Assembly: GCA_027064305.1 (NCBI GenBank) | Contig: JAMOPY010000033.1 | Span: 1 to 37,592, forward strand | DNA from: Methanobacteriota archaeon | GTDB taxonomy: Archaea > JAADCQ01 > Methanopyri > Methanopyrales > Methanopyraceae | Reading direction: 5' to 3' | DNA length: 37,592 nucleotides | Shown here: piece by piece, positions 1 through 37,592 of the stretch | How positions within the stretch are numbered: position 1 is the first letter of the stretch | How the letters are laid out: each line of letters opens with the position of its first letter | Translations under genes and position numbers: made by a program | Notes under the pieces: model-generated | Told to the model about the DNA's origin: nothing | Seen by the model: the letters and a program-made list of their open reading frames with translations, nothing else | Databases searched by the model: none

Positions 1-37
1 GAGCCGGTGGTCCCGGGTTCAAATCCCGGCGGGCCCA
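1..37 (+). tRNA. 3' part of a tRNA gene (truncated by window start); isotype not visible
   Basis: GA-GCCGG (anticodon stem 3' strand), TGGTC, CCGGG-TTCAAAT-CCCGG (T arm), CGGGCCC (acceptor 3' strand), discriminator A. No encoded CCA. G37 plus A73 would fit tRNA-Pro, but the anticodon lies outside the window. Confidence 0.85.
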
Positions 38-43
38 CCCGCC

Positions 44-68
44 AATTGTTATGGAATTCGTAACAATT
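44..68. repeat. Dyad motif copy 1
   Basis: AATTGTTA-TGGAATTCG-TAACAATT, 6 bp after the tRNA end. Confidence 0.75.
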
Positions 69-224
69 TGCGCCGGGCCCGGTTCCGTCGGGTCACGTCG
101 TCCAGCGGCGCCGCCCGGGCGGTGGGGTGTCAACGTTCGGGCTACTTCCGGTTGTGATGGAAACGGTTACGGCTCCGACGCGTGCCCAGTTCACCCTAAG
201 TCGATCGGGCAGGGGGGAGGTGGG

Positions 225-1091
225 TTGGAGCCGTTCGCCCCGCTGGTCGTGGGCGTGGCGGCCTACAAGGGGGGTACGGGTAAGACCACCGTGGCGTTCA
301 ACGTCGGGATGGAGTTCGCGCGGCCCCGGGGCTACGGTGGCGTTCCGGCGTGCCCGACGGTCTTCATAGACTTTGACCCGCAGGGGCACAGGCGCTCCGG
401 TGGGGTCACCCTGAAGATGTTGTTCGAGGAGGGTCCGTTCAGGTTGAGGCACGTGGGGGTGGTGGAGGGGTTCGAGGTGCATCGCGTCGAGCTGGAGCCC
501 GACGGGTTCGAGGATCTGCTCGACGAGCGGGCCCCGGGCCTGGGTACGGCGTTGTTGGCCGTGCCGGCCCGTCAGAACTACCAGCGTGTCGCCGATCGGA
601 GGCACATTCGGCGATTGGTGGCTTGGGTGCACGACCTGGTGCGCGAGGGGGATGGGGACGCGCGGCCCCCGATCGCCTTCGTGGACACCCCGCCGATGAA
701 CGTCGAGGCGAAGTGGTTGCGTAGGGTGCTTCAGGCCTGCGACACCGTTATCCCCGTGACGGATCCGCGCTCGGTCAGGCAGGTTCGGAGGTTTCTGTCC
801 GACGGGGGTCTGGACGTTCGGGTGGTGGTGCTGAACAAGGTGTGGCCTCGGGGCACCTGTGAGTGGAAGAAGCTCGTGGAGCGGCTTAATCGGGTGCTTC
901 GGGACGTTCATGGGAGCGTCGACGTGGTGGACGTGGAGAACGCTCCGGTCATTCAGAGCGCGACCGACGCCGGGATCCCGCTGCGTATGCGCCGTTCTCG
1001 GCGGCCCGAGTACGAGGGTAGGTTCCGCGACGTTGCGAGGTTGGTGTACCTGGCGTGGCAGGCGCGGGATCACGTGCGGGGGGGTCGCTGA
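225..1091 (+). CDS. ParA/MinD-family ATPase
   Basis: Deviant Walker A KGGTGKTT, IDFDPQG, Walker B-like FVDTPP, VVLNKV. Start placed at TTG 225 after GGAGGT; the ORF is open from 51. Confidence 0.8.
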   Translation: MEPFAPLVVGVAAYKGGTGKTTVAFNVGMEFARPRGYGGVPACPTVFIDFDPQGHRRSGGVTLKMLFEEGPFRLRHVGVVEGFEVHRVELEPDGFEDLLDERAPGLGTALLAVPARQNYQRVADRRHIRRLVAWVHDLVREGDGDARPPIAFVDTPPMNVEAKWLRRVLQACDTVIPVTDPRSVRQVRRFLSDGGLDVRVVVLNKVWPRGTCEWKKLVERLNRVLRDVHGSVDVVDVENAPVIQSATDAGIPLRMRRSRRPEYEGRFRDVARLVYLAWQARDHVRGGR

Positions 1092-1094
1092 CGG

Positions 1095-1811
1095 GTGGAG
1101 TTGAGGTTGGAGGGGTCGCCCCGGGTTTTCGGCGTGGACGAGGAGTGGGCCAGGGCGGTGGTCGGGGCGGCCCGGGATGTGCTGGACGATCGTAGGGCCG
1201 AGGGGAGGACGCTGATCCGGCGGGTGGACGAGGTCTGGCCGGTGGGAAAGGCGGTCGCGCGGGTGGCTTCGGTCTTCCGGCGCTCGGCGCTGGGGTCGGG
1301 GGTGAACTCGCCCTGGGAGGCGCTCCGGGGGGTCCTGGGGTTGGATGAGGTTAAGTCGTCGCTCGTGGGTCGGCTGCGTAAGCTGGTGGAGGGTCGGAGT
1401 ACGTACGGTCTGCCGGCGCTCTCGCCGGAGGCGACGTTGGCGTGCTGGGGCGTCGACGGGGAGGGGCCGGTGGCCGCGCTGAGGGAGGTGTACCGGCGGT
1501 TGGACGTGCACCCGGTTCGGGGGCTCGTCGCGCTGGCGGTGTTGGAGGACGCGGCCGACGTGCTGTTGAGGGGGCTCGGGGAGGCGGCGGAGCGGTTGTC
1601 GGAGGGGTTCCGGCGGGCGTGGGACGAGCGGTCGGCGCGGCTGCTGGGGCTGTGTCTCTGCGCGTGGTTGTCGGAGCGGTTGGATGGGTTCGGTGAGTGG
1701 TGGGAGGGTGAGGACGGCGGCTGGCAGGGGCTTTACTCTCGGGTCAGGCGGGGGGAGTTGATCGAGCGGGTGGTGGAGGAGCGCGTCGGGGTGCGTCCGG
1801 GGAGTGGGTAG
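1095..1811 (+). CDS. Hypothetical protein, probably co-transcribed with the ParA gene
   Basis: 238-aa ORF starting 3 bp after the ParA stop, with normal protein-like composition and no recognised motif. Confidence 0.65.
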   Translation: MELRLEGSPRVFGVDEEWARAVVGAARDVLDDRRAEGRTLIRRVDEVWPVGKAVARVASVFRRSALGSGVNSPWEALRGVLGLDEVKSSLVGRLRKLVEGRSTYGLPALSPEATLACWGVDGEGPVAALREVYRRLDVHPVRGLVALAVLEDAADVLLRGLGEAAERLSEGFRRAWDERSARLLGLCLCAWLSERLDGFGEWWEGEDGGWQGLYSRVRRGELIERVVEERVGVRPGSG

Positions 1812-1870
1812 CGGTCGGTATGGGGCTGGGGCTCTTCATCCGCTCCGTGCCCACCGCTGTCCTCATCCCG
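1812..1870 (-). ncRNA. Box C/D sRNA candidate
   Basis: Minus strand: ATGAGGA (C), cagcggtgggca, CGGA (D'), gcgg, ATGAAGA (C'), gccccagccccata, CCGA (D); short cgg/ccg terminal stem. Confidence 0.7.
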
Positions 1871-1910
1871 GGGGTTGGGGTTTGGGTGGTCGGGTTTGGG
1901 GCTTGCCCGG

Positions 1911-1935
1911 AATCGTTCTGTGTTTCGTAACGATT
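1911..1935. repeat. Dyad motif copy 2
   Basis: AATCGTTC-TGTGTTTCG-TAACGATT, 22 bp past the polyferredoxin stop. Confidence 0.75.
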
Positions 1936-1957
1936 CTGAGGGGGCGTGGGGAGGGGG

Positions 1958-3028
1958 TTACTCCTTCTCCGTCGGGCCCAGGACGCGGTCGAGGGCGCGC
2001 TCCCAGGCCTTGGTGGGCAGGTCCGGCATCACGGTCACGTCCTCGCGCTCGACGGTGATCGCGTCCACCGGGCACGCGCGGGCGCAGGCGCCGCAGTAGG
2101 CGCACGCGTCCGGGTTGACGACGATCCGCGTCTTGCCGGCCGTGCCGCCCTTCTCGAACTCGAGGGCGTTGCACGGGCAGATCTCGACGCAGAGGCCGCA
2201 GCCGACGCACTCCTCGTCGTCGATCTCGATGCGGCCCTGGTAGGGCTTGGTGACCTCGATGGCGTCGACGGGGCAGACCTGCTCGCACCAGGAGCAGTAC
2301 ACGCAGCGGGCCCTGTCGACGTGGATCTCGCCCTTGACCTCGCCCTTCTCGGGCAGCTCGCCGCGGGTGGTCCCGTAGCAGATCTTGCAGCCGACCTTGA
2401 TCGCGTCCTCGGGGCACGTGCGCATGCACACGCCGCAGTACACGCACCGGTCCTCGTCGACCTCGATGGTGAACTCGGGCTCGGGGTCGGCGGCGCTGGG
2501 GGTGGGGCGCTTCACGGTGATCGCGTCGGCGGGGCAGGCCTCCTCGCAGGCCTTGCAGTAGATGCACTTCTCCTCGTCGATGTCGATCTCGCCCATGACG
2601 AGGTCACCGGGCGTGGGGACCTCGCGCTCGACGGTGATCGCGTCCTGCGGGCAGGTGTCCGCGCAGAGCCCGCAGTACACGCACCGCTCCTCGTCGATCG
2701 CGACGTCCTTGGGGAGCTTGGGGAGGCCGTGCTCGGTGGCGGGCTCGCCGTCGATGAGCAGGGTGATCGCGTCGTACGGGCAGACGAGGGCGCAGATGCC
2801 GCAGAGGGCGCACGTCTCCTCGTCCACGTCGATGGGGTCGGCGCCCTTGCGCGCGACGGTGGAGGGCTTCTCGACGGTGATCGCGTCGACGGGGCAGGCC
2901 CGCTCGCAGAGCCCGCAGGCGGCGCACCGGTTCATGTTCACGACGAGTTCCCGCGTCTCCGCGCCCTCGCGCACGATCCGCAGGGTGGGCGGGGAGACCT
3001 CCTTCACGGGCTGGAGCCCGTCCGTCAT
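1958..3028 (-). CDS. fwdF: Polyferredoxin with eight 4Fe-4S motifs, FwdF-like
   Basis: Eight CxxCxxCxxxCP motifs; 356 aa from ATG 3028; size and spacing resemble formylmethanofuran dehydrogenase subunit F. Confidence 0.75.
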   Translation of the reverse strand: MTDGLQPVKEVSPPTLRIVREGAETRELVVNMNRCAACGLCERACPVDAITVEKPSTVARKGADPIDVDEETCALCGICALVCPYDAITLLIDGEPATEHGLPKLPKDVAIDEERCVYCGLCADTCPQDAITVEREVPTPGDLVMGEIDIDEEKCIYCKACEEACPADAITVKRPTPSAADPEPEFTIEVDEDRCVYCGVCMRTCPEDAIKVGCKICYGTTRGELPEKGEVKGEIHVDRARCVYCSWCEQVCPVDAIEVTKPYQGRIEIDDEECVGCGLCVEICPCNALEFEKGGTAGKTRIVVNPDACAYCGACARACPVDAITVEREDVTVMPDLPTKAWERALDRVLGPTEKE

Positions 3029-3080
3029 TTGCGCGACCCCCAACTCCGGTGAGCTGCGCCACCCATCGTGCGCTCCCGTC

Positions 3081-3088
3081 TTATAAAT
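3081..3088 (-). promoter_or_regulatory. TATA box for the polyferredoxin gene
   Basis: ATTTATAA on the minus strand, about 53 bp upstream of the ATG, in a GC-rich background. Confidence 0.6.
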
Positions 3089-3158
3089 CGCGGTGTCGGG
3101 AGCCGGGGTATGGTAAGGTTTATTACGGGGTACTTGCGCGCCGCGCAACCCCGGCCCG

Positions 3159-3170
3159 AAAAAAGGGGGG
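3159..3170 (-). terminator. Oligo-T terminator after fdhB
   Basis: CCCCCC-TTTTTT on the minus strand just after the fdhB stop. Confidence 0.5.
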
Positions 3171-3175
3171 CGGGC

Positions 3176-4303
3176 CTACCCCTCCGCCCGCCCCGCCAAC
3201 CGCTCGAGGAGGTCGGGGAGCCGCTCGCGCAGGACGCCGTAGATCCGGGTCAGGGGGATCTCGGCGGGGCAGGCGGTCTCGCAGGCCCCGCACTCGACGC
3301 AGTACAGGGCGACGCACTGGGCGACGTGCGCGTGCCAGACGGGGGTGGGCGTCACCGACTCCCGGCCGGCGAAGGCCCAGCAGCCCTCCTCGCACGACGC
3401 GCACACGGGGCACACCTGCCGGCAGCTCCGGCACTTGATGCACCGGTCGAGCGCCTCCAGCGCCTCCGCCAGGTGATCCTCGTCCAGCGTCCTCTCCCGC
3501 CAGGAGCGGGCCATCTTCCGCATGATCTCGTCGATCTTCTCCCGGACCCGCACCGACCCCTCGGGCGCCTCCCGCACCTCCACCGCCCCGTCTTTCACGG
3601 CGCCGGCCAGCAGGTCGCGCCCGTCCTCCGTCTTGACCTCCACGAACGTCCACTCTCCCATCATCTCGTCCGGGACGCCCCAGTTGCCGCACGCCAGGTC
3701 CGCGCGCTCCGGGATGTTCTCGTCGCACCGGCGGCAGCTCTCCCGCCTCCCGGACCCCTTCTCCTCCAGATCGTCGATCGAGACCTTGATCTCCTCGCCG
3801 TCTCGAAGCTCGATGATCAGGTGGCCCTTGGCCACCTCCTCCCGCTCCACGTCCAGCGGGTCCACGCCGCGCTCCTCCAGGATCTCCAGCACGACCCTCG
3901 GCTCGAAGGTACCGCCGCAGTTGAGGCCGATCCGGTACACCCGGTCCGGGTTCACGAGGTCGCGCTCGGCCAGCCGGTCCAGCGCTCGGGCGTCGCAGGG
4001 ACGGCAGGTGACGGCGACGCGGAGCGTGGGGTCCTCCCGGTGCAGCTCGGCCACGAGCCGGGCCAGCTGGACGGGGGCGCAGTGGTAGGAGCCGGAGGGT
4101 ACCTCCGACGGGTCGTCTACGACGATGGGTCGCCCGTCCAGCGCGTCGGCGCCTCGCTCCACGCAGACGGCCACGTCCACCAAATCCTCCCGCAGCGCGT
4201 ACCGCAGCAGCTCCGTCACGACCCCGCCGCACGCGGCCTCCTCCACGGTCCCCTCGTCCGTGGACCGGGCGAGGTAGCACCCGCCGACCCGCACCTCGGT
4301 CAC
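3176..4303 (-). CDS. fdhB: F420-dependent formate dehydrogenase beta subunit (FrhB family)
   Basis: ACGGVVT, GSYHC, TCRPCD, IGLNCGG, RRESCRRC, ADLACGNWG and C-terminal 2[4Fe-4S] motifs; directly follows fdhA. Confidence 0.92.
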   Translation of the reverse strand: MTEVRVGGCYLARSTDEGTVEEAACGGVVTELLRYALREDLVDVAVCVERGADALDGRPIVVDDPSEVPSGSYHCAPVQLARLVAELHREDPTLRVAVTCRPCDARALDRLAERDLVNPDRVYRIGLNCGGTFEPRVVLEILEERGVDPLDVEREEVAKGHLIIELRDGEEIKVSIDDLEEKGSGRRESCRRCDENIPERADLACGNWGVPDEMMGEWTFVEVKTEDGRDLLAGAVKDGAVEVREAPEGSVRVREKIDEIMRKMARSWRERTLDEDHLAEALEALDRCIKCRSCRQVCPVCASCEEGCWAFAGRESVTPTPVWHAHVAQCVALYCVECGACETACPAEIPLTRIYGVLRERLPDLLERLAGRAEG

Positions 4304-4310
4304 GGTCCCC

Positions 4311-6362
4311 CTACCCCCTCCGGGTCGACCGGGGCGCGGGGCGGACGCGCGCGGGGACGCGCTTGTACTCCGGGATCCCCGCCTCCGGATCGAGGACGTC
4401 CGGCGGGGTCAGCGCGTTCTCCCCGAAGTGGAACGGCGTGAAGATCACGCCCTCCCGCACCCGATCGGTGACCCGCGCGCGGCACCGCCACTCGCCGTAC
4501 GGAGTCTCGACGATCACCTCCTCGCCGTCCTTCACCCCGTAGCGCTCCGCGTCCCTCGGGTGGATCTCAACGAATGACCCCGGCACCTCGTCGTTCAGGA
4601 GCCGGGAGCGCCCCGTGATCGTCCTCGTGTGGTAGTGCGCGTACACGCGCCCGGTCGTGAGGATCAGCGGGTACTCCTCGTCCACGTCTTGCTCCGGCTC
4701 CCGGTACTCCACGTCCTCGGGCCTCGGGAACCGGGCCCGCCCGTCCTCGGTGGCGAACCTCTCGGTGTGCAGGATGGGCGTTCCCGGGTGGTCCTCGCTC
4801 GGGCACGGCCAGTGGATGCCGCCCGGTCGCCGTCGGAGCCGGTCGTACGTGATCCCCCGGTACTGCGGGATGACGCGCCGGATCTCCTCGAAGACCTCGC
4901 GCGGGGACCGGTGGCCGAAGCCCTTGAGCCCCAGCCGTCGGGCCACCGCCTCGAGGATCCACCAGTCGGGTCGGGCCTCGCCCGGTGGGTCCACGATCCG
5001 CTCCGAGAGCTGGACGCGCCGGTCGGTCGCCGTGAAGGTGCCCGTGCGCTCCGCCCAGCCGGCGGCGGGCAGGACCAGGTCCGCCAGCTCCGCCGTCTCC
5101 GTCAGGTACAGGTCCTGCACGACGAGGAACTCCAGGTTCCGGAGCTTCCTGACCGCGTGGCGCGAGTTCGGCTCCGAGACCGCCGGGTTCTCACCGAAGA
5201 CGTACATCGCCGCGATCTCGTCCGAGTCGAACGCCTCCGGGAGCCGGAGCCCGGGCTCCTCCGGCACCTCGAACCCCCAGAGCCGGGCCATCTCCTCCGC
5301 CGCCTCCGGACCGACCCGCCGGTACCCGGGGAAGTGCGTGGCCAGCGCGCCCGCGTCGCAGGCGCCCTGCACGTTGTTCTGCCCGCGGAGCGGGTTGACG
5401 CCGGTGCCGGGTCGGCCCACGTTACCCGTCAGCAGGGCGAGCGCGCAGAGGGCCCGCAGCGTCCGGCAGGCGATGTCGTGCTGCGTGAGCCCCATGCAGT
5501 AGACGATGCAGCCACGGTCCGCCTCCGCGTACCGCACGGCCGCCTCCCGGACGTCCTCCGGGTCCACCCCGGCGATCCTCCGGACATCCTCCTCCGAGAC
5601 CGCCCCGCGAACGTGCTCCGCGAACGCCTCGAACCCGGTGGTCCGCTCCTCGATGAACCCCTCGTCGTGCAGCCCCTCCTCCAGGATCACCCGGGCCATG
5701 TACAGGAACACGACCAGGTCGGACCGCGGTCGCACCCGCAGGTGCAGGTCCGCCAGCTCCGCCACCAGCGTGCGCCGCGGGTCCAGCACGATCAGGTCGG
5801 CGCCGTCCTCGACCCCCTCCACGATCCTACGGTACACGATCGGGTGCTGCTCCGCCGTGTTCGAGCCCGCGACCAGGTAACAGTCCGCCTCGGCGAGGTC
5901 CGGGATCGAGTTGGTCATCGCCCCCGAACCGAAGACCTCGGACAGCGCGACCACGGTCGGGGCGTGTCACAGCCGCGCGCAGTGGTCCACGTTGTTCGTC
6001 CCGAGCGCGCGGGCCAGCTTCTGCCCGACGTAGTTGTCCTCGTTCGTGGCCTTGGCCGAGGTGACGAAGTACACCTCCTCCGGCCCGTAGGACCCGAGGG
6101 CCTCCGCCACCTCCTCGAGCGCCCGGCTCCACGAGAGCTCACGCAGCTCGCCCGACTCGGTCACCCGCGCCGGCCGCTCCAGCCGGTCCCGCCGGAACGC
6201 CTCCGGAGCCTCCCAGAGCTTGATGCACTGACGGCCCTCGTTGACCGGGTGCCGCCGCCACGGCTCCAGGATCTTAACCTCCTCCCCGTCGGTCCCCACC
6301 AGGATGCCGCAGCCGCACCCGCAGAACGGGCACACCTGCGGCACGAACCGCAGCCGGGCCAC
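4311..6362 (-). CDS. fdhA: Formate dehydrogenase alpha subunit, selenocysteine-containing (in-frame UGA at 5967-5969, codon 132)
   Basis: ORFs 5967..6779 and 4311..5954 are in the same frame and join as [28 protein letters not shown]. N-terminal CPFCGCGC, PLRGQNNVQGACD, molybdopterin-binding C-terminus; GTG start after GGGGGGAG. Confidence 0.93.
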
Positions 6363-6460
6363 CGGGTGCTCCCCCCTAACCCGAGCGACGGGGGCGCCCC
6401 CGGACCCGGGTTTCGGCCGCGGTTCCCCCGGGCCCGAGCCCCCGCGTGCGGGGGCCCTTC

Positions 6461-6498
6461 GGACCGACGGTCCCCTGCTTCGGGGTTCCCGACGGCCC
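6461..6498 (-). promoter_or_regulatory. Archaeal SECIS element in the fdhA 5' leader
   Basis: gggccgucgg-GAA-CCCC-gaagca-GGGG-A-ccgucggucc: lower stem, GAA/A internal loop and short G-C upper stem, matching the archaeal SECIS consensus. Confidence 0.85.
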
Positions 6499-6758
6499 AC
6501 ACCGGGGGCGGCCCGGGTTCCCCGCGGCTTACTCCCCGGGCCCGGAGGGGCGTCCCCGGTGACCGACGGTGCCGCGCCGGCTAAGCCACTCCCGGACCCC
6601 TGGGAAACGAAAGCGTGAACGTGGTTTCGACTCCCTCGTTCGTCGACACCCAGTTGTCGGTTCCGCACTGATGCCATCCGGTGATGTGAAGGTCGTCGGG
6701 TTCCCCAGGGTGGAGGGGACTCCCGTTGCCCCGTGACGAGGGTGAGAAATCGGAGGAG

Positions 6759-7769
6759 ATGATCCTGTACGGCGTTCACACGACCTTCGAGGAGGTGGCC
6801 AAGGCGGCGGTTCCCAAGTTCAGGACGACCCCGGGCCGGCTGCTGTACGCCGGGTTCATGGCGGGAGCGTTCATCGCCTTCGGTTTCACGCTCGCTACCA
6901 TCGCGGCCTGCGTGGCGAAGTTCCCGCCCTACGCGGTCGGAGGCACGTTCAACCAGCCCCTGTTCAAGCTGCTACTCGGCGCCGTCTTCCCCATGGGCCT
7001 GATCGCGGTGGTCATTGCCGGGGCCGACCTGTGGACGGGGAACGTGCAGTCCCTCGGCTCGGCCAAGGGGATGGGGTACGCCGACTGGCGCCACGTGATT
7101 TACAACTGGTTCGGCAGCTACGGGGGCAACTTCATCGGGTCCATCTTCCTGGCGCTCATGGCGGTCCCGCTGACCGGGCTCTTTGGCACCACCGGGCACC
7201 CGAACCCCTTCGGCCAGGCCGCCGTATCGATCGCGCAGAAGAAGGCCTCGCTGGACGCGATCTCGCTGTTCTTCCGCGGGGTCGGGTGCAACTGGCTGGT
7301 GAACTTGGCGGTGTGGCAGGCGGCGCGCGTTAAGGACGGGGCCGGTAAGATCCTGGCGATCTGGTTCCCGATCTTCGCGTTCGTCGCGATCGGCTACGAG
7401 CACGCCATCGCCAACATGTGGGTCATCCCGACGGCCGTCTTCGCCAGCGCTCACAAGGTCACCTGGTCCCAGCTCTTTTACAACCTGATGCCGGTGACCC
7501 TGGGCAACGCCGTCGGCGGGTTCCTCTTCGTGCCGTTCTACTACTGGTACCTCGGGCACCCGGAGCTCAGTACCAAGCGCGTCTACCGCGAGCTGCTCGA
7601 CTTCGTCGCGGTGACCCTGCTGTTCTTCGCGCTGGCCGTGCTCGTCCCGGCCGGGATCGCGTACGGGCTCGAGGCCGCCCTGAGGAAGGCCGCCACGTAC
7701 GTCGTGCCGACGGTGGTCTCGGCCTACTACGCGGCCGGGACCTTCGCGCTCCGGAGGATCGCCCGGTAG
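6759..7769 (+). CDS. fdhC: Formate/nitrite transporter (FNT family)
   Basis: GFMAGAFIAFG, GADLWTGN, GNFIG, CNWLVNLAVW, GYEHAIANM, VTLGNAVGG; ATG after GGAGGAG. Confidence 0.9.
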   Translation: MILYGVHTTFEEVAKAAVPKFRTTPGRLLYAGFMAGAFIAFGFTLATIAACVAKFPPYAVGGTFNQPLFKLLLGAVFPMGLIAVVIAGADLWTGNVQSLGSAKGMGYADWRHVIYNWFGSYGGNFIGSIFLALMAVPLTGLFGTTGHPNPFGQAAVSIAQKKASLDAISLFFRGVGCNWLVNLAVWQAARVKDGAGKILAIWFPIFAFVAIGYEHAIANMWVIPTAVFASAHKVTWSQLFYNLMPVTLGNAVGGFLFVPFYYWYLGHPELSTKRVYRELLDFVAVTLLFFALAVLVPAGIAYGLEAALRKAATYVVPTVVSAYYAAGTFALRRIAR

Positions 7770-7791
7770 CGCCCGGGGCGCCTTTCTTTTC
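7770..7791 (+). terminator. Short GC hairpin plus oligo-T terminator after fdhC
   Basis: cgcccggggcgc followed by CTTTCTTTTC. Confidence 0.45.
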
Positions 7792-7795
7792 GGGC

Positions 7796-7820
7796 AATCG
7801 TTTCGAGAGTGGTAACGATT
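7796..7820. repeat. Dyad motif copy 3
   Basis: AATCGTTT-CGAGAGTGG-TAACGATT (extended by GGC/GCC), right after the fdhC terminator. Confidence 0.75.
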
Positions 7821-8017
7821 GCCGGCTCGGCCTCGGTCCGGTCGCGCCCTGCTTCCGGATTGTGAAACCGGGTCGTTTTCCCGCGTTGGGTGGGGTTTCC
7901 TTTCGGTGGGTCCCGGGCGCGGTCCGCTTCGGGGTGGGTTCGTTCGGGGCGGGCCCGTTCGGAGCTCCCAATCAACATATTTTTCCGGGTCGTTCGGGCG
8001 GGGCGGGGGGTGCGCGC

Positions 8018-9586
8018 ATGGCGAAGATTCTGGTGACGGATCCGATCCACGAGGACGCGCTGAGGAGGCTGGAGGAGCTGGGTGAGGTGGTGGTGCTGGA
8101 GGACGCGGACGAGGAGGAGCTCCGGAGGCACGTGCGGGACGCGGACGCGTGGGTGGTGCGGAGCGGGACGCGGGTGACGCGGGAGCTGATCGAGGAGGCG
8201 GAGAACCTGAAGGTGATCGCGCGGGCGGGGGTGGGCGTGGACAACATCGACGTGGAGGCGGCGACGGAGCGCGGGATCATCGTGGTGAACGCGCCGGAGT
8301 CGAGCTCGATCTCGGTGGCGGAGCACACGATGGGGTTGATGCTGGCGCTGGCGCGGAGGATCCCGCAGGCGGATCGGTCGGTGCGTCGGGGTGAGTGGGA
8401 GCGGCAGCGGTTCATGGGGGTGGAGTTGGCGGGGAAGGTGCTGGGGATCATCGGGCTGGGTCGGATCGGGCGGCAGGTGGCGAAGCGGGCGAGGGCGTTC
8501 GAGATGGAGGTGATCGCGTTCGATCCGTACATCTCGGAGGAGGTGGCGGAGGAGCTGGGCGTGGAGCTGGTGGAGGATCTGGACGAGCTGCTGCGGCGGG
8601 CGGACGTGGTCACGATTCACGTGCCGTTGACGGAGGAGACGCGGGGGATGATCGGGGAGCGGGAGCTGAAGCTGATGAAGGAGTCGGCGTTCCTGATCAA
8701 CTGCGCGCGGGGTGAGGTGGTGGACGAGGAGGCGCTGGTCAGGGCGCTGAAGGAGGGGTGGATCGCGGGCGCGGCGCTGGACGTGTTCGCGGAGGAGCCG
8801 CCGGGGGAGGATCACCCGCTGTACGAGCTGGACAACGTGGTGCTCACGCCGCACATCGGGGGGTCGACGAGCGAGGCGCAGCGGGCGGCGGGGCTGATCG
8901 TGGCGCGGGAGATCGAGCGGGTGTTGAAGGGGGAGATCCCGGAGAACGTGGTGAACCTGCCGGTGGCGGGGGTGTCGGAGGCGACGCGGCGGTTGATGGA
9001 GGTGGGGGAGCGGTTGGCGGACGTGGGCGCGCAGCTGTTGGAGGGTAGGCTGCGGTCGGTCGTGGTGAAGGTGGGGGACGAGCCGGGCGAGCGGGAGCGG
9101 GAGGCGCTGAAGCGGTCGGTGTTGAAGGGGTGCCTGGATCGGATCCTGCAGGAGCCGGTGACGATGGTGAACGCGGTGCGGGTGGCGGAGGATCGGGGGA
9201 TCGAGGTCGAGTTCGCGGTCTCGGACGAGCTGGAGTCGGGGGAGCTGGCCGTCTCGCTGCGGTCGGAGGGGGAGGAGGTGTCGCTGCGGGGCGCGTGGTT
9301 GGACGGGCAGGTCTACCTGACGTCGGTGAACGGGTACGAGCTGCGGTTCAAGCTGAGCGGGCCGACGCTGTTCGTCTGGCACGTGGACCGTCCCGGGGTG
9401 GTCGGTGAGGTGGGGCTGATCCTGGGCGAGCACGGGGTGAACATCGCGGCGATGGAGGTGGGCCGTCGGGAGCGGGGTGGGGAGGCGATCATGGTGATCC
9501 GGACGGACGAGGAGCCGCCGGAGGAGTGCCTGCGGGCGATCGGGGAGGTGGAGCAGGTGCGGCGGGTGAGGCTGGTGCTGTGCTGA
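8018..9586 (+). CDS. serA: D-3-phosphoglycerate dehydrogenase
   Basis: [38 protein letters not shown] and a C-terminal ACT domain (DRPGVVG...NIAAM); start at ATG 8018. Confidence 0.95.
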
Positions 9587-10014
9587 GGAGCGTGGCGGTG
9601 GCGGGCGACCTGGACGACTTCGGGGAGGTGGTGCGGGAGAAGGGGTGGCCGGAGTACTCTCCCAACCCCGCCACGGGCCTCCTCACGGAGCTGGTGGAGC
9701 GGTTCCTGACCCGGTTCCCGGGCGCGGTGGCCGTCAAGGGGCCGGACCGGGAGCGGGGCACCGAAGAGTTCATCGTCGAGATCCCGGGAGGGGAGGGGCT
9801 CCTGGAGGAGATCGTGGAGGAGTGCGAGCGCATCCGGCGCGAGTTCGAGCGGCGGTTCGAGGGCGAGGTGACGATCAGCATCGGGGTGGGGGTGGCCCCG
9901 GCCCCGCGCCACCGGCTGGTTCCGGAGCGTGAGTCCCCCGCGGTCCGGCGGGCGTTGGAGGCGCTGCGGGAGGCGAAGCGGCGGGGTGGGAACGTCGTGG
10001 TCGTGCGGGGGTGA
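9580..10014 (+). CDS. Stand-alone GGDEF-like (nucleotide cyclase fold) domain protein
   Basis: GDLDDF, GTEEF, VTISIGV and ALREAKRRGGN reproduce the order of GGDEF-domain motifs; GTG 9580 overlaps the serA stop and follows GGTGAGG. Confidence 0.65.
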   Translation: MLRSVAVAGDLDDFGEVVREKGWPEYSPNPATGLLTELVERFLTRFPGAVAVKGPDRERGTEEFIVEIPGGEGLLEEIVEECERIRREFERRFEGEVTISIGVGVAPAPRHRLVPERESPAVRRALEALREAKRRGGNVVVVRG

Positions 10015-10020
10015 GGCGGC

Positions 10021-11391
10021 GTGTCGGGGCGGGCCGGGTCGGGCGGGTTCATGATCACGTGCTACGCGCTGGCGGCGCGGTCGCTGGTGGCGGTGATGCA
10101 GACGCGGTCGTACCCGATTCAGTACGTCCTGCGGCGGGAGCTCTCGGACTACGACGATCGGACCCAGTCCGTGACCCGGAGCCTCGTGTACGAGACGCTG
10201 CGCCGGTACGGCACGCTGGAGCGGGTGGTGGAGGACGTCGCGCGGAGCCGGCTGCCCCCGCTGGAGCGGGCCCTGGTGATGATCGCGGCGAACGCGATCC
10301 TGTACGAGGGGGAGCACCCGGCCCCGGTCACGGACTGCGCTGCCCGGGCGGCGAAGCGGCTGGGCGTGAACCACCGGCGAGTGCACGGGGTGGTCGCGGA
10401 CCTGGAGGACTACGAGGGGCCGGAGCCGGAGGACGAGGTGGACCGGCTCTGCCTGGAGTACCATCACCCGCGCTGGTTCGTGGAGCGGTTCGAGCCGCTG
10501 CTGGGTCGGGACGAGCTGAAGCGGCTGATGGAGGCGCACAACCGGCCCCCGGACTACTACACGTTCCGCGTGAACACGGCGGCGGCGGACGTGGACGAGG
10601 TCATCGGGGAGTTCGAGGAGCACGGGTTCGAGGTCGAGCGCGGCCGGTACGTGGAGTACTGCGTGCGGGTGCGGAAGGGGCGGCCGCTCCGGCTCGAGGA
10701 GCTCGAGTGCTGGAGGAAGGGATGGATCGTCCCGCAGGACGAGGCGGCCGCGCTCGTCACCGAGGTGCTGGACCCGCAGCCGGGGGAGCGGATCGCGGAC
10801 CTGTGCGCGGCCCCGGGCGGGAAGACCACGCACATCGCTCAGCTGACGGAGGGCGACGTGGAGATCCTCGCCGTGGACGTGAGCCGCACCCGGCTCCGCC
10901 GGCTGCGGCGGTTCGCCGAGCGGATGGGGTTCGAGGACTGCATCGAGATCCTGCGGGCGGACGTGCGCCGCCTCGGACGGAACCCGCGCTTCGTCGGTAA
11001 GTTCGACCGCGTGCTGCTCGACCCTCCGTGCACGAGCCTCGGCACCCTGCGCACCGACCCGGACGTGAAGTGGAAGATCGGGCCGAGGGAGGTGCGGGAG
11101 CTCGCCGCGAAGCAGCGGCAGCTGATCCGGGCGGCCGCGCGACTGGTCAAGCCCGGGGGCGTGCTCGTGTACTCCACCTGCACGCTCACGCCCGAGGAGA
11201 ACGAGCTCGTCGCCTCCGAGGCGCTCAAGACCGAGCGGCTGCGGGCGGAGGACGTGCGCTCCGAGTTCGACTTCCTCAGCCCGCCCCTCGAGGTGAACGG
11301 CGTCTCCCCGTCCCTAGAGGCCGGCCGCATGTGGCCGCACGTGCACGACACGTCCGGGTTCTTCGTGGCCCGGTTCCGCAAGCTGCGTTAG
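10021..11391 (+). CDS. RsmB/NOL1/NOP2/Sun family RNA m5C methyltransferase with NusB-like N-terminus
   Basis: QDEAA, DLCAAPGGKTTH, LLDPPCT, VYSTCTL, GFFVARF; start could be ATG 10051. Confidence 0.92.
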   Translation: MSGRAGSGGFMITCYALAARSLVAVMQTRSYPIQYVLRRELSDYDDRTQSVTRSLVYETLRRYGTLERVVEDVARSRLPPLERALVMIAANAILYEGEHPAPVTDCAARAAKRLGVNHRRVHGVVADLEDYEGPEPEDEVDRLCLEYHHPRWFVERFEPLLGRDELKRLMEAHNRPPDYYTFRVNTAAADVDEVIGEFEEHGFEVERGRYVEYCVRVRKGRPLRLEELECWRKGWIVPQDEAAALVTEVLDPQPGERIADLCAAPGGKTTHIAQLTEGDVEILAVDVSRTRLRRLRRFAERMGFEDCIEILRADVRRLGRNPRFVGKFDRVLLDPPCTSLGTLRTDPDVKWKIGPREVRELAAKQRQLIRAAARLVKPGGVLVYSTCTLTPEENELVASEALKTERLRAEDVRSEFDFLSPPLEVNGVSPSLEAGRMWPHVHDTSGFFVARFRKLR

Positions 11392-12665
11392 GCGAGTAGC
11401 AGGCCCGCGAGCAGCCCCACCGCCCCCGCCGCGGCCGGCGGGACGAGGTACGGCCACACCCGCCGCACGAGCCCCGGCCCGCCGAACGCGCCGACCCAGA
11501 GCAGCTTCACGAGCCCCGTCTCCAGGGAGGCGAGCGCGATCAGCCGCCCGGCCACGCCCGGGTCGAGCTTCCCCGAGGCCGCCATGTACGCGAGCGTCAG
11601 GCTCATCGCGTGGCTGCTCGCCAGCGATCCCACCACGACGCCCACCACCACCCCGGACCGGCCCGCGAGGAGCTGGGCCACCTTCAGCGCCATGGTGAAC
11701 CCCGAGATCAGCACCGCCAGCTTCACCGCCGGCTTCAGGGACAGGGGCGAGCGGATCCGCCGCCGGAGGATCCCCCACAACCGCTCCTCGTCCACGTCCA
11801 GCCGACCCGCCCCGAGCGCGGCGACCAGGAGGCCGACGAGCGCGGCCGGGACGGCGACGAGCGCGACCCACCGGAGCACCTCCGGGCTCCGGGAGACCAC
11901 GCCCACGTACGCCATGTTGCGGAGCTCGGCCACGGCCGTCGCGGCCGGCACGACCACCGCCACGACCCGGGGCACCTCCCGGAACCGGGACGCCACCGTC
12001 GCCGTCGTGGCCGAGCTGCTCACGAACCCGCCCACCAGGCCCGTGGCCAGGGCCCCGCCCCGCGCCGAGATCCGCATGCCCACGTACCCGATCGCCGTTA
12101 CCGCCAGTACGATCAGCACGATCTCGATCACGCTCCGCAGGTTGAGCACGCCCCACGGGTCCACCGGTCCCGGCGGGCAGAGCGGGTAGACCAGCGCGGC
12201 CAGTGAGAAGACCGTGATCGCGTCCAGCACGTCCCGGTCCGAGAGCCGCCGCAGGATCGGGTGGACCCGGGCCCGGGAGAGCAGCACGACGGCGGTGAGG
12301 ATGGCGAGCGTGGCCCCCTCCTTGAACCGACCCAGCCCCACGAGCCCGCCGGACGCCAGGGTGACCATCAGGGCCAGCGGGGTCACGACCCCGAGCGAGC
12401 GCCGCCGGTACACGCGCATGGCGTAAAGGAGGGTGACCAGGCCGACCGTGCCCGCGAGCACGGCGACCGCCAGCGGCCCCATCCCGACCCGCGCCAGGTA
12501 CGTGGAGAGGCCGCCGAGCAGCCCCGTCAGCGTGAAAGTGCGGAACCCGGCCACCCGGCGGGCCGGCCGCGCGTGCTCCCGCTCCACCCCGATGAGCATG
12601 CCCACCGCGGCGGAGAGGATCACGGTCCGGAGGAAGTCCAGGTAGCCCGAGAGCTCCCAGCCCAC
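11388..12665 (-). CDS. MgtC/SapB-family (DUF4010-type) membrane protein
   Basis: GMLIGVERE, AGFRTF, GGFVSSSATT; many hydrophobic segments. Confidence 0.8.
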   Translation of the reverse strand: MGWELSGYLDFLRTVILSAAVGMLIGVEREHARPARRVAGFRTFTLTGLLGGLSTYLARVGMGPLAVAVLAGTVGLVTLLYAMRVYRRRSLGVVTPLALMVTLASGGLVGLGRFKEGATLAILTAVVLLSRARVHPILRRLSDRDVLDAITVFSLAALVYPLCPPGPVDPWGVLNLRSVIEIVLIVLAVTAIGYVGMRISARGGALATGLVGGFVSSSATTATVASRFREVPRVVAVVVPAATAVAELRNMAYVGVVSRSPEVLRWVALVAVPAALVGLLVAALGAGRLDVDEERLWGILRRRIRSPLSLKPAVKLAVLISGFTMALKVAQLLAGRSGVVVGVVVGSLASSHAMSLTLAYMAASGKLDPGVAGRLIALASLETGLVKLLWVGAFGGPGLVRRVWPYLVPPAAAGAVGLLAGLLLA

Positions 12666-12693
12666 GGGCCCTCGCCCCGGGGGTGAGTTCCGC

Positions 12694-13275
12694 TTGAGCC
12701 TGGATTACAATCCTTCCCATCTCACGCTGCTGCTCACCGTGGTGGACGATCGGGACGGGGAGGTCCTGGGGGACGCGATCCAGCGGCTCGTGGAGCGGGA
12801 CGAGGTGCTCGCGTGCCACGTCCTGCCGTGCACGACCAAGAAGAACCGGCCCGGGCACGTGCTCCTGGTCCTGGTCGACGGCGGGGACGACCCCGACGGG
12901 ACGGCCGAGCGCGTGGCGCGCGAGATCATGACCCTCACGGGCTCGACGGGCGTCGACCGGTTCGACGCGGACGGCGTCTACTCCGTCCCCTCCCGGTTCG
13001 AGACGGTGGAGGTGCGGTACGGGGACCGGCGCTGGGAGGTGAGCGTGAAGGTCGCCGAGACCCCGGACGGGGAGCCGGTCACGGTCAAGGCGGAGTTCGA
13101 CGAGTGCCGCCGCATCGGCCGGGAGGTGGGGCTGCCGCCGCGCGAGGTCAAGGCCCTCGTCGAGGCGGCCGCCCGCGTCGGGGGCACGGTGGATTTGAAG
13201 CGCCGGGAGATCCGGGTGGACCGGGAAACCGCGGACGCACGCTCCGAAACGCGCCGGCCGGGGGCGCGCCCTTGA
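12694..13275 (+). CDS. LarC C-terminal domain protein (LarC2/DUF111-like)
   Basis: TKKNRPG, TGSTGV, VSVKVA, KAEFDECRRI match the LarC C-terminal half; no N-terminal His-rich half. Confidence 0.75.
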   Translation: MSLDYNPSHLTLLLTVVDDRDGEVLGDAIQRLVERDEVLACHVLPCTTKKNRPGHVLLVLVDGGDDPDGTAERVAREIMTLTGSTGVDRFDADGVYSVPSRFETVEVRYGDRRWEVSVKVAETPDGEPVTVKAEFDECRRIGREVGLPPREVKALVEAAARVGGTVDLKRREIRVDRETADARSETRRPGARP

Positions 13276-13865
13276 CGGTCCTCTCCGACCGGGACATCCG
13301 GCGGGCGCTGGAGACCGGGGAGATCGTGATCGACCCGCTGGACGAGGACTACCTGGAGGAGGCCCTCGGCCCCGCGAGCCTGGACCTGCGCCTGGGGAAC
13401 GAGTTCGTCGTCTTCAAGACCCTGCACAAGCCGTGCATCGACCCGACCAAGGACGCGGGCGAGAACACGGAGCGGATCGTGCTCGACGAGGACGAGGAGT
13501 TCGTGATCAACCCCGGCGAGCTCGTCCTGGGCGTCACCCACGAGTGGATCGAGATCAACTCGCCCGAGATCACCGGCGTCCTCCACGGCCGCTCCTCCCT
13601 CGGCCGGCTCGGCATCCAGGCGCACGTCGAGGCCGGGTACGTGGACCCCGGCTGGCGCGGCCGGCTCACGCTGGAGCTCGTCAACTTCAACCCCATGCCC
13701 GTGAAGCTACGCCCCGGCATGCGGATCGTGCAGATCGTTTTCCACCGGCTTTCCAGCGCGGCCGAGCGGGTGTACCCGGAGTTCAGCGGCAAGTACCACG
13801 GGGACCGACGACCCACCCCCTCCCGGCTGCACCTGGACTTCAAGGATGGGGACCGGCGCCCCTAA
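13272..13865 (+). CDS. dcd: dCTP deaminase
   Basis: LSDRDI, PASLDLRLG, GRSSLGRLG, AGYVDPGWRGRLTLE, RIVQIVF; TTG start overlapping the previous stop. Confidence 0.92.
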   Translation: MTVLSDRDIRRALETGEIVIDPLDEDYLEEALGPASLDLRLGNEFVVFKTLHKPCIDPTKDAGENTERIVLDEDEEFVINPGELVLGVTHEWIEINSPEITGVLHGRSSLGRLGIQAHVEAGYVDPGWRGRLTLELVNFNPMPVKLRPGMRIVQIVFHRLSSAAERVYPEFSGKYHGDRRPTPSRLHLDFKDGDRRP

Positions 13866-13876
13866 AGGCCACCCCA

Positions 13877-13884
13877 TTTATAGT
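13877..13884 (+). promoter_or_regulatory. TATA-like box upstream of the orphan-rgyA run
   Basis: TTTATA element about 30 bp before GTG 13914. Confidence 0.5.
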
Positions 13885-13913
13885 CGGGGACCGGCACGTC
13901 GCCCGGGACCCCC

Positions 13914-14405
13914 GTGGCGTTCCGACAGTACCTGTACCCGGAGTTCCTCCGGCGGGCGTACCGACCCGCCCCCTGGGGACACTGCCGACGCACCGACCGG
14001 TGGTCCTTCGGGCGCCGACTCCTCGACCCCATCCACCCCGACCAGGTGACCCTGCGACCCGTCGAGGTCAGGCTCACCGAGCCGGACGCCCGCCACCCCT
14101 GCCTTCAACGCCGGCTACGCTGCGCGACCCTCCTCTCCGTGCCCTGGAGCGAGGACCACCGCGAGGAGGCCCGGGTCCGAGCCTCCACCCGGATCCCGTG
14201 GCCCCGGGACGCGCGACCCCCGAGGGTCATCCACGTGCCCCCGGGCGGGATCGCGCGGCACCGGCGGTTCAACGTCTCCATGCCTTACCCGCCGAGCAGC
14301 GACCGGGTGTCCCGAAAGGCCCTCTTCGCCCTGTCCCTGACGCTGGAGCTCCTGAGGGAGGGGCGGGGTGACCTTGGCGGAGGTCCGGCTCAGGGTCCGG
14401 GATGA
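13914..14405 (+). CDS. Hypothetical protein (Arg/Pro-rich)
   Basis: Only ORF that fills the gap between dcd and rgyA; TATA upstream; overlaps the rgyA start by 38 bp. Confidence 0.5.
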   Translation: MAFRQYLYPEFLRRAYRPAPWGHCRRTDRWSFGRRLLDPIHPDQVTLRPVEVRLTEPDARHPCLQRRLRCATLLSVPWSEDHREEARVRASTRIPWPRDARPPRVIHVPPGGIARHRRFNVSMPYPPSSDRVSRKALFALSLTLELLREGRGDLGGGPAQGPG

Positions 14406-15444
14406 GTCGCTGGCCCGGCGCACGTTCCGGGCGCTGGAGGGGTGCCCGGCGGAGGTCGTGCGGGTCCGCCGGGAGGAGCGGGAGATCGGGCCCCAACCCC
14501 CCTTCGAGACCGGGACGATGCTCCAGGTCGCGACGCGCCGCCTGCGGCTCTCCTCCGAGCGCGTGATGCGGCTGGCCCAGGACCTCTTCGAGGGCGGGAT
14601 CATCACCTACCACCGGACCGACTCCACCCGGGTCTCGGACGAGGGCAAGCGGGTCGCTCGGGAGTACATCGAGGCGAACCTAGACCCGGACGACTACCAC
14701 CCGCGCACCTGGGAGCCGAGGTCGGAGCACGTGGAGGGCGCGCACGAGTGCATCCGGCCGACCCGCCCGGCCGACCCCGAGGAGCTCCGCACGATGGTCC
14801 GGGAGGGAGCGCTCCAGACCACCGTCACGCTGACGCGCGACCACCTGCGCCTCTACGAGCTCATCTTCCGGCGGTTCATCGCGAGCCAGATGCGGCCGGC
14901 GCGGGTCCTGTACCAGGAGGCCGTACTGCACGTGAAGGTGGACGGCACGCCCGTGGCCGAGCTCGAGCTGGAGGGCGTGGTGGAGGTCCTCGAGCCGGGG
15001 TTCACGAAGGTCCTCACGGAGTACGACCTGCCCGCGTACGGGATCCGCGAGGCGCCCCGGCTGGAGGAGGGGGACGAGCTGGAGATCGGGGAGGTGGAGG
15101 TCCTGGAGCGCCACGAGACGTACCCGTACGACCAGTCGGAGCTCGTGGAGGACATGCGGGAGCGCGGCCTGGGCCGGCCCAGCACCTACGCGCAGATCGT
15201 GGAGAAGCTGTTCCGCCGGGGCTACGTGTACGAGACCCCGCGCCGCCGGTGGATCTTCCCGACCGCGCGCGGGGAGGCCGTGTACGAGTACCTGAGCTCC
15301 CGGTACGAGGAGTTCGTCTCCGAGGAGACCACGAGGCGGCTGGAGGAGCGCATGGACGCCGTGGCGCTGGGCCGCGCGGACTACCAGGAGGAGGTGCACC
15401 GGCTCTACCTGAGGCTGCGGGAGACCGTGGACGTCCTGCCCTGA
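14368..15444 (+). CDS. rgyA: Reverse gyrase subunit A (C-terminal part of the type IA topoisomerase domain)
   Basis: AQDLFEGGIITYHRTDSTRVS (catalytic Tyr), EGAHECIRPTRP, GLGRPSTYA; 358 aa with no Toprim or helicase part, matching the heterodimeric Methanopyrus enzyme. Confidence 0.88.
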   Translation: MTLAEVRLRVRDESLARRTFRALEGCPAEVVRVRREEREIGPQPPFETGTMLQVATRRLRLSSERVMRLAQDLFEGGIITYHRTDSTRVSDEGKRVAREYIEANLDPDDYHPRTWEPRSEHVEGAHECIRPTRPADPEELRTMVREGALQTTVTLTRDHLRLYELIFRRFIASQMRPARVLYQEAVLHVKVDGTPVAELELEGVVEVLEPGFTKVLTEYDLPAYGIREAPRLEEGDELEIGEVEVLERHETYPYDQSELVEDMRERGLGRPSTYAQIVEKLFRRGYVYETPRRRWIFPTARGEAVYEYLSSRYEEFVSEETTRRLEERMDAVALGRADYQEEVHRLYLRLRETVDVLP

Positions 15445-15450
15445 CGGGAG

Positions 15451-15903
15451 GTGAGGGTCATCCAGCCCATCGTGTACTACTTCTCGGAGACCGGTAACAC
15501 GGAGACCGTGGCGAGGGCCATCGCCTCCGCGCTGGGCGCCGACCTGGTCGGTCCCCTCACGGGCCGGGAGCGCGCCGACGCCGACCTGGCCTTCATCGGC
15601 ACCCCCACCCACGGGTTCCGACCCGCGCGCCCCGTACGCGACTTCATCGAACGCAACGACTGGTCCGGCGTGAGCGTGGGACTCTTCTGCACGTACGCCC
15701 TGCACCCCGGCGGCACGCTCCGGTGGATGCGTCGGAGGATCGAGGACCGGGGCGGCCGAGTCCTGGGCGAGCTCGCGGTGAAGGGTGAGCACTCGGCGCT
15801 CCCCCTCCTCGCCCGGGGCCGACCCAACGAGCGCGACCTGCGCCGCGCCCGAAGGTTCGCCCTCAACGTCCTGAGAAGGTTCGAACGGGGTGAGCGCGAT
15901 TGA
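15451..15903 (+). CDS. Flavodoxin-family protein
   Basis: YFSETGNTETVA FMN loop, FIGTPTHG, LFCTY. Confidence 0.85.
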   Translation: MRVIQPIVYYFSETGNTETVARAIASALGADLVGPLTGRERADADLAFIGTPTHGFRPARPVRDFIERNDWSGVSVGLFCTYALHPGGTLRWMRRRIEDRGGRVLGELAVKGEHSALPLLARGRPNERDLRRARRFALNVLRRFERGERD

Positions 15904-16160
15904 ACCGGGAGGACGTGCTCGAGGAGCTCCGGGCGGTTAAGGACCCGCACACCGGGCTCGACATCGTGCAGATGGGCCTGGTGGAGGACGTGGAGGTGGG
16001 GGAGGAAGAGATCCGCGTGACCATCCGACCCACGAACCCGTTCTGCCCCTCCGCGCTGTTCATCGTGGAGGACGTGAAGCGGGTCCTGAAGGACCGGTTC
16101 CCGGACCACGAGATCGACGTTCAACTCGTGGGGCACGTGCTCTCCGATGAGGAAGGGTGA
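15900..16160 (+). CDS. DUF59/SufT-like Fe-S cluster assembly protein
   Basis: VKDPHTGLDIVQMGLV and PTNPFCP. Confidence 0.85.
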   Translation: MNREDVLEELRAVKDPHTGLDIVQMGLVEDVEVGEEEIRVTIRPTNPFCPSALFIVEDVKRVLKDRFPDHEIDVQLVGHVLSDEEG

Positions 16161-17196
16161 GTGCGCCCTCTGCGGCGCCCCGGCCTCCCGATTCCTCCGG
16201 GTCTGCCGCGAGTGCATCCTGAACCGCTGGGACGAGGCGGAGCGGTACGTGCGCGAGGCCCACGCCCGGGCGCGCCGGGAGCTGGGACTGCCCCCGGAGC
16301 CCCCTCGGCGGGGCAAGCGCTGCGGGGCCTGCGTGAACGACTGCCGCATTCCGGAGGGCGGGCGCGGCTTCTGTGGGGTTGTCGTCAACCGGGAGGGAAC
16401 GCTCGTGCGGGAGCACCGGGGCCGGGCCTACCTGGACCCGCACCCCACGAACTGCGTGGGCGCCTGGGTCTGCCCCGGCGCCACGTCCGCGGGCTACCCC
16501 CGGTACACCGACACCAAGGGGCCCGAGCTCGGCCGGTACAACCTCGCCGTCTTCTACGCCGGGTGCAGCCACCACTGCTTTTTCTGCCAGAACCACGAGC
16601 ACTGGGTGGAGGAGGGTCGGCTCGACGCCGAGCGACTCGCGCGCCGGGCGCGGGACGAGGACGTGACCTGCGTCTGCTTCTTCGGCGGGGATCCCACGCC
16701 GCACCACGACCAGGTGCTGGAGTTGGGGGAGCGGTGGGAGGAGCTGGGGGTGCGGGTCTGCCTGGAGACCAACGGCAGCCTGGACCCGAGGATCATGCGG
16801 AGGATCGCGGAAGTCTGCTACGAGTCCGGCGGCGGGTTCAACATGGACGTGAAGGCGTACGACCCGCGGATCTACCGCGCCCTTACGGGCTCGGACCCGG
16901 AGAACACGTTCAAGAACCTGGAGCTGATCGGGGAGGAGTTCCACCGGGATGATCCGCCCATTCTGCGGCCGAGCGTGCTGATCGTGCCCGGGTACGTGAC
17001 GCCCGAGGAGGTGGAAAAGATCGCAGAATTCTTAGCTTCCGTCAACGAAAGTGTACCTTTGAAACTGCTCCAGCACGTGCCTCATTACCACTCTCTGGAC
17101 CTGGGATACACGCCCGTGCGCGTCATGCGGGAGTGCGAGCGGGCCGCCCGGCGTCACCTGGAGCGGGTTGAAGCCTGTATTTACCGGCCCGTGTGA
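16147..17196 (+). CDS. Radical SAM protein (PFL-activase-like)
   Basis: GCSHHCFFCQN, FFGGDP, ETNG, DVKA; N-terminal Cys pairs. Confidence 0.88.
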   Translation: MRKGECALCGAPASRFLRVCRECILNRWDEAERYVREAHARARRELGLPPEPPRRGKRCGACVNDCRIPEGGRGFCGVVVNREGTLVREHRGRAYLDPHPTNCVGAWVCPGATSAGYPRYTDTKGPELGRYNLAVFYAGCSHHCFFCQNHEHWVEEGRLDAERLARRARDEDVTCVCFFGGDPTPHHDQVLELGERWEELGVRVCLETNGSLDPRIMRRIAEVCYESGGGFNMDVKAYDPRIYRALTGSDPENTFKNLELIGEEFHRDDPPILRPSVLIVPGYVTPEEVEKIAEFLASVNESVPLKLLQHVPHYHSLDLGYTPVRVMRECERAARRHLERVEACIYRPV

Positions 17197-17212
17197 CGGG
17201 GGAGGCCCGGTT

Positions 17213-18169
17213 TTGACCCTCGTGCTGGCCTACGCGGGCACGGACGGTGCCCTGATCGCCGGCGACCGACGCACCCTGGTCGCGCGCGCCGAGGAGGAGA
17301 AGATGAGCGAGCTCGAGCGCCGGCTGTACTCGGGTGAGGTGCGCACGCGGGAGGAGTTCGAGCGGCTGGTCGAGGAGCTCGGGATCGAGGGGTACGTGGA
17401 CTTTCACGACGATCGGGAGAAGGTCTGGAAGGTGAACGACGAGGTGCTGGCGGGCGAGGTCGGGATCCGCTCCGCGCGGGGCGTGCGCCGGCGGCGGGTG
17501 TACGTGACCCCGGGGGCCCACGCGTTCGTGGAGCTGGAGGGGGACGAGGTGCGGTCGAAGCGGTTCGGCGGCCCCGCGCTCATCGTGGAGGGGCCCAAGG
17601 TGGTGAAGGAGCTGGTTTCCGAGTTCCTGGAGGACCTGGGGCGCCCGGACCTGGAGACCCTGCGGGATTCGCTCGACGATCTCTTCGATTACGTCGCGTC
17701 CGAGACCATCCTGGTGAGCCGGGAGTACGACTCGTACGTGGTGGAGGGCGGGGCCGACCCGCTGGCCCGGGCCCGGCTGCAGAGCGCGATCCGTGAGGAC
17801 GTGGAGGAGCTGCGCCGGTACCGGCGTCAGTTGGCGGAGGAGATGCTCAAGCACGTGCGCGAGGCGTACGACCTGCTGAAGGAGGGTGAGGTGGGCGAGG
17901 TGGTCGAGGTGGGTACCGAGGAGGAGGGGCAGGGGGTGGAGGATGAGCCCCCGGAGCGTCGGATCGTGGTGCGGCTGGCGGACGGGGTGGAGGCCCGCTA
18001 CTGGGGGGACGTGGTGGCGGGCCCGGGTGAGACGGTGGTGATGGCCGTGGAGGATCCGGAGCGGGTGGAGCCGGGCGACCGGGTCGTCGTGGAGGACGGG
18101 GAAATGAAGATAGCGAAAAAGGGCGTGCCCGTCAAGACGGGGTACTCGATCTGCCGAGCGAGGGACTAG
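17213..18169 (+). CDS. Connectase family protein (DUF2121/MJ0548-like, Ntn fold)
   Basis: From TTG 17213 (after GGAGG): M-TLVLAYAGTDGALIAGDRR, LYSGEVRTREE, KVWKV..VLAGEV, RRRVYVT; N-terminal Thr exposed after Met removal. Confidence 0.8.
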   Translation: MTLVLAYAGTDGALIAGDRRTLVARAEEEKMSELERRLYSGEVRTREEFERLVEELGIEGYVDFHDDREKVWKVNDEVLAGEVGIRSARGVRRRRVYVTPGAHAFVELEGDEVRSKRFGGPALIVEGPKVVKELVSEFLEDLGRPDLETLRDSLDDLFDYVASETILVSREYDSYVVEGGADPLARARLQSAIREDVEELRRYRRQLAEEMLKHVREAYDLLKEGEVGEVVEVGTEEEGQGVEDEPPERRIVVRLADGVEARYWGDVVAGPGETVVMAVEDPERVEPGDRVVVEDGEMKIAKKGVPVKTGYSICRARD

Positions 18170-18173
18170 ATCG

Positions 18174-18960
18174 GTGGACGGGCGCCTCCGTCTTCTTCGC
18201 CGGGACCGGCGGCGGACGGTTCGCGATGATCACGCAGAAGCGCCGGACCGGTGGCTTCCGGCTCGAGCTGCCGGGGCTCCGGTTGCAGGTGGATCCGGGC
18301 CCGGGCTGCCTGCTCAGCACTCGGCTCGCCGGCCGGTCAACGACGGCCGTCGACGCGATCTTCGTCTCCCACTCGCACCCGGACCACTACACGGAGGCGG
18401 AGGTGCTCATCGAGGCGATGACCCGCGGGGGAACGCGGAACCGGGGCCTGTTTCTGGGATCCAGGTCGGCCGTGGAGGGGTACCGGGACGGGTCGGGCGA
18501 TTACGGGCCCGTCATCAGCGCGTACCATCGGGAGCTCCCCGAGCGCGTGGTCGGGCTGTCGCCCGGGGACGAGGTCCGGCTCCCGGAGGGTCGGTTGGAG
18601 GCGACGCCCACGGAGCACGGGGACCCGACGGGGATCGGGTTCCGGCTGGAGTACGAGGACGGGGTGATCTACTACACCGGTGACACGGCGCTGGTGGACG
18701 GGCTGTTCGACTGCATCGAGGACGCGATGACGGCCATCGTCAACGTGGTCCGGCCAGGCTCCGACCGGATCCGCGGGCACATGTGCACGCGCGACGTCAT
18801 CGAGCTGGTGCGGGAGGCGTCGGAGCTGGAGCGGGTGTTCATCACGCACTTCGGGATGAAGATGATCCGGGTGGGCCCGGGCCGGGAGGCGCGCCGGATC
18901 GAGCGGGAGACCGGCGTGGAGACGATCGCCCCTCGGGACGGTCGCGCGTACCGGATCTAG
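18174..18960 (+). CDS. Metallo-beta-lactamase-fold hydrolase; start apparently frameshifted
   Basis: DPGPG, SHSHPDH, YTGDT, THFG. The conserved FFAGTGGGRF lies in-frame upstream of ATG 18226, while GTG 18174 is one base out of frame. Confidence 0.8.
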
Positions 18961-19370
18961 CGGGGCGGGATGCCCGAGGCCTCCTCCTTCACGATGACGA
19001 GCTCGTCCGGATCCTCGCCGTACCTGCGCAGCAGGTCGCGGAAGGACCTGCCCTTCCACACGAACGAGACTCCTCCGATGAGCACGTGCGCGTCCTCGAA
19101 CTCCTCCTTCGCCCACTCCATGAGGTCGATCGCCATCGCCTCCAGGTTCCTCGGGTCCACGAGCGTGCGGTCCGCCCCGCTCTCCTCCGACTCCTTCAGC
19201 CCTATGTAGACCAGGAACACGTCCTCGCCCCGGGAGACGAGCTTCGAGACCGGGTCCGGGTCGTCCTCCCGGCCCGGTCGCACGGCCACGTAGATCTCGT
19301 CCACGAGCTGCGAGTCGACCCGGGGAGAGACCTCCGACGCGATCCTCTCCGCGATCTCCTCCGGCTTCAT
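18957..19370 (-). CDS. Hypothetical acidic protein
   Basis: ATG 19370 after GGAGGAG, overlapping the upstream stop; 137 aa. Confidence 0.7.
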   Translation of the reverse strand: MKPEEIAERIASEVSPRVDSQLVDEIYVAVRPGREDDPDPVSKLVSRGEDVFLVYIGLKESEESGADRTLVDPRNLEAMAIDLMEWAKEEFEDAHVLIGGVSFVWKGRSFRDLLRRYGEDPDELVIVKEEASGIPPR

Positions 19371-20062
19371 CGCTCCTCCTCCCACTCACGCACCGGCTCG
19401 AACTCCGCCACGTCCACCTTCTCCGGCATCCCGCCGTACATCTCCTCGAGCGCCTCCAGGCACTCCTCCTTGCTCTCGAACCCCGCCTCCCGGTGGTACC
19501 GCTCCGCCGCCTCCTCCGGATCCAGCCCCTTCTCCACGTTCCGGACAACCGTCTCCACGCACCGCATCGTCCCCGCCTTGAAGTTCTTGAACACGAGCGT
19601 GTCACCCGGCTCCAGGTACCGGAACGATCGGTGGTCCGAGGGCCGGATCTCCGCCGTTTTCAGGCCCTCCACGATCAGGTCGAAGAACTCCTCCCTGGTC
19701 ATGAGCTCGATCACGCGCCGCGGCGGCCGCTCACCCAACCGCTCCCGCAGCCGCCGCGCCTCGAACTCCGGGATCCACACCCGCGCCACCTTGTTCTTCA
19801 GGTCCACCTCCTCCAGCCGGACGATGAGCTCCTCGCCCGGGATGAAGAGGAGCTCCAGGTCCACCGGCTCGGGCCAGTCCAGCGCGGCCCGGATGGCGCC
19901 CGCCGGCAGGAACACGCCGAACGGGAGGCCCAGCTCCAGCTGAATCCCCTGATCCCCCTTGATCTGAGCCACCACGGCCTCCACGTACTCACCCACCGCC
20001 CGGTGCGGGTTCTTCGCCACCTCCGAACGGCTGAGCACGCGCTCGGGCCGCTCCTCGCCCAT
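19367..20062 (-). CDS. S1-like domain + ASCH (PUA-like) domain protein
   Basis: N-half VGEYVEAVVAQI...GVFLP...PGEELIVRLEEVD (S1 pattern); C-half EEFFDLIVEGLKTAEIR...GDTLVF (ASCH GxKxxExR motif). Confidence 0.7.
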   Translation of the reverse strand: MGEERPERVLSRSEVAKNPHRAVGEYVEAVVAQIKGDQGIQLELGLPFGVFLPAGAIRAALDWPEPVDLELLFIPGEELIVRLEEVDLKNKVARVWIPEFEARRLRERLGERPPRRVIELMTREEFFDLIVEGLKTAEIRPSDHRSFRYLEPGDTLVFKNFKAGTMRCVETVVRNVEKGLDPEEAAERYHREAGFESKEECLEALEEMYGGMPEKVDVAEFEPVREWEEER

Positions 20063-20079
20063 CCCTCACACCCCGCGGT

Positions 20080-20140
20080 GGGTCGGCCTATCGGGGTCCT
20101 CGATCATCCGCCCCTCCGCTCCTGCCGGTCTCGTCATCCC
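20080..20140 (-). ncRNA. Box C/D sRNA candidate overlapping the pcm stop codon
   Basis: ggg, ATGACGA (C), gaccggcaggag, CGGA (D'), ggggcgg, ATGATCG (C'), aggaccccgatagg, CCGA (D), ccc. Confidence 0.72.
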
Positions 20141-20811
20141 CGCTCCGGGAACCCCTCCTCACCCACCAGCGGGACGAACGCGCACCCGCCGTGCCGCTCC
20201 CGGCGGATCCGACCGTCCTTCGTCTTCTCCACCACCCACAGCTCCTGCATGTGCCGGTCCCCGACGGGGATCACGAGCCGGCCCCCGGGCTTCAGCTGCT
20301 CGAGCAGGCTGGGCGGCACGTCCGGGGCGCCCGCCGTCACCAGGATCCGGTCGTAGGGGGCCTCCGGCGGGTACCCCTTCGACCCGTCCCCCACCTTGAC
20401 CTCCACCCACCGATCGTACCCGGTCCGCCTTAGATTCTCCCGGGCGAACTCGGCCAGCTCCGGGATCCGCTCCACCGTGATCACCTTCCCGTCCGGCTTC
20501 ACCAGCTCCGCGACCACGGCCGCGTGGTACCCCGAGCCCGCGCCCACCTCCAGCACCTTGTCGCCCGGCCGCGGGTCGAGCAGCTCCGTCATCAGGGCGA
20601 CCATGTGCGGGGCCGAGATCGTCTGCCCCTTTCCGATGGGCAGGGGCGAGTCCACGTAGGCCCGGTCCCGCAGCTCCCGGGGCACGAACTCGTGCCGGGG
20701 CACCCTCCGCATCGCCTCCTCCACGCGCTTCGACCGGATGTACCCCAGGGACTTCAACCGCTCGATCAGCCGCTCTCGGGCGCGGCGGAACACCTCGTCG
20801 TCCTCGACCAC
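20134..20811 (-). CDS. pcm: Protein-L-isoaspartate O-methyltransferase
   Basis: VPRHEFVP, GQTISAPHMV, VLEVGAGSGY, APYDRILVTA, QLKPGGRLVIPVG, FVPLVG. Confidence 0.95.
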   Translation of the reverse strand: MVEDDEVFRRARERLIERLKSLGYIRSKRVEEAMRRVPRHEFVPRELRDRAYVDSPLPIGKGQTISAPHMVALMTELLDPRPGDKVLEVGAGSGYHAAVVAELVKPDGKVITVERIPELAEFARENLRRTGYDRWVEVKVGDGSKGYPPEAPYDRILVTAGAPDVPPSLLEQLKPGGRLVIPVGDRHMQELWVVEKTKDGRIRRERHGGCAFVPLVGEEGFPERG

Positions 20812-20884
20812 GCGCGCTCCCCCCTGGGCCCGGGACCGCAGGGGTTTTTGACGTGCGTCCCTCACCGGCCCGGGGGTGCCGCCC

Positions 20885-21319
20885 GTGTCCGAGATCCGGC
20901 TGGGCCTCGTCGTCACCGAGTTCAACCGGGAGATCACGTACGCGATGGAGGAGCTGGCGGTCCAGCACGCGAAGGACCTCGGGGCCCGGGTCGTGGAGCG
21001 CGTGCTCGTGCCCGGCTCGTTCGAGGTCCCCCTCGCCGTCAAGCGGCTGCTGGAGCGGGACGACATCGACGCCGTGGTCACGCTGGGCGCGATCATCAAG
21101 GGGGACACGGACCACGATCAGGCCATCGCGCAGCAGGCCTTCCGGAAGCTCCAGGACCTGATGGTCGAGTACGGGAAGCCCGTCGCCCTCGGGATCTCCG
21201 GCCCGGGGATGACGCGCATGGAGGCGCTGGAGCGCGTGCACTACGCCAAGCGGGCCGTCGAGGCGGCGGTGAAGATGGTCCGCCGCCTGCGCGAGCTGGA
21301 GGGGTCGGGGGAGGCGTAA
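20885..21319 (+). CDS. ribH: 6,7-dimethyl-8-ribityllumazine synthase
   Basis: EFNREIT, VPGSFEVPL, LGAIIKGDTDHD, PVALGISGPG. Confidence 0.95.
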   Translation: MSEIRLGLVVTEFNREITYAMEELAVQHAKDLGARVVERVLVPGSFEVPLAVKRLLERDDIDAVVTLGAIIKGDTDHDQAIAQQAFRKLQDLMVEYGKPVALGISGPGMTRMEALERVHYAKRAVEAAVKMVRRLRELEGSGEA

Positions 21320-21360
21320 TCGTTAAGTACGTACGGGCGGCTAGGCACCGCCGGCGGACC

Positions 21361-21438
21361 GCCGCGGCAGCTCAGCCTGGTTAGAGCGCGGGACTTGTAA
21401 TCCCGTGGCCCCGGGTTCAAATCCCGGCCGCGGCTCCA
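21361..21438 (+). tRNA. tRNA-Thr(UGU), gene-encoded C8, CCA encoded
   Basis: GCCGCGG-CA-GCTC..GAGC-G-CGGGA-CT-TGT-AA-TCCCG-TGGCC-CCGGG-TTCAAAT-CCCGG-CCGCGGC-T-CCA; TATA-like TTAAGTA at 21323-21329. Confidence 0.96.
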
Positions 21439-21443
21439 CCGAG

Positions 21444-21468
21444 AATCGTTACGAGAATCTTAACGAAA
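21444..21468. repeat. Dyad motif copy 4
   Basis: AATCGTTA-CGAGAATCT-TAACGAAA, 5 bp after the tRNA CCA. Confidence 0.75.
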
Positions 21469-21481
21469 GCGGGGGACGCCC

Positions 21482-22774
21482 TTGGGGTACGAGGACCGGT
21501 TCCCGGCCTCCAAGGAGGTCTTCGAGCGCGCCGAGCGCGTCATGCCCGGCGGCGTGAGCAGCCCGGTCCGCCGCTTCGACCCCTACCCCTTCTGCGTCGA
21601 GCGCGCGGAGGGCTCCCGCCTGTACACGATCGACGGCCAGGTCCTCATCGACTACTGCCTCGCCTTCGGCCCCCTGATCCTCGGGCACGCGCACCCGGAG
21701 GTCGTCGAGGCGGTCCGGGAGCGGGTGGCCGACGGCTTCCACTACGGCACCCTCACCGAGCCCGAGGTCGCCCTCGCCGAGAAGGTCGTGGACCTCGTCC
21801 CCAACGTGGAGAAGGTCCGCCTCGTGAACACGGGCACCGAGGCCACGATGAGCGCGATCCGCCTCGCCCGCGCGTACACCGGCCGCGACCGGATCATCAA
21901 GTTCGAGGGCTGCTACCACGGCGCGCACGACGCCGTCCTGGTGAAGGCCGGCTCCGGCGCCTCCGAGCTCGGCGCCCCCGACTCCCCCGGCGTGCCCGAG
22001 CCCGTGGCCGAGTGCACGCTCGTCTGCCCCTTCAACGACGTGGAGGCGTTCGTCGAGACCGTCGAACGCTTCGACGAGGAGGTCGGCGCCGTCATCGTCG
22101 AGCCCGTGCTCGGCAACGCCGGCTGCGTGCCCCCCGATCCCGAGTTCCTCAAGACCCTCCGCGAGTACTGCGACGGGACCGAGCGCCTCCTCATCTTCGA
22201 CGAGGTCATCACCGGCTTCCGGCTGGGCCTCGGCGGGGCGCAGGAGTACTACGGCGTGGACGCCGACCTCGTCTGCCTGGGCAAGATCCTCGGCGGCGGA
22301 CTCCCCATCGGCGCGCTCGCCGGGCCCGAGGAGTACATGACCCACGTCGCGCCCGAGGGCAAGGTGTACCAGGCGGGCACCTTCAACGGGAACCCCGTCT
22401 CCGCCACGGCCGGCCTCGCGACCCTCGAGGTGCTCGAGCGGGAGAAACCGTACGACGAGCTCGCGGACAAGGCCGAGCGACTCGCCTCCGCGCTCGCCGA
22501 CGGGCTCGAGGACCGGGGCCTGGAGGGCACGGTCAACCGCGTCGAGTCCATGTTCCAGGTGTACTTCGGCGTGGAGCGCGTGCGGGACTACGGGGACGTC
22601 AACGCCGCGGACCACGACGCCTTCAAGGCCTTCCACCGGGGACTCCTCGAGGAGGGCGTCTGGATCGCCGCCTCCAACTACGAGGCGTGGTTCCTCTCCA
22701 CCGCGCACACCGAGGAGGACCTCGAACGCACCGAGGAGGCGATCGAGTCCGCCCTCGACCGGCTCACGGGATGA
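21482..22774 (+). CDS. hemL: Glutamate-1-semialdehyde 2,1-aminomutase
   Basis: PGGVSSPVR, NTGTEATMSAIRLARAYTGR, FEGCYHG, FDEVITGFR, GKILGGGLP, YQAGTFNGNP. Confidence 0.96.
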   Translation: MGYEDRFPASKEVFERAERVMPGGVSSPVRRFDPYPFCVERAEGSRLYTIDGQVLIDYCLAFGPLILGHAHPEVVEAVRERVADGFHYGTLTEPEVALAEKVVDLVPNVEKVRLVNTGTEATMSAIRLARAYTGRDRIIKFEGCYHGAHDAVLVKAGSGASELGAPDSPGVPEPVAECTLVCPFNDVEAFVETVERFDEEVGAVIVEPVLGNAGCVPPDPEFLKTLREYCDGTERLLIFDEVITGFRLGLGGAQEYYGVDADLVCLGKILGGGLPIGALAGPEEYMTHVAPEGKVYQAGTFNGNPVSATAGLATLEVLEREKPYDELADKAERLASALADGLEDRGLEGTVNRVESMFQVYFGVERVRDYGDVNAADHDAFKAFHRGLLEEGVWIAASNYEAWFLSTAHTEEDLERTEEAIESALDRLTG

Positions 22775-22827
22775 CGAGGCCGTACCGGGTGAGGCCCCGA
22801 TGATCAGTACCTGGGCTTCCCCGACCG
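22767..22827 (+). ncRNA. Box C/D sRNA candidate A, overlapping the hemL stop codon
   Basis: ATGACGA (22771), ggccgtaccgg, GTGA (D'), ggccccg, ATGATCA (C'), gtacctgggcttcc, CCGA (D); cgg/ccg stem. Confidence 0.62.
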
Positions 22828-22837
22828 CCCGGAAACG

Positions 22838-22904
22838 GTAGGATGACGAGGGAGGTTTCAGCGGACGCCCCCGCGGATGACGAGCAGGGGCCTTGCCCGA
22901 CTAC
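22838..22904 (+). ncRNA. Box C/D sRNA candidate B
   Basis: gtag-g, ATGACGA (22843), gggaggtttcag, CGGA (D'), spacer, ATGACGA (22877), gcaggggccttgc, CCGA (D), ctac terminal stem. Confidence 0.78.
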
Positions 22905-23623
22905 GCCAGCCCCCTCCTCCGCATCTCCCGCTCCACGTGCTCGTAGAACGTGACCGGCTCCACCTCCAACGCCCCCGGCGGGATCCCCAGCTCCCCCAGC
23001 CGCTCGACCAACCGCTCCACCTCCTCCCGCTCGAACAGGTCCGGGAGCGCCGGGTGGAACGAGACGCCCTCCCCCATCAGGTACCGCAGGCACCGAAGCT
23101 GCAGCTCGAACCCGCCCGGGTCCGCGTTGGTGATCCGGGCGAAGGACTCCGGATCGCAGCCCTTCAGGCACACCCGCACGTGCAGGTTCTCGAAGTCGGC
23201 CAGCTCGCGCACGAACGACCGGTCCGCCCCCAGCAACGTCCCGTTCGTCTCGAGCACGAACCGCCGCTCGGGCATCGCCCGCTCGCACGCCCCGATCAGC
23301 CTTACCAGGTGCCCCCGACAGAGCGTCGGCTCGCACCCCGAGACCCGGACCACCTCCCCCCGCATGCGCGCCAACCGGCGCGCCACCTCCTCGGGCGAGT
23401 AGAACCGCCAGCGCCGCTCCCACGGGTGCCGGCGCGGGTAGTTGACGTAGCAGTACGCGCAGTCCAGGTTGCACCCGACCGCGTCCGCCGTCGCGCACCC
23501 ACCGTAGAACCGGGTCTCCCGGAACCGATAGTACCTACGAGCGCGGTCCCGGCAGACCCACCGGCGCACCTCCTCCGCCGTCTCCAGCGGATCGTAGCCC
23601 GGCTCCGGTCGCCACTCCCGCAA
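22901..23623 (-). CDS. Radical SAM protein
   Basis: RYYRFR...FYGGCATADAVGCNLDCAYCY, VSGCEP, LETNG; start uncertain (TTG 23623 or GTG 23632). Confidence 0.85.
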   Translation of the reverse strand: MREWRPEPGYDPLETAEEVRRWVCRDRARRYYRFRETRFYGGCATADAVGCNLDCAYCYVNYPRRHPWERRWRFYSPEEVARRLARMRGEVVRVSGCEPTLCRGHLVRLIGACERAMPERRFVLETNGTLLGADRSFVRELADFENLHVRVCLKGCDPESFARITNADPGGFELQLRCLRYLMGEGVSFHPALPDLFEREEVERLVERLGELGIPPGALEVEPVTFYEHVEREMRRRGLA

Positions 23624-23645
23624 GCCGGCCACCCCTACGGGGGCG

Positions 23646-24467
23646 GTGGGAGTGACCTCCACCATCCTGGTCGTGGGGCTCCTGGAGAGCGACTCGGGGA
23701 AGACGACCGCGTCGATCCCGCTGGTCCGCGCCCTGGACCTCGTCCCCTTCAAGCCCCGCTCCGGGCACAACGTGTGGCTGCACTACGATCACACCCGCCG
23801 GTGCGTCGAGCTCGGGATCCCCGTGAGCCGGGACGCGACCCGGCTCCTGCGCGCCGCCGGGGTGGACCTGCCCCCCACCCTCGTGAACCCGTTCCACCGC
23901 GTCTGGACCACCCCCGACGTGGCCAAGGCCGTCGAGTCCGACGTCTCCCTCCGGTACGTCTCCAGCCGCCCCGACGCGTACGTGCTCCTTGACCGGATGG
24001 GGAGCACCGTGCGGCTCTACGGGTCGGACGACCTGCGCTACCTGCCCGAGGAGGCGACGCGCATGCTCGAGAACTGCGACCGGGTCGAGGAGCGCGCCGA
24101 GGAGCCCAGCCCGGAGGAGATCTACCGCGTCATCGACCGGGCCTGGCGCCGGATCCGCCGCGAGGGACCCGCGCTCGTGGAGAGCCTGAACAACCTGGCC
24201 GTCCCCTGGCCCGGGGTGCTCCGGGAGCGGGGCGTGGTCGTGGCGGTGGGCCCGGGCGTCGCCCTGCTCTACGACCTCCGGGACTACGCCCGGGCCGTGG
24301 AGACCCTGTCCGCCGGGCGCGAGGTCGTCACCCTGAACGTGCTCGAGGTCCTGGAGCCGCTCGAGGTGGTCCGGCTGCCCCCGCTCTCGAGAGAGGAGCG
24401 CGCCGACCCGCGAAAGCTTGAAGAATCCTACGGGGAGCTCGTCGCGGCCGTTAGGGACGCCCTGTAG
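23646..24467 (+). CDS. Archaeal predicted P-loop ATPase
   Basis: ILVVGLLESDSGKTT, FKPRSGHNVW, VNP, LVES. Confidence 0.75.
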   Translation: MGVTSTILVVGLLESDSGKTTASIPLVRALDLVPFKPRSGHNVWLHYDHTRRCVELGIPVSRDATRLLRAAGVDLPPTLVNPFHRVWTTPDVAKAVESDVSLRYVSSRPDAYVLLDRMGSTVRLYGSDDLRYLPEEATRMLENCDRVEERAEEPSPEEIYRVIDRAWRRIRREGPALVESLNNLAVPWPGVLRERGVVVAVGPGVALLYDLRDYARAVETLSAGREVVTLNVLEVLEPLEVVRLPPLSREERADPRKLEESYGELVAAVRDAL

Positions 24468-24512
24468 CGGGGGACGTTCCCGTGGGGGATCGCTTTATCC
24501 GAAGCGCGGCGG

Positions 24513-26075
24513 GTGCTTGAGGCGGCCAACCGGGACGCGGACCTGCCCGACCGGGTCCGCATCTTCGACACGACGCTGCGGGACGGGGAGCAGACGCCCG
24601 GCGTCGCCCTCACGCCCGAGGAGAAGCTGACGATCGCGCGGAAGCTGGATGAGGTGGGCGTGGACACGATCGAGGCCGGGTTCGCGGCCGCCAGCGAGGG
24701 TGAGAGGAAGGCCATCCGGAGGATCGCCCGGGAGGGGCTCGACGCCGAGGTCTGCAGCATGGCGAGGATGGTCGAGGGTGACGTGGACGCGGCCGTGGAG
24801 GCGGACGCGGACGCGGTCCACATCGTCGTGCCCACCTCCCGCGTGCACGTGAGGAAGAAGCTGGGCATGACCCGAGAGGAGGTGCTCGAGCGGGCCGCCG
24901 AGACGGTCGAGTACGCCCGGGACCACGGCCTGACCGTCGAGATCTCCACGGAGGACGGCACCCGAACCGAGCTGGAGTACCTCCGCCGGGTCTTCCGCGC
25001 CTGCCTGGAGGCGGGGGCGGAGCGGGTCGGGTACAACGACACGGTGGGCGTGATGGCCCCGGAGGGCATGTTCTACGCGGTGAGGAGGCTGCGCGAGCCC
25101 CTGGACGACGGGGTCATCCTCAGCGTGCACTGCCACGACGACTTCGGGATGGCGACCGCGAACACGGTGGCCGCCGTCCGGGCCGGGGCCGAGCAGGTGC
25201 ACGTGACCGTGAACGGGATCGGGGAGCGGGCGGGGAACGCCGCGCTCGAGGAGGTCGTGATCGTCCTCGAGGAGCTGTACGGCGTGGACACCGGCATCGA
25301 GACCGAGCGGCTCACCGAGCTGTCCAAGCTCGTGGAGCGCCTCACGGGCGTGCAGGTCCCACCCAACAAGGCCGTGGTCGGGGAGAACGCGTTCACCCAC
25401 GAGTCCGGGATCCACGTGGACGGGCTCATGAAGGACGAGACCACCTACGAGCCCATCCCGCCCGAGAAGGTCGGCCGCAAACGCCGCTTCGTCCTGGGTA
25501 AGCACGTGGGCACCGCCGTGATCCGCGAGAAGCTCCGCCGAATGAACATCGAGGTGAACGAGGAACAGCTCCTCGAGATCACGAAACGGCTCAAGCGCCT
25601 CGGCGACCGGGGCAAGCGGATCACCGAGGCCGACCTGCGCGCGATCGCGGAGGACGTGCTCGAGCGCCCGCGACGGCGCGACATCGAGGTCGACGACTTC
25701 ACCACCGTGACCGGAAAGCGGGCGCTCCCCACCGCCTCCGTCGTCATCGAGATCGACGGCACCCGCAAGGAGGCGGCCGCGACCGGCGTGGGGCCCGTGG
25801 ACGCGACCATCAAGGCCCTCCAACGCGCCCTCAGGGACCAAGGGGTCGAGTTCGAACTCGTCGAGTACCGCGCCCGCGCCCTGACCGGAGGCACCGACGC
25901 GATCACCCACGTGGACATCAAGCTCCGCGACCCGGAGACGGGCGAGACCGTCAGCTCCGGCGCCTCCCACGAGGACATCGTCGTGGCCAGCCTCCAGGCC
26001 TTCGTGGACGGCGTCAACGCCCTGATCGCCCGACGCGAGGGCCACGACCCCGAGGACTCACAGGCAGACGCGTGA
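24513..26075 (+). CDS. cimA: (R)-citramalate synthase (LeuA/CimA family)
   Basis: DTTLRDGEQ, HCHDD, GERAGN, HESGIHVDG and LeuA regulatory domain. VHIVVPTS and GGTDA favour CimA over LeuA; the paralog assignment is less certain than the family. Confidence 0.75.
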   Translation: MLEAANRDADLPDRVRIFDTTLRDGEQTPGVALTPEEKLTIARKLDEVGVDTIEAGFAAASEGERKAIRRIAREGLDAEVCSMARMVEGDVDAAVEADADAVHIVVPTSRVHVRKKLGMTREEVLERAAETVEYARDHGLTVEISTEDGTRTELEYLRRVFRACLEAGAERVGYNDTVGVMAPEGMFYAVRRLREPLDDGVILSVHCHDDFGMATANTVAAVRAGAEQVHVTVNGIGERAGNAALEEVVIVLEELYGVDTGIETERLTELSKLVERLTGVQVPPNKAVVGENAFTHESGIHVDGLMKDETTYEPIPPEKVGRKRRFVLGKHVGTAVIREKLRRMNIEVNEEQLLEITKRLKRLGDRGKRITEADLRAIAEDVLERPRRRDIEVDDFTTVTGKRALPTASVVIEIDGTRKEAAATGVGPVDATIKALQRALRDQGVEFELVEYRARALTGGTDAITHVDIKLRDPETGETVSSGASHEDIVVASLQAFVDGVNALIARREGHDPEDSQADA

Positions 26076-26867
26076 GACGTACCTCGACCACACCGGATCG
26101 TAATCTCCCGGCCGGAGCTCCAACCGGCGCCCCGCGCTCACCACCACCCTACCCCCCTCGCTCGCCGCCCGGCCGAGCAGGTCCCCCAGCTCCAGCGACG
26201 CCAGCCCGGCCACCGTACCCCTCAACCCACTCGGCGGGCGCTCAACCCTCGGCCGGGGAAGCTCCTTCACCGCCTCCTCCACCTCAAGACCGATCGAGCG
26301 GACCCGATACCCCACGGCGCGCGCCAGCAGGACCGAAACGTACGCCCGCTCCGCCAGCTCGTACGTGCACCGCAGCAGCTCCCCCACCAGCTCCGGGGGC
26401 AGGCACGCCCGCTCGCCGAGCAGCCTGGAGAGCGCCCGGGACAGGCACCGGGCCACGAACCGATCGTCCCGAACCTCCCGACAGCCCAGCGAGACGACGG
26501 GCAGGAACACCCGCACCACCCCGTCCAGATCCGCCGCCAGCAGGGCCCGAACGCCCCTCCTCAGCATCTCGCGAACGACCTCCGCGGCGTCCTCGGAAAG
26601 CCGCTCCGACCGCTCCAGCAGCCGGTCCAGGCCGCTCCACACCCGATCGTCCACGCTGAGGTACTCCGACAGCTCGGCCGGGTGGACCGAGACGGGGTGC
26701 CTCACGTTCACCGGCATCCCGATCGACACGCTCGCGGCCAGGGACACGGCCCGGTAGAACCGGCGCGAGGGCTTCACGGGCGGGCCGAGCCACGCCCACT
26801 CCCGCTCCGGCCTCACCTCCGGAGACACCCGACCCCGGTCGGAGTGCAGCGCGAGGATGAGGGTCAC
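26058..26867 (-). CDS. Hypothetical protein
   Basis: 269-aa ORF with normal composition; TTAAAA about 40 bp upstream. Confidence 0.6.
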   Translation of the reverse strand: MTLILALHSDRGRVSPEVRPEREWAWLGPPVKPSRRFYRAVSLAASVSIGMPVNVRHPVSVHPAELSEYLSVDDRVWSGLDRLLERSERLSEDAAEVVREMLRRGVRALLAADLDGVVRVFLPVVSLGCREVRDDRFVARCLSRALSRLLGERACLPPELVGELLRCTYELAERAYVSVLLARAVGYRVRSIGLEVEEAVKELPRPRVERPPSGLRGTVAGLASLELGDLLGRAASEGGRVVVSAGRRLELRPGDYDPVWSRYVSRVCL

Positions 26868-26983
26868 CGGGCACCCCCTGACCCGGTGGGATCCCGGGAG
26901 TCAAATTTTAAGCCGGTCGAACGACGGCGTGACCCGGCCCAGGAGGCCTCGTGTGCAACGGGATGAACCGCCCGGGGACCGCC

Positions 26984-27057
26984 GCCCGGTCCTCCCCGCC
27001 CGCGGGGGACGCGGCCGGGCCGTGGATGACCCGACGGGCCGGCTACCGCCGGGCACA
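26984..27057 (+). ncRNA. H/ACA guide hairpin 1
   Basis: Lower stem gcccgg/ccgggc, pocket tcctcccc + cggctaccg, upper stem gcccgcggg/cccgacgggc, K-turn (GA...gatGA) closed by cgcggc/gccgtg, ACA 15 nt from the upper stem. Confidence 0.8.
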
Positions 27058-27066
27058 GCCGATGAA

Positions 27067-27154
27067 GGGCCCGGGTGGGACGACGGCGGGACAACCCTCC
27101 CACGAGCGCGGCCGCCTCGCCCGACGATGACCCGCCGTTTCACCCGGGCCCACA
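27067..27154 (+). ncRNA. H/ACA-like hairpin 2, probably in the same transcript as hairpin 1
   Basis: gggcccgggtg/cacccgggccc and acggcggg/cccgccgt stems, GA...GATGA K-turn-like motif, ACA at 27152-27154. Confidence 0.6.
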
Positions 27155-27167
27155 GGGGGTCTCACCC

Positions 27168-28157
27168 ATCGCGAGGGTCCCATTCGGTCACTCCGGAACC
27201 ATCGCGGCCAAGACCACCCTGATTCTAGCCCTAGCGATCGCCGCGTCCGCCACCGCGGGGGTCGCCCTCTACCACCTTTATCACGCCGGCAAGAGGCCCG
27301 AGAGCAGGCTGGACCGGCTGTCCCACGCCCGGTGCATCGTGGTCATCAGCGAGGACCTCTGCGGCGGCTCCCGGTACACCGTCCAGCTCGCGGAGCGGCT
27401 CCGCCGGAAGGGCGTCCCCATGACCTTCGCCGTCCCCGCGTGGGAGGCCTACGCGTACCCGGACCGGATGCGGAAGCTGCGCGAGCTGGGCTGCGACCTC
27501 ATCAACCACGCCAACGACGGGGGCGCCTCGTACGCGTTCCTCGGCCACCCGGGCAAGCTGGCCGGGCTACCGGAGGAGGAGCAGCGCAAGATCATCCACA
27601 CCGCCCAAGAGCAGATCCGAAAGGCGACCGGGTTCCGACCCGACGCCTACCGGGCCCCCGGCCTGGCGATCGACGAGAACACGTACCGGGCCCTGATCCG
27701 GGAGGGCATCTGGATCGACTCCAGCAAGATCTTCACGCACCCGGGGACCCGAGGCGCCCCGCGGTGGATCAAGGTCGACGGGCATCGGATCCTGGAGATC
27801 CCGATCGCCTGCTACACCGAGTGGGAGTACGACCGGCACGGTCGACCCGTCAGGCCCAAGTTCCTGTGCTCGTTCGCCGACGACCTGTTCGTGCAACCGA
27901 AGATCCGGTCCCACCAGCCCGAGCGGGCGCTGGAGAACCTCAAGCGCGGGTTCGACCAGTACTACCGGCACGGCCGGCCCGGGCGACCGACCGTGTTCGT
28001 CGTGCTCTTCCACGAGCACATCACGGCCAACCCGAAGTACTGGTGGATCATCCTCGAGTTCGTCGACTACGCCCGCCGGCACCCCGGGGTGGAGTTCGCC
28101 ACGATCGACGAGGTCGCCCAGCTGGCCAAGCGGGGCCAGCGGTTCACCGCCTTCTAG
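27168..28157 (+). CDS. Membrane-anchored polysaccharide deacetylase (NodB-like); start uncertain
   Basis: Hydrophobic anchor LILALAIAASATAGVALY, then MTFAV, LINH, YRAPG, DSS, VLFHE; ORF open from 27075. Confidence 0.72.
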   Translation: MARVPFGHSGTIAAKTTLILALAIAASATAGVALYHLYHAGKRPESRLDRLSHARCIVVISEDLCGGSRYTVQLAERLRRKGVPMTFAVPAWEAYAYPDRMRKLRELGCDLINHANDGGASYAFLGHPGKLAGLPEEEQRKIIHTAQEQIRKATGFRPDAYRAPGLAIDENTYRALIREGIWIDSSKIFTHPGTRGAPRWIKVDGHRILEIPIACYTEWEYDRHGRPVRPKFLCSFADDLFVQPKIRSHQPERALENLKRGFDQYYRHGRPGRPTVFVVLFHEHITANPKYWWIILEFVDYARRHPGVEFATIDEVAQLAKRGQRFTAF

Positions 28158-28216
28158 CCGCCCCTTTCCGCTAATTCTATCCGGCACCGGGCGGCACCCG
28201 CCCGGGCTCAGCCCGA

Positions 28217-28828
28217 GTGCCGGTCGTCATCACGCTCCGCGCGTACCGAGGTCTCATCATCCCGCCGGAGCGGGTTCCCGGGGGTCGCGCCGTGTTCTCC
28301 GGGGTGGAGGAGGGGTCCGTGCGGGTGCAGAAGTGGGTCGTGGACGTGCTCACGGGCCGGAAGCTCCGGGTGCAGGAGCTGCGGGCGACCGTTAGGGTGG
28401 ACCACCGGGAGCTCATGCTCCTGTCCATGGACGTGCGGGACGACGAGAACCCGCTCTCCCTGACCGCGGGGGTCGTGGGGCTGTTCTCCGCCGCCCTGGC
28501 CGACCTGCTCGGCTGGGCCGACGGCGCGGACCTGTACTACCCGATCACCTCGGCCAACCGGGACGCGTGGCGCGTCTGCGTCGACGCGGCCGTCCTCGCC
28601 GTCGTCGACACCTACTCCCGCGACCTGGGCGTGACCGTGCGGGACTTCGTGTCCGAGGCCGGCCTCCCCTGGCTCCGCACGCTCGCGGACAACGGGTTCA
28701 AGCCCGAGACCGTCATCCGGGGGGCGGACGAGACCTTCGTGATGACCCTCATGAACCTCCTGCGCCGGGAACTCCGGGCCCGGTGCGGGGACCGCTGGCG
28801 CGAGGTCTGGGCCCGCATGAGCCGGTGA
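28217..28828 (+). CDS. Hypothetical protein
   Basis: 203-aa ORF with typical codon usage, abutting the pheS stop. Confidence 0.65.
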   Translation: MPVVITLRAYRGLIIPPERVPGGRAVFSGVEEGSVRVQKWVVDVLTGRKLRVQELRATVRVDHRELMLLSMDVRDDENPLSLTAGVVGLFSAALADLLGWADGADLYYPITSANRDAWRVCVDAAVLAVVDTYSRDLGVTVRDFVSEAGLPWLRTLADNGFKPETVIRGADETFVMTLMNLLRRELRARCGDRWREVWARMSR

Positions 28829-30409
28829 TCACCGCCGAGCCCGCGCCGAGGGAAGCTCCAGCAGCGTCTTCAGGTCGCTCATGTACAGCTCCCGGATGTC
28901 GTCGATCCCCAGCTTCATCATGGCCAACCGTTCGACGCCCAGCCCCCACGCCAGGCACACCACGTCCTCCCCGAACCCGAGCGGTCGCAGGACCTCCTGC
29001 CGGAAGATCCCGGCCCCGCCCAGCTCGACCCAGTCCCCCTTCTCCTCGAAGTACACCTCCGGCTCCACGGACAGGACCGTGTACGGGAAGTACGCCGGCC
29101 GGAACCGCACCTCCTCGAACCCCATCCGCCGGTAGAACTCCTCCAGGACGCCCAGCAGCTCCCGGAAGGACACGTCCTCCGCCAGCACGATCCCCTCGCA
29201 CTGATGAAACTCCGGCAGGTGCTTGTAGTCCACCGTCTCCCGCCGGTAGACCCGACCGATCGAGAAGAGCTTCAGCGGCGGCCCCTCCGCCTCGTACAAC
29301 CGGCGCACCGACACCGCCGTCGTGTGCGTGCGGAGGACCGGCTTCCGCGCCACCTCCTCGTCCCACTCGTACCCCCACCCGCGCGAGCCCACGTCCCCAC
29401 CGTCCTCGTGCACGGACTTGACCCGCTCCACCACCTCCCCGTCCGGCAGCTCCGCCTCCGACGGCTCCTCCAGGTAGAACGTGTCCTGCATCTCCCGGGC
29501 CGCGTGATCCTGCGGCTGAAAGAGCGCGTCGAAGTTCCAGAAGCTGGACTCCACCAGCGGGCCGGACACCTCCCGGAACCCCATCTCCAGGAACACGCGC
29601 CGGATCTCCTCGATAACCTCCCGCAGCGGGTGCCGCTTGCCCGGGTACGTCGGCCGCGTCGGCGCCTTCACGTCGTACGGCTTGAACTCCTTCTCCCGCC
29701 ACGTACCCTCGCGCAGGTGCTCCGGCTTCAACTCCGTGATCCAGTCCCGCTCCAGCACCTCCTCCGCCCACTCCGCCACCTCACGCCCCAGATCCGTCAA
29801 CCGCACGACCCGACTCCGCACCTCCCGCTCCTCCACCACGTCCCCCCGCTCCGACAGCCGCTCGAGCGCCTCCCGAACCTTCTCCTCGTCCTCGCCCAGC
29901 CGCGACGCCACCTCCTCCACCGAGGCCGGGCCCTCCGACAGCGCCTCCAGCACCCGCTGATCCAGGTCCTCCTCAATGGCCTCCTCCTCGCCCACGAAGA
30001 CGAGCCTGGTCTCACCGTCCTCGCGCTTGATCTCGGCCAGCCCCTTCCTCCTCAGCCACCCCAGCGTGGGCCCGGCCAACCGCCCGGGCACGCCCGCCCG
30101 CTCCAGCGCCTCCTCCAGCCCGAGCTCCCCGCCCGCCTCGACCAGGACCCGAGCCACCCGGAGCTCCGGCAGGCCCTTCTCCGCGTACTCCCGACCCTCC
30201 TCCCCCAGCTCGTACACGCGCTCGCGCCTCTCCTCCGACTCGATCAGGCCACGCTCCTCCAACCAGTACAGGGACCTCATCACCGGACCCTCATCGTACC
30301 CCAGCTCCCGCGCCAGCTCCTCCGGCGTGGCCCGACCCCGCTCCCGCAGCTCCAACAGGATCCTCAGGTCCCGCTCGCTCAACCGCTCCGCCAGCTCCTT
30401 AGGCTCCAC
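28829..30409 (-). CDS. pheS: Phenylalanyl-tRNA synthetase alpha subunit
   Basis: FWNFDALFQPQDHAAREMQDTF, LRTHTT, HLPEFHQCEG, FRPAYFPYT, AWGLGVERLAM; archaeal N-terminal winged-helix domains. Confidence 0.96.
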   Translation of the reverse strand: MEPKELAERLSERDLRILLELRERGRATPEELARELGYDEGPVMRSLYWLEERGLIESEERRERVYELGEEGREYAEKGLPELRVARVLVEAGGELGLEEALERAGVPGRLAGPTLGWLRRKGLAEIKREDGETRLVFVGEEEAIEEDLDQRVLEALSEGPASVEEVASRLGEDEEKVREALERLSERGDVVEEREVRSRVVRLTDLGREVAEWAEEVLERDWITELKPEHLREGTWREKEFKPYDVKAPTRPTYPGKRHPLREVIEEIRRVFLEMGFREVSGPLVESSFWNFDALFQPQDHAAREMQDTFYLEEPSEAELPDGEVVERVKSVHEDGGDVGSRGWGYEWDEEVARKPVLRTHTTAVSVRRLYEAEGPPLKLFSIGRVYRRETVDYKHLPEFHQCEGIVLAEDVSFRELLGVLEEFYRRMGFEEVRFRPAYFPYTVLSVEPEVYFEEKGDWVELGGAGIFRQEVLRPLGFGEDVVCLAWGLGVERLAMMKLGIDDIRELYMSDLKTLLELPSARARR

Positions 30410-30506
30410 CGGGGCACCCCCTGATGACACAAGGAGCGTGAGGCTGAGGCGGGGTTAACCCGCCCGGGCTCACGGTGACCCCCTTCGGGGGACCTCACCC
30501 GGGCGC

Positions 30507-30582
30507 TGTGGCCCGGGTGGCTGGCGTCGACCGGTCATCGCGCGGGGGACCCCGCCTCCCGACCGCCGGCTGGGCCCGGGCC
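30507..30582 (-). ncRNA. H/ACA guide hairpin candidate
   Basis: Minus strand: ggcccggg/cccgggcc lower stem followed by ACA, internal pocket, cggtcgg/ccggtcg upper stem, GA...GATGA K-turn; AT-rich promoter-like AATTTAC about 25 bp upstream. Confidence 0.65.
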
Positions 30583-30633
30583 GCCGGAGCCCCGACCGCG
30601 CGCCGTAAATTAGTCTTTCCAGGGGGACCCGCC

Positions 30634-31071
30634 TTGATCCGACGGCTCGAGCACTGGTCCGGGCCACTCTACCTCCACTGCTCCCTGCGCCGAGGGGACC
30701 CGGAACCCATCATCGAGGCGAGCGTCCCCGACGCGATCGTGCAGGCCGTGTCCCGCAGGTACGCCGACCACCGGCTCGCCGCCTCCGCCGCCGTCAGGGC
30801 CCTCCGAGCCCACGAGGAGAACCGAGGCCTGGCCCGCTCACTCGACCTGGAGTTCCTGCTCCGCCTCCTCGGCACCCGGCAGATCTCGGAGGCCGTAAAG
30901 AGGGCGGCCCCGGACCGCACCTTCACGGCCGTCGTCGCCTCCCGGGAGAAGGAGCGGGTGGAGGAGGGACTGAAAAAAATCGAGAAGACCTCGGAGATCC
31001 TGGAGGCGTTCCCCGAGCGGGACGACCTCAAGCGGCTGCTGACCCGCGCCGCCGCCGTGGACGTCGAGTGA
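30634..31071 (+). CDS. cgi121: KEOPS complex subunit Cgi121
   Basis: VQAV, ARSLDLEFLLRLLGTRQISEAVK; TTG start after GGGGA. Confidence 0.82.
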   Translation: MIRRLEHWSGPLYLHCSLRRGDPEPIIEASVPDAIVQAVSRRYADHRLAASAAVRALRAHEENRGLARSLDLEFLLRLLGTRQISEAVKRAAPDRTFTAVVASREKERVEEGLKKIEKTSEILEAFPERDDLKRLLTRAAAVDVE

Positions 31072-32350
31072 GCCACGGGGCCACCAGCGCGAACCACACC
31101 GGGAGCCCGCGCGACCCGATCGTCACCTCACCCCGGAAGCTCGACGCGTAGCAGAACGTCACCGAGCCGGCCAGCGGCCGCAGGATCAACCGCAGCAGCC
31201 ACCCGATGAGCGGCGGGAAGTGCACGGCCCCCAGCCGCTCCGCCAGGTCCAGCGCGTTCACCGTGGAGGAAGCCTGCAGCCGGTTGCCCGGCACCCCCAC
31301 CCCGTACACGACCAGCAGACCACCGGGAGCGCTGCCCCGGATGACCAGGTCCCTGCCGCGAGCCTCCGCCCGCACGTCGGCCCGGTACGCGAACACCTTC
31401 GGATTCTCACCCAGCATCGCCGCCGCCCGGGACGCCACGATCCCGTTGATCGGATTGGTGCCCGCGAAGTAGAAGACCACCGCCGTCCCCTTGTTCGCCC
31501 ACAGCGGCAGCCCACGAACCCGGATCTCGCCGCCCCTCGGTCGGCTCTCGAACCGCACCTCCGTCTCCTTGAGTACCTCCAGGGCCTGCTTCACGTCCCG
31601 GATGTTCTTTTGCAGCAGGTCCAGCACGCTGCCCCGGTAGCTCAGCGTCACGACCACCAGGTTGTAGGTCCCCTCGCCGGTGGTCCGAATCCTGACCTCC
31701 CTCCTACCCGCGTCGACGCTGACCTCCGTCGCCTCGCTCGGGTACTCGTACGACCAGCCCAGCCGGATCGGCAGCCCGGTGAGATCGTCCAGCTGCCTCG
31801 ACCCGGCGAGCACGTAGAGGTGCAGCTCCGGGTACGGGAACGCGTATTCCCGGTGGAACTCGCCCCGCTCCACGAGCTCCTTCAGCGCCGACGGCAGGTT
31901 CCCGGGCGGGTTCCCGACGGTGTACTCCTTCCACATGTCCACGTGGAACACGCACTCCAGGATCCTCACCTTCTTGCCCCGAAGCCGGTCCGCGAGCCGC
32001 TCCAGCACGTCCCTGTGCTTCGTGGCCAGTTCGATCGCCCGCTTCAGCTCCGGCTTGTTGTACCTCTCGGCGATCGTCTCCGCCACCGGCCGCACGTCGT
32101 CGGCGAACCTCAACAGCTCGTGAATCGACTCACCCACGTCCACCTCCCGCTCCTGCGGCCCCAGGTAGTCCACGTTGATCTTGCCCACCAGGGTGAACCC
32201 GGCCTGCTGGTACAGGATCGCGAGCTTTTCCCCCTGGAAGATCGGCTCCCGCTCGACCTTCTGCACGTTCTCCTCGAACTCCGTGTTAACGCCCGCCACC
32301 GGTACCGCGCAGACCGTCAGGGCGAGGAGGAGCGCGACCGGGGCCCGCAC
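31028..32350 (-). CDS. Secreted or membrane-anchored protein of unknown function
   Basis: Signal peptide MRAPVALLLALTVCAVPVAG; C-terminal hydrophobic stretch plus Arg cluster. Confidence 0.72.
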   Translation of the reverse strand: MRAPVALLLALTVCAVPVAGVNTEFEENVQKVEREPIFQGEKLAILYQQAGFTLVGKINVDYLGPQEREVDVGESIHELLRFADDVRPVAETIAERYNKPELKRAIELATKHRDVLERLADRLRGKKVRILECVFHVDMWKEYTVGNPPGNLPSALKELVERGEFHREYAFPYPELHLYVLAGSRQLDDLTGLPIRLGWSYEYPSEATEVSVDAGRREVRIRTTGEGTYNLVVVTLSYRGSVLDLLQKNIRDVKQALEVLKETEVRFESRPRGGEIRVRGLPLWANKGTAVVFYFAGTNPINGIVASRAAAMLGENPKVFAYRADVRAEARGRDLVIRGSAPGGLLVVYGVGVPGNRLQASSTVNALDLAERLGAVHFPPLIGWLLRLILRPLAGSVTFCYASSFRGEVTIGSRGLPVWFALVAPWLTRRPRRRRGSAAA

Positions 32351-32717
32351 CCCTCATCCCCCTTACCCGAGGTGAACCGTCCGACCGGTCCGCACCGTAC
32401 CGATGGGTTTGATTGCGTTTACTACCCGACCAGACCGGATGGCTCGGGCTCGACGCCGCGGGCGACCAACGTAGCGACCGTCTCCGTATCCCCGGATCAT
32501 CGTGGGAGTGCTTGAGCGGGCTCGTTTCCCTCGTCCGACCGCCCTCCGCGATCGCCCCTCGCGCCGCCCCCTCACCACGGAAGTTGGCCCGTTCGGCCCG
32601 TCGGTGGAGGTCGTGTCCGTCCGCGTTGGGCGATCTGGGCGTCTGATAGCCATTGAACTCGCTGGGGACAAGGTTTCAGGGTCTGCCCGCGTGGTCACGC
32701 CAGGGGTCGTCGGGACG

Positions 32718-32948
32718 GTGGAGTACGACCACGAGCTCGACGTTCGCGGTAAGGTCTGTCCCATGCCCGTCCTCGAGACGCGGAAGAAGCTCGAGGAGAT
32801 GGACGAGGGCGAGGTGCTGAAGGTGGTCGGCGACTACCCGCCCGCGAAGGACAACATCCGCCGCTTCGCGGAGGAGAACGGGCACGAGGTGCTGGAGGTG
32901 GAGGAGAAGGACGACCGCTTCGTCATCTACATCCGGAAGGGCGGCTAG
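32718..32948 (+). CDS. TusA/SirA-family sulfur carrier
   Basis: LDVRGKVCPMPVL (CPxP motif); 76 aa. Confidence 0.9.
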   Translation: MEYDHELDVRGKVCPMPVLETRKKLEEMDEGEVLKVVGDYPPAKDNIRRFAEENGHEVLEVEEKDDRFVIYIRKGG

Positions 32949-33000
32949 CCCACGACAAATTTATCGGGCGCTCGCGATCGACCCGGCGCGGGGGCGCGTT

Positions 33001-33348
33001 TTGTCCGAGGAGCAGGAGCGAGAGGAGGAGAGGGAAGAGGAGGAGCGGGACGAAGAGGAGGTGGGTGTGCGCCGCGCCACGGCCGAGGAGATGAAGGAGA
33101 TCGGCGGTAAGACCCGCGAGGAGCTGATCGAGGAGGCCGCGGAGAAGGTCGAGATGACGGAGGCGGGCCGGATCGAGCGCAGCGATTACGCGGTGTGCTC
33201 CGCCTGCGGCGGTCCCATCGCCCCGGGCGAGCGGGCCGTGTCGCACCCGTGTCCGAAGTGCGGTGAGGTCGTGATCACCCGGTGCCAGAAGTGCCGGCGG
33301 CTGGGCAACCGGTATCAGTGCCCGAACTGCGGGTTCATCGGACCGTAA
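33001..33348 (+). CDS. Zn-ribbon protein (HVO_2753/DUF1610-like) with acidic N-terminal extension
   Basis: [27 protein letters not shown]; usual position upstream of EF-1beta. Confidence 0.85.
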
Positions 33349-33361
33349 GGGGGTCCGGCCC

Positions 33362-33640
33362 GTGTCCAAGGTGCTGGTCGACCTGAAGGTGCTGCCGGAG
33401 AGCCCGGAGGTGGACTACGAGGAGCTCGCGGAGGAGGTCCGGGAGCGGTTGGAGAACCTGGACATCGTCGAGTCGGTGGAGGGGATCGAGGAGGAGCCCA
33501 TCGCCTTCGGCCTGAAGGCGCTCCGGGTCAAGGTGGTGGTGCCGGACGCGGAGGGAGGGACCGACCGGCTCGAGGAGGAGCTCCGGGACTTGGAGCACGT
33601 GAACCAGGTGGAGGTGGTGTCCGCGAGCCGCACCCTTTAG
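33362..33640 (+). CDS. ef1b: Translation elongation factor 1-beta
   Basis: [27 protein letters not shown]. Confidence 0.95.
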
Positions 33641-33656
33641 GCCTCCCTCCCGGGTG

Positions 33657-33681
33657 GATCGTTATTGATGTCGAAACGATA
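33657..33681. repeat. Dyad motif copy 5
   Basis: GATCGTTA-TTGATGTCG-AAACGATA, 16 bp after the ef1b stop, overlapping the next start codon. Confidence 0.7.
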
Positions 33682-34180
33682 CGGGAGGTTCCTGGACCTG
33701 CTCTCCCGGGTCTCCCGAGGGCTCTCCGACGCCGTTCGGGACCGGCTCCGGGAGCTGCACCGCGTCCGGGGCCACCGGGGCGACACGCGGCTGGAACACT
33801 GCGTGAAGACCGCGTACCTGTGCTACCGCCTGGCCGGGACGCTGGGCGTGGACGGGCTCAAGGCGGTTCGGGCGGGTCTGCTCCACGACGTCGGGTACGG
33901 GATCCCCGGGTGCCCGCTCTGCCGGTTGGATCCCGGGGGCCACTGCGGGATCTGCCACTGGCGGACCGGGGCTCAGTTGCTGGCCCGGGAGGGGGAGGAC
34001 CCGGAGATCGTCGCGGCGGTCCGGCGGCACATGTTTCCCTACGGCCCTCCGCCTAGGTCCCGGCTCGACTGGTGCGTGTGGTGGTCGGACAAGCTGGAGG
34101 TGCTGCTCACGTCGCTCGGCCGGGAAGTGCTGCCGAGGGAGGCGCTCGACCGGGCCCTTAGGATCCTCTTGCAACCTTGA
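33668..34180 (+). CDS. HD-domain phosphohydrolase
   Basis: LEHC, AGLLHDVG, H..TGA, RRHM, WSDK. Confidence 0.8.
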   Translation: MSKRYGRFLDLLSRVSRGLSDAVRDRLRELHRVRGHRGDTRLEHCVKTAYLCYRLAGTLGVDGLKAVRAGLLHDVGYGIPGCPLCRLDPGGHCGICHWRTGAQLLAREGEDPEIVAAVRRHMFPYGPPPRSRLDWCVWWSDKLEVLLTSLGREVLPREALDRALRILLQP

Positions 34181-34871
34181 GGATCGCGTCCCGGAGTCCC
34201 TCCGCGACGATCTCCTCCCGTACGACGAGCAGGTGGCTCAGACTCCCAACCCGGGCCAGCGCCATCTCGTCCCTGTCGATGGAGAGGGTCAGGATCGTGG
34301 CGTCGGTCCCCACCCGGGCGGACTTGACGATCATCCTGGGGTGCTCGAAGGGGGGTTCCTCGCACCTCACGACCAGAGGGCCCGAGACGCGGGAGAGCTC
34401 TCGGGCCAGCCAGTTCGGGAATTTTTTGCCCACGTGCACGATTCCGCACACCTCCTCCGCGTGCCGGAGCGCGCCCCGGAGCGCGTCCTCCGCGGCCTTC
34501 CCCTCGTACACCTGGGCCACGGTGCGGCGGTGGGCTCGGCACGATCGGGCTAGCTCGCGCAGGGCCCGCCTCGCCTGCTCCTCCAGCTCCCTCCGCTGGC
34601 GCTCCAGCTCGCGCTCGATGGAGCGCTCCACGGCTATCTCCGGGTTGACCGGGGCGTACCGGGCCGGTCGGGTGGAGCGGTCCGCGGTGACCCAGCCCTT
34701 CTCCTCCAGGGACTTCAGGACGGAGTACACCTTGGAGATCGGGATGTCGGTGCCCTCGCTGACCTCTCGCGCGGTGGCCTCCCCGTGCCTTAGGAGAAAC
34801 AGGTAGGCGCGGGCCTCCCGCTCGGAGAGGCCGAGTCGAGAGAGCGCGTCCAGGAGTGAGGGTGAGGGCAA
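34158..34871 (-). CDS. TrmB-family transcriptional regulator
   Basis: LGLSEREARAYLFLL, IPISKVYSVLKSLEEKGWV, PARYAPVNP. Confidence 0.85.
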   Translation of the reverse strand: MPSPSLLDALSRLGLSEREARAYLFLLRHGEATAREVSEGTDIPISKVYSVLKSLEEKGWVTADRSTRPARYAPVNPEIAVERSIERELERQRRELEEQARRALRELARSCRAHRRTVAQVYEGKAAEDALRGALRHAEEVCGIVHVGKKFPNWLARELSRVSGPLVVRCEEPPFEHPRMIVKSARVGTDATILTLSIDRDEMALARVGSLSHLLVVREEIVAEGLRDAILKVARGS

Positions 34872-34878
34872 GGGGGCG

Positions 34879-37215
34879 TTAGAGGCCCCGGACCTTGTCC
34901 AGCAGGATCTTGCGCTCCACGCGCGCCACGATCCGTCGGATCTTCGGCACCGCGTCGATGTTGGCCGAGATGCTGTCGATGCCCGCGCGCACGAGGATCT
35001 CGGCCATGCGCGGATCGCTACCGGCCTGGCCGCAGATGCTGGTCTTCACGCCCTCCTCCCGGCACCTCTCGATTACGCGCCGGGCCAGCTTGAGCACGGC
35101 TGGATGCTTCTCGTCGTACAGGTGCGCGACCTTGTCGTTGTTCCGGTCCACGGCGAGCGTGTACTGGGTCAGGTCGTTCGTGCCCAGGCTGACGAAGTCC
35201 AGCCCCTCCCGGATGAAGTCCTCGATGAGCAGGGCGGCGGCCGGGGTCTCCACCATCATGCCGAACTCCACGTGCCGGTGGGGCTTGAGGCCGACGTCCC
35301 GCGCGACCTTCTTGGCGCGCCGCAGCTCCTCCGGGTGCTGAACGAGCGGGATCATCACGCCCAGGTTGTCGTACCCCTCCTCGTACAACCGCCGGATCGC
35401 CTCGAACTGGCACTCCAGCATCTCCCGCTCCTCCAGGTCCCGCCGGATGCCCCGCCAGCCGAGCATCGGGTTCGCCTCCTCCGGCTCCCGCTCGCCGCCC
35501 TCCAGCTCCCGGAACTCGTCGGTCGGCGCGTCCAGCGTCCTCACCCACACCGGCCGCGGGTAGAACGCGTCCGCCACCTGACGGATCCCGTTCATCAGGG
35601 ACTCAACCAACCGCTCCCGCTCACCCTCCTCGATGAGCTTGCGCGGGTGCACGCCGATGCCCAGGATCATGTGCTCGATCCGCAGCAGTCCCACGCCGTC
35701 CGCCCCGGTCTTGGCCGCCCGCTCTGCCGCCTCCGGCATGCTCACGTTCACCTTGATCTCCGTCGCGGTCACGGGCTCCGGCGCGGCCCGCTCGACCACG
35801 ACCTCCCGCTCCTCTTCCTCCTCCGCCTCGACCTCCTCCCGCTCCTCGCGCAGTCGCTCGCTCACGTCCCCCTCGTAGACGACGCCCCGCTCCCCGTCCA
35901 CCGTGACCAGCTGCCCGTCCTCCAGCACCTCCGTCGCGTTCCCGGTGCCGACCACGCACGGGATGCCGAGCTCCCGGGAGACGATCGCCGCGTGGCAGGT
36001 GATGCCTCCCTCGTCCGTTACGATCGCGGCCGCCTTGCGCATCGCCGGGACCATGTCCGGGGACGTCATCTTGGTGACGAGTACGTCCCCCTCCTCCACC
36101 TTGTCGATCTCGTCCACGTCCATGACGATCCTCACGCGCCCGACGCCCACGCCCGGGCTCGCGCCTAGCCCGCGGACGAGCACCTCGCCCGCCTCCTCCT
36201 CTTCCTCCGCCTCCTCGGCCCGCTCCTCCTCTTCCTCCTCCGGGAGCGTGGTCACCGGGCGCGACTGTAGGATGTACACCTCACCGTCCTCGATCGCCCA
36301 CTCGATGTCCTGCGGGAACCCATAGTGCTCCTCGATCGCCACACCCGTCTTCGCCAGCTCTCGGATCTCCTCGTCCGTGAGCTTCCGCTTCGACCGCTTA
36401 TCCTCCGGCACCTCCACCTTCTTCGTCTCGCCCGTCTCCGGGTCGCGCACGTACATCCACCGCTGCTCCGAGATCTGCTCCTCCACCACCTCGAACGAGC
36501 TCTTGTCTACGATGTACGTGTCCGGGGTGACCTCGCCGCTCACGACGGCCTCTCCCAGCCCCCAGGCCGCCTCGATGACCATCTTGTCCCGGTCGCCGGT
36601 GTGCGGGTTGACCGTGAACATCACGCCCGCCTTGTCCGCGTCCACCATCTTCTGCACGACGACCGCGATCGAGACGTCGAAGTGGTCGAACCCCTGCTCC
36701 TCCCGGTACGCGATCGCCCGCGGGTTGAACAGCGAGGCCCAGCACCGCTGCACGTGCTCGACGACCTCCTCCTCGCCCCGCACGTTCAGGTACGTGTCCT
36801 GCTGACCCGCGAACGAGGCCTCGGGCAGGTCCTCCGCGGTGGCCGAGGAGCGCACGGCCACGAACTCCTCGTCCTTACCCACCCTCTCGCACAGCTCCCG
36901 GTAGGCCCGCACGATCTCCTCCCGGATCTCCTCCGGCATCTCCGCCTCCACGATCAGACCTTGAATCCTCTCGGCCGCCTCCTCCAGCTCCCGGTCGTCG
37001 GAGAGATCGTGCGACTCGAGCACCTCACGGATCTTCTCGCGCAGACCCGTCTCGTCCAGGAAGTCCTCGTACGCCCGAGCGGTCACCACGAAGCCCGGTG
37101 GGATCGGCAGCCCCGCCTGCGTCATCTCCCCCAGGTTGGCGCCCTTACCGCCGGCGACGTCCACGTCGTCCTTGGAGATCTCCTCGAACCACTTGACGTA
37201 CTTCACGCCCGGCAC
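34879..37215 (-). CDS. ppsA: Phosphoenolpyruvate synthase
   Basis: GGKGANLGE, AVRSSATAEDLPEASFAGQQDT, QSRPVT, GGITCHAAIVSRE (phospho-His), GTNDLTQY, SICGQA. Confidence 0.96.
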   Translation of the reverse strand: MPGVKYVKWFEEISKDDVDVAGGKGANLGEMTQAGLPIPPGFVVTARAYEDFLDETGLREKIREVLESHDLSDDRELEEAAERIQGLIVEAEMPEEIREEIVRAYRELCERVGKDEEFVAVRSSATAEDLPEASFAGQQDTYLNVRGEEEVVEHVQRCWASLFNPRAIAYREEQGFDHFDVSIAVVVQKMVDADKAGVMFTVNPHTGDRDKMVIEAAWGLGEAVVSGEVTPDTYIVDKSSFEVVEEQISEQRWMYVRDPETGETKKVEVPEDKRSKRKLTDEEIRELAKTGVAIEEHYGFPQDIEWAIEDGEVYILQSRPVTTLPEEEEEERAEEAEEEEEAGEVLVRGLGASPGVGVGRVRIVMDVDEIDKVEEGDVLVTKMTSPDMVPAMRKAAAIVTDEGGITCHAAIVSRELGIPCVVGTGNATEVLEDGQLVTVDGERGVVYEGDVSERLREEREEVEAEEEEEREVVVERAAPEPVTATEIKVNVSMPEAAERAAKTGADGVGLLRIEHMILGIGVHPRKLIEEGERERLVESLMNGIRQVADAFYPRPVWVRTLDAPTDEFRELEGGEREPEEANPMLGWRGIRRDLEEREMLECQFEAIRRLYEEGYDNLGVMIPLVQHPEELRRAKKVARDVGLKPHRHVEFGMMVETPAAALLIEDFIREGLDFVSLGTNDLTQYTLAVDRNNDKVAHLYDEKHPAVLKLARRVIERCREEGVKTSICGQAGSDPRMAEILVRAGIDSISANIDAVPKIRRIVARVERKILLDKVRGL

Positions 37216-37225
37216 GCCCCGACCG

Positions 37226-37592
37226 TTAGTCCTGCACGAGCTCCTCGCCCTTGTCGATCACGATCGTGAACGGGAACGGGAACTTCATCCCGGCCCGCCG
37301 GAGGGCCTCCTTCCCGTGCTCGTAGTTCTCCGGGTCCAGCCGCACGGTGACGACCCGCTGTCCCTCGCGCACCCGGGCCGCCGTGCCGATCGGCTTACCG
37401 AAGGCCAGCCGCATCCCCTCCTGCACTCGGTCCGCGCCGGCCCCCGTCGCCAGCGGGTTCTCGCGCAGCACGTGGTGCGGGTACACCCGGATCTTCAGGT
37501 GGTAGTTCTCCCGGCCCACGGTCTTCGTGAGGTACCGGTTCGCCGCGACGCGCGCCGCCTCCAGCGCGTTGTGCGTCACCTGCGCCCGCTCC
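37226..37592 (-). CDS. rpl10e: 50S ribosomal protein L10e/uL16 (5' end outside the window)
   Basis: [47 protein letters not shown]. Confidence 0.95.

What the first reader, a model, noticed from the sequence alone, without database searches (positions are those of the whole stretch)
44..33681. Recurrent 25-bp dyad placed right after tRNAs and other gene 3' ends
Seen: five copies share one spacing. Oriented the same way they read 44-68 (rc) AATTGTTACGAATTCCATAACAATT; 1911-1935 (rc) AATCGTTACGAAACACAGAACGATT; 7796-7820 AATCGTTTCGAGAGTGGTAACGATT; 21444-21468 AATCGTTACGAGAATCTTAACGAAA; 33657-33681 (rc) TATCGTTTCGACATCAATAACGATC. The consensus is WATYGTTWCGA-N6-KAACRAWH, and every copy has the ATYGTTWCGA half. 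An AT-rich dyad like this is unlikely by chance in such GC-rich DNA. Copies sit 5-6 bp after both tRNAs and 16-26 bp after the fwdF, fdhC and ef1b stops. Known: it differs from NrpR (GGAA-N6-TTCC), SurR (GTT-N3-AAC) and TGM (TATCAC-N5-GTGATA) sites. Inference: it is the site of an abundant dimeric DNA-binding protein acting as a transcription roadblock or boundary, or a dispersed chromosome-organisation site.
Basis: partly seen in the sequence, partly recalled or inferred. Interest (0 to 1): 0.82.

Follow-up and report, generated by a model that had tools for sequence, protein, structure and literature searches.

The report
Palindromic end-of-gene signal in Methanopyrus
A strictly spaced 23-base palindrome sits just behind every tRNA, rRNA and SRP RNA gene and about a tenth of protein-gene ends in this heat-loving methanogen genus, and most likely marks where transcription units end.

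Summary
The core is a 23-bp dyad, ATCGTTACGA-N3-TCGTAACGAT. The window's genome has 68 PWM sites, and a complete genome of the same genus (G002) has 104. Strict matches occur in 6 of 6 genomes of the genus. Of 25 other archaeal genomes, 24 have none and one has a single match.

Sites lie 5-13 nt after every tRNA, 5S and SRP RNA 3' end examined, 78-146 nt after 16S and 23S, and 12-30 nt after the stop of about 10% of the protein genes that have a downstream gap. They fill 45% of convergent gaps, 14% of tandem gaps and 0 of 154 divergent gaps. Sites are conserved behind orthologous genes (odds ratio 101).

The two arms vary independently, with no pairing covariation, and the RNA hairpin is predicted to melt by 85-98 C. 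This points to a double-stranded DNA site for a symmetric protein rather than a hairpin. A polar C-rich, G-poor tract precedes the dyad.

Best reading: a genus-specific terminator or boundary element that takes the place of oligo-T. It is leaky, because some sites lie inside operons.

The tRNA-downstream motif was already published for M. kandleri in 2017. Its general 3'-end role is new here. No binding protein has been identified.

The parts
45..67 (.). Dyad copy 1 (ATTGTTATGGAATTCGTAACAAT), just behind a tRNA that is cut by the window start.
   Evidence: T-loop plus half-site match at C33:17-51.
1..40 (+). 3' part of a tRNA gene (T arm and acceptor end). The window starts inside it.
   Evidence: Sequence read; T-loop GTTCAAATCC at 17-26.
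1912..1934 (.). Dyad copy 2, in a convergent gap. It lies 23 nt after the stop of the polyferredoxin gene (minus strand) and 100 nt after the stop of ORF 1095-1811 (plus strand).
1935..1957 (-). C-rich, G-poor 3' untranslated tract of the polyferredoxin gene, read on the minus strand, leading into dyad 2.
   Evidence: Sequence; general property shown.
1958..3043 (-). Polyferredoxin (8 Fer4 domains, FwdF-like), last gene of the fdhA-fdhB-polyferredoxin unit.
6726..7769 (+). Formate/nitrite transporter (FdhC).
7770..7796 (+). Pyrimidine-rich 3' tract of fdhC. It includes a short GC stem followed by CTTTCTTTTC.
7797..7819 (.). Dyad copy 3, 27 nt after the fdhC stop. The next called gene starts 198 nt further on.
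21317..21333 (+). BRE/TATA-like promoter of tRNA-Thr (AATCGTTAAGTACGTA). It shares AATCGTT with a dyad half-site but is not a dyad.
   Evidence: compared with the other tRNA upstream regions.
21361..21438 (+). tRNA-Thr(UGU) with encoded CCA and C at position 8.
21445..21467 (.). Dyad copy 4, with a degenerate distal arm (TCTTAACGAA). It lies 6 nt after the CCA and 14 nt before the TTG start of the class-III aminotransferase (HemL-like).
21482..22774 (+). HemL-like aminotransferase. Its start is too close to the dyad for a promoter of its own.
33362..33640 (+). Elongation factor 1-beta.
   Evidence: Its G002 ortholog also carries a dyad, 14 nt after the stop.
33641..33657 (+). C-rich 3' tract (gcctccctcccgggtgg) between the EF-1beta stop and the dyad.
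33658..33680 (.). Dyad copy 5, 17 nt after the EF-1beta stop. It overlaps the called start of the HD-domain ORF 33665-34180.

Best explanation
The dyad is a genus-specific end-of-transcription-unit element. Its parts are a polar C-rich, G-poor tract of about 12-30 nt and then the 23-bp palindrome ATCGTTACGA-N3-TCGTAACGAT.

I think it is read as double-stranded DNA by a symmetric (dimeric) sequence-specific protein. That protein would halt or slow RNA polymerase arriving from either side. The exposed C-rich nascent RNA could then be cut and the complex released by the general factor aCPSF1/FttA.

The element takes the place that oligo-T terminators hold in other archaea. It is obligatory behind stable-RNA genes and is used behind a subset of mRNAs. 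It is leaky, so it can also sit inside operons.

Shown: the distribution, spacing, conservation, lack of pairing covariation and polar C-tract.

Inferred: protein binding, pausing, the involvement of FttA, and termination itself.
For: Position:
- In G000, 68 sites fill 27 of 60 convergent gaps, 39 of 279 tandem gaps and 0 of 154 divergent gaps. One site is inside a called ORF and one is at a contig edge.
- In G002, 104 sites give 39 of 129, 53 of 515 and 7 of 222, with 5 inside ORFs.

Stable RNAs:
- 26 of 26 ncRNA genes with 80 nt of downstream DNA carry it in G000.
- All 34 tRNAs of G002 carry it: 28 found by aragorn and 6 found by T-loop.
- So do 5S (+8), 16S (+82) and 23S (+146) in G002.
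- So do SRP RNA (+12) and 16S (+78, with a second copy 159 nt on) in G000.

Other evidence:
- The stop-to-dyad distance peaks at 12-30 nt with a sharp floor at 12.
- No oligo-T accompanies it: a T5 run occurs behind 0 of 48 dyad-bearing CDS ends in G000.
- A dyad followed 7 nt later by a canonical BRE/TATA separates tRNA-Ala from tRNA-Ile.
- Among 1154 reciprocal-best ortholog pairs, the dyad follows both members in 30, G000 only in 17, G002 only in 19 and neither in 1088. The odds ratio is 101 and p is 2e-34.
- Genus-wide: 6 of 6 genomes have it. Of 25 other archaeal genomes, 24 have 0 and one has 1.
- The T-loop is followed by a half-site in 24/29, 29/44, 28/42, 26/39, 33/36 and 27/34 cases across the six genomes.

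DNA rather than hairpin:
- 76.8% of cells are paired, equal to the shuffled mean of 76.8% (257 of 500 shuffles as high). The covariation score is 0.171 against 0.169.
- Pair 8/16 has odds ratios of 0.83 and 1.26.
- Sense G.U is no commoner than A.C.
- The flanks are no more complementary than permuted flanks.
- All hairpins are predicted unfolded at 98 C.

Polar C-tract:
- Upstream composition is C .45 / G .31 in G000 and C .43 / G .18 in G002.
- 3' UTRs without a dyad have C .36 / G .33 and C .33 / G .29.

Machinery:
- aCPSF1/FttA is present in 3 of 3 genomes.
- No TFS scores above cut-off in 3 of 3 genomes. This agrees with a review passage (PMC7289017).
- FttA is said to cut at CA/CC (PMC8501993 passage).

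RNA ends:
- A-tailed ends of 3'-extended 5S lie at dyad positions 7-8 in 1 of 4 runs.
Against: - No protein is known and none was sought successfully.
- In 12 of 40 tandem sites in G000 and 12 of 51 in G002, the next start codon is 26 nt or less after the dyad, with only a Shine-Dalgarno-like G run between. Examples are tRNA-Thr to hemL in the window and mcrB to mcrD in both genomes. Polymerase must often read through at these sites.
- For tRNAs the dyad begins only 5-9 nt after CCA. A polymerase stopped at the edge of a bound protein would end inside the tRNA.
- The 5S ends seen lie inside the proximal arm, not upstream of it.
- One RNA contig bridges a dyad next to tRNA-Arg.
- The half-site centres are about 14-16 bp apart, which is not the usual one helical turn.
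- Only about 10-13% of CDS ends with a downstream gap carry a dyad (48 of 379 in G000, 65 of 740 in G002). Most genes must therefore end by other means.
- The proximal arm is somewhat better kept at ncRNA sites (10 v 4, p .05; 13 v 6, p .04). A purely symmetric site does not predict this.
- Gene calls are my own crude ones.
Confidence: 0.5

Rival explanations
1. RNA-level signal. The transcribed dyad, as a weak stem-loop or as a protein-bound RNA, directs 3'-end cleavage or blocks 3' exonucleases. It would mature tRNA, rRNA and SRP RNA ends and segment operon mRNAs. This includes the 2017 suggestion of a tRNA 3'-maturation target.
For: - The tight 5-9 nt spacing after CCA.
- The presence of sites inside operons, where termination would be harmful.
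- 5S ends inside the proximal arm.
- The better-kept proximal arm at ncRNA sites.
- Sequence-specific stem-loops such as the histone mRNA 3' stem-loop also show little covariation (recalled).
- The published speculation (PMC5217627).
Against: - Pairing is no better than column composition gives.
- C.A mismatches are as common as G.U on the sense strand.
- 25-50% of cells at inner positions 7-10 are unpaired.
- The stem is AT-rich in a 61-70% GC genome and is predicted unfolded at 85-98 C in 84-100% of sites.
- A single-strand reader would not need a palindrome.
- Nothing else near tRNA genes could act as their terminator. A T5 run occurs behind 0 of 26 ncRNA ends.
Confidence: 0.2
2. Intrinsic signal with no dedicated protein. 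A C-rich tract followed by an AT-rich palindrome gives a weak RNA-DNA hybrid that destabilises this genus's divergent, TFS-less polymerase at about 100 C. FttA may help. The palindrome exists so that the signal works from both sides.
For: - The AT-rich 23-mer in GC-rich DNA.
- 5S ends after ..GUUA(U).
- The polar C-tract.
- Shared use by two convergent genes at 18 G000 sites and 23 G002 sites.
- No TFS.
- FttA is present.
Against: - Invariant GTT/AAC and a strict N11 spacing are far more specific than AT-richness.
- Tandem sites keep both arms although only one direction is needed there.
- Isolated half-sites occur only at about the chance rate. ATCGTT occurs 263 times. My estimate is roughly 150 by chance plus the dyads.
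Confidence: 0.15
3. REP-like chromosome or topology site. The dyad would be a loading or barrier site for a nucleoid protein or topoisomerase at the ends of busy transcription units, with no direct role in ending transcripts.
For: - The distribution resembles that of bacterial REP/BIME elements: extragenic, in convergent gaps and between co-oriented genes, and not in promoter gaps.
- Many dyad-bearing genes are expected to be highly expressed: S10, S15, L7Ae, EF-2, thermosome, McrB and histone.
- Read-through sites inside operons are no problem for this reading.
Against: - 100% coupling and fixed spacing to stable-RNA 3' ends.
- These genes have no other terminator.
- The upstream C-tract is polar.
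- No covariation, no clustering and no Y1/RAYT transposase in 3 of 3 genomes.
Confidence: 0.1
4. Promoter or operator. The dyad would be a bidirectional BRE/TATA-like element or a repressor site that controls the downstream gene.
For: - The half-site AATCGTT recurs in the BRE/TATA region of two tRNA promoters, and AACGTT in three more.
- In the short-gap class the dyad centre lies about 24-27 nt before the next start codon.
Against: - 0 of 154 divergent (promoter) gaps hold a site in G000.
- tRNA promoters are classical GAAA..TTTAWA elements about 30-45 nt upstream.
- The short-gap sites have Shine-Dalgarno runs after the dyad, so those mRNAs are not leaderless.
- 27 G000 sites are in convergent gaps with nothing to drive.
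Confidence: 0.03

Closest known systems
[quoted passage not shown]
   Same: It has the same palindrome core and spacing, the same place about 10 bp after tRNA genes, and was found in no other genome.
   Different: - The paper reports it behind about half of the tRNA genes and guesses at a tRNA 3'-maturation target.
- Here it follows all tRNAs, 5S, 16S, 23S and SRP RNA.
- About two thirds of the sites follow protein genes.
- It is genus-wide and shows no pairing covariation.
- I saw no mention of protein-gene ends in the passages read.
Protein-bound DNA terminators: mTERF1 at mitochondrial tRNA-Leu, Reb1/Nsi1 and TTF-I (Sal box) behind rRNA genes (recalled)
   Same: Each is a specific DNA site just behind highly transcribed stable-RNA genes. 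A bound protein would stop polymerase.
   Different: - Those sites are asymmetric and polar, and each serves one gene class.
- This one is a strict palindrome that serves all gene classes from both sides.
- No protein is known for it.
- No such system is described in Archaea in the papers my four searches returned.
Archaeal oligo-T terminators with aCPSF1/FttA (PMC8716108 abstract; PMC8501993 passages)
   Same: It occupies the same place, directly behind tRNA and mRNA ends. FttA is encoded here.
   Different: - There is no T run: 0 of 48 dyad-bearing CDS ends and 0 of 26 ncRNA ends have T5.
- The upstream tract is C-rich, not U-rich.
Bacterial REP/BIME extragenic palindromes (recalled)
   Same: Both are short extragenic palindromes found after genes, in convergent gaps and between operon genes, and not in promoter gaps.
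   Different: - REPs are hairpins with compensatory changes.
- REPs are often clustered and are tied to RAYT transposases.
- Here there is no covariation, copies are single, no Y1 transposase is found, spacing to tRNA ends is fixed, and sites are kept behind orthologs.
Rho utilisation (rut) sites (PMC8501993 passage)
   Same: Both have a C-rich, G-poor stretch of nascent RNA ahead of the release point.
   Different: - rut sites are 70-80 nt long and need Rho, which archaea lack.
- Here the tract is 12-30 nt long and is coupled to a palindrome.

Membership tests
Published M. kandleri tRNA-downstream motif CGTTA(N)9TAACG | Palindromic core with a 9-nt gap between CGTTA and TAACG | tested here: met
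   The consensus AATCGTTACGAnnnTCnTAACGAT places CGTTA and TAACG 9 nt apart. Spacing is strict.
Published M. kandleri tRNA-downstream motif CGTTA(N)9TAACG | Lies about 10 bp after tRNA genes | tested here: met
   5-9 nt after CCA in G000 and G002.
Published M. kandleri tRNA-downstream motif CGTTA(N)9TAACG | Confined to tRNA genes and to one species | tested here: not met
   It also follows rRNAs, SRP RNA and 48 (G000) or 65 (G002) protein-gene ends. It occurs in 6 of 6 genomes of the genus.
Archaeal intrinsic oligo-T terminator | Run of five or more T on the non-template strand at the 3' end | tested here: not met
   T5 within 60 nt occurs at 0 of 48 dyad-bearing CDS ends and 0 of 26 ncRNA ends in G000, and at 4 of 65 and 0 of 29 in G002.
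Bacterial intrinsic terminator | GC-rich hairpin followed by a U tract | tested here: not met
   The arms are AT-rich with no following T run. Hairpin-plus-T scan of window 1-20000: 6 found against 4.8 in shuffles.
REP/BIME elements | Extragenic, behind genes, not in promoter gaps | tested here: met
REP/BIME elements | Hairpin kept by compensatory changes | tested here: not met
   Paired cells 76.8% against a shuffled mean of 76.8%. Covariation 0.171 against 0.169.
REP/BIME elements | Associated RAYT (Y1) transposase | tested here: not met
   PF01797 gives no match in G000 (89% complete), G002 or G004.
Protein-roadblock terminators (mTERF1, Reb1/TTF-I type) | Specific DNA site directly behind the transcription unit | tested here: met
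Protein-roadblock terminators (mTERF1, Reb1/TTF-I type) | A sequence-specific protein binds the site | not testable with these tools
   Needs pull-down or EMSA. Independent variation of the arms is only indirect support.
Protein-roadblock terminators (mTERF1, Reb1/TTF-I type) | Transcript 3' ends map at or just before the site | tested here: inconclusive
   A-tailed 5S ends lie at dyad positions 7-8 in 1 of 4 runs. The data are contigs only, and the list of ends was cut.
Palindromic transcription-factor operator | Lies in promoter regions upstream of regulated genes | tested here: not met
   0 of 154 divergent gaps in G000 and 7 of 222 in G002.
RNA stem-loop 3'-end signal (histone stem-loop type) | Stem pairing maintained in the transcript | tested here: inconclusive
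   The outer stem pairs by sequence conservation only. Inner positions are 25-50% unpaired, there is no G.U bias on the sense strand, and the hairpin is predicted melted at 98 C. A protein-held RNA is not excluded.

The most novel reading that the evidence does not exclude
Methanopyrus uses a sequence-specific, protein-dependent, bidirectional terminator, which would be the first of its kind in Archaea. An unknown genus-specific dimer binds the 23-bp dyad and stalls the TFS-less polymerase a few bases into the site. At that point the C-rich RNA at the exit channel, which for tRNAs is the encoded CCA end itself, is cut by FttA. Termination and tRNA 3'-end formation would then be a single event.
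Probability: 0.25. Interest if true: 0.85.

Novelty: new variant of a known kind. Interest (0 to 1): 0.62.

Why it matters
- Archaeal termination is understood almost only through oligo-U tracts and FttA. A lineage that has swapped oligo-T for a strict palindrome behind every stable-RNA gene gives a clean natural experiment on how an RNA polymerase II-like enzyme can be stopped.
- About 100 defined sites per genome make pull-down, Term-seq and in vitro tests straightforward.
- The dyad is a practical annotation aid. Here it flagged tRNAs with introns, a 16S gene and an SRP RNA gene that gene finders had missed.
- It may help explain how the only archaeal lineage reported to lack TFS deals with stalled polymerase.

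Tried and rejected
- **Promoter reading.** Rejected. tRNA promoters are classical BRE/TATA elements, no site lies in a divergent gap in G000, and Shine-Dalgarno runs follow the short-gap dyads.
- **Extended hairpin through the C-rich and G-rich flanks.** Matched flanks pair no better than permuted ones.
- **Sense-strand G.U excess as a sign of an RNA stem.** None found.
- **Dyad and T-rich tracts as mutually exclusive alternatives.** Not shown. G000 gave an odds ratio of 0.27 (p .34), and G002 showed positive association (odds ratio 3.9).
- **In-operon sites being weaker.** Only G002 hints at this (median 23.1 v 29.2 bits, p .035). G000 does not.
- **Mobile element.** The flanks are unrelated, sites are kept behind orthologs, and there is no Y1 transposase.
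- **RNA contigs.** Parts of the laid stretch without cover, and the contig that bridges the dyad at L033:12218-12240, cannot show strand or level. I draw nothing from them beyond 'some read-through or antisense RNA exists'.
- **16S loose end.** One at L033:16753 lies 23 nt past the mature end, not at the dyad.
- **Topoisomerase V paper.** It holds CGTTA/TAACG only in crystallisation oligonucleotides.
- **Candidate binder.** I did not pursue one. Adjacency of ORF 1095-1811 or TrmB to one copy is no evidence when about 70 copies exist.
- **Rows dropped.** Two aragorn calls in G000 (C31:35064, C46:59186) and one in G002 (1508277) were judged false. They have no CCA or T-loop and lie in coding-like sequence.
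- **Sites below threshold.** PWM sites under 20 bits (G000) or 15 bits (G002) were left out of the context counts.

Full report

The half-site ATYGTTWCGA occurs 5 times in the window against 0.03 expected, and 0 of 100 shuffles reach 5.

The window is contig C33 of a 1,208,994-base, 50-contig genome of 70% GC, called G000. Genome-wide, ATYGTT-N11-AACRAT occurs 34 times. Among spacings 0-30, only spacing 5 has another match (one), and the opposite arm order never occurs. The unit is therefore a strict 23-bp dyad, ATCGTTACGA-N3-TCGTAACGAT. GTT at positions 4-6 and AAC at 18-20 are close to invariant.

A symmetric weight matrix finds 78 hits of 10 bits or more, 68 of them at 20 bits or more. Five Markov-simulated genomes gave 1, 0, 0, 0 and 0 hits.

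**Where the sites lie**

I called genes with a crude codon-usage caller of my own (1283 CDS, 92% coding). I then added tRNAs from aragorn, Rfam hits and T-loop matches.

| Gap type | G000 (68 sites) | G002 (104 sites) |
|---|---|---|
| Convergent | 27 of 60 | 39 of 129 |
| Tandem | 39 of 279 | 53 of 515 |
| Divergent | 0 of 154 | 7 of 222 |
| Inside a called ORF | 1 (overlaps the stretch behind tRNA-Sec) | 5 |
| Contig edge | 1 | - |

Four G000 sites first looked divergent. Each turned out to follow an unannotated RNA gene: two intron-bearing tRNAs, and the 16S rRNA with two dyads.

Every stable-RNA gene examined carries the dyad:
- 26 of 26 G000 ncRNA genes with 80 nt of downstream DNA. tRNAs have it 5-13 nt after the 3' end, SRP RNA at +12 and 16S at +78.
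- I dropped two aragorn calls as false (C31:35064, C46:59186).
- One tRNA copy runs off its contig, and one is cut inside the first arm.

Among protein genes with a downstream gap of 25 nt or more, 48 of 379 have a dyad. It lies mostly 12-30 nt after the stop, with a sharp floor at 12 nt (seven sites at exactly 12).

In the window the dyads follow:
- a cut tRNA;
- the 8xFer4 polyferredoxin that ends an fdhA-fdhB unit;
- the FdhC transporter;
- tRNA-Thr;
- EF-1beta.

**The pattern repeats in relatives**

Strict matches occur in 6 of 6 genomes of the genus: 29 in G000 and 8, 14, 31, 43 and 34 in the others. Of 25 other archaeal genomes, 24 have none and one has a single match. The reversed control pattern gives none in the genus.

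The tRNA T-loop GTTCRAATCC is followed by ATYGTTW at 14-32 nt in 24/29, 29/44, 28/42, 26/39, 33/36 and 27/34 cases. The denominators include chance T-loop matches.

I fetched the complete genome G002 (1,694,969 bases, 61% GC). Its results:
- 28 of 28 accepted aragorn tRNAs (one call dropped) and six more found by T-loop carry the dyad. That makes 34, the number of tRNA genes given for M. kandleri in PMC3695527 (passage).
- 5S (+8), 16S (+82) and 23S (+146) carry it too.
- The 104 sites of 15 bits or more are distributed as in the table above.
- Three simulations gave maxima of 20.6, 12.7 and 9.1 bits.

Among 1154 reciprocal-best ortholog pairs (median 76.6% identity), a dyad follows both members in 30, G000 only in 17, G002 only in 19 and neither in 1088. 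The odds ratio is 101 and p is 2e-34. The EF-1beta site of the window is among the conserved ones.

The arms' variable positions and the loop differ between orthologous sites. The dyad is therefore maintained, not merely inherited.

**Hairpin or DNA site**

On 104 aligned sites, 76.8% of cells in the 10-bp 'stem' are standard pairs. That is exactly the mean of shuffles that deal out the 3' letters anew (76.8%, with 257 of 500 as high). The covariation score is 0.171 against 0.169.

Further tests agree:
- At the variable pair 8/16 (Y against R), all four combinations are about equally common in G002 (23, 20, 20, 22; odds ratio 1.26). The G000 odds ratio is 0.83.
- On sites oriented by the upstream gene, G.U is no commoner than A.C.
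- The flanks are no more complementary than permuted flanks.
- With standard parameters every hairpin is unfolded at 98 C, and 84-97% are unfolded at 85 C.

The symmetry therefore looks like two half-sites read independently. This is the signature of a symmetric protein on duplex DNA. A protein-held RNA is not excluded.

At ncRNA sites the proximal arm is somewhat better kept than the distal one (10 v 4, p .05; 13 v 6, p .04). At CDS sites it is not.

**A polar companion tract**

The 12 nt before the dyad, read in the sense of the upstream gene, are C-rich and G-poor. This holds even where no downstream gene is near: C .45 / G .31 in G000 and C .43 / G .18 in G002. The 3' UTRs without a dyad are flat: C .36 / G .33 and C .33 / G .29.

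The G-richness after the dyad largely disappears in G002 when no gene is close. It comes mainly from Shine-Dalgarno runs or from the C-tract of a convergent partner.

**What it is not**

- It is not the promoter. tRNA promoters are classical GAAA..TTTAWA elements 30-45 nt upstream. One dyad is followed 7 nt later by such a promoter for the next tRNA.
- It does not accompany oligo-T. T5 occurs behind 0 of 48 dyad-bearing CDS ends and 0 of 26 ncRNA ends in G000, and behind only 25 of 331 dyad-less ends.
- Bacterial-type hairpin-plus-T terminators are not enriched (6 found against 4.8 in shuffles).
- It is not REP-like in make-up. There is no covariation, copies are single, and no Y1 transposase is found in 3 of 3 genomes.

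**Evidence against a simple terminator**

In 12 of 40 tandem sites in G000 and 12 of 51 in G002, the next start codon lies 26 nt or less after the dyad, with only a G-rich Shine-Dalgarno run between. Examples are tRNA-Thr to the HemL-like gene in the window (14 nt) and mcrB to mcrD in both genomes.

There is no room for a promoter at these sites, so polymerase must read through. The element is leaky or conditional. In G002 these sites score lower (median 23.1 v 29.2 bits, p .035). In G000 they do not.

**RNA evidence**

Four size-fractionated, A-tailed RNA runs from 2013 hold G002 sequence, but only as contigs. For 5S rRNA, A-tails mark the mature end in three of the four runs. In one run they also mark ends at dyad positions 7 and 8, that is, after ..GUUA(U).

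One contig bridges the dyad beside tRNA-Arg. This is thin evidence. The list of ends was truncated, and contigs show neither strand nor level.

**Machinery**

- aCPSF1/FttA is encoded in 3 of 3 genomes tested (about 860-900 bits).
- No TFS scores above cut-off in 3 of 3 genomes, while all four archaeal control genomes do. This agrees with a review passage saying that M. kandleri alone lacks TFS (PMC7289017).
- A review states that FttA cuts at CA or CC (PMC8501993 passage).

**Best reading**

I commit to a genus-specific end-of-unit element made of a C-rich tract plus a dyad. A dimeric protein reads it as duplex DNA and slows polymerase from either side. FttA then cuts the exposed C-rich RNA.

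If polymerase pauses a few bases into the dyad, as the 5S ends hint, the RNA leaving the exit channel about 15 nt behind would be the tRNA CCA end. The 12-nt floor after stop codons would ensure that the stop codon is transcribed and has emerged. These geometric points are inference, not results.

My confidence is about 0.75 that the element punctuates transcription units, and about 0.5 for the full statement including the DNA-binding dimer.

**Prior art and novelty**

My four literature searches found one paper that describes the motif, PMC5217627. It reports CGTTA(N)9TAACG about 10 bp after 'about half' of the tRNA genes of M. kandleri AV19, in no other genome, and speculates on a tRNA 3'-maturation target (passages read). 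The passages I read make no mention of protein-gene ends.

New here:
- coverage of all stable RNAs and about 50-70 mRNA ends per genome;
- the convergent-gap bias;
- conservation across the genus and behind orthologs;
- the absence of pairing covariation;
- the polar C-tract;
- the in-operon copies.

- the same published motif;
- 34 tRNAs in G002;
- C at tRNA position 8 in the window's tRNA-Thr, the trait described for M. kandleri in PMC3695527.

Noticed in passing
window 4311-6362 (minus strand), stop at 5967-5969: The formate dehydrogenase alpha subunit is split by one in-frame TGA in the context ..CARL-TGA-HAPTV... This is most likely selenocysteine. The genome has a tRNA-Sec (C42:1622-1713), which is also followed by a dyad.
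   Followed up: partly
window 21361-21438: tRNA-Thr has C, not U, at position 8 and an encoded CCA. C8 is the trait that M. kandleri corrects by C-to-U editing (PMC3695527 passage).
   Followed up: no
window 21468-21481: The HemL-like gene starts (TTG) only 14 nt after the dyad behind tRNA-Thr, with GGGGGA as the likely ribosome-binding site. It has no promoter of its own and is probably made by read-through from the tRNA promoter.
   Followed up: partly
G000 C25:6162 and G002:612404: A conserved dyad sits between mcrB and mcrD, inside the methyl-coenzyme M reductase operon, 12-13 nt before the mcrD start.
   Followed up: partly
G000 C4:8455 and G002:981464: This dyad is identical in all 23 bases in both species (ATCGTTACGGGGGTCGTAACGTG). 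Its GGGGG loop and final GTG look like the ribosome-binding site and start codon of the next gene.
   Followed up: no
window 13865-15444: A 358-residue ORF matches only positions 88-408 of the type IA topoisomerase domain and is preceded by a 500-nt stretch with no called gene. It may be one half of a split reverse gyrase (recalled for M. kandleri) or a miscalled start.
   Followed up: no
L033 (G002:500001-520000) 9814-9881, 16593-16663, 19285-19355: RNA contigs show back-joints of 68-71 nt, as expected for circular C/D-box sRNAs. One of them ends 8 nt from the dyad that follows 16S rRNA.
   Followed up: no
G002:1111227: [quoted passage not shown] No gene is called on its upstream side.
   Followed up: no
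window 225-1811: Two adjacent ORFs (288 and 238 residues) have no Pfam family at 1e-5. They are orphans typical of this genus.
   Followed up: no
G000 C40:12804 and 12963; G002:720740 and 720801: Double dyads occur in two places. Two follow 16S rRNA 159 nt apart. In the second pair, tRNA-Lys and the convergent ArgRS gene each have their own dyad.
   Followed up: no

Follow-up and report, generated by a model that had tools for sequence, protein, structure and literature searches.

The window, that is, the whole stretch of 37,592 nucleotides that was analysed, carries fdhA on its minus strand (4311..6362), and the leader described here precedes the gene on the same strand. The gene starts with GTG at 6362, and its product matched the Pfam families Molybdopterin, Molydop_binding and Molybdop_Fe4S4. 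Codon 132 is the Sec codon TGA (5969-5967), which was found within the motif CARL-U-HAPT in all five fdhA orthologues that carry the leader. A conserved block 6 nt upstream of the GTG, GGGGGGAG at 6369..6376 (GGGGGUGAG in the other four species), presumably acts as the Shine-Dalgarno sequence. No tRNA genes were found in the five fdhA loci. A leader query gave matches in all five other genomes of the same genus and in none of 15 genomes from other families. Four of the five have a full homologous leader, whereas the match in G004 was only a SECIS elsewhere in the genome. The leader set analysed below comprised the window genome (G000) together with G005, G003, G002 and G001.

A descriptor scan placed an archaeal-type SECIS hairpin at 6461..6498 of the minus strand, in the 5' UTR of this gene with its in-frame TGA at codon 132. 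The hairpin consists of a lower stem, a GAA (6488-6486) opposite a single A, a CCCC/GGGG clamp and a 6-nt loop. The GAA/A element is invariant in five of five genomes, as are all four pairs of the clamp and the upper part in general. In the lower stem 92% of the cells were paired, with one compensatory cell at columns 102-134. An earlier note on this DNA did not recognise the leader as a described family. This is not correct for the SECIS, since that of M. kandleri fdhA is listed in Table S3 of PMC11881835 (Peiter et al., RNA Biol 2025); it does apply to the stem around the Methanopyrus fdhA SECIS, of which the literature search returned no published description.

The earlier note had drawn two look-alike hairpins on either side of the SECIS with kissing loops, and most of the elements that it named were found. 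The arms of hairpin A, GGCCCGGG and CCCGGGCC (6542-6535 and 6517-6510), are 8 nt long and 100% complementary, and those of hairpin B lie at 6435-6427 and 6410-6402. Each of the loop heptamers GCCGCGG (6528-6522) and CCGCGGC (6422-6416) is the exact reverse complement of the other. The SECIS (6498-6461) and a gcccccgc/gcgggggc hairpin (6455-6438) lie between A and B, and a closing helix of GGGGACGCCCC and GGGGCGCCCCC can be formed (6557-6547 with 6400-6390). However, minimum free energy (MFE) folding did not yield the two hairpins but joined their arms across the SECIS. In all five leaders complementarity is kept between the 5' arm of A and the 3' arm of B, and between the 3' arm of A and the 5' arm of B. 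The leader is most likely one long conserved stem with the SECIS hairpin at its tip, rather than two kissing hairpins.

In the proposed fold, the domain would comprise bases 6544-6401 of the minus strand (~145 nt) and, with helix P1, would extend to 6557-6390 in G000 (~168 nt). From its base the stem would run through P1 (in some species), P2, a 6x5 internal loop, P3, a variable 4x4 loop and P4. Its tip would be a three-way junction from which a small companion hairpin and the SECIS hairpin, of canonical archaeal type (GAA/A), project. The outermost helix P1 is the closing helix of GGGGACGCCCC (6547..6557) and GGGGCGCCCCC (6390..6400), which is present in G000, G005 and G003 only; no clear counterpart was found in G001 and G002 in the leader alignment. 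Its sequence differs among species while complementarity is kept, and G003 has a perfect helix of 14 bp of different sequence. P2 pairs CGGGCCCGGG (6535..6544), which is the 5' arm of hairpin A, with CCCGGGUCCG (6401..6410), the 3' arm of hairpin B. The pairing was predicted in the RNAalifold consensus and in all five single-sequence MFE folds, and compensatory cells were found at column pairs 55-193 and 57-191. Above P2, GAGUAA (6529..6534, containing AGUA) lies opposite CGAAA (6411..6415, containing GAA). Both strands of this loop are invariant in the five genomes, and only in the long-hairpin fold do they face each other. P3 consists of the two heptamers, GCCGCGG (6522..6528) and CCGCGGC (6416..6422), with all seven pairs invariant in five of five genomes. 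The second internal loop, GGAA (6518..6521) opposite GGAA (6426-6423), varies among species and in G003 is replaced by GCGC opposite GCGG, which is mostly paired. P4 is formed by CCCGGGCC (6510..6517) and GGCCCGGG (6427..6434), the 3' arm of hairpin A and the 5' arm of hairpin B; all its cells (100%) are paired, with three one-sided G-U changes. P5 (CCC 6506-6504 with GGG 6457-6455) and a GGUGU/GAA internal loop enclose the SECIS hairpin. Its three pairs are kept in all cells having letters, and it was also predicted by RNAalifold. The companion hairpin, CCCCCGC AC GCGGGGG (6439..6454), was likewise predicted by RNAalifold; a 6-nt deletion makes it shorter in G002.

The two readings of the arms were compared across the five leaders. 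P2 and P4 (8 pairs each) left one of 79 cells unpaired and contained three compensatory cells. For the local stems of hairpins A and B, 7 of 84 cells were unpaired and no compensatory change was found; each local stem has a mismatch or bulge in G003, G002 and G001, where the long-range helices are uninterrupted. In an alignment-free comparison of the arm duplexes (nearest-neighbour estimates, as are all energies given here), the long-range and local values were -48.5 and -47.5 kcal/mol in G000, -40.9 and -39.0 in G005, -57.6 and -36.0 in G003, -47.5 and -39.7 in G002, and -50.7 and -36.9 in G001. For the arms by themselves, the two folds are thus on a par in G000 and G005. The two-hairpin fold was 9.5-27.2 kcal/mol less stable at 37 C even with a kissing bonus of -14.1 kcal/mol included, and at 98 C, for which the energies are extrapolated, the isolated hairpins were predicted at 0 to -2.8 kcal/mol. 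The RNAalifold prediction did not contain the two-hairpin fold. Loop conservation, which the earlier note had proposed as a check, gave a divided answer. The purine-flanked heptamers are exact complements and invariant in five of five genomes, as a kissing interaction would have them; for the same reason they are uninformative about covariation, and their pairing is common to both readings. Both hairpins can be drawn in G000, where A is a perfect 8-bp stem. Their appearance is explained by the palindrome CCCGGG shared by P2 and P4, because of which each half of the stem can fold on itself. Two separate hairpins with kissing loops are considered unlikely. More speculatively, the palindromic arms might allow a switch between the long stem and the twin-hairpin form.

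The pairing potential of the leader was compared with that of shuffled sequences. The 241-nt leader folded at -158.6 kcal/mol compared with -151.25 ± 5 kcal/mol for dinucleotide shuffles (z = -1.47), and 16 of 200 shuffles were at least as stable. In a leader as G+C-rich as this one, the pairings alone are not beyond chance. The case for a real domain was therefore based not on stability but on conservation and covariation. Across the five leaders, the core had a mean pairwise identity of 0.84, with 103 of 149 columns invariant, whereas adjacent leader segments reached 0.35-0.41 and third codon positions 0.74; the core is conserved to the same degree as coding sequence. RNAalifold, with no structure supplied, predicted P2, P3, P4, P5, the SECIS and the companion hairpin. 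In the single-species folds, P2, the 6x5 loop and P3 were found in five of five and P4 in four of five. In the long-stem model 93.5% of 276 cells were paired, and pairing fell to 58-60% when the partners were shifted by +/-1 column. Seven pairs were changed on both sides, a count reached by one of 500 shuffles, and the covariation score of 0.132 was reached by none of 500, but five related sequences give such counts little power and may beat all shuffles in the absence of structure. P3 and the adjoining internal loop never vary, so that covariation does not prove their pairing.

These data also bear on whether only the SECIS matters, the outer helices being incidental G+C-rich palindromic pairings that are conserved for other reasons or through short divergence. 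The unexceptional stability of the leader, the 45 occurrences of GGGCCCGGGG in the genome and the number of related genomes, five only, are all in keeping with such an explanation. Divergence time was sufficient, however, as indicated by the identity of 0.84 in the core against 0.35-0.41 in its flanks. Furthermore, indels are matched across the stem (G003 lacks one C in the 5' arm of A and one G in the 3' arm of B), and P1 of G003 has been swapped for a different yet complementary sequence. Incidental pairing was consequently judged quite improbable.

A covariance model of the long stem, R1, found a single match, of 124-134 bits, in each Sec-type genome; the runners-up scored no higher than 34.6 bits and aligned to the inner SECIS/companion part only. 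Many pairs in the model are G-U, which would be C-A mismatches on the opposite strand, and the RNA was therefore assigned to the minus strand; the same pairs disfavour a plus-strand gene. That the domain is a repeat or a mobile element is ruled against by the invariant 12-mers AGTAAGCCGCGG and CCGCGGCCGAAA, which contain the 5' and 3' sides of P3 and occur once each in the 1.2-Mb genome. A translated leader was also rejected: a frame is open from 6779, but the core contains indels of 1, 2 and 6 nt and the upstream sequence is non-homologous. Genome and metagenome contig collections were scanned with the 14-mer GGAGTAAGCCGCGG, and no homologue was found among the matches listed; the pattern is too short for this purpose, with at least 120 stretches, chance matches, listed per collection. 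Five loci among the matches listed had a second motif within two mismatches, and none of them was a homologue.

Transcription of the domain was observed in G002, where a contig from an RNA library starts with the first P2 base (L005:1500) and continues without a break as far as 2048, inside the coding sequence. This evidence consists of assembled contigs from one study, in which the domain was covered in one of four runs; such contigs cannot fix a 5' end, and the uncovered stretch in the other three runs proves nothing.

The presence of a large conserved leader immediately 5' of the ribosome-binding site could also point to a ligand-sensing or regulatory RNA, such as a riboswitch or thermometer responding to Se, Mo, W or temperature and controlling fdhA translation. 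RNAalifold did predict a small helix over the Shine-Dalgarno run and a helix joining upstream bases to the start codon. The latter pairs columns 31-36 with start-codon columns 241-246 and is the nearest equivalent to an outer helix that, according to the earlier note, reaches the bases beside the Shine-Dalgarno run. This outer helix did not hold up, because its upstream strand is non-homologous among species. In G002 these bases lie 5' of the sole RNA contig covering the leader and are probably untranscribed. The linker next to the Shine-Dalgarno run is the least conserved part of the leader (0.41 identity). Positions 5800-7200 were scanned against Rfam with E values up to 10 allowed, the Moco/Wco motifs suggested earlier being covered. 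No riboswitch was among the three matches, each of which fell far short of its gathering score. Among these, a plus-strand H/ACA-like match (18.9 bits compared with a gathering score of 60) and a match to the bacterial SECIS_3 family at the UGA (15.6 compared with 63) were rejected. Nothing else points to sensing of Se, W or Mo.

G004, where the domain is lost together with the UGA codon, suggests that the link is with Sec decoding and not with cofactor supply. The only fdhA of this genome has TGT (Cys) at the Sec site, no SECIS or domain upstream, and lies on a contig that had no R1 match. This is one case only, and with 61% amino-acid identity the fdhA of G004 is divergent; the gene may have replaced the original one instead of arising by Sec-to-Cys conversion. 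Considering these findings together, control of fdhA translation by a ligand or by temperature is very improbable indeed. We assign a probability of about 0.7 to the main reading, which comprises the structure of the composite 5'-UTR SECIS domain and its tie to Sec decoding.

In the proposed mechanism, the SECIS would recruit the Sec-specific elongation machinery to decode UGA132. A 5'-UTR SECIS acts in this way in Methanococcus, and it was functional in M. maripaludis according to PMC11881835. The outer stem would also separate the SECIS from the ribosome-binding site (beginning 14 nt past the end of P1 in G000), and its 25-30 additional G-C-rich bp would clamp a weak SECIS hairpin, keeping it folded at Methanopyrus growth temperatures. 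At 37 C the fdhA SECIS hairpin alone was predicted at -25.5 kcal/mol compared with -27.4 to -34.9 kcal/mol for the other five of the genome. At 98 C the extrapolated values were 0.0 compared with -4.5 to -9.0 kcal/mol, and -15.7 to -23.4 kcal/mol for the whole core. The suggestion in the earlier note of a roughly 200-nt RNA that presents the SECIS at high temperature is therefore partly retained: a structured SECIS-presenting leader stands as a conserved domain of the size given above, and the temperature role is plausible as the isolated hairpin has the lowest predicted stability of the six, but the two-hairpin tertiary fold was not borne out. The other SECIS elements of the same organism presumably work without an outer stem.

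An alternative use of the flanks is known from the Methanococcales. In PMC11881835, the fdhA1 SECIS of this order is described with flanks of 7 and 10 nt, longer in thermophiles, whose complement lies in the coding sequence, 43 nt 3' of the UGA. With such a precedent, the Methanopyrus flanks could likewise be tethered to the coding sequence 3' of the UGA, and the self-paired stem would then be an alternative or resting state. A long imperfect duplex is possible between the 3' flank and coding nucleotides 406-444, which begin 10 nt past the UGA, with energies of -55.1 kcal/mol in G000, -57.4 in G005, -65.2 in G003, -48.9 in G002 and -39.6 in G001. However, 3.3% of random genomic 40-mers pair as well or better with the G-rich flank, and this coding segment was top-ranked in only one of five species, G003, and at background level in G001. 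Synonymous changes in the coding sequences of G001 and G002 break tether pairs while the leader strand is invariant. In addition, Table S3 of the same paper gives 'No' for ORF-complementary flanks at the fdhA SECIS in both M. kandleri AV19 and Methanopyrus sp. KOL6, and the paper also reports that the flank-ORF tethers were dispensable in a reporter. A tether of this type is therefore considered highly unlikely in Methanopyrus.

The loop between P2 and P3 resembles a known motif. The consensus of the loop E or sarcin-ricin (bulged-G) motif is AGUA opposite GAA, and the invariant GAGUAA (6534-6529) and CGAAA (6415-6411) look like this motif: G-AGUA-A faces C-GAA-A between two Watson-Crick helices in the orientation that the consensus requires. 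Compared with an established loop E, the likeness is one of sequence only. Together with P3, the invariant loop is probably contacted in a sequence-specific manner, by a protein or in a tertiary interaction. Less certainty attaches to what the outer stem and the invariant loop do than to the structure and its tie to Sec decoding. As a more speculative extension, which we regard as doubtful, the loop-E-like loop and P3 would be a docking site for a partner in trans, letting the SECIS reach a UGA ~400 nt downstream and replacing the tether of the Methanococcales type. Candidate partners could be an archaeal SECIS-binding factor, the Sec-specific elongation factor or the ribosome. We know of no archaeal SECIS-binding protein.

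These results bear on communication between SECIS and ribosome in archaea, for which the 5'-UTR SECIS of fdhA is the odd case. For Methanopyrus, the authors of PMC11881835 "only speculate" on unknown factors or the tertiary structure of the mRNA. That speculation gains a concrete, mutable target in the stem of ~145 nt, which is conserved and covarying and has two invariant segments, and the domain could serve as a pull-down bait, as a construct for the existing reporter and as a substrate for probing.

Compared with RNA kissing-loop complexes, the fdhA leader shares two complementary purine-flanked 7-nt sequences. However, by the comparative data they form P3, an ordinary helix within a continuous stem. 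With the canonical 3'-UTR SECIS of methanogens it shares the inner module of lower stem, GAA/A loop, G-C clamp and companion hairpin. The 3'-UTR SECIS of fruA (contig C36) is 78% identical over 57 nt and matches the model at positions 36-108, hairpins resembling the companion hairpin trail other SECIS elements such as that of fruA, and on contig C7 the CCCGGGCC helix likewise closes the three-way junction in which the SECIS sits. In contrast to these elements, only fdhA has the outer P2, the loop-E-like loop and P3, and its hairpin, with mismatches in the lower stem, is the weakest of the six. The 3'-UTR elements also have GAUGA opposite GGAU or GGAC, where fdhA has AUGU or GUGU opposite GAA. 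A kink-turn or eukaryote-like SECIS core (AUGA opposite GA) was accordingly not found at fdhA, which has GGUGU (GAUGU in other species) opposite GAA, whereas other SECIS elements of G000 do have the strict kink-turn-like motif. In PMC11227280 the kink-turn-like core was likewise not found in FdhA.

Outside the genus, the 140-nt stretches upstream of seven Sec-type fdhA loci were inspected by eye; a SECIS was visible in four, and G+C-rich helices like P2-P4 were found in none. The closest counterpart is the fdhA1 SECIS of the Methanococcales, which has the same gene, the same unusual 5'-UTR position, a GAA/A hairpin and conserved pairing flanks. In Methanopyrus, however, the flanks pair to one another (~25-30 bp), with an invariant loop-E-like loop within the duplex, and have no match in the coding sequence above background. 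The two lineages would thus have different RNA architectures for one problem, a 5' SECIS at high temperature.

The gene fdhA, encoding a molybdopterin-type formate dehydrogenase alpha subunit (Pfam), runs on the minus strand of the window (contig C33) from a GTG at 6362 to 4311, in a genome of 1.2 Mb in 50 contigs. The fdhA sequence contains an in-frame TGA at codon 132 (5969–5967, minus) in the context CARL-U-HAPT. A formate/nitrite transporter gene (about 6726 to 7769, plus; Pfam) is divergent from it, so that the domain lies between the two genes, in the leader of a selenocysteine-type fdhA. No stop codon interrupts the fdhA frame over the 417 nt preceding the GTG, across the whole leader (5967–6779, minus), and automatic annotation could over-extend the gene. 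The leader as coding sequence was ruled out by indels of 1, 2, and 6 nt among its homologues. The bacterial SECIS_3 model matched weakly from the UGA codon itself (5914–5972, minus; 15.6 bits, gathering score 63, E = 4.1), most likely by chance in G+C-rich coding sequence.

The leader was used as query against 21 genomes. Matches were found in 5/5 same-genus genomes (G001–G005) and in 0/15 others. In 4 of the 5 matching genomes (G001, G002, G003, and G005), a full homologue precedes an fdhA whose codon 132 is TGA. Across the set of five (the window leader and these four homologues), the 5′ arm of the stem marks an abrupt onset of homology and the 3′ arm its end. Core positions have a mean pairwise identity of 0.84 (103/149 columns invariant) compared with 0.35–0.41 in the adjoining leader segments; at third codon positions in the first 600 nt of fdhA, identity is 0.74. 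The transporter neighbor is common to the window and G005. In G001, G002, and G003, unrelated sequence precedes the leader, so synteny breaks off precisely where the RNA domain has its 5′ edge. The domain occurs once per genome, is present where fdhA has the UGA codon, and is absent where it does not. The single fdhA homologue of G004 (contig C90, L251:1100–2000, minus; 61% amino acid identity) has TGT (Cys) at the Sec codon, CARL-C-HAPT, and neither SECIS nor domain was found upstream of it. This Methanopyrus species keeps SECIS elements at other genes. The Cys-type fdhA may reflect a Sec-to-Cys switch or gene replacement.

In the fdhA leader, the SECIS is carried by a conserved, covarying long hairpin (all coordinates on the minus strand). 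Helix P1 (6557–6547 with 6400–6390) is present in the window genome, G005, and G003, in the last with a different but complementary sequence; no clear counterpart was seen in G001 and G002. It is followed by P2 (6544–6535 with 6410–6401), an internal loop GAGUAA/CGAAA (6534–6529 opposite 6415–6411), P3 (6528–6522 with 6422–6416), a GGAA/GGAA internal loop that becomes GCGC/GCGG, mostly paired, in G003, and P4 (6517–6510 with 6434–6427). Within lies a three-way junction of P5 with a GGUGU/GAA loop, the SECIS, and a companion hairpin (6454–6439). The SECIS (6498–6461) is canonical for archaea: it has a lower stem, GAA facing A, the clamp CCCC/GGGG, and a loop of 6 nt. The GAGUAA/CGAAA loop and P3 are invariant across the five species; variation is seen in P1, P2, P4, and the lower stem of the SECIS. 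In this loop AGUA stands opposite GAA in the orientation of the loop E/sarcin-ricin consensus, making it a candidate loop E motif.

The earlier note had drawn two local hairpins, A and B, flanking the SECIS and joined by kissing loops. All strings that it listed are present at their positions, but the minimum free energy (MFE) fold, RNAalifold, and the comparative data favor the long hairpin. In the MFE fold, the 5′ arm of A (a5) is joined to the 3′ arm of B (b3). The palindrome CCCGGG, on which both P2 and P4 are built, explains the resemblance of A to B. The heptamer pairing GCCGCGG/CCGCGGC is invariant and common to both folds and so cannot discriminate between them; the two differ in how the four arms pair, which is local in A and B but bridges the SECIS in P2 and P4. 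In the MAFFT alignment of the five related leaders, to which the fold comparison was confined, 1/79 cells of P2 plus P4 were unpaired and 3 were compensatory, compared with 7/84 unpaired and no compensatory change for A plus B. Column pair 55–193 appears as C-G, A-U, and G-U, and column pair 57–191 as C-G and G-C. Over the whole structures, pairing reached 93.5% of cells in the long hairpin, with 7 covarying pairs and a covariation score of 0.132, compared with 91.9%, 4, and 0.083 for the twin-hairpin fold. Alignment-free arm-duplex energies (long-range versus local, kcal/mol) were −48.5 versus −47.5 in the window leader, −40.9 versus −39.0 in G005, −57.6 versus −36.0 in G003, −47.5 versus −39.7 in G002, and −50.7 versus −36.9 in G001; on arm energies alone, the folds tie in the first two. 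In G003, a5 lacks one C and b3 lacks one G, so that P2 stays perfect and both local hairpins gain a mismatch or bulge. RNAalifold returned the long hairpin without a supplied structure. Single-species folds contained P2, the 6 × 5 loop, and P3 in 5/5 cases and P4 in 4/5. The twin-hairpin form was 9.5–27.2 kcal/mol worse at 37 °C despite a generous kissing-helix bonus of −14.1 kcal/mol. At 98 °C, with extrapolated parameters, the isolated hairpins reached 0 to −2.8 kcal/mol and the long stem −15.7 to −23.4 kcal/mol. The leader MFE was −158.6 kcal/mol compared with −151.25 ± 5 kcal/mol for shuffled sequence (z = −1.47), and 16/200 shuffles were at least as stable. Stability alone thus does not single out the leader.

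RNA evidence came from G002, in four runs on two samples from one 2013 study, each covering parts of the locus. One contig from run X2 spans L005:1500–2048 at the G002 fdhA locus, linking the domain with fdhA coding sequence in RNA-library data. It starts exactly at the first G of P2 (1500), a weak hint of a transcript 5′ end there; contigs of the remaining three runs start at 1660, 1700, and 1783. By our own reading, each species has a putative TATA-like box ∼28 nt before its first G-run. Upstream of the leader, L005:1223–1440 yielded abundant short RNA-library contigs (depth 48–270) with A/T-tailed ends, and strings resembling boxes C and D occur in its sequence (GATGAC … CTGA). A C/D-box small RNA, or several, may be encoded here; the nearby Rfam match, to sR53, stayed below threshold (15.3 bits versus 49), and no tRNA was detected.

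A descriptor scan of the genome gave 7 SECIS candidates. The one at C33:10914 (minus; GAA … A, 8/9 lower-stem pairs) is probably a false hit, apparently within coding sequence. Besides fdhA, elements were located at C1 25247 (−), C7 17219 (+), C32 3391 (+), C36 56152 (−), and C41 236 (−). Their extended design comprises a basal helix, GAUGA(C/G) 5′ and GGAU/GGAC 3′ of the stem, and frequently a short G-C companion hairpin whose loop is ACGC-type. The 3′-UTR elements and the fdhA element have an inner design in common: basal helix, GAUGA/GGAU-type loop, SECIS, and, in many cases, the companion hairpin. The fruA SECIS on C36 is the nearest relative of the fdhA inner module. The C7 SECIS sits in a three-way junction; the helix that closes it, CCCGGGCCGC/GCGGCCCGGG, is the same CCCGGGCC helix as fdhA P4. 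Covariance model R1 matched once per Sec-type genome at 124–134 bits. All further matches scored ≤34.6 bits and aligned the inner part alone, so the outer P2, the loop, and P3 are unique to fdhA. The fdhA SECIS hairpin was the weakest of the 6 in the genome, at −25.5 versus −27.4 to −34.9 kcal/mol at 37 °C and 0.0 versus −4.5 to −9.0 kcal/mol at 98 °C.

The SECIS would recruit the Sec decoding machinery for UGA132, and over the Methanopyrus growth range of 84–110 °C the outer stem would clamp the weak SECIS hairpin. With the ribosome-binding site starting 14 nt past P1, the stem may also hold the SECIS apart from it, and the invariant loop with P3 could provide a specific contact surface. The proposal of a structured SECIS-presenting domain is retained in the form of the long hairpin, and the kissing pseudoknot is not; a riboswitch or sensor role found no support in the Rfam scan.

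The GAUGA(C/G) and GGAU/GGAC strings of the other elements resemble the AUGA_GA core of eukaryotic SECIS. In PMC11227280, that motif is reported as not found in FdhA SECIS elements, in agreement with GUGU/AUGU in the leaders here. According to PMC11881835, the Methanococcales fdhA1 SECIS lies in the 5′ UTR, functions from there in a reporter, and has flanking sequences whose complements lie in the ORF 43 nt downstream of the UGA. A similar tether, in which a leader flank pairs with the fdhA coding sequence, did not rise above background here: a long imperfect duplex of the 3′ flank with coding positions 406–444 does exist, but 3.3% of random genome 40-mers pair equally well, the duplex ranks top in 1/5 species only, and it is uncompensated in G001 and G002. 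Table S3 of the same paper lists 5′ SECIS elements without ORF-complementary flanks for M. kandleri AV19 and Methanopyrus sp. KOL6, and the authors speculate on tertiary structure or unknown factors. By eye, no equivalent of P2–P4 was seen in 140 nt of leader at each of seven Sec-type fdhA loci outside the genus; these leaders are A+U-rich. Openly accessible full texts on Methanopyrus SECIS/fdhA, the M. kandleri formate dehydrogenase UTR, and archaeal loop E gave no description of the extended stem. While the 5′-UTR SECIS of fdhA has been described before, the stem around it, which includes the invariant loop, appears to be a new variation on that element and bears directly on a question already raised by the field.

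Follow-up and report, generated by a model that had tools for sequence, protein, structure and literature searches.

A conserved, probable two-hairpin box H/ACA RNA of Methanopyrus with predicted guide pockets for two sites in the 3' region of 16S rRNA

A predicted two-hairpin box H/ACA guide RNA lies at 26984-27154 on the plus strand of the window, as we call the whole 37,592-nucleotide stretch of DNA that was analysed, and this confirms an observation made earlier on the same sequence. The locus is very probably a genuine H/ACA sRNA. The best explanation in our view, to which we assign a probability of about 0.6, is a gene for a box H/ACA guide sRNA of ~220 nt that consists of a 5' leader and two H/ACA hairpins and is conserved in the genus Methanopyrus. 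The RNA would be an additional archaeal H/ACA guide of a known class, and both of its predicted sites would be new. To our knowledge, H/ACA guide sets in archaea other than Pyrococcus, Sulfolobus and Haloferax are small and have been catalogued poorly, and none of the Methanopyrus H/ACA RNAs is detected by Rfam.

Structure and conservation of the locus

Read from the sequence, each unit consists of a hairpin, an internal loop and a second hairpin, with a GAUGA K-turn strand located on the 3' side of the upper stem and an ACA box directly 3' of the lower stem. The two-hairpin architecture proposed in the preliminary description thus stands, as both units fold in this way, contain ACA and GAUGA, and are part of a locus conserved in six genomes. 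All features described below are on the plus strand.

The lower stem of hairpin 1 (26984-26990/27048-27054) has six G-C pairs and one U.G pair, and two of these seven pairs show double changes across the genus. The 5' pocket strand (26991-26997) ends in the guide UCCCC (26993-26997). The upper part (26998-27039) comprises a GA stem (26998-27006/27030-27039), in which A27034 is bulged and G27007 unpaired, a K-turn and an apical stem-loop. The K-turn is of the standard type, with tandem sheared pairs (G27008.A27029 and A27009.G27028), a 3-nt bulge (G27025-A27026-U27027) and an apical C-stem (27010-27014/27020-27024, the stem-loop spanning 27010-27024). The 3' guide CGGCUACC (27040-27047) follows, and the ACA box (27055-27057) lies 15 nt after the closing pair. 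In G001 the G27006-C27030 pair is replaced by A-U, and in G004 a K-loop replaces the apical stem. Hairpin 1 was parsed by hand, because our H/ACA finder script permits one bulge only and so missed it.

Hairpin 2 has a lower stem of nine G-C pairs that does not vary (27067-27075/27143-27151), a 5' guide GGGACG (27077-27082) and an upper stem (27083-27090/27131-27138) within an upper part (27083-27138) whose apical region is variable. The K-turn strand GAUGA (27126-27130) lies opposite G27090-A27091; this K-turn is imperfect, since the sheared pairs and the Watson-Crick pairs call for conflicting registers, and the second sheared pair is not clean. The 3' guide is UUCA, followed by a CC that belongs to the lower stem (together 27139-27144), and the ACA box is at 27152-27154. 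Double changes occur at 27083-27138 (A-U, G.U, G-C) and 27086-27135 (G-C, A-U).

Upstream of the hairpins, the A/T-rich box AAATTTTAAG (26903-26912) has T/T/A positions that are invariant in the six-genome alignment. From its position only, it is likely an archaeal TATA box, which would place the transcript start near 26932-26938. The conserved 5' leader (26938-26983) has invariant alignment columns and contains AGGAGG (26941-26946), the 8-mer GUGUGCAA (26951-26958) and a GAUGA motif within a mini-hairpin (26959-26970), but by itself gives no significant fold (z = +0.6). The 8-mer is complementary to UUGCACAC in the organism's own 16S rRNA (1373-1380); because it occurs 15 times in the assembly, this complementarity is weak evidence. 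The two hairpins are joined by a linker, GCCGAUGAA (27058-27066), which resembles a C box or a K-turn strand, immediately precedes hairpin 2 and is invariant in all six genomes.

Additional structures involving the leader were considered and rejected. A third H/ACA or C/D unit made from the leader and linker GAUGA motifs finds no D box (CUGA) and no ACA after the leader when examined by hand, and the leader mini-hairpin has just 2-3 bp. To form a K-turn, AGGAGGC (26941-26947) and GCCGAUGA (27058-27065) would need bases already engaged in the lower stem of hairpin 2. Lastly, a long-range pairing suggested by RNAalifold between leader GUGU and the second ACA box would bury that box.

The locus was found in all five other genomes of the genus (G001 to G005) with 73-93% identity. 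Both ACA boxes and the K-turn strands are invariant in the six genomes, and so are the guide strands (UCCCC and CGGCUAC in hairpin 1, GGGACG in hairpin 2) except the 3' guide of hairpin 2. The latter reads UUC(A/G) in five of the six and UUA in G003, where it makes only 2-4 bp with the target described below. Across the six genomes, 99.5% of the 214 cells of a structure drawn by hand are paired, and double changes occur in 5 of its 37 pairs. One of 500 shuffles reached the covariation score; with only six closely related sequences, the covariation counts are few. Among 35 other archaeal genomes no comparable match was found, the best having an E value of 0.056 and covering pieces of ~22 nt. 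A divergent upstream ORF adjoins the locus in four of the five relatives.

Guides for the same target were also sought with the exact pattern TCCCC-N(28-58)-CGGCTAC-N(7-9)-ACA, which would miss other spacings. All six genomes of the genus match at the orthologous locus. The pattern also occurs in 59 of 395 other archaeal genomes, and a reversed-pattern control likewise gave many matches; among the matches listed outside the genus (~70 rows, inspected by eye), none has a GAUGA K-turn with complementary stems. BLAST hits of hairpin 2 within its own genome, which at first sight could pass for paralogues, are G+C-rich coding sequence without H/ACA hairpins.

An Rfam search, which had been suggested earlier as a check, gave no family at the locus when the whole window was searched at gathering thresholds (Rfam 15). 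With E values up to 10, the region 26700-27400 returned no H/ACA family, its sole row being an insignificant sR53-like match (26850-26907, E 5.5). The models HgcF (RF00058) and snoR9 (RF00065) reached at most 16 bits anywhere in four genomes of the genus, which is noise only. The host is a heat-loving methanogen, and its assembly (1.21 Mb, 70% G+C) encodes the proteins Cbf5 (TIGR00425, 481 bits), Nop10 (PF04135, 84.5 bits) and Gar1 (PF04410, 30.9 bits), each above the cut-off.

Predicted targets in 16S rRNA and pocket geometry

The 16S rRNA gene of the same genome (G000:C40:11209-12725) ends in ...AACAAGGUAGCCGUAGGGGAACCUGCGGCUGGAUCACCUCC. The pocket of hairpin 1 is complementary to GGUAGCCG-UA-GGGGA in this gene, with 8 + 5 = 13 Watson-Crick base pairs: the 3' guide with GGUAGCCG (own 1481-1488) and UCCCC with GGGGA (own 1491-1495). 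The predicted target is U1489 of helix 45, equivalent to E. coli U1512. It had been proposed earlier that pocket 1 pairs around this U, and the length of the match, its uniqueness and the invariant guides support the prediction; the organism's own 16S rRNA does carry the proposed target.

For hairpin 2 the preliminary description had left the target unassigned. We find that its pocket fits GGUGAA-UA-CGUCCC in the same 16S rRNA with 6 + 6 = 12 bp, or 4 + 6 bp if the lower stem is not opened. Here the 3' guide is complementary to (GG)UGAA (own 1353-1358) and GGGACG to CGUCCC (own 1361-1366), which makes U1359, the equivalent of E. coli U1376, the predicted target. This U is part of the GGUGAAUACGU segment and sits immediately 5' of the strand leading to helix 44. 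In G002, the hairpin 2 guide makes 4 + 7 bp with the 16S rRNA of that genome. Four pocket definitions were tried for hairpin 2; closing pairs at 27082-27139, 27084-27137 or 27085-27136 give at most 8 bp on rRNA.

Each target pattern occurs only once in the 1.21 Mb assembly, both strands included, and both targets are identical in the four available 16S genes of the genus (4/4). With composition-preserving shuffles and Watson-Crick pairs only, the hairpin 1 match was reached by 3 of 3000 and the hairpin 2 match by 0 of 3000. When G.U pairs were allowed the separation was weaker (16/3000 and 40/3000, respectively). As a calibration, the same scan gave 11 and 13 bp on 16S rRNA for Nr3 and Nr6-1, two published M. 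kandleri hairpins detected by RNA-seq. Weighing this evidence, we lean slightly towards hairpin 1 making pseudouridine at the U1512 equivalent, and for hairpin 2 we consider the odds of it making pseudouridine at the U1376 equivalent to be even.

The published lists of 16S pseudouridines contain positions 8, 58, 477, 747, 930, 943, 1009 and 1162 for S. islandicus, 1004 and 1167 for A. fulgidus and, in a source used in excerpt, 27, 891, 922 and 1017 for P. abyssi. The U1512-equivalent site is absent from these three lists, in line with the earlier remark that it is not known as a common archaeal site. Judged by the archaeal 16S maps consulted, both predicted pseudouridines would be new for archaea: the locus would place them at universally conserved 16S positions that these maps do not contain.

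Pocket geometry can be compared with rules derived from Pyrococcus. Productive folds there have a GA stem of 10 layers and 14-15 nt from the closing pair to ACA, whereas folds with 8, 9 or 11 layers or with 13 or 17 nt were mostly inactive (Muller 2008, PMC2377435; Toffano-Nioche 2015, PMC4652768; both in excerpt). The 10-layer rule rests on data from Pyrococcus, Archaeoglobus and Haloferax (PMC4652768). In hairpin 1, nine base pairs and two sheared pairs add up to 11 layers in all six genomes, G004 with its K-loop included, so that the GA stem departs from the 10-layer rule; the stem has 10 layers only when its closing pair (G-C or G.U) is opened, which moves ACA to a distance of 16 nt. Its ACA distance of 15 nt falls within the 14-15 nt rule. 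The geometry of hairpin 1 had been described as canonical, which holds for the ACA distance and the standard K-turn but not for the 11 layers and the two unpaired bases. In hairpin 2 the GA stem has 9-10 layers depending on the register, and ACA is 13 nt from A27083-U27138 in the window, G005 and G003 (14 if this pair opens) and 14 nt away in G002, G001 and G004. Both pockets are thus one step off the Pyrococcus geometry. The case bears on how strict the '10-layer, 14-15 nt' rule is outside Thermococcales.

Proposed mechanism and alternative readings

From the sequence and the protein genes we infer transcription of the locus, assembly of a particle and both pseudouridylations, which could proceed as follows. 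In each hairpin, by analogy with solved archaeal particles, the K-turn would be bound by L7Ae and the lower stem and ACA by Cbf5-Nop10-Gar1. The internal loop would then open and pair with nascent 16S rRNA. Hairpin 1 would pair with GGUAGCCG and GGGGA, leaving U-A unpaired and presenting U1489 to Cbf5, and hairpin 2 would pair with (GG)UGAA and CGUCCC and present U1359. Hairpin 1 must pair with the A1518-equivalent A, and its pairing would therefore have to come before helix 45 folds and before this A is N6,N6-dimethylated.

The CCG of helix 45 is conserved and acetylated, and its loop contains dimethyl-adenosine. U1489 directly follows this CCG, three base pairs below the GGAA loop that carries the dimethyl-adenosine. 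If the prediction is true, helix 45 would have three kinds of modification within ten nucleotides in this organism, and a guide that acts before dimethylation would make the order of late small-subunit maturation directly testable.

The RNA could alternatively form a real H/ACA particle of which one or both pockets bind 16S rRNA without modifying it. Such a particle would serve as a chaperone of assembly, keeping hold of the two flanks of helix 44 late in the maturation of the small subunit. It would resemble eukaryotic snR30/U17, an H/ACA particle that pairs with small-subunit pre-rRNA through an internal loop and is not known to make pseudouridine there. We regard this as unlikely. The off-by-one geometry of both pockets would fit it, and so would the position of the targets, which adjoin helix 44 on its 5' and 3' sides (own 1353-1366 and 1481-1495, relative to what we take to be the borders of this helix), to which the conserved leader adds 8-10 nt of complementarity at 1373-1380. 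Both targets, however, contain the unpaired U-A, and ACA and K-turn are kept; a modifying guide needs the U but a clamp does not. The leader 8-mer, as mentioned above, is frequent in the assembly, and archaeal particles can work with a distance from pocket to ACA that is not the typical one (Majumder et al. 2020, PMC7075261, in excerpt).

A further step, speculative and rather improbable in our estimation, is that one RNP clamps both ends of the decoding helix. The hairpin 2 pocket and the leader are complementary to 16S rRNA just 5' of helix 44, and the complementarity of the hairpin 1 pocket begins at the last base of helix 44 and extends into helix 45. If this were true, the particle would tether the distant flanks of the ~100-nt helix 44 in nascent 16S rRNA at ~100 C. 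Guide binding and pseudouridylation would come first, followed by release and then by folding of helix 45 and dimethylation of the adenines in its loop. In that case the pseudouridines would be a by-product or a lock, and the off-by-one geometry of both pockets would be tuned for slow turnover and not a defect.

It is decidedly improbable that the locus is a genuine H/ACA guide with other targets instead, for example AGCCG-UC-GGGGA in 23S rRNA for hairpin 1, a tRNA (aragorn finds 26 tRNA genes in the assembly) or another small RNA. The 23S rRNA of this organism is absent from the assembly, and scans used the genes of relatives, in which hairpin 1 fits with 5 + 5 bp (U1434 in G005, U1433 in G001 and U1435 in G002). 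A single pocket in archaea can serve as many as three sites (Muller et al. 2008, PMC2377435, in excerpt), but any second target would come on top of the one in 16S rRNA and not displace it. The 16S matches, moreover, exceed the 23S match in length (13 against 10 bp), consist of Watson-Crick pairs throughout and occur only once in the genome.

Very improbable is the reading that there is no RNA gene, and that the hairpins are either chance G+C-rich inverted repeats or a leader acting in cis on the polysaccharide deacetylase gene downstream. In its favour, the folding energy of hairpin 1 (z = -1.41) and of the whole element (z = -1.65) is not distinctive in a 70% G+C genome (hairpin 2 has z = -5.13), an ORF that starts with GTG at 27075 crosses hairpin 2 and continues into the deacetylase gene, and the five sequencing runs that match the locus are all DNA contigs, one of them possibly from the source sample, with no RNA run among them. 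Against it, the intergenic sequence, 73-93% identical between the genomes, has compensatory changes and indels whose lengths are not divisible by three, the GTG is lost in four of five relatives by deletion of T27076, two independent unique 16S complementarities are unexpected by chance, and the locus is not a leader of the next gene because, among the five relatives, the deacetylase gene adjoins it only in G003 (and not in G002 or G001).

Comparison with known H/ACA RNAs

The likeness to eukaryotic snR30 is a functional analogy only: snR30 pairs through the distal part of its pocket, whereas the pairing predicted here is of the modifying type, around an unpaired U.

The guide RNA proposed here can also be set beside the double- and triple-hairpin sRNAs of Pyrococcus (Pab35/Pf6, Pab105/Pf3 and Pab40/Pf7; PMC2377435, PMC4652768, in excerpt). 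As described there, these have the same hairpin, pocket and hairpin followed by ACA, a K-turn or K-loop in the upper stem, several hairpins per RNA and a bipartite guide around an unpaired UN, with 14-15 nt to ACA (15 in hairpin 1 here). There is no sequence or Rfam relationship between them and the locus. Productive folds in Pyrococcus are 10/5/9 or 10/6/9, against 11/8/7 for hairpin 1 and 10/4/9 or 9/5/9 for hairpin 2, and none of the Pyrococcus 16S sites given above lies in the 3' end region, unlike both sites predicted here. In Haloferax volcanii, sR-h45 likewise combines two H/ACA stem-loops in one RNA, each of which guides rRNA pseudouridylation; its targets are 1940, 1942 and 2605 of 23S rRNA, whereas those of the locus are predicted on 16S rRNA (PMC7075261, in excerpt).

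The closest comparison is with M. kandleri, of the same genus as the present locus, in which six H/ACA box sRNAs (Nr1-Nr6) were found by RNA-seq (Su, Tripp and Randau 2013, PMC3695527, Supplementary Table S1, in excerpt). The orthologous site (G002:262628-262842, minus strand) is not among the six H/ACA and other small RNAs of that table as excerpted, and the excerpt names no pseudouridylation targets for the six. A motif of 24 nt from Nr6 is present in G002 at the printed coordinate and in the genome of the window with one mismatch. The Nr RNAs differ from the locus in their guide sequences and predicted targets. The spacing from K-turn to ACA is 22-24 nt in the six M. kandleri hairpins that the finder script could parse, compared with 25 nt in hairpin 1 and 21 nt in hairpin 2, and the script assigns 10 layers to four of six published M. 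kandleri hairpins. In the excerpted data, the Nr RNAs share with the locus G+C-rich hairpins, one or two per RNA, a K-turn strand of the form (C/G)GAUGA and an ACA immediately following the lower stem, and Nr4 and Nr6 also have GAUGA directly 5' of a lower stem. The 11-13 bp of 16S complementarity in the Nr3 and Nr6-1 pockets is likewise similar to that of the two pockets described here.

Anatomy of the two hairpins

The element consists of two hairpin/internal-loop/hairpin units on the forward strand (26984-27057 and 27067-27154), with ACA directly 3' of both and GAUGA on the 3' strand of both upper stems. Sequence reading places the lower stem of hairpin 1 at 26984-26990/27048-27054 and its pocket strands at 26991-26997 and 27040-27047. 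The upper stem of 9 bp (26998-27006/27030-27039), with A27034 bulged and G27007 unpaired, leads to a standard K-turn (G27008.A27029, A27009.G27028; bulge G-A-U at 27025-27027) and an apical stem-loop (27010-27024). Hairpin 2 has a lower stem of 9 bp (27067-27075/27143-27151), an upper stem of 8 bp (27083-27090/27131-27138) and a long, variable apex. Its K-turn strand (27126-27130) lies opposite G27090-A27091, and we call this K-turn imperfect because its sheared pairs and the Watson-Crick pairs require conflicting registers.

The linker GCCGAUGAA (27058-27066), which separates the first ACA from hairpin 2, does not vary among the six genomes. It resembles the C boxes of the C/D sRNAs published for M. 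kandleri; several entries in the available part of Table S1 of Su et al. (2013; PMC3695527) start with GCCGATGAAGA. A second spare GAUGA is present in the leader (26959-26970), and no partner strand was found for the GAUGA of either linker or leader.

Predicted 16S rRNA targets and pocket geometry

The target scan covered every U of the organism's own 16S rRNA (C40:11209-12725) and, since its assembly is without 23S rRNA, the 23S rRNA of the closest relatives. The 16S sequence quoted in the preliminary description, which directed hairpin 1 to helix 45, is indeed present in this gene, and hairpin 1 scored highest at U1489 (GGUAGCCG-UA-GGGGA; 8+5 Watson-Crick pairs). Hairpin 2, previously left without a target, scored highest at U1359 (GGUGAA-UA-CGUCCC), with 6+6 pairs if two lower-stem pairs are opened and 4+6 otherwise. 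Its pocket was defined with the covarying A27083-U27138 as closing pair; three alternative definitions gave at most 8 bp. Counting Watson-Crick pairs only, the score was reached by 3 of 3000 guide shuffles for hairpin 1 and 0 of 3000 for hairpin 2, and with G.U allowed by 16 and 40 of 3000, respectively. Counted over both strands of the whole assembly, each target pattern occurs exactly once, in 16S, and both target sequences are identical in the four available 16S genes of the genus.

Positions were converted to E. coli numbering by counting from the helix 45 loop adenines A1518/A1519 and from the anchors C1400-C1407. By this count U1489 equals E. coli U1512, the equivalence already proposed for hairpin 1, and U1359 equals U1376. 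The hairpin 1 target U is directly 3' of the helix 45 CCG; both T. kodakarensis and humans have a conserved acetylcytidine in that CCG (PMC11928934).

Two published M. kandleri H/ACA hairpins, used for calibration, scored 11 bp (16S U8) and 13 bp (16S U12). The pocket of Nr3 (L067) fits U8 (CUCCGG-UU-GAUCC, 6+5 bp), a position modified via sR109 in S. islandicus (PMC11077068), and the first pocket of Nr6 (L070) fits U12 (5+8 bp); the available part of Su et al. (2013; PMC3695527) gives no targets for Nr3 and Nr6. Both are encoded in the congeneric genome G002, where 16S (516776-518289) and 23S (585271-588370) are non-adjacent, with no 16S within 3 kb upstream of 23S.

Judging from solved archaeal H/ACA particles, transcription would start from the A/T box (26903-26912, +; about 30 nt upstream of the leader), L7Ae would bind the K-turns, Cbf5-Nop10-Gar1 would assemble on each lower stem and ACA, each pocket would pair with nascent 16S rRNA, and the unpaired U would be isomerised. 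Cbf5, Nop10 and Gar1 are encoded in the genome, above curated cut-offs. To pair with its target, hairpin 1 must engage the loop of helix 45 together with its 5' strand, and among these bases is the A that corresponds to A1518. Because N6,N6-dimethyl-adenosine cannot pair there, this guide would have to act before helix 45 is folded and dimethylated.

Active Pyrococcus pockets span 14-15 nt from ACA to target U, with the 3' guide being most important (Muller et al., 2008), and productive folds follow 10/5/9 or 10/6/9 (GA-stem layers/3' guide/lower stem), while GA stems of 8, 9 or 11 layers are mostly unproductive (Toffano-Nioche et al., 2015). Hairpin 1 is 11/8/7, with the GA stem one layer over the rule in all six genomes, and agrees with the Pyrococcus rules in its 15-nt distance and strong 8-bp 3' guide. 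In the window and in the relatives G005 and G003, hairpin 2 is 10/4/9 (13 nt) or 9/5/9; in G002, G001 and G004, where single bases are added behind GAUGA and within the 3' guide, its distance to ACA is 14 nt, like that of the canonical 10/5/9 fold. The spacing from K-turn to ACA is 22-24 nt in six published M. kandleri hairpins, 25 nt in hairpin 1 (24 in G004) and 21 nt in hairpin 2 (23 in G002). Both pockets of the window genome therefore fall one step outside the known range. Still, Haloferax guides combined with Methanocaldococcus proteins show that atypical distances can remain productive (PMC7075261), and we therefore keep pseudouridylation as the likeliest function of the predicted guide RNA, at moderate odds.

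A non-modifying chaperone, which we consider unlikely, would suit pockets that are off by one and two targets that directly flank helix 44. A third pointer to such a role is the leader GUGUGCAA (26951-26958), which is complementary to 16S UUGCACAC (own 1373-1380), over 8 bp in the window, G005, G004 and G003 and over 10 bp in G002 and G001. This 16S segment lies 7 nt 3' of the duplex predicted for hairpin 2 and 14 nt 3' of U1359. However, copies of the 8-mer number 15 across the assembly and the complementarity may be chance, and the unpaired U is retained in both pockets. Other or additional targets seem improbable; the runner-up target of hairpin 1, a 5+5 site on 23S, is kept in three relatives.

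Conservation and genomic setting

The locus is present in all five other genomes of the genus (73-93% identity), and nothing comparable was found among the 35 other archaeal genomes searched alongside them. When the six genomes are aligned, every ACA box, GAUGA strand and pocket strand is invariant, and changes occur in the apices, the flanks and some of the stem pairs. With the hand-drawn structure, 99.5% of 214 cells are paired and 5 of 37 pairs have both-sided changes, the covariation score being reached by 1 of 500 column shuffles; in slid structure controls the paired fraction falls to 33-56%. Across these six closely related sequences, support for the pairing is modest but consistent. 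Folding energy carries information for hairpin 2 (z = -5.1), as conservation does for the locus, but none for hairpin 1 in this G+C-rich genome (z = -1.4). G004 has a K-loop in place of the hairpin 1 apical stem, with the pocket-to-sheared-pair layer count unchanged. G005 has a partial second copy at the end of another contig (L024; C130:22153-22251) that shares 94% identity with hairpin 2 and the flank 3' of it; this is probably due to redundancy in the assembly or variation between strains and not a paralogue.

The source assembly (1.21 Mb, 50 contigs, 89% complete, 69.8% G+C) places the element on contig C33, in an intergenic stretch between a divergent ORF of 269 aa that lacks a Pfam match and a polysaccharide-deacetylase-like ORF. 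A conserved 45-nt leader (26938-26983, +) lies 5' of hairpin 1. The deacetylase-like ORF (27075-28157, +; PF01522, E 3e-11) appears to encode a membrane segment at the N terminus, and by manual codon reading GTG 27075, inside hairpin 2, is the sole in-frame ATG/GTG/TTG start covering it; the following GTG in that frame lies at 27339. Gene-calling software would probably place a CDS over the sRNA. Chance hairpins, or a leader belonging to the gene downstream, are highly improbable: GTG 27075 is gone in 4 of 5 relatives, the deacetylase gene adjoins the locus in G003 only among them, and indels are not multiples of three.

Immediately 5' of the A/T box, Rfam gives an insignificant hit for sR53, a C/D box family (26850-26907, +; 11.5 bits, E 5.5). 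The hit shares sequence with the beginning of the divergent ORF and contains GGAUGAG, then CUGA 17 nt on. For M. kandleri, 126 C/D sRNAs are reported (PMC3695527). The window also contains a tRNA gene (21361-21435, +; Rfam 66.2 bits) with anticodon loop CUUGUAA, read as anticodon UGU.

Relation to known H/ACA sRNAs

The lineage is the sole member of its phylum in the compared genome set, with 6 genomes. Su et al. (2013; PMC3695527) place six H/ACA sRNAs at 356800, 576409, 720500, 1419098, 1500940 and 1618746. A 24-nt motif of Nr6 is found at its printed coordinate in G002, and the genome of the window has it with a single mismatch; the genus is therefore Methanopyrus, and the published coordinates can be read on G002. 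The available part of their Supplementary Table S1 lists no small RNA near the G002 orthologue region (262628-262842), which puts the locus RNA outside that catalogue. The Rfam search proposed in the preliminary description returned no match at the locus, and Rfam has no entry for this RNA.

Both predicted sites are missing from the available parts of the pseudouridine maps of P. abyssi, S. islandicus and A. fulgidus, and no pseudouridine in archaeal 16S helix 45 is reported by title or abstract among the matching papers listed. No guide with the same target was seen among the matches listed for 395 other archaeal genomes, using one exact pattern that other spacings escape. We propose the RNA as a putative seventh H/ACA sRNA of Methanopyrus, predicted to act at two sites in 16S. 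As in the published Nr4 and Nr6 (available part of PMC3695527), a GAUGA, here that of the linker, immediately precedes an H/ACA lower stem.
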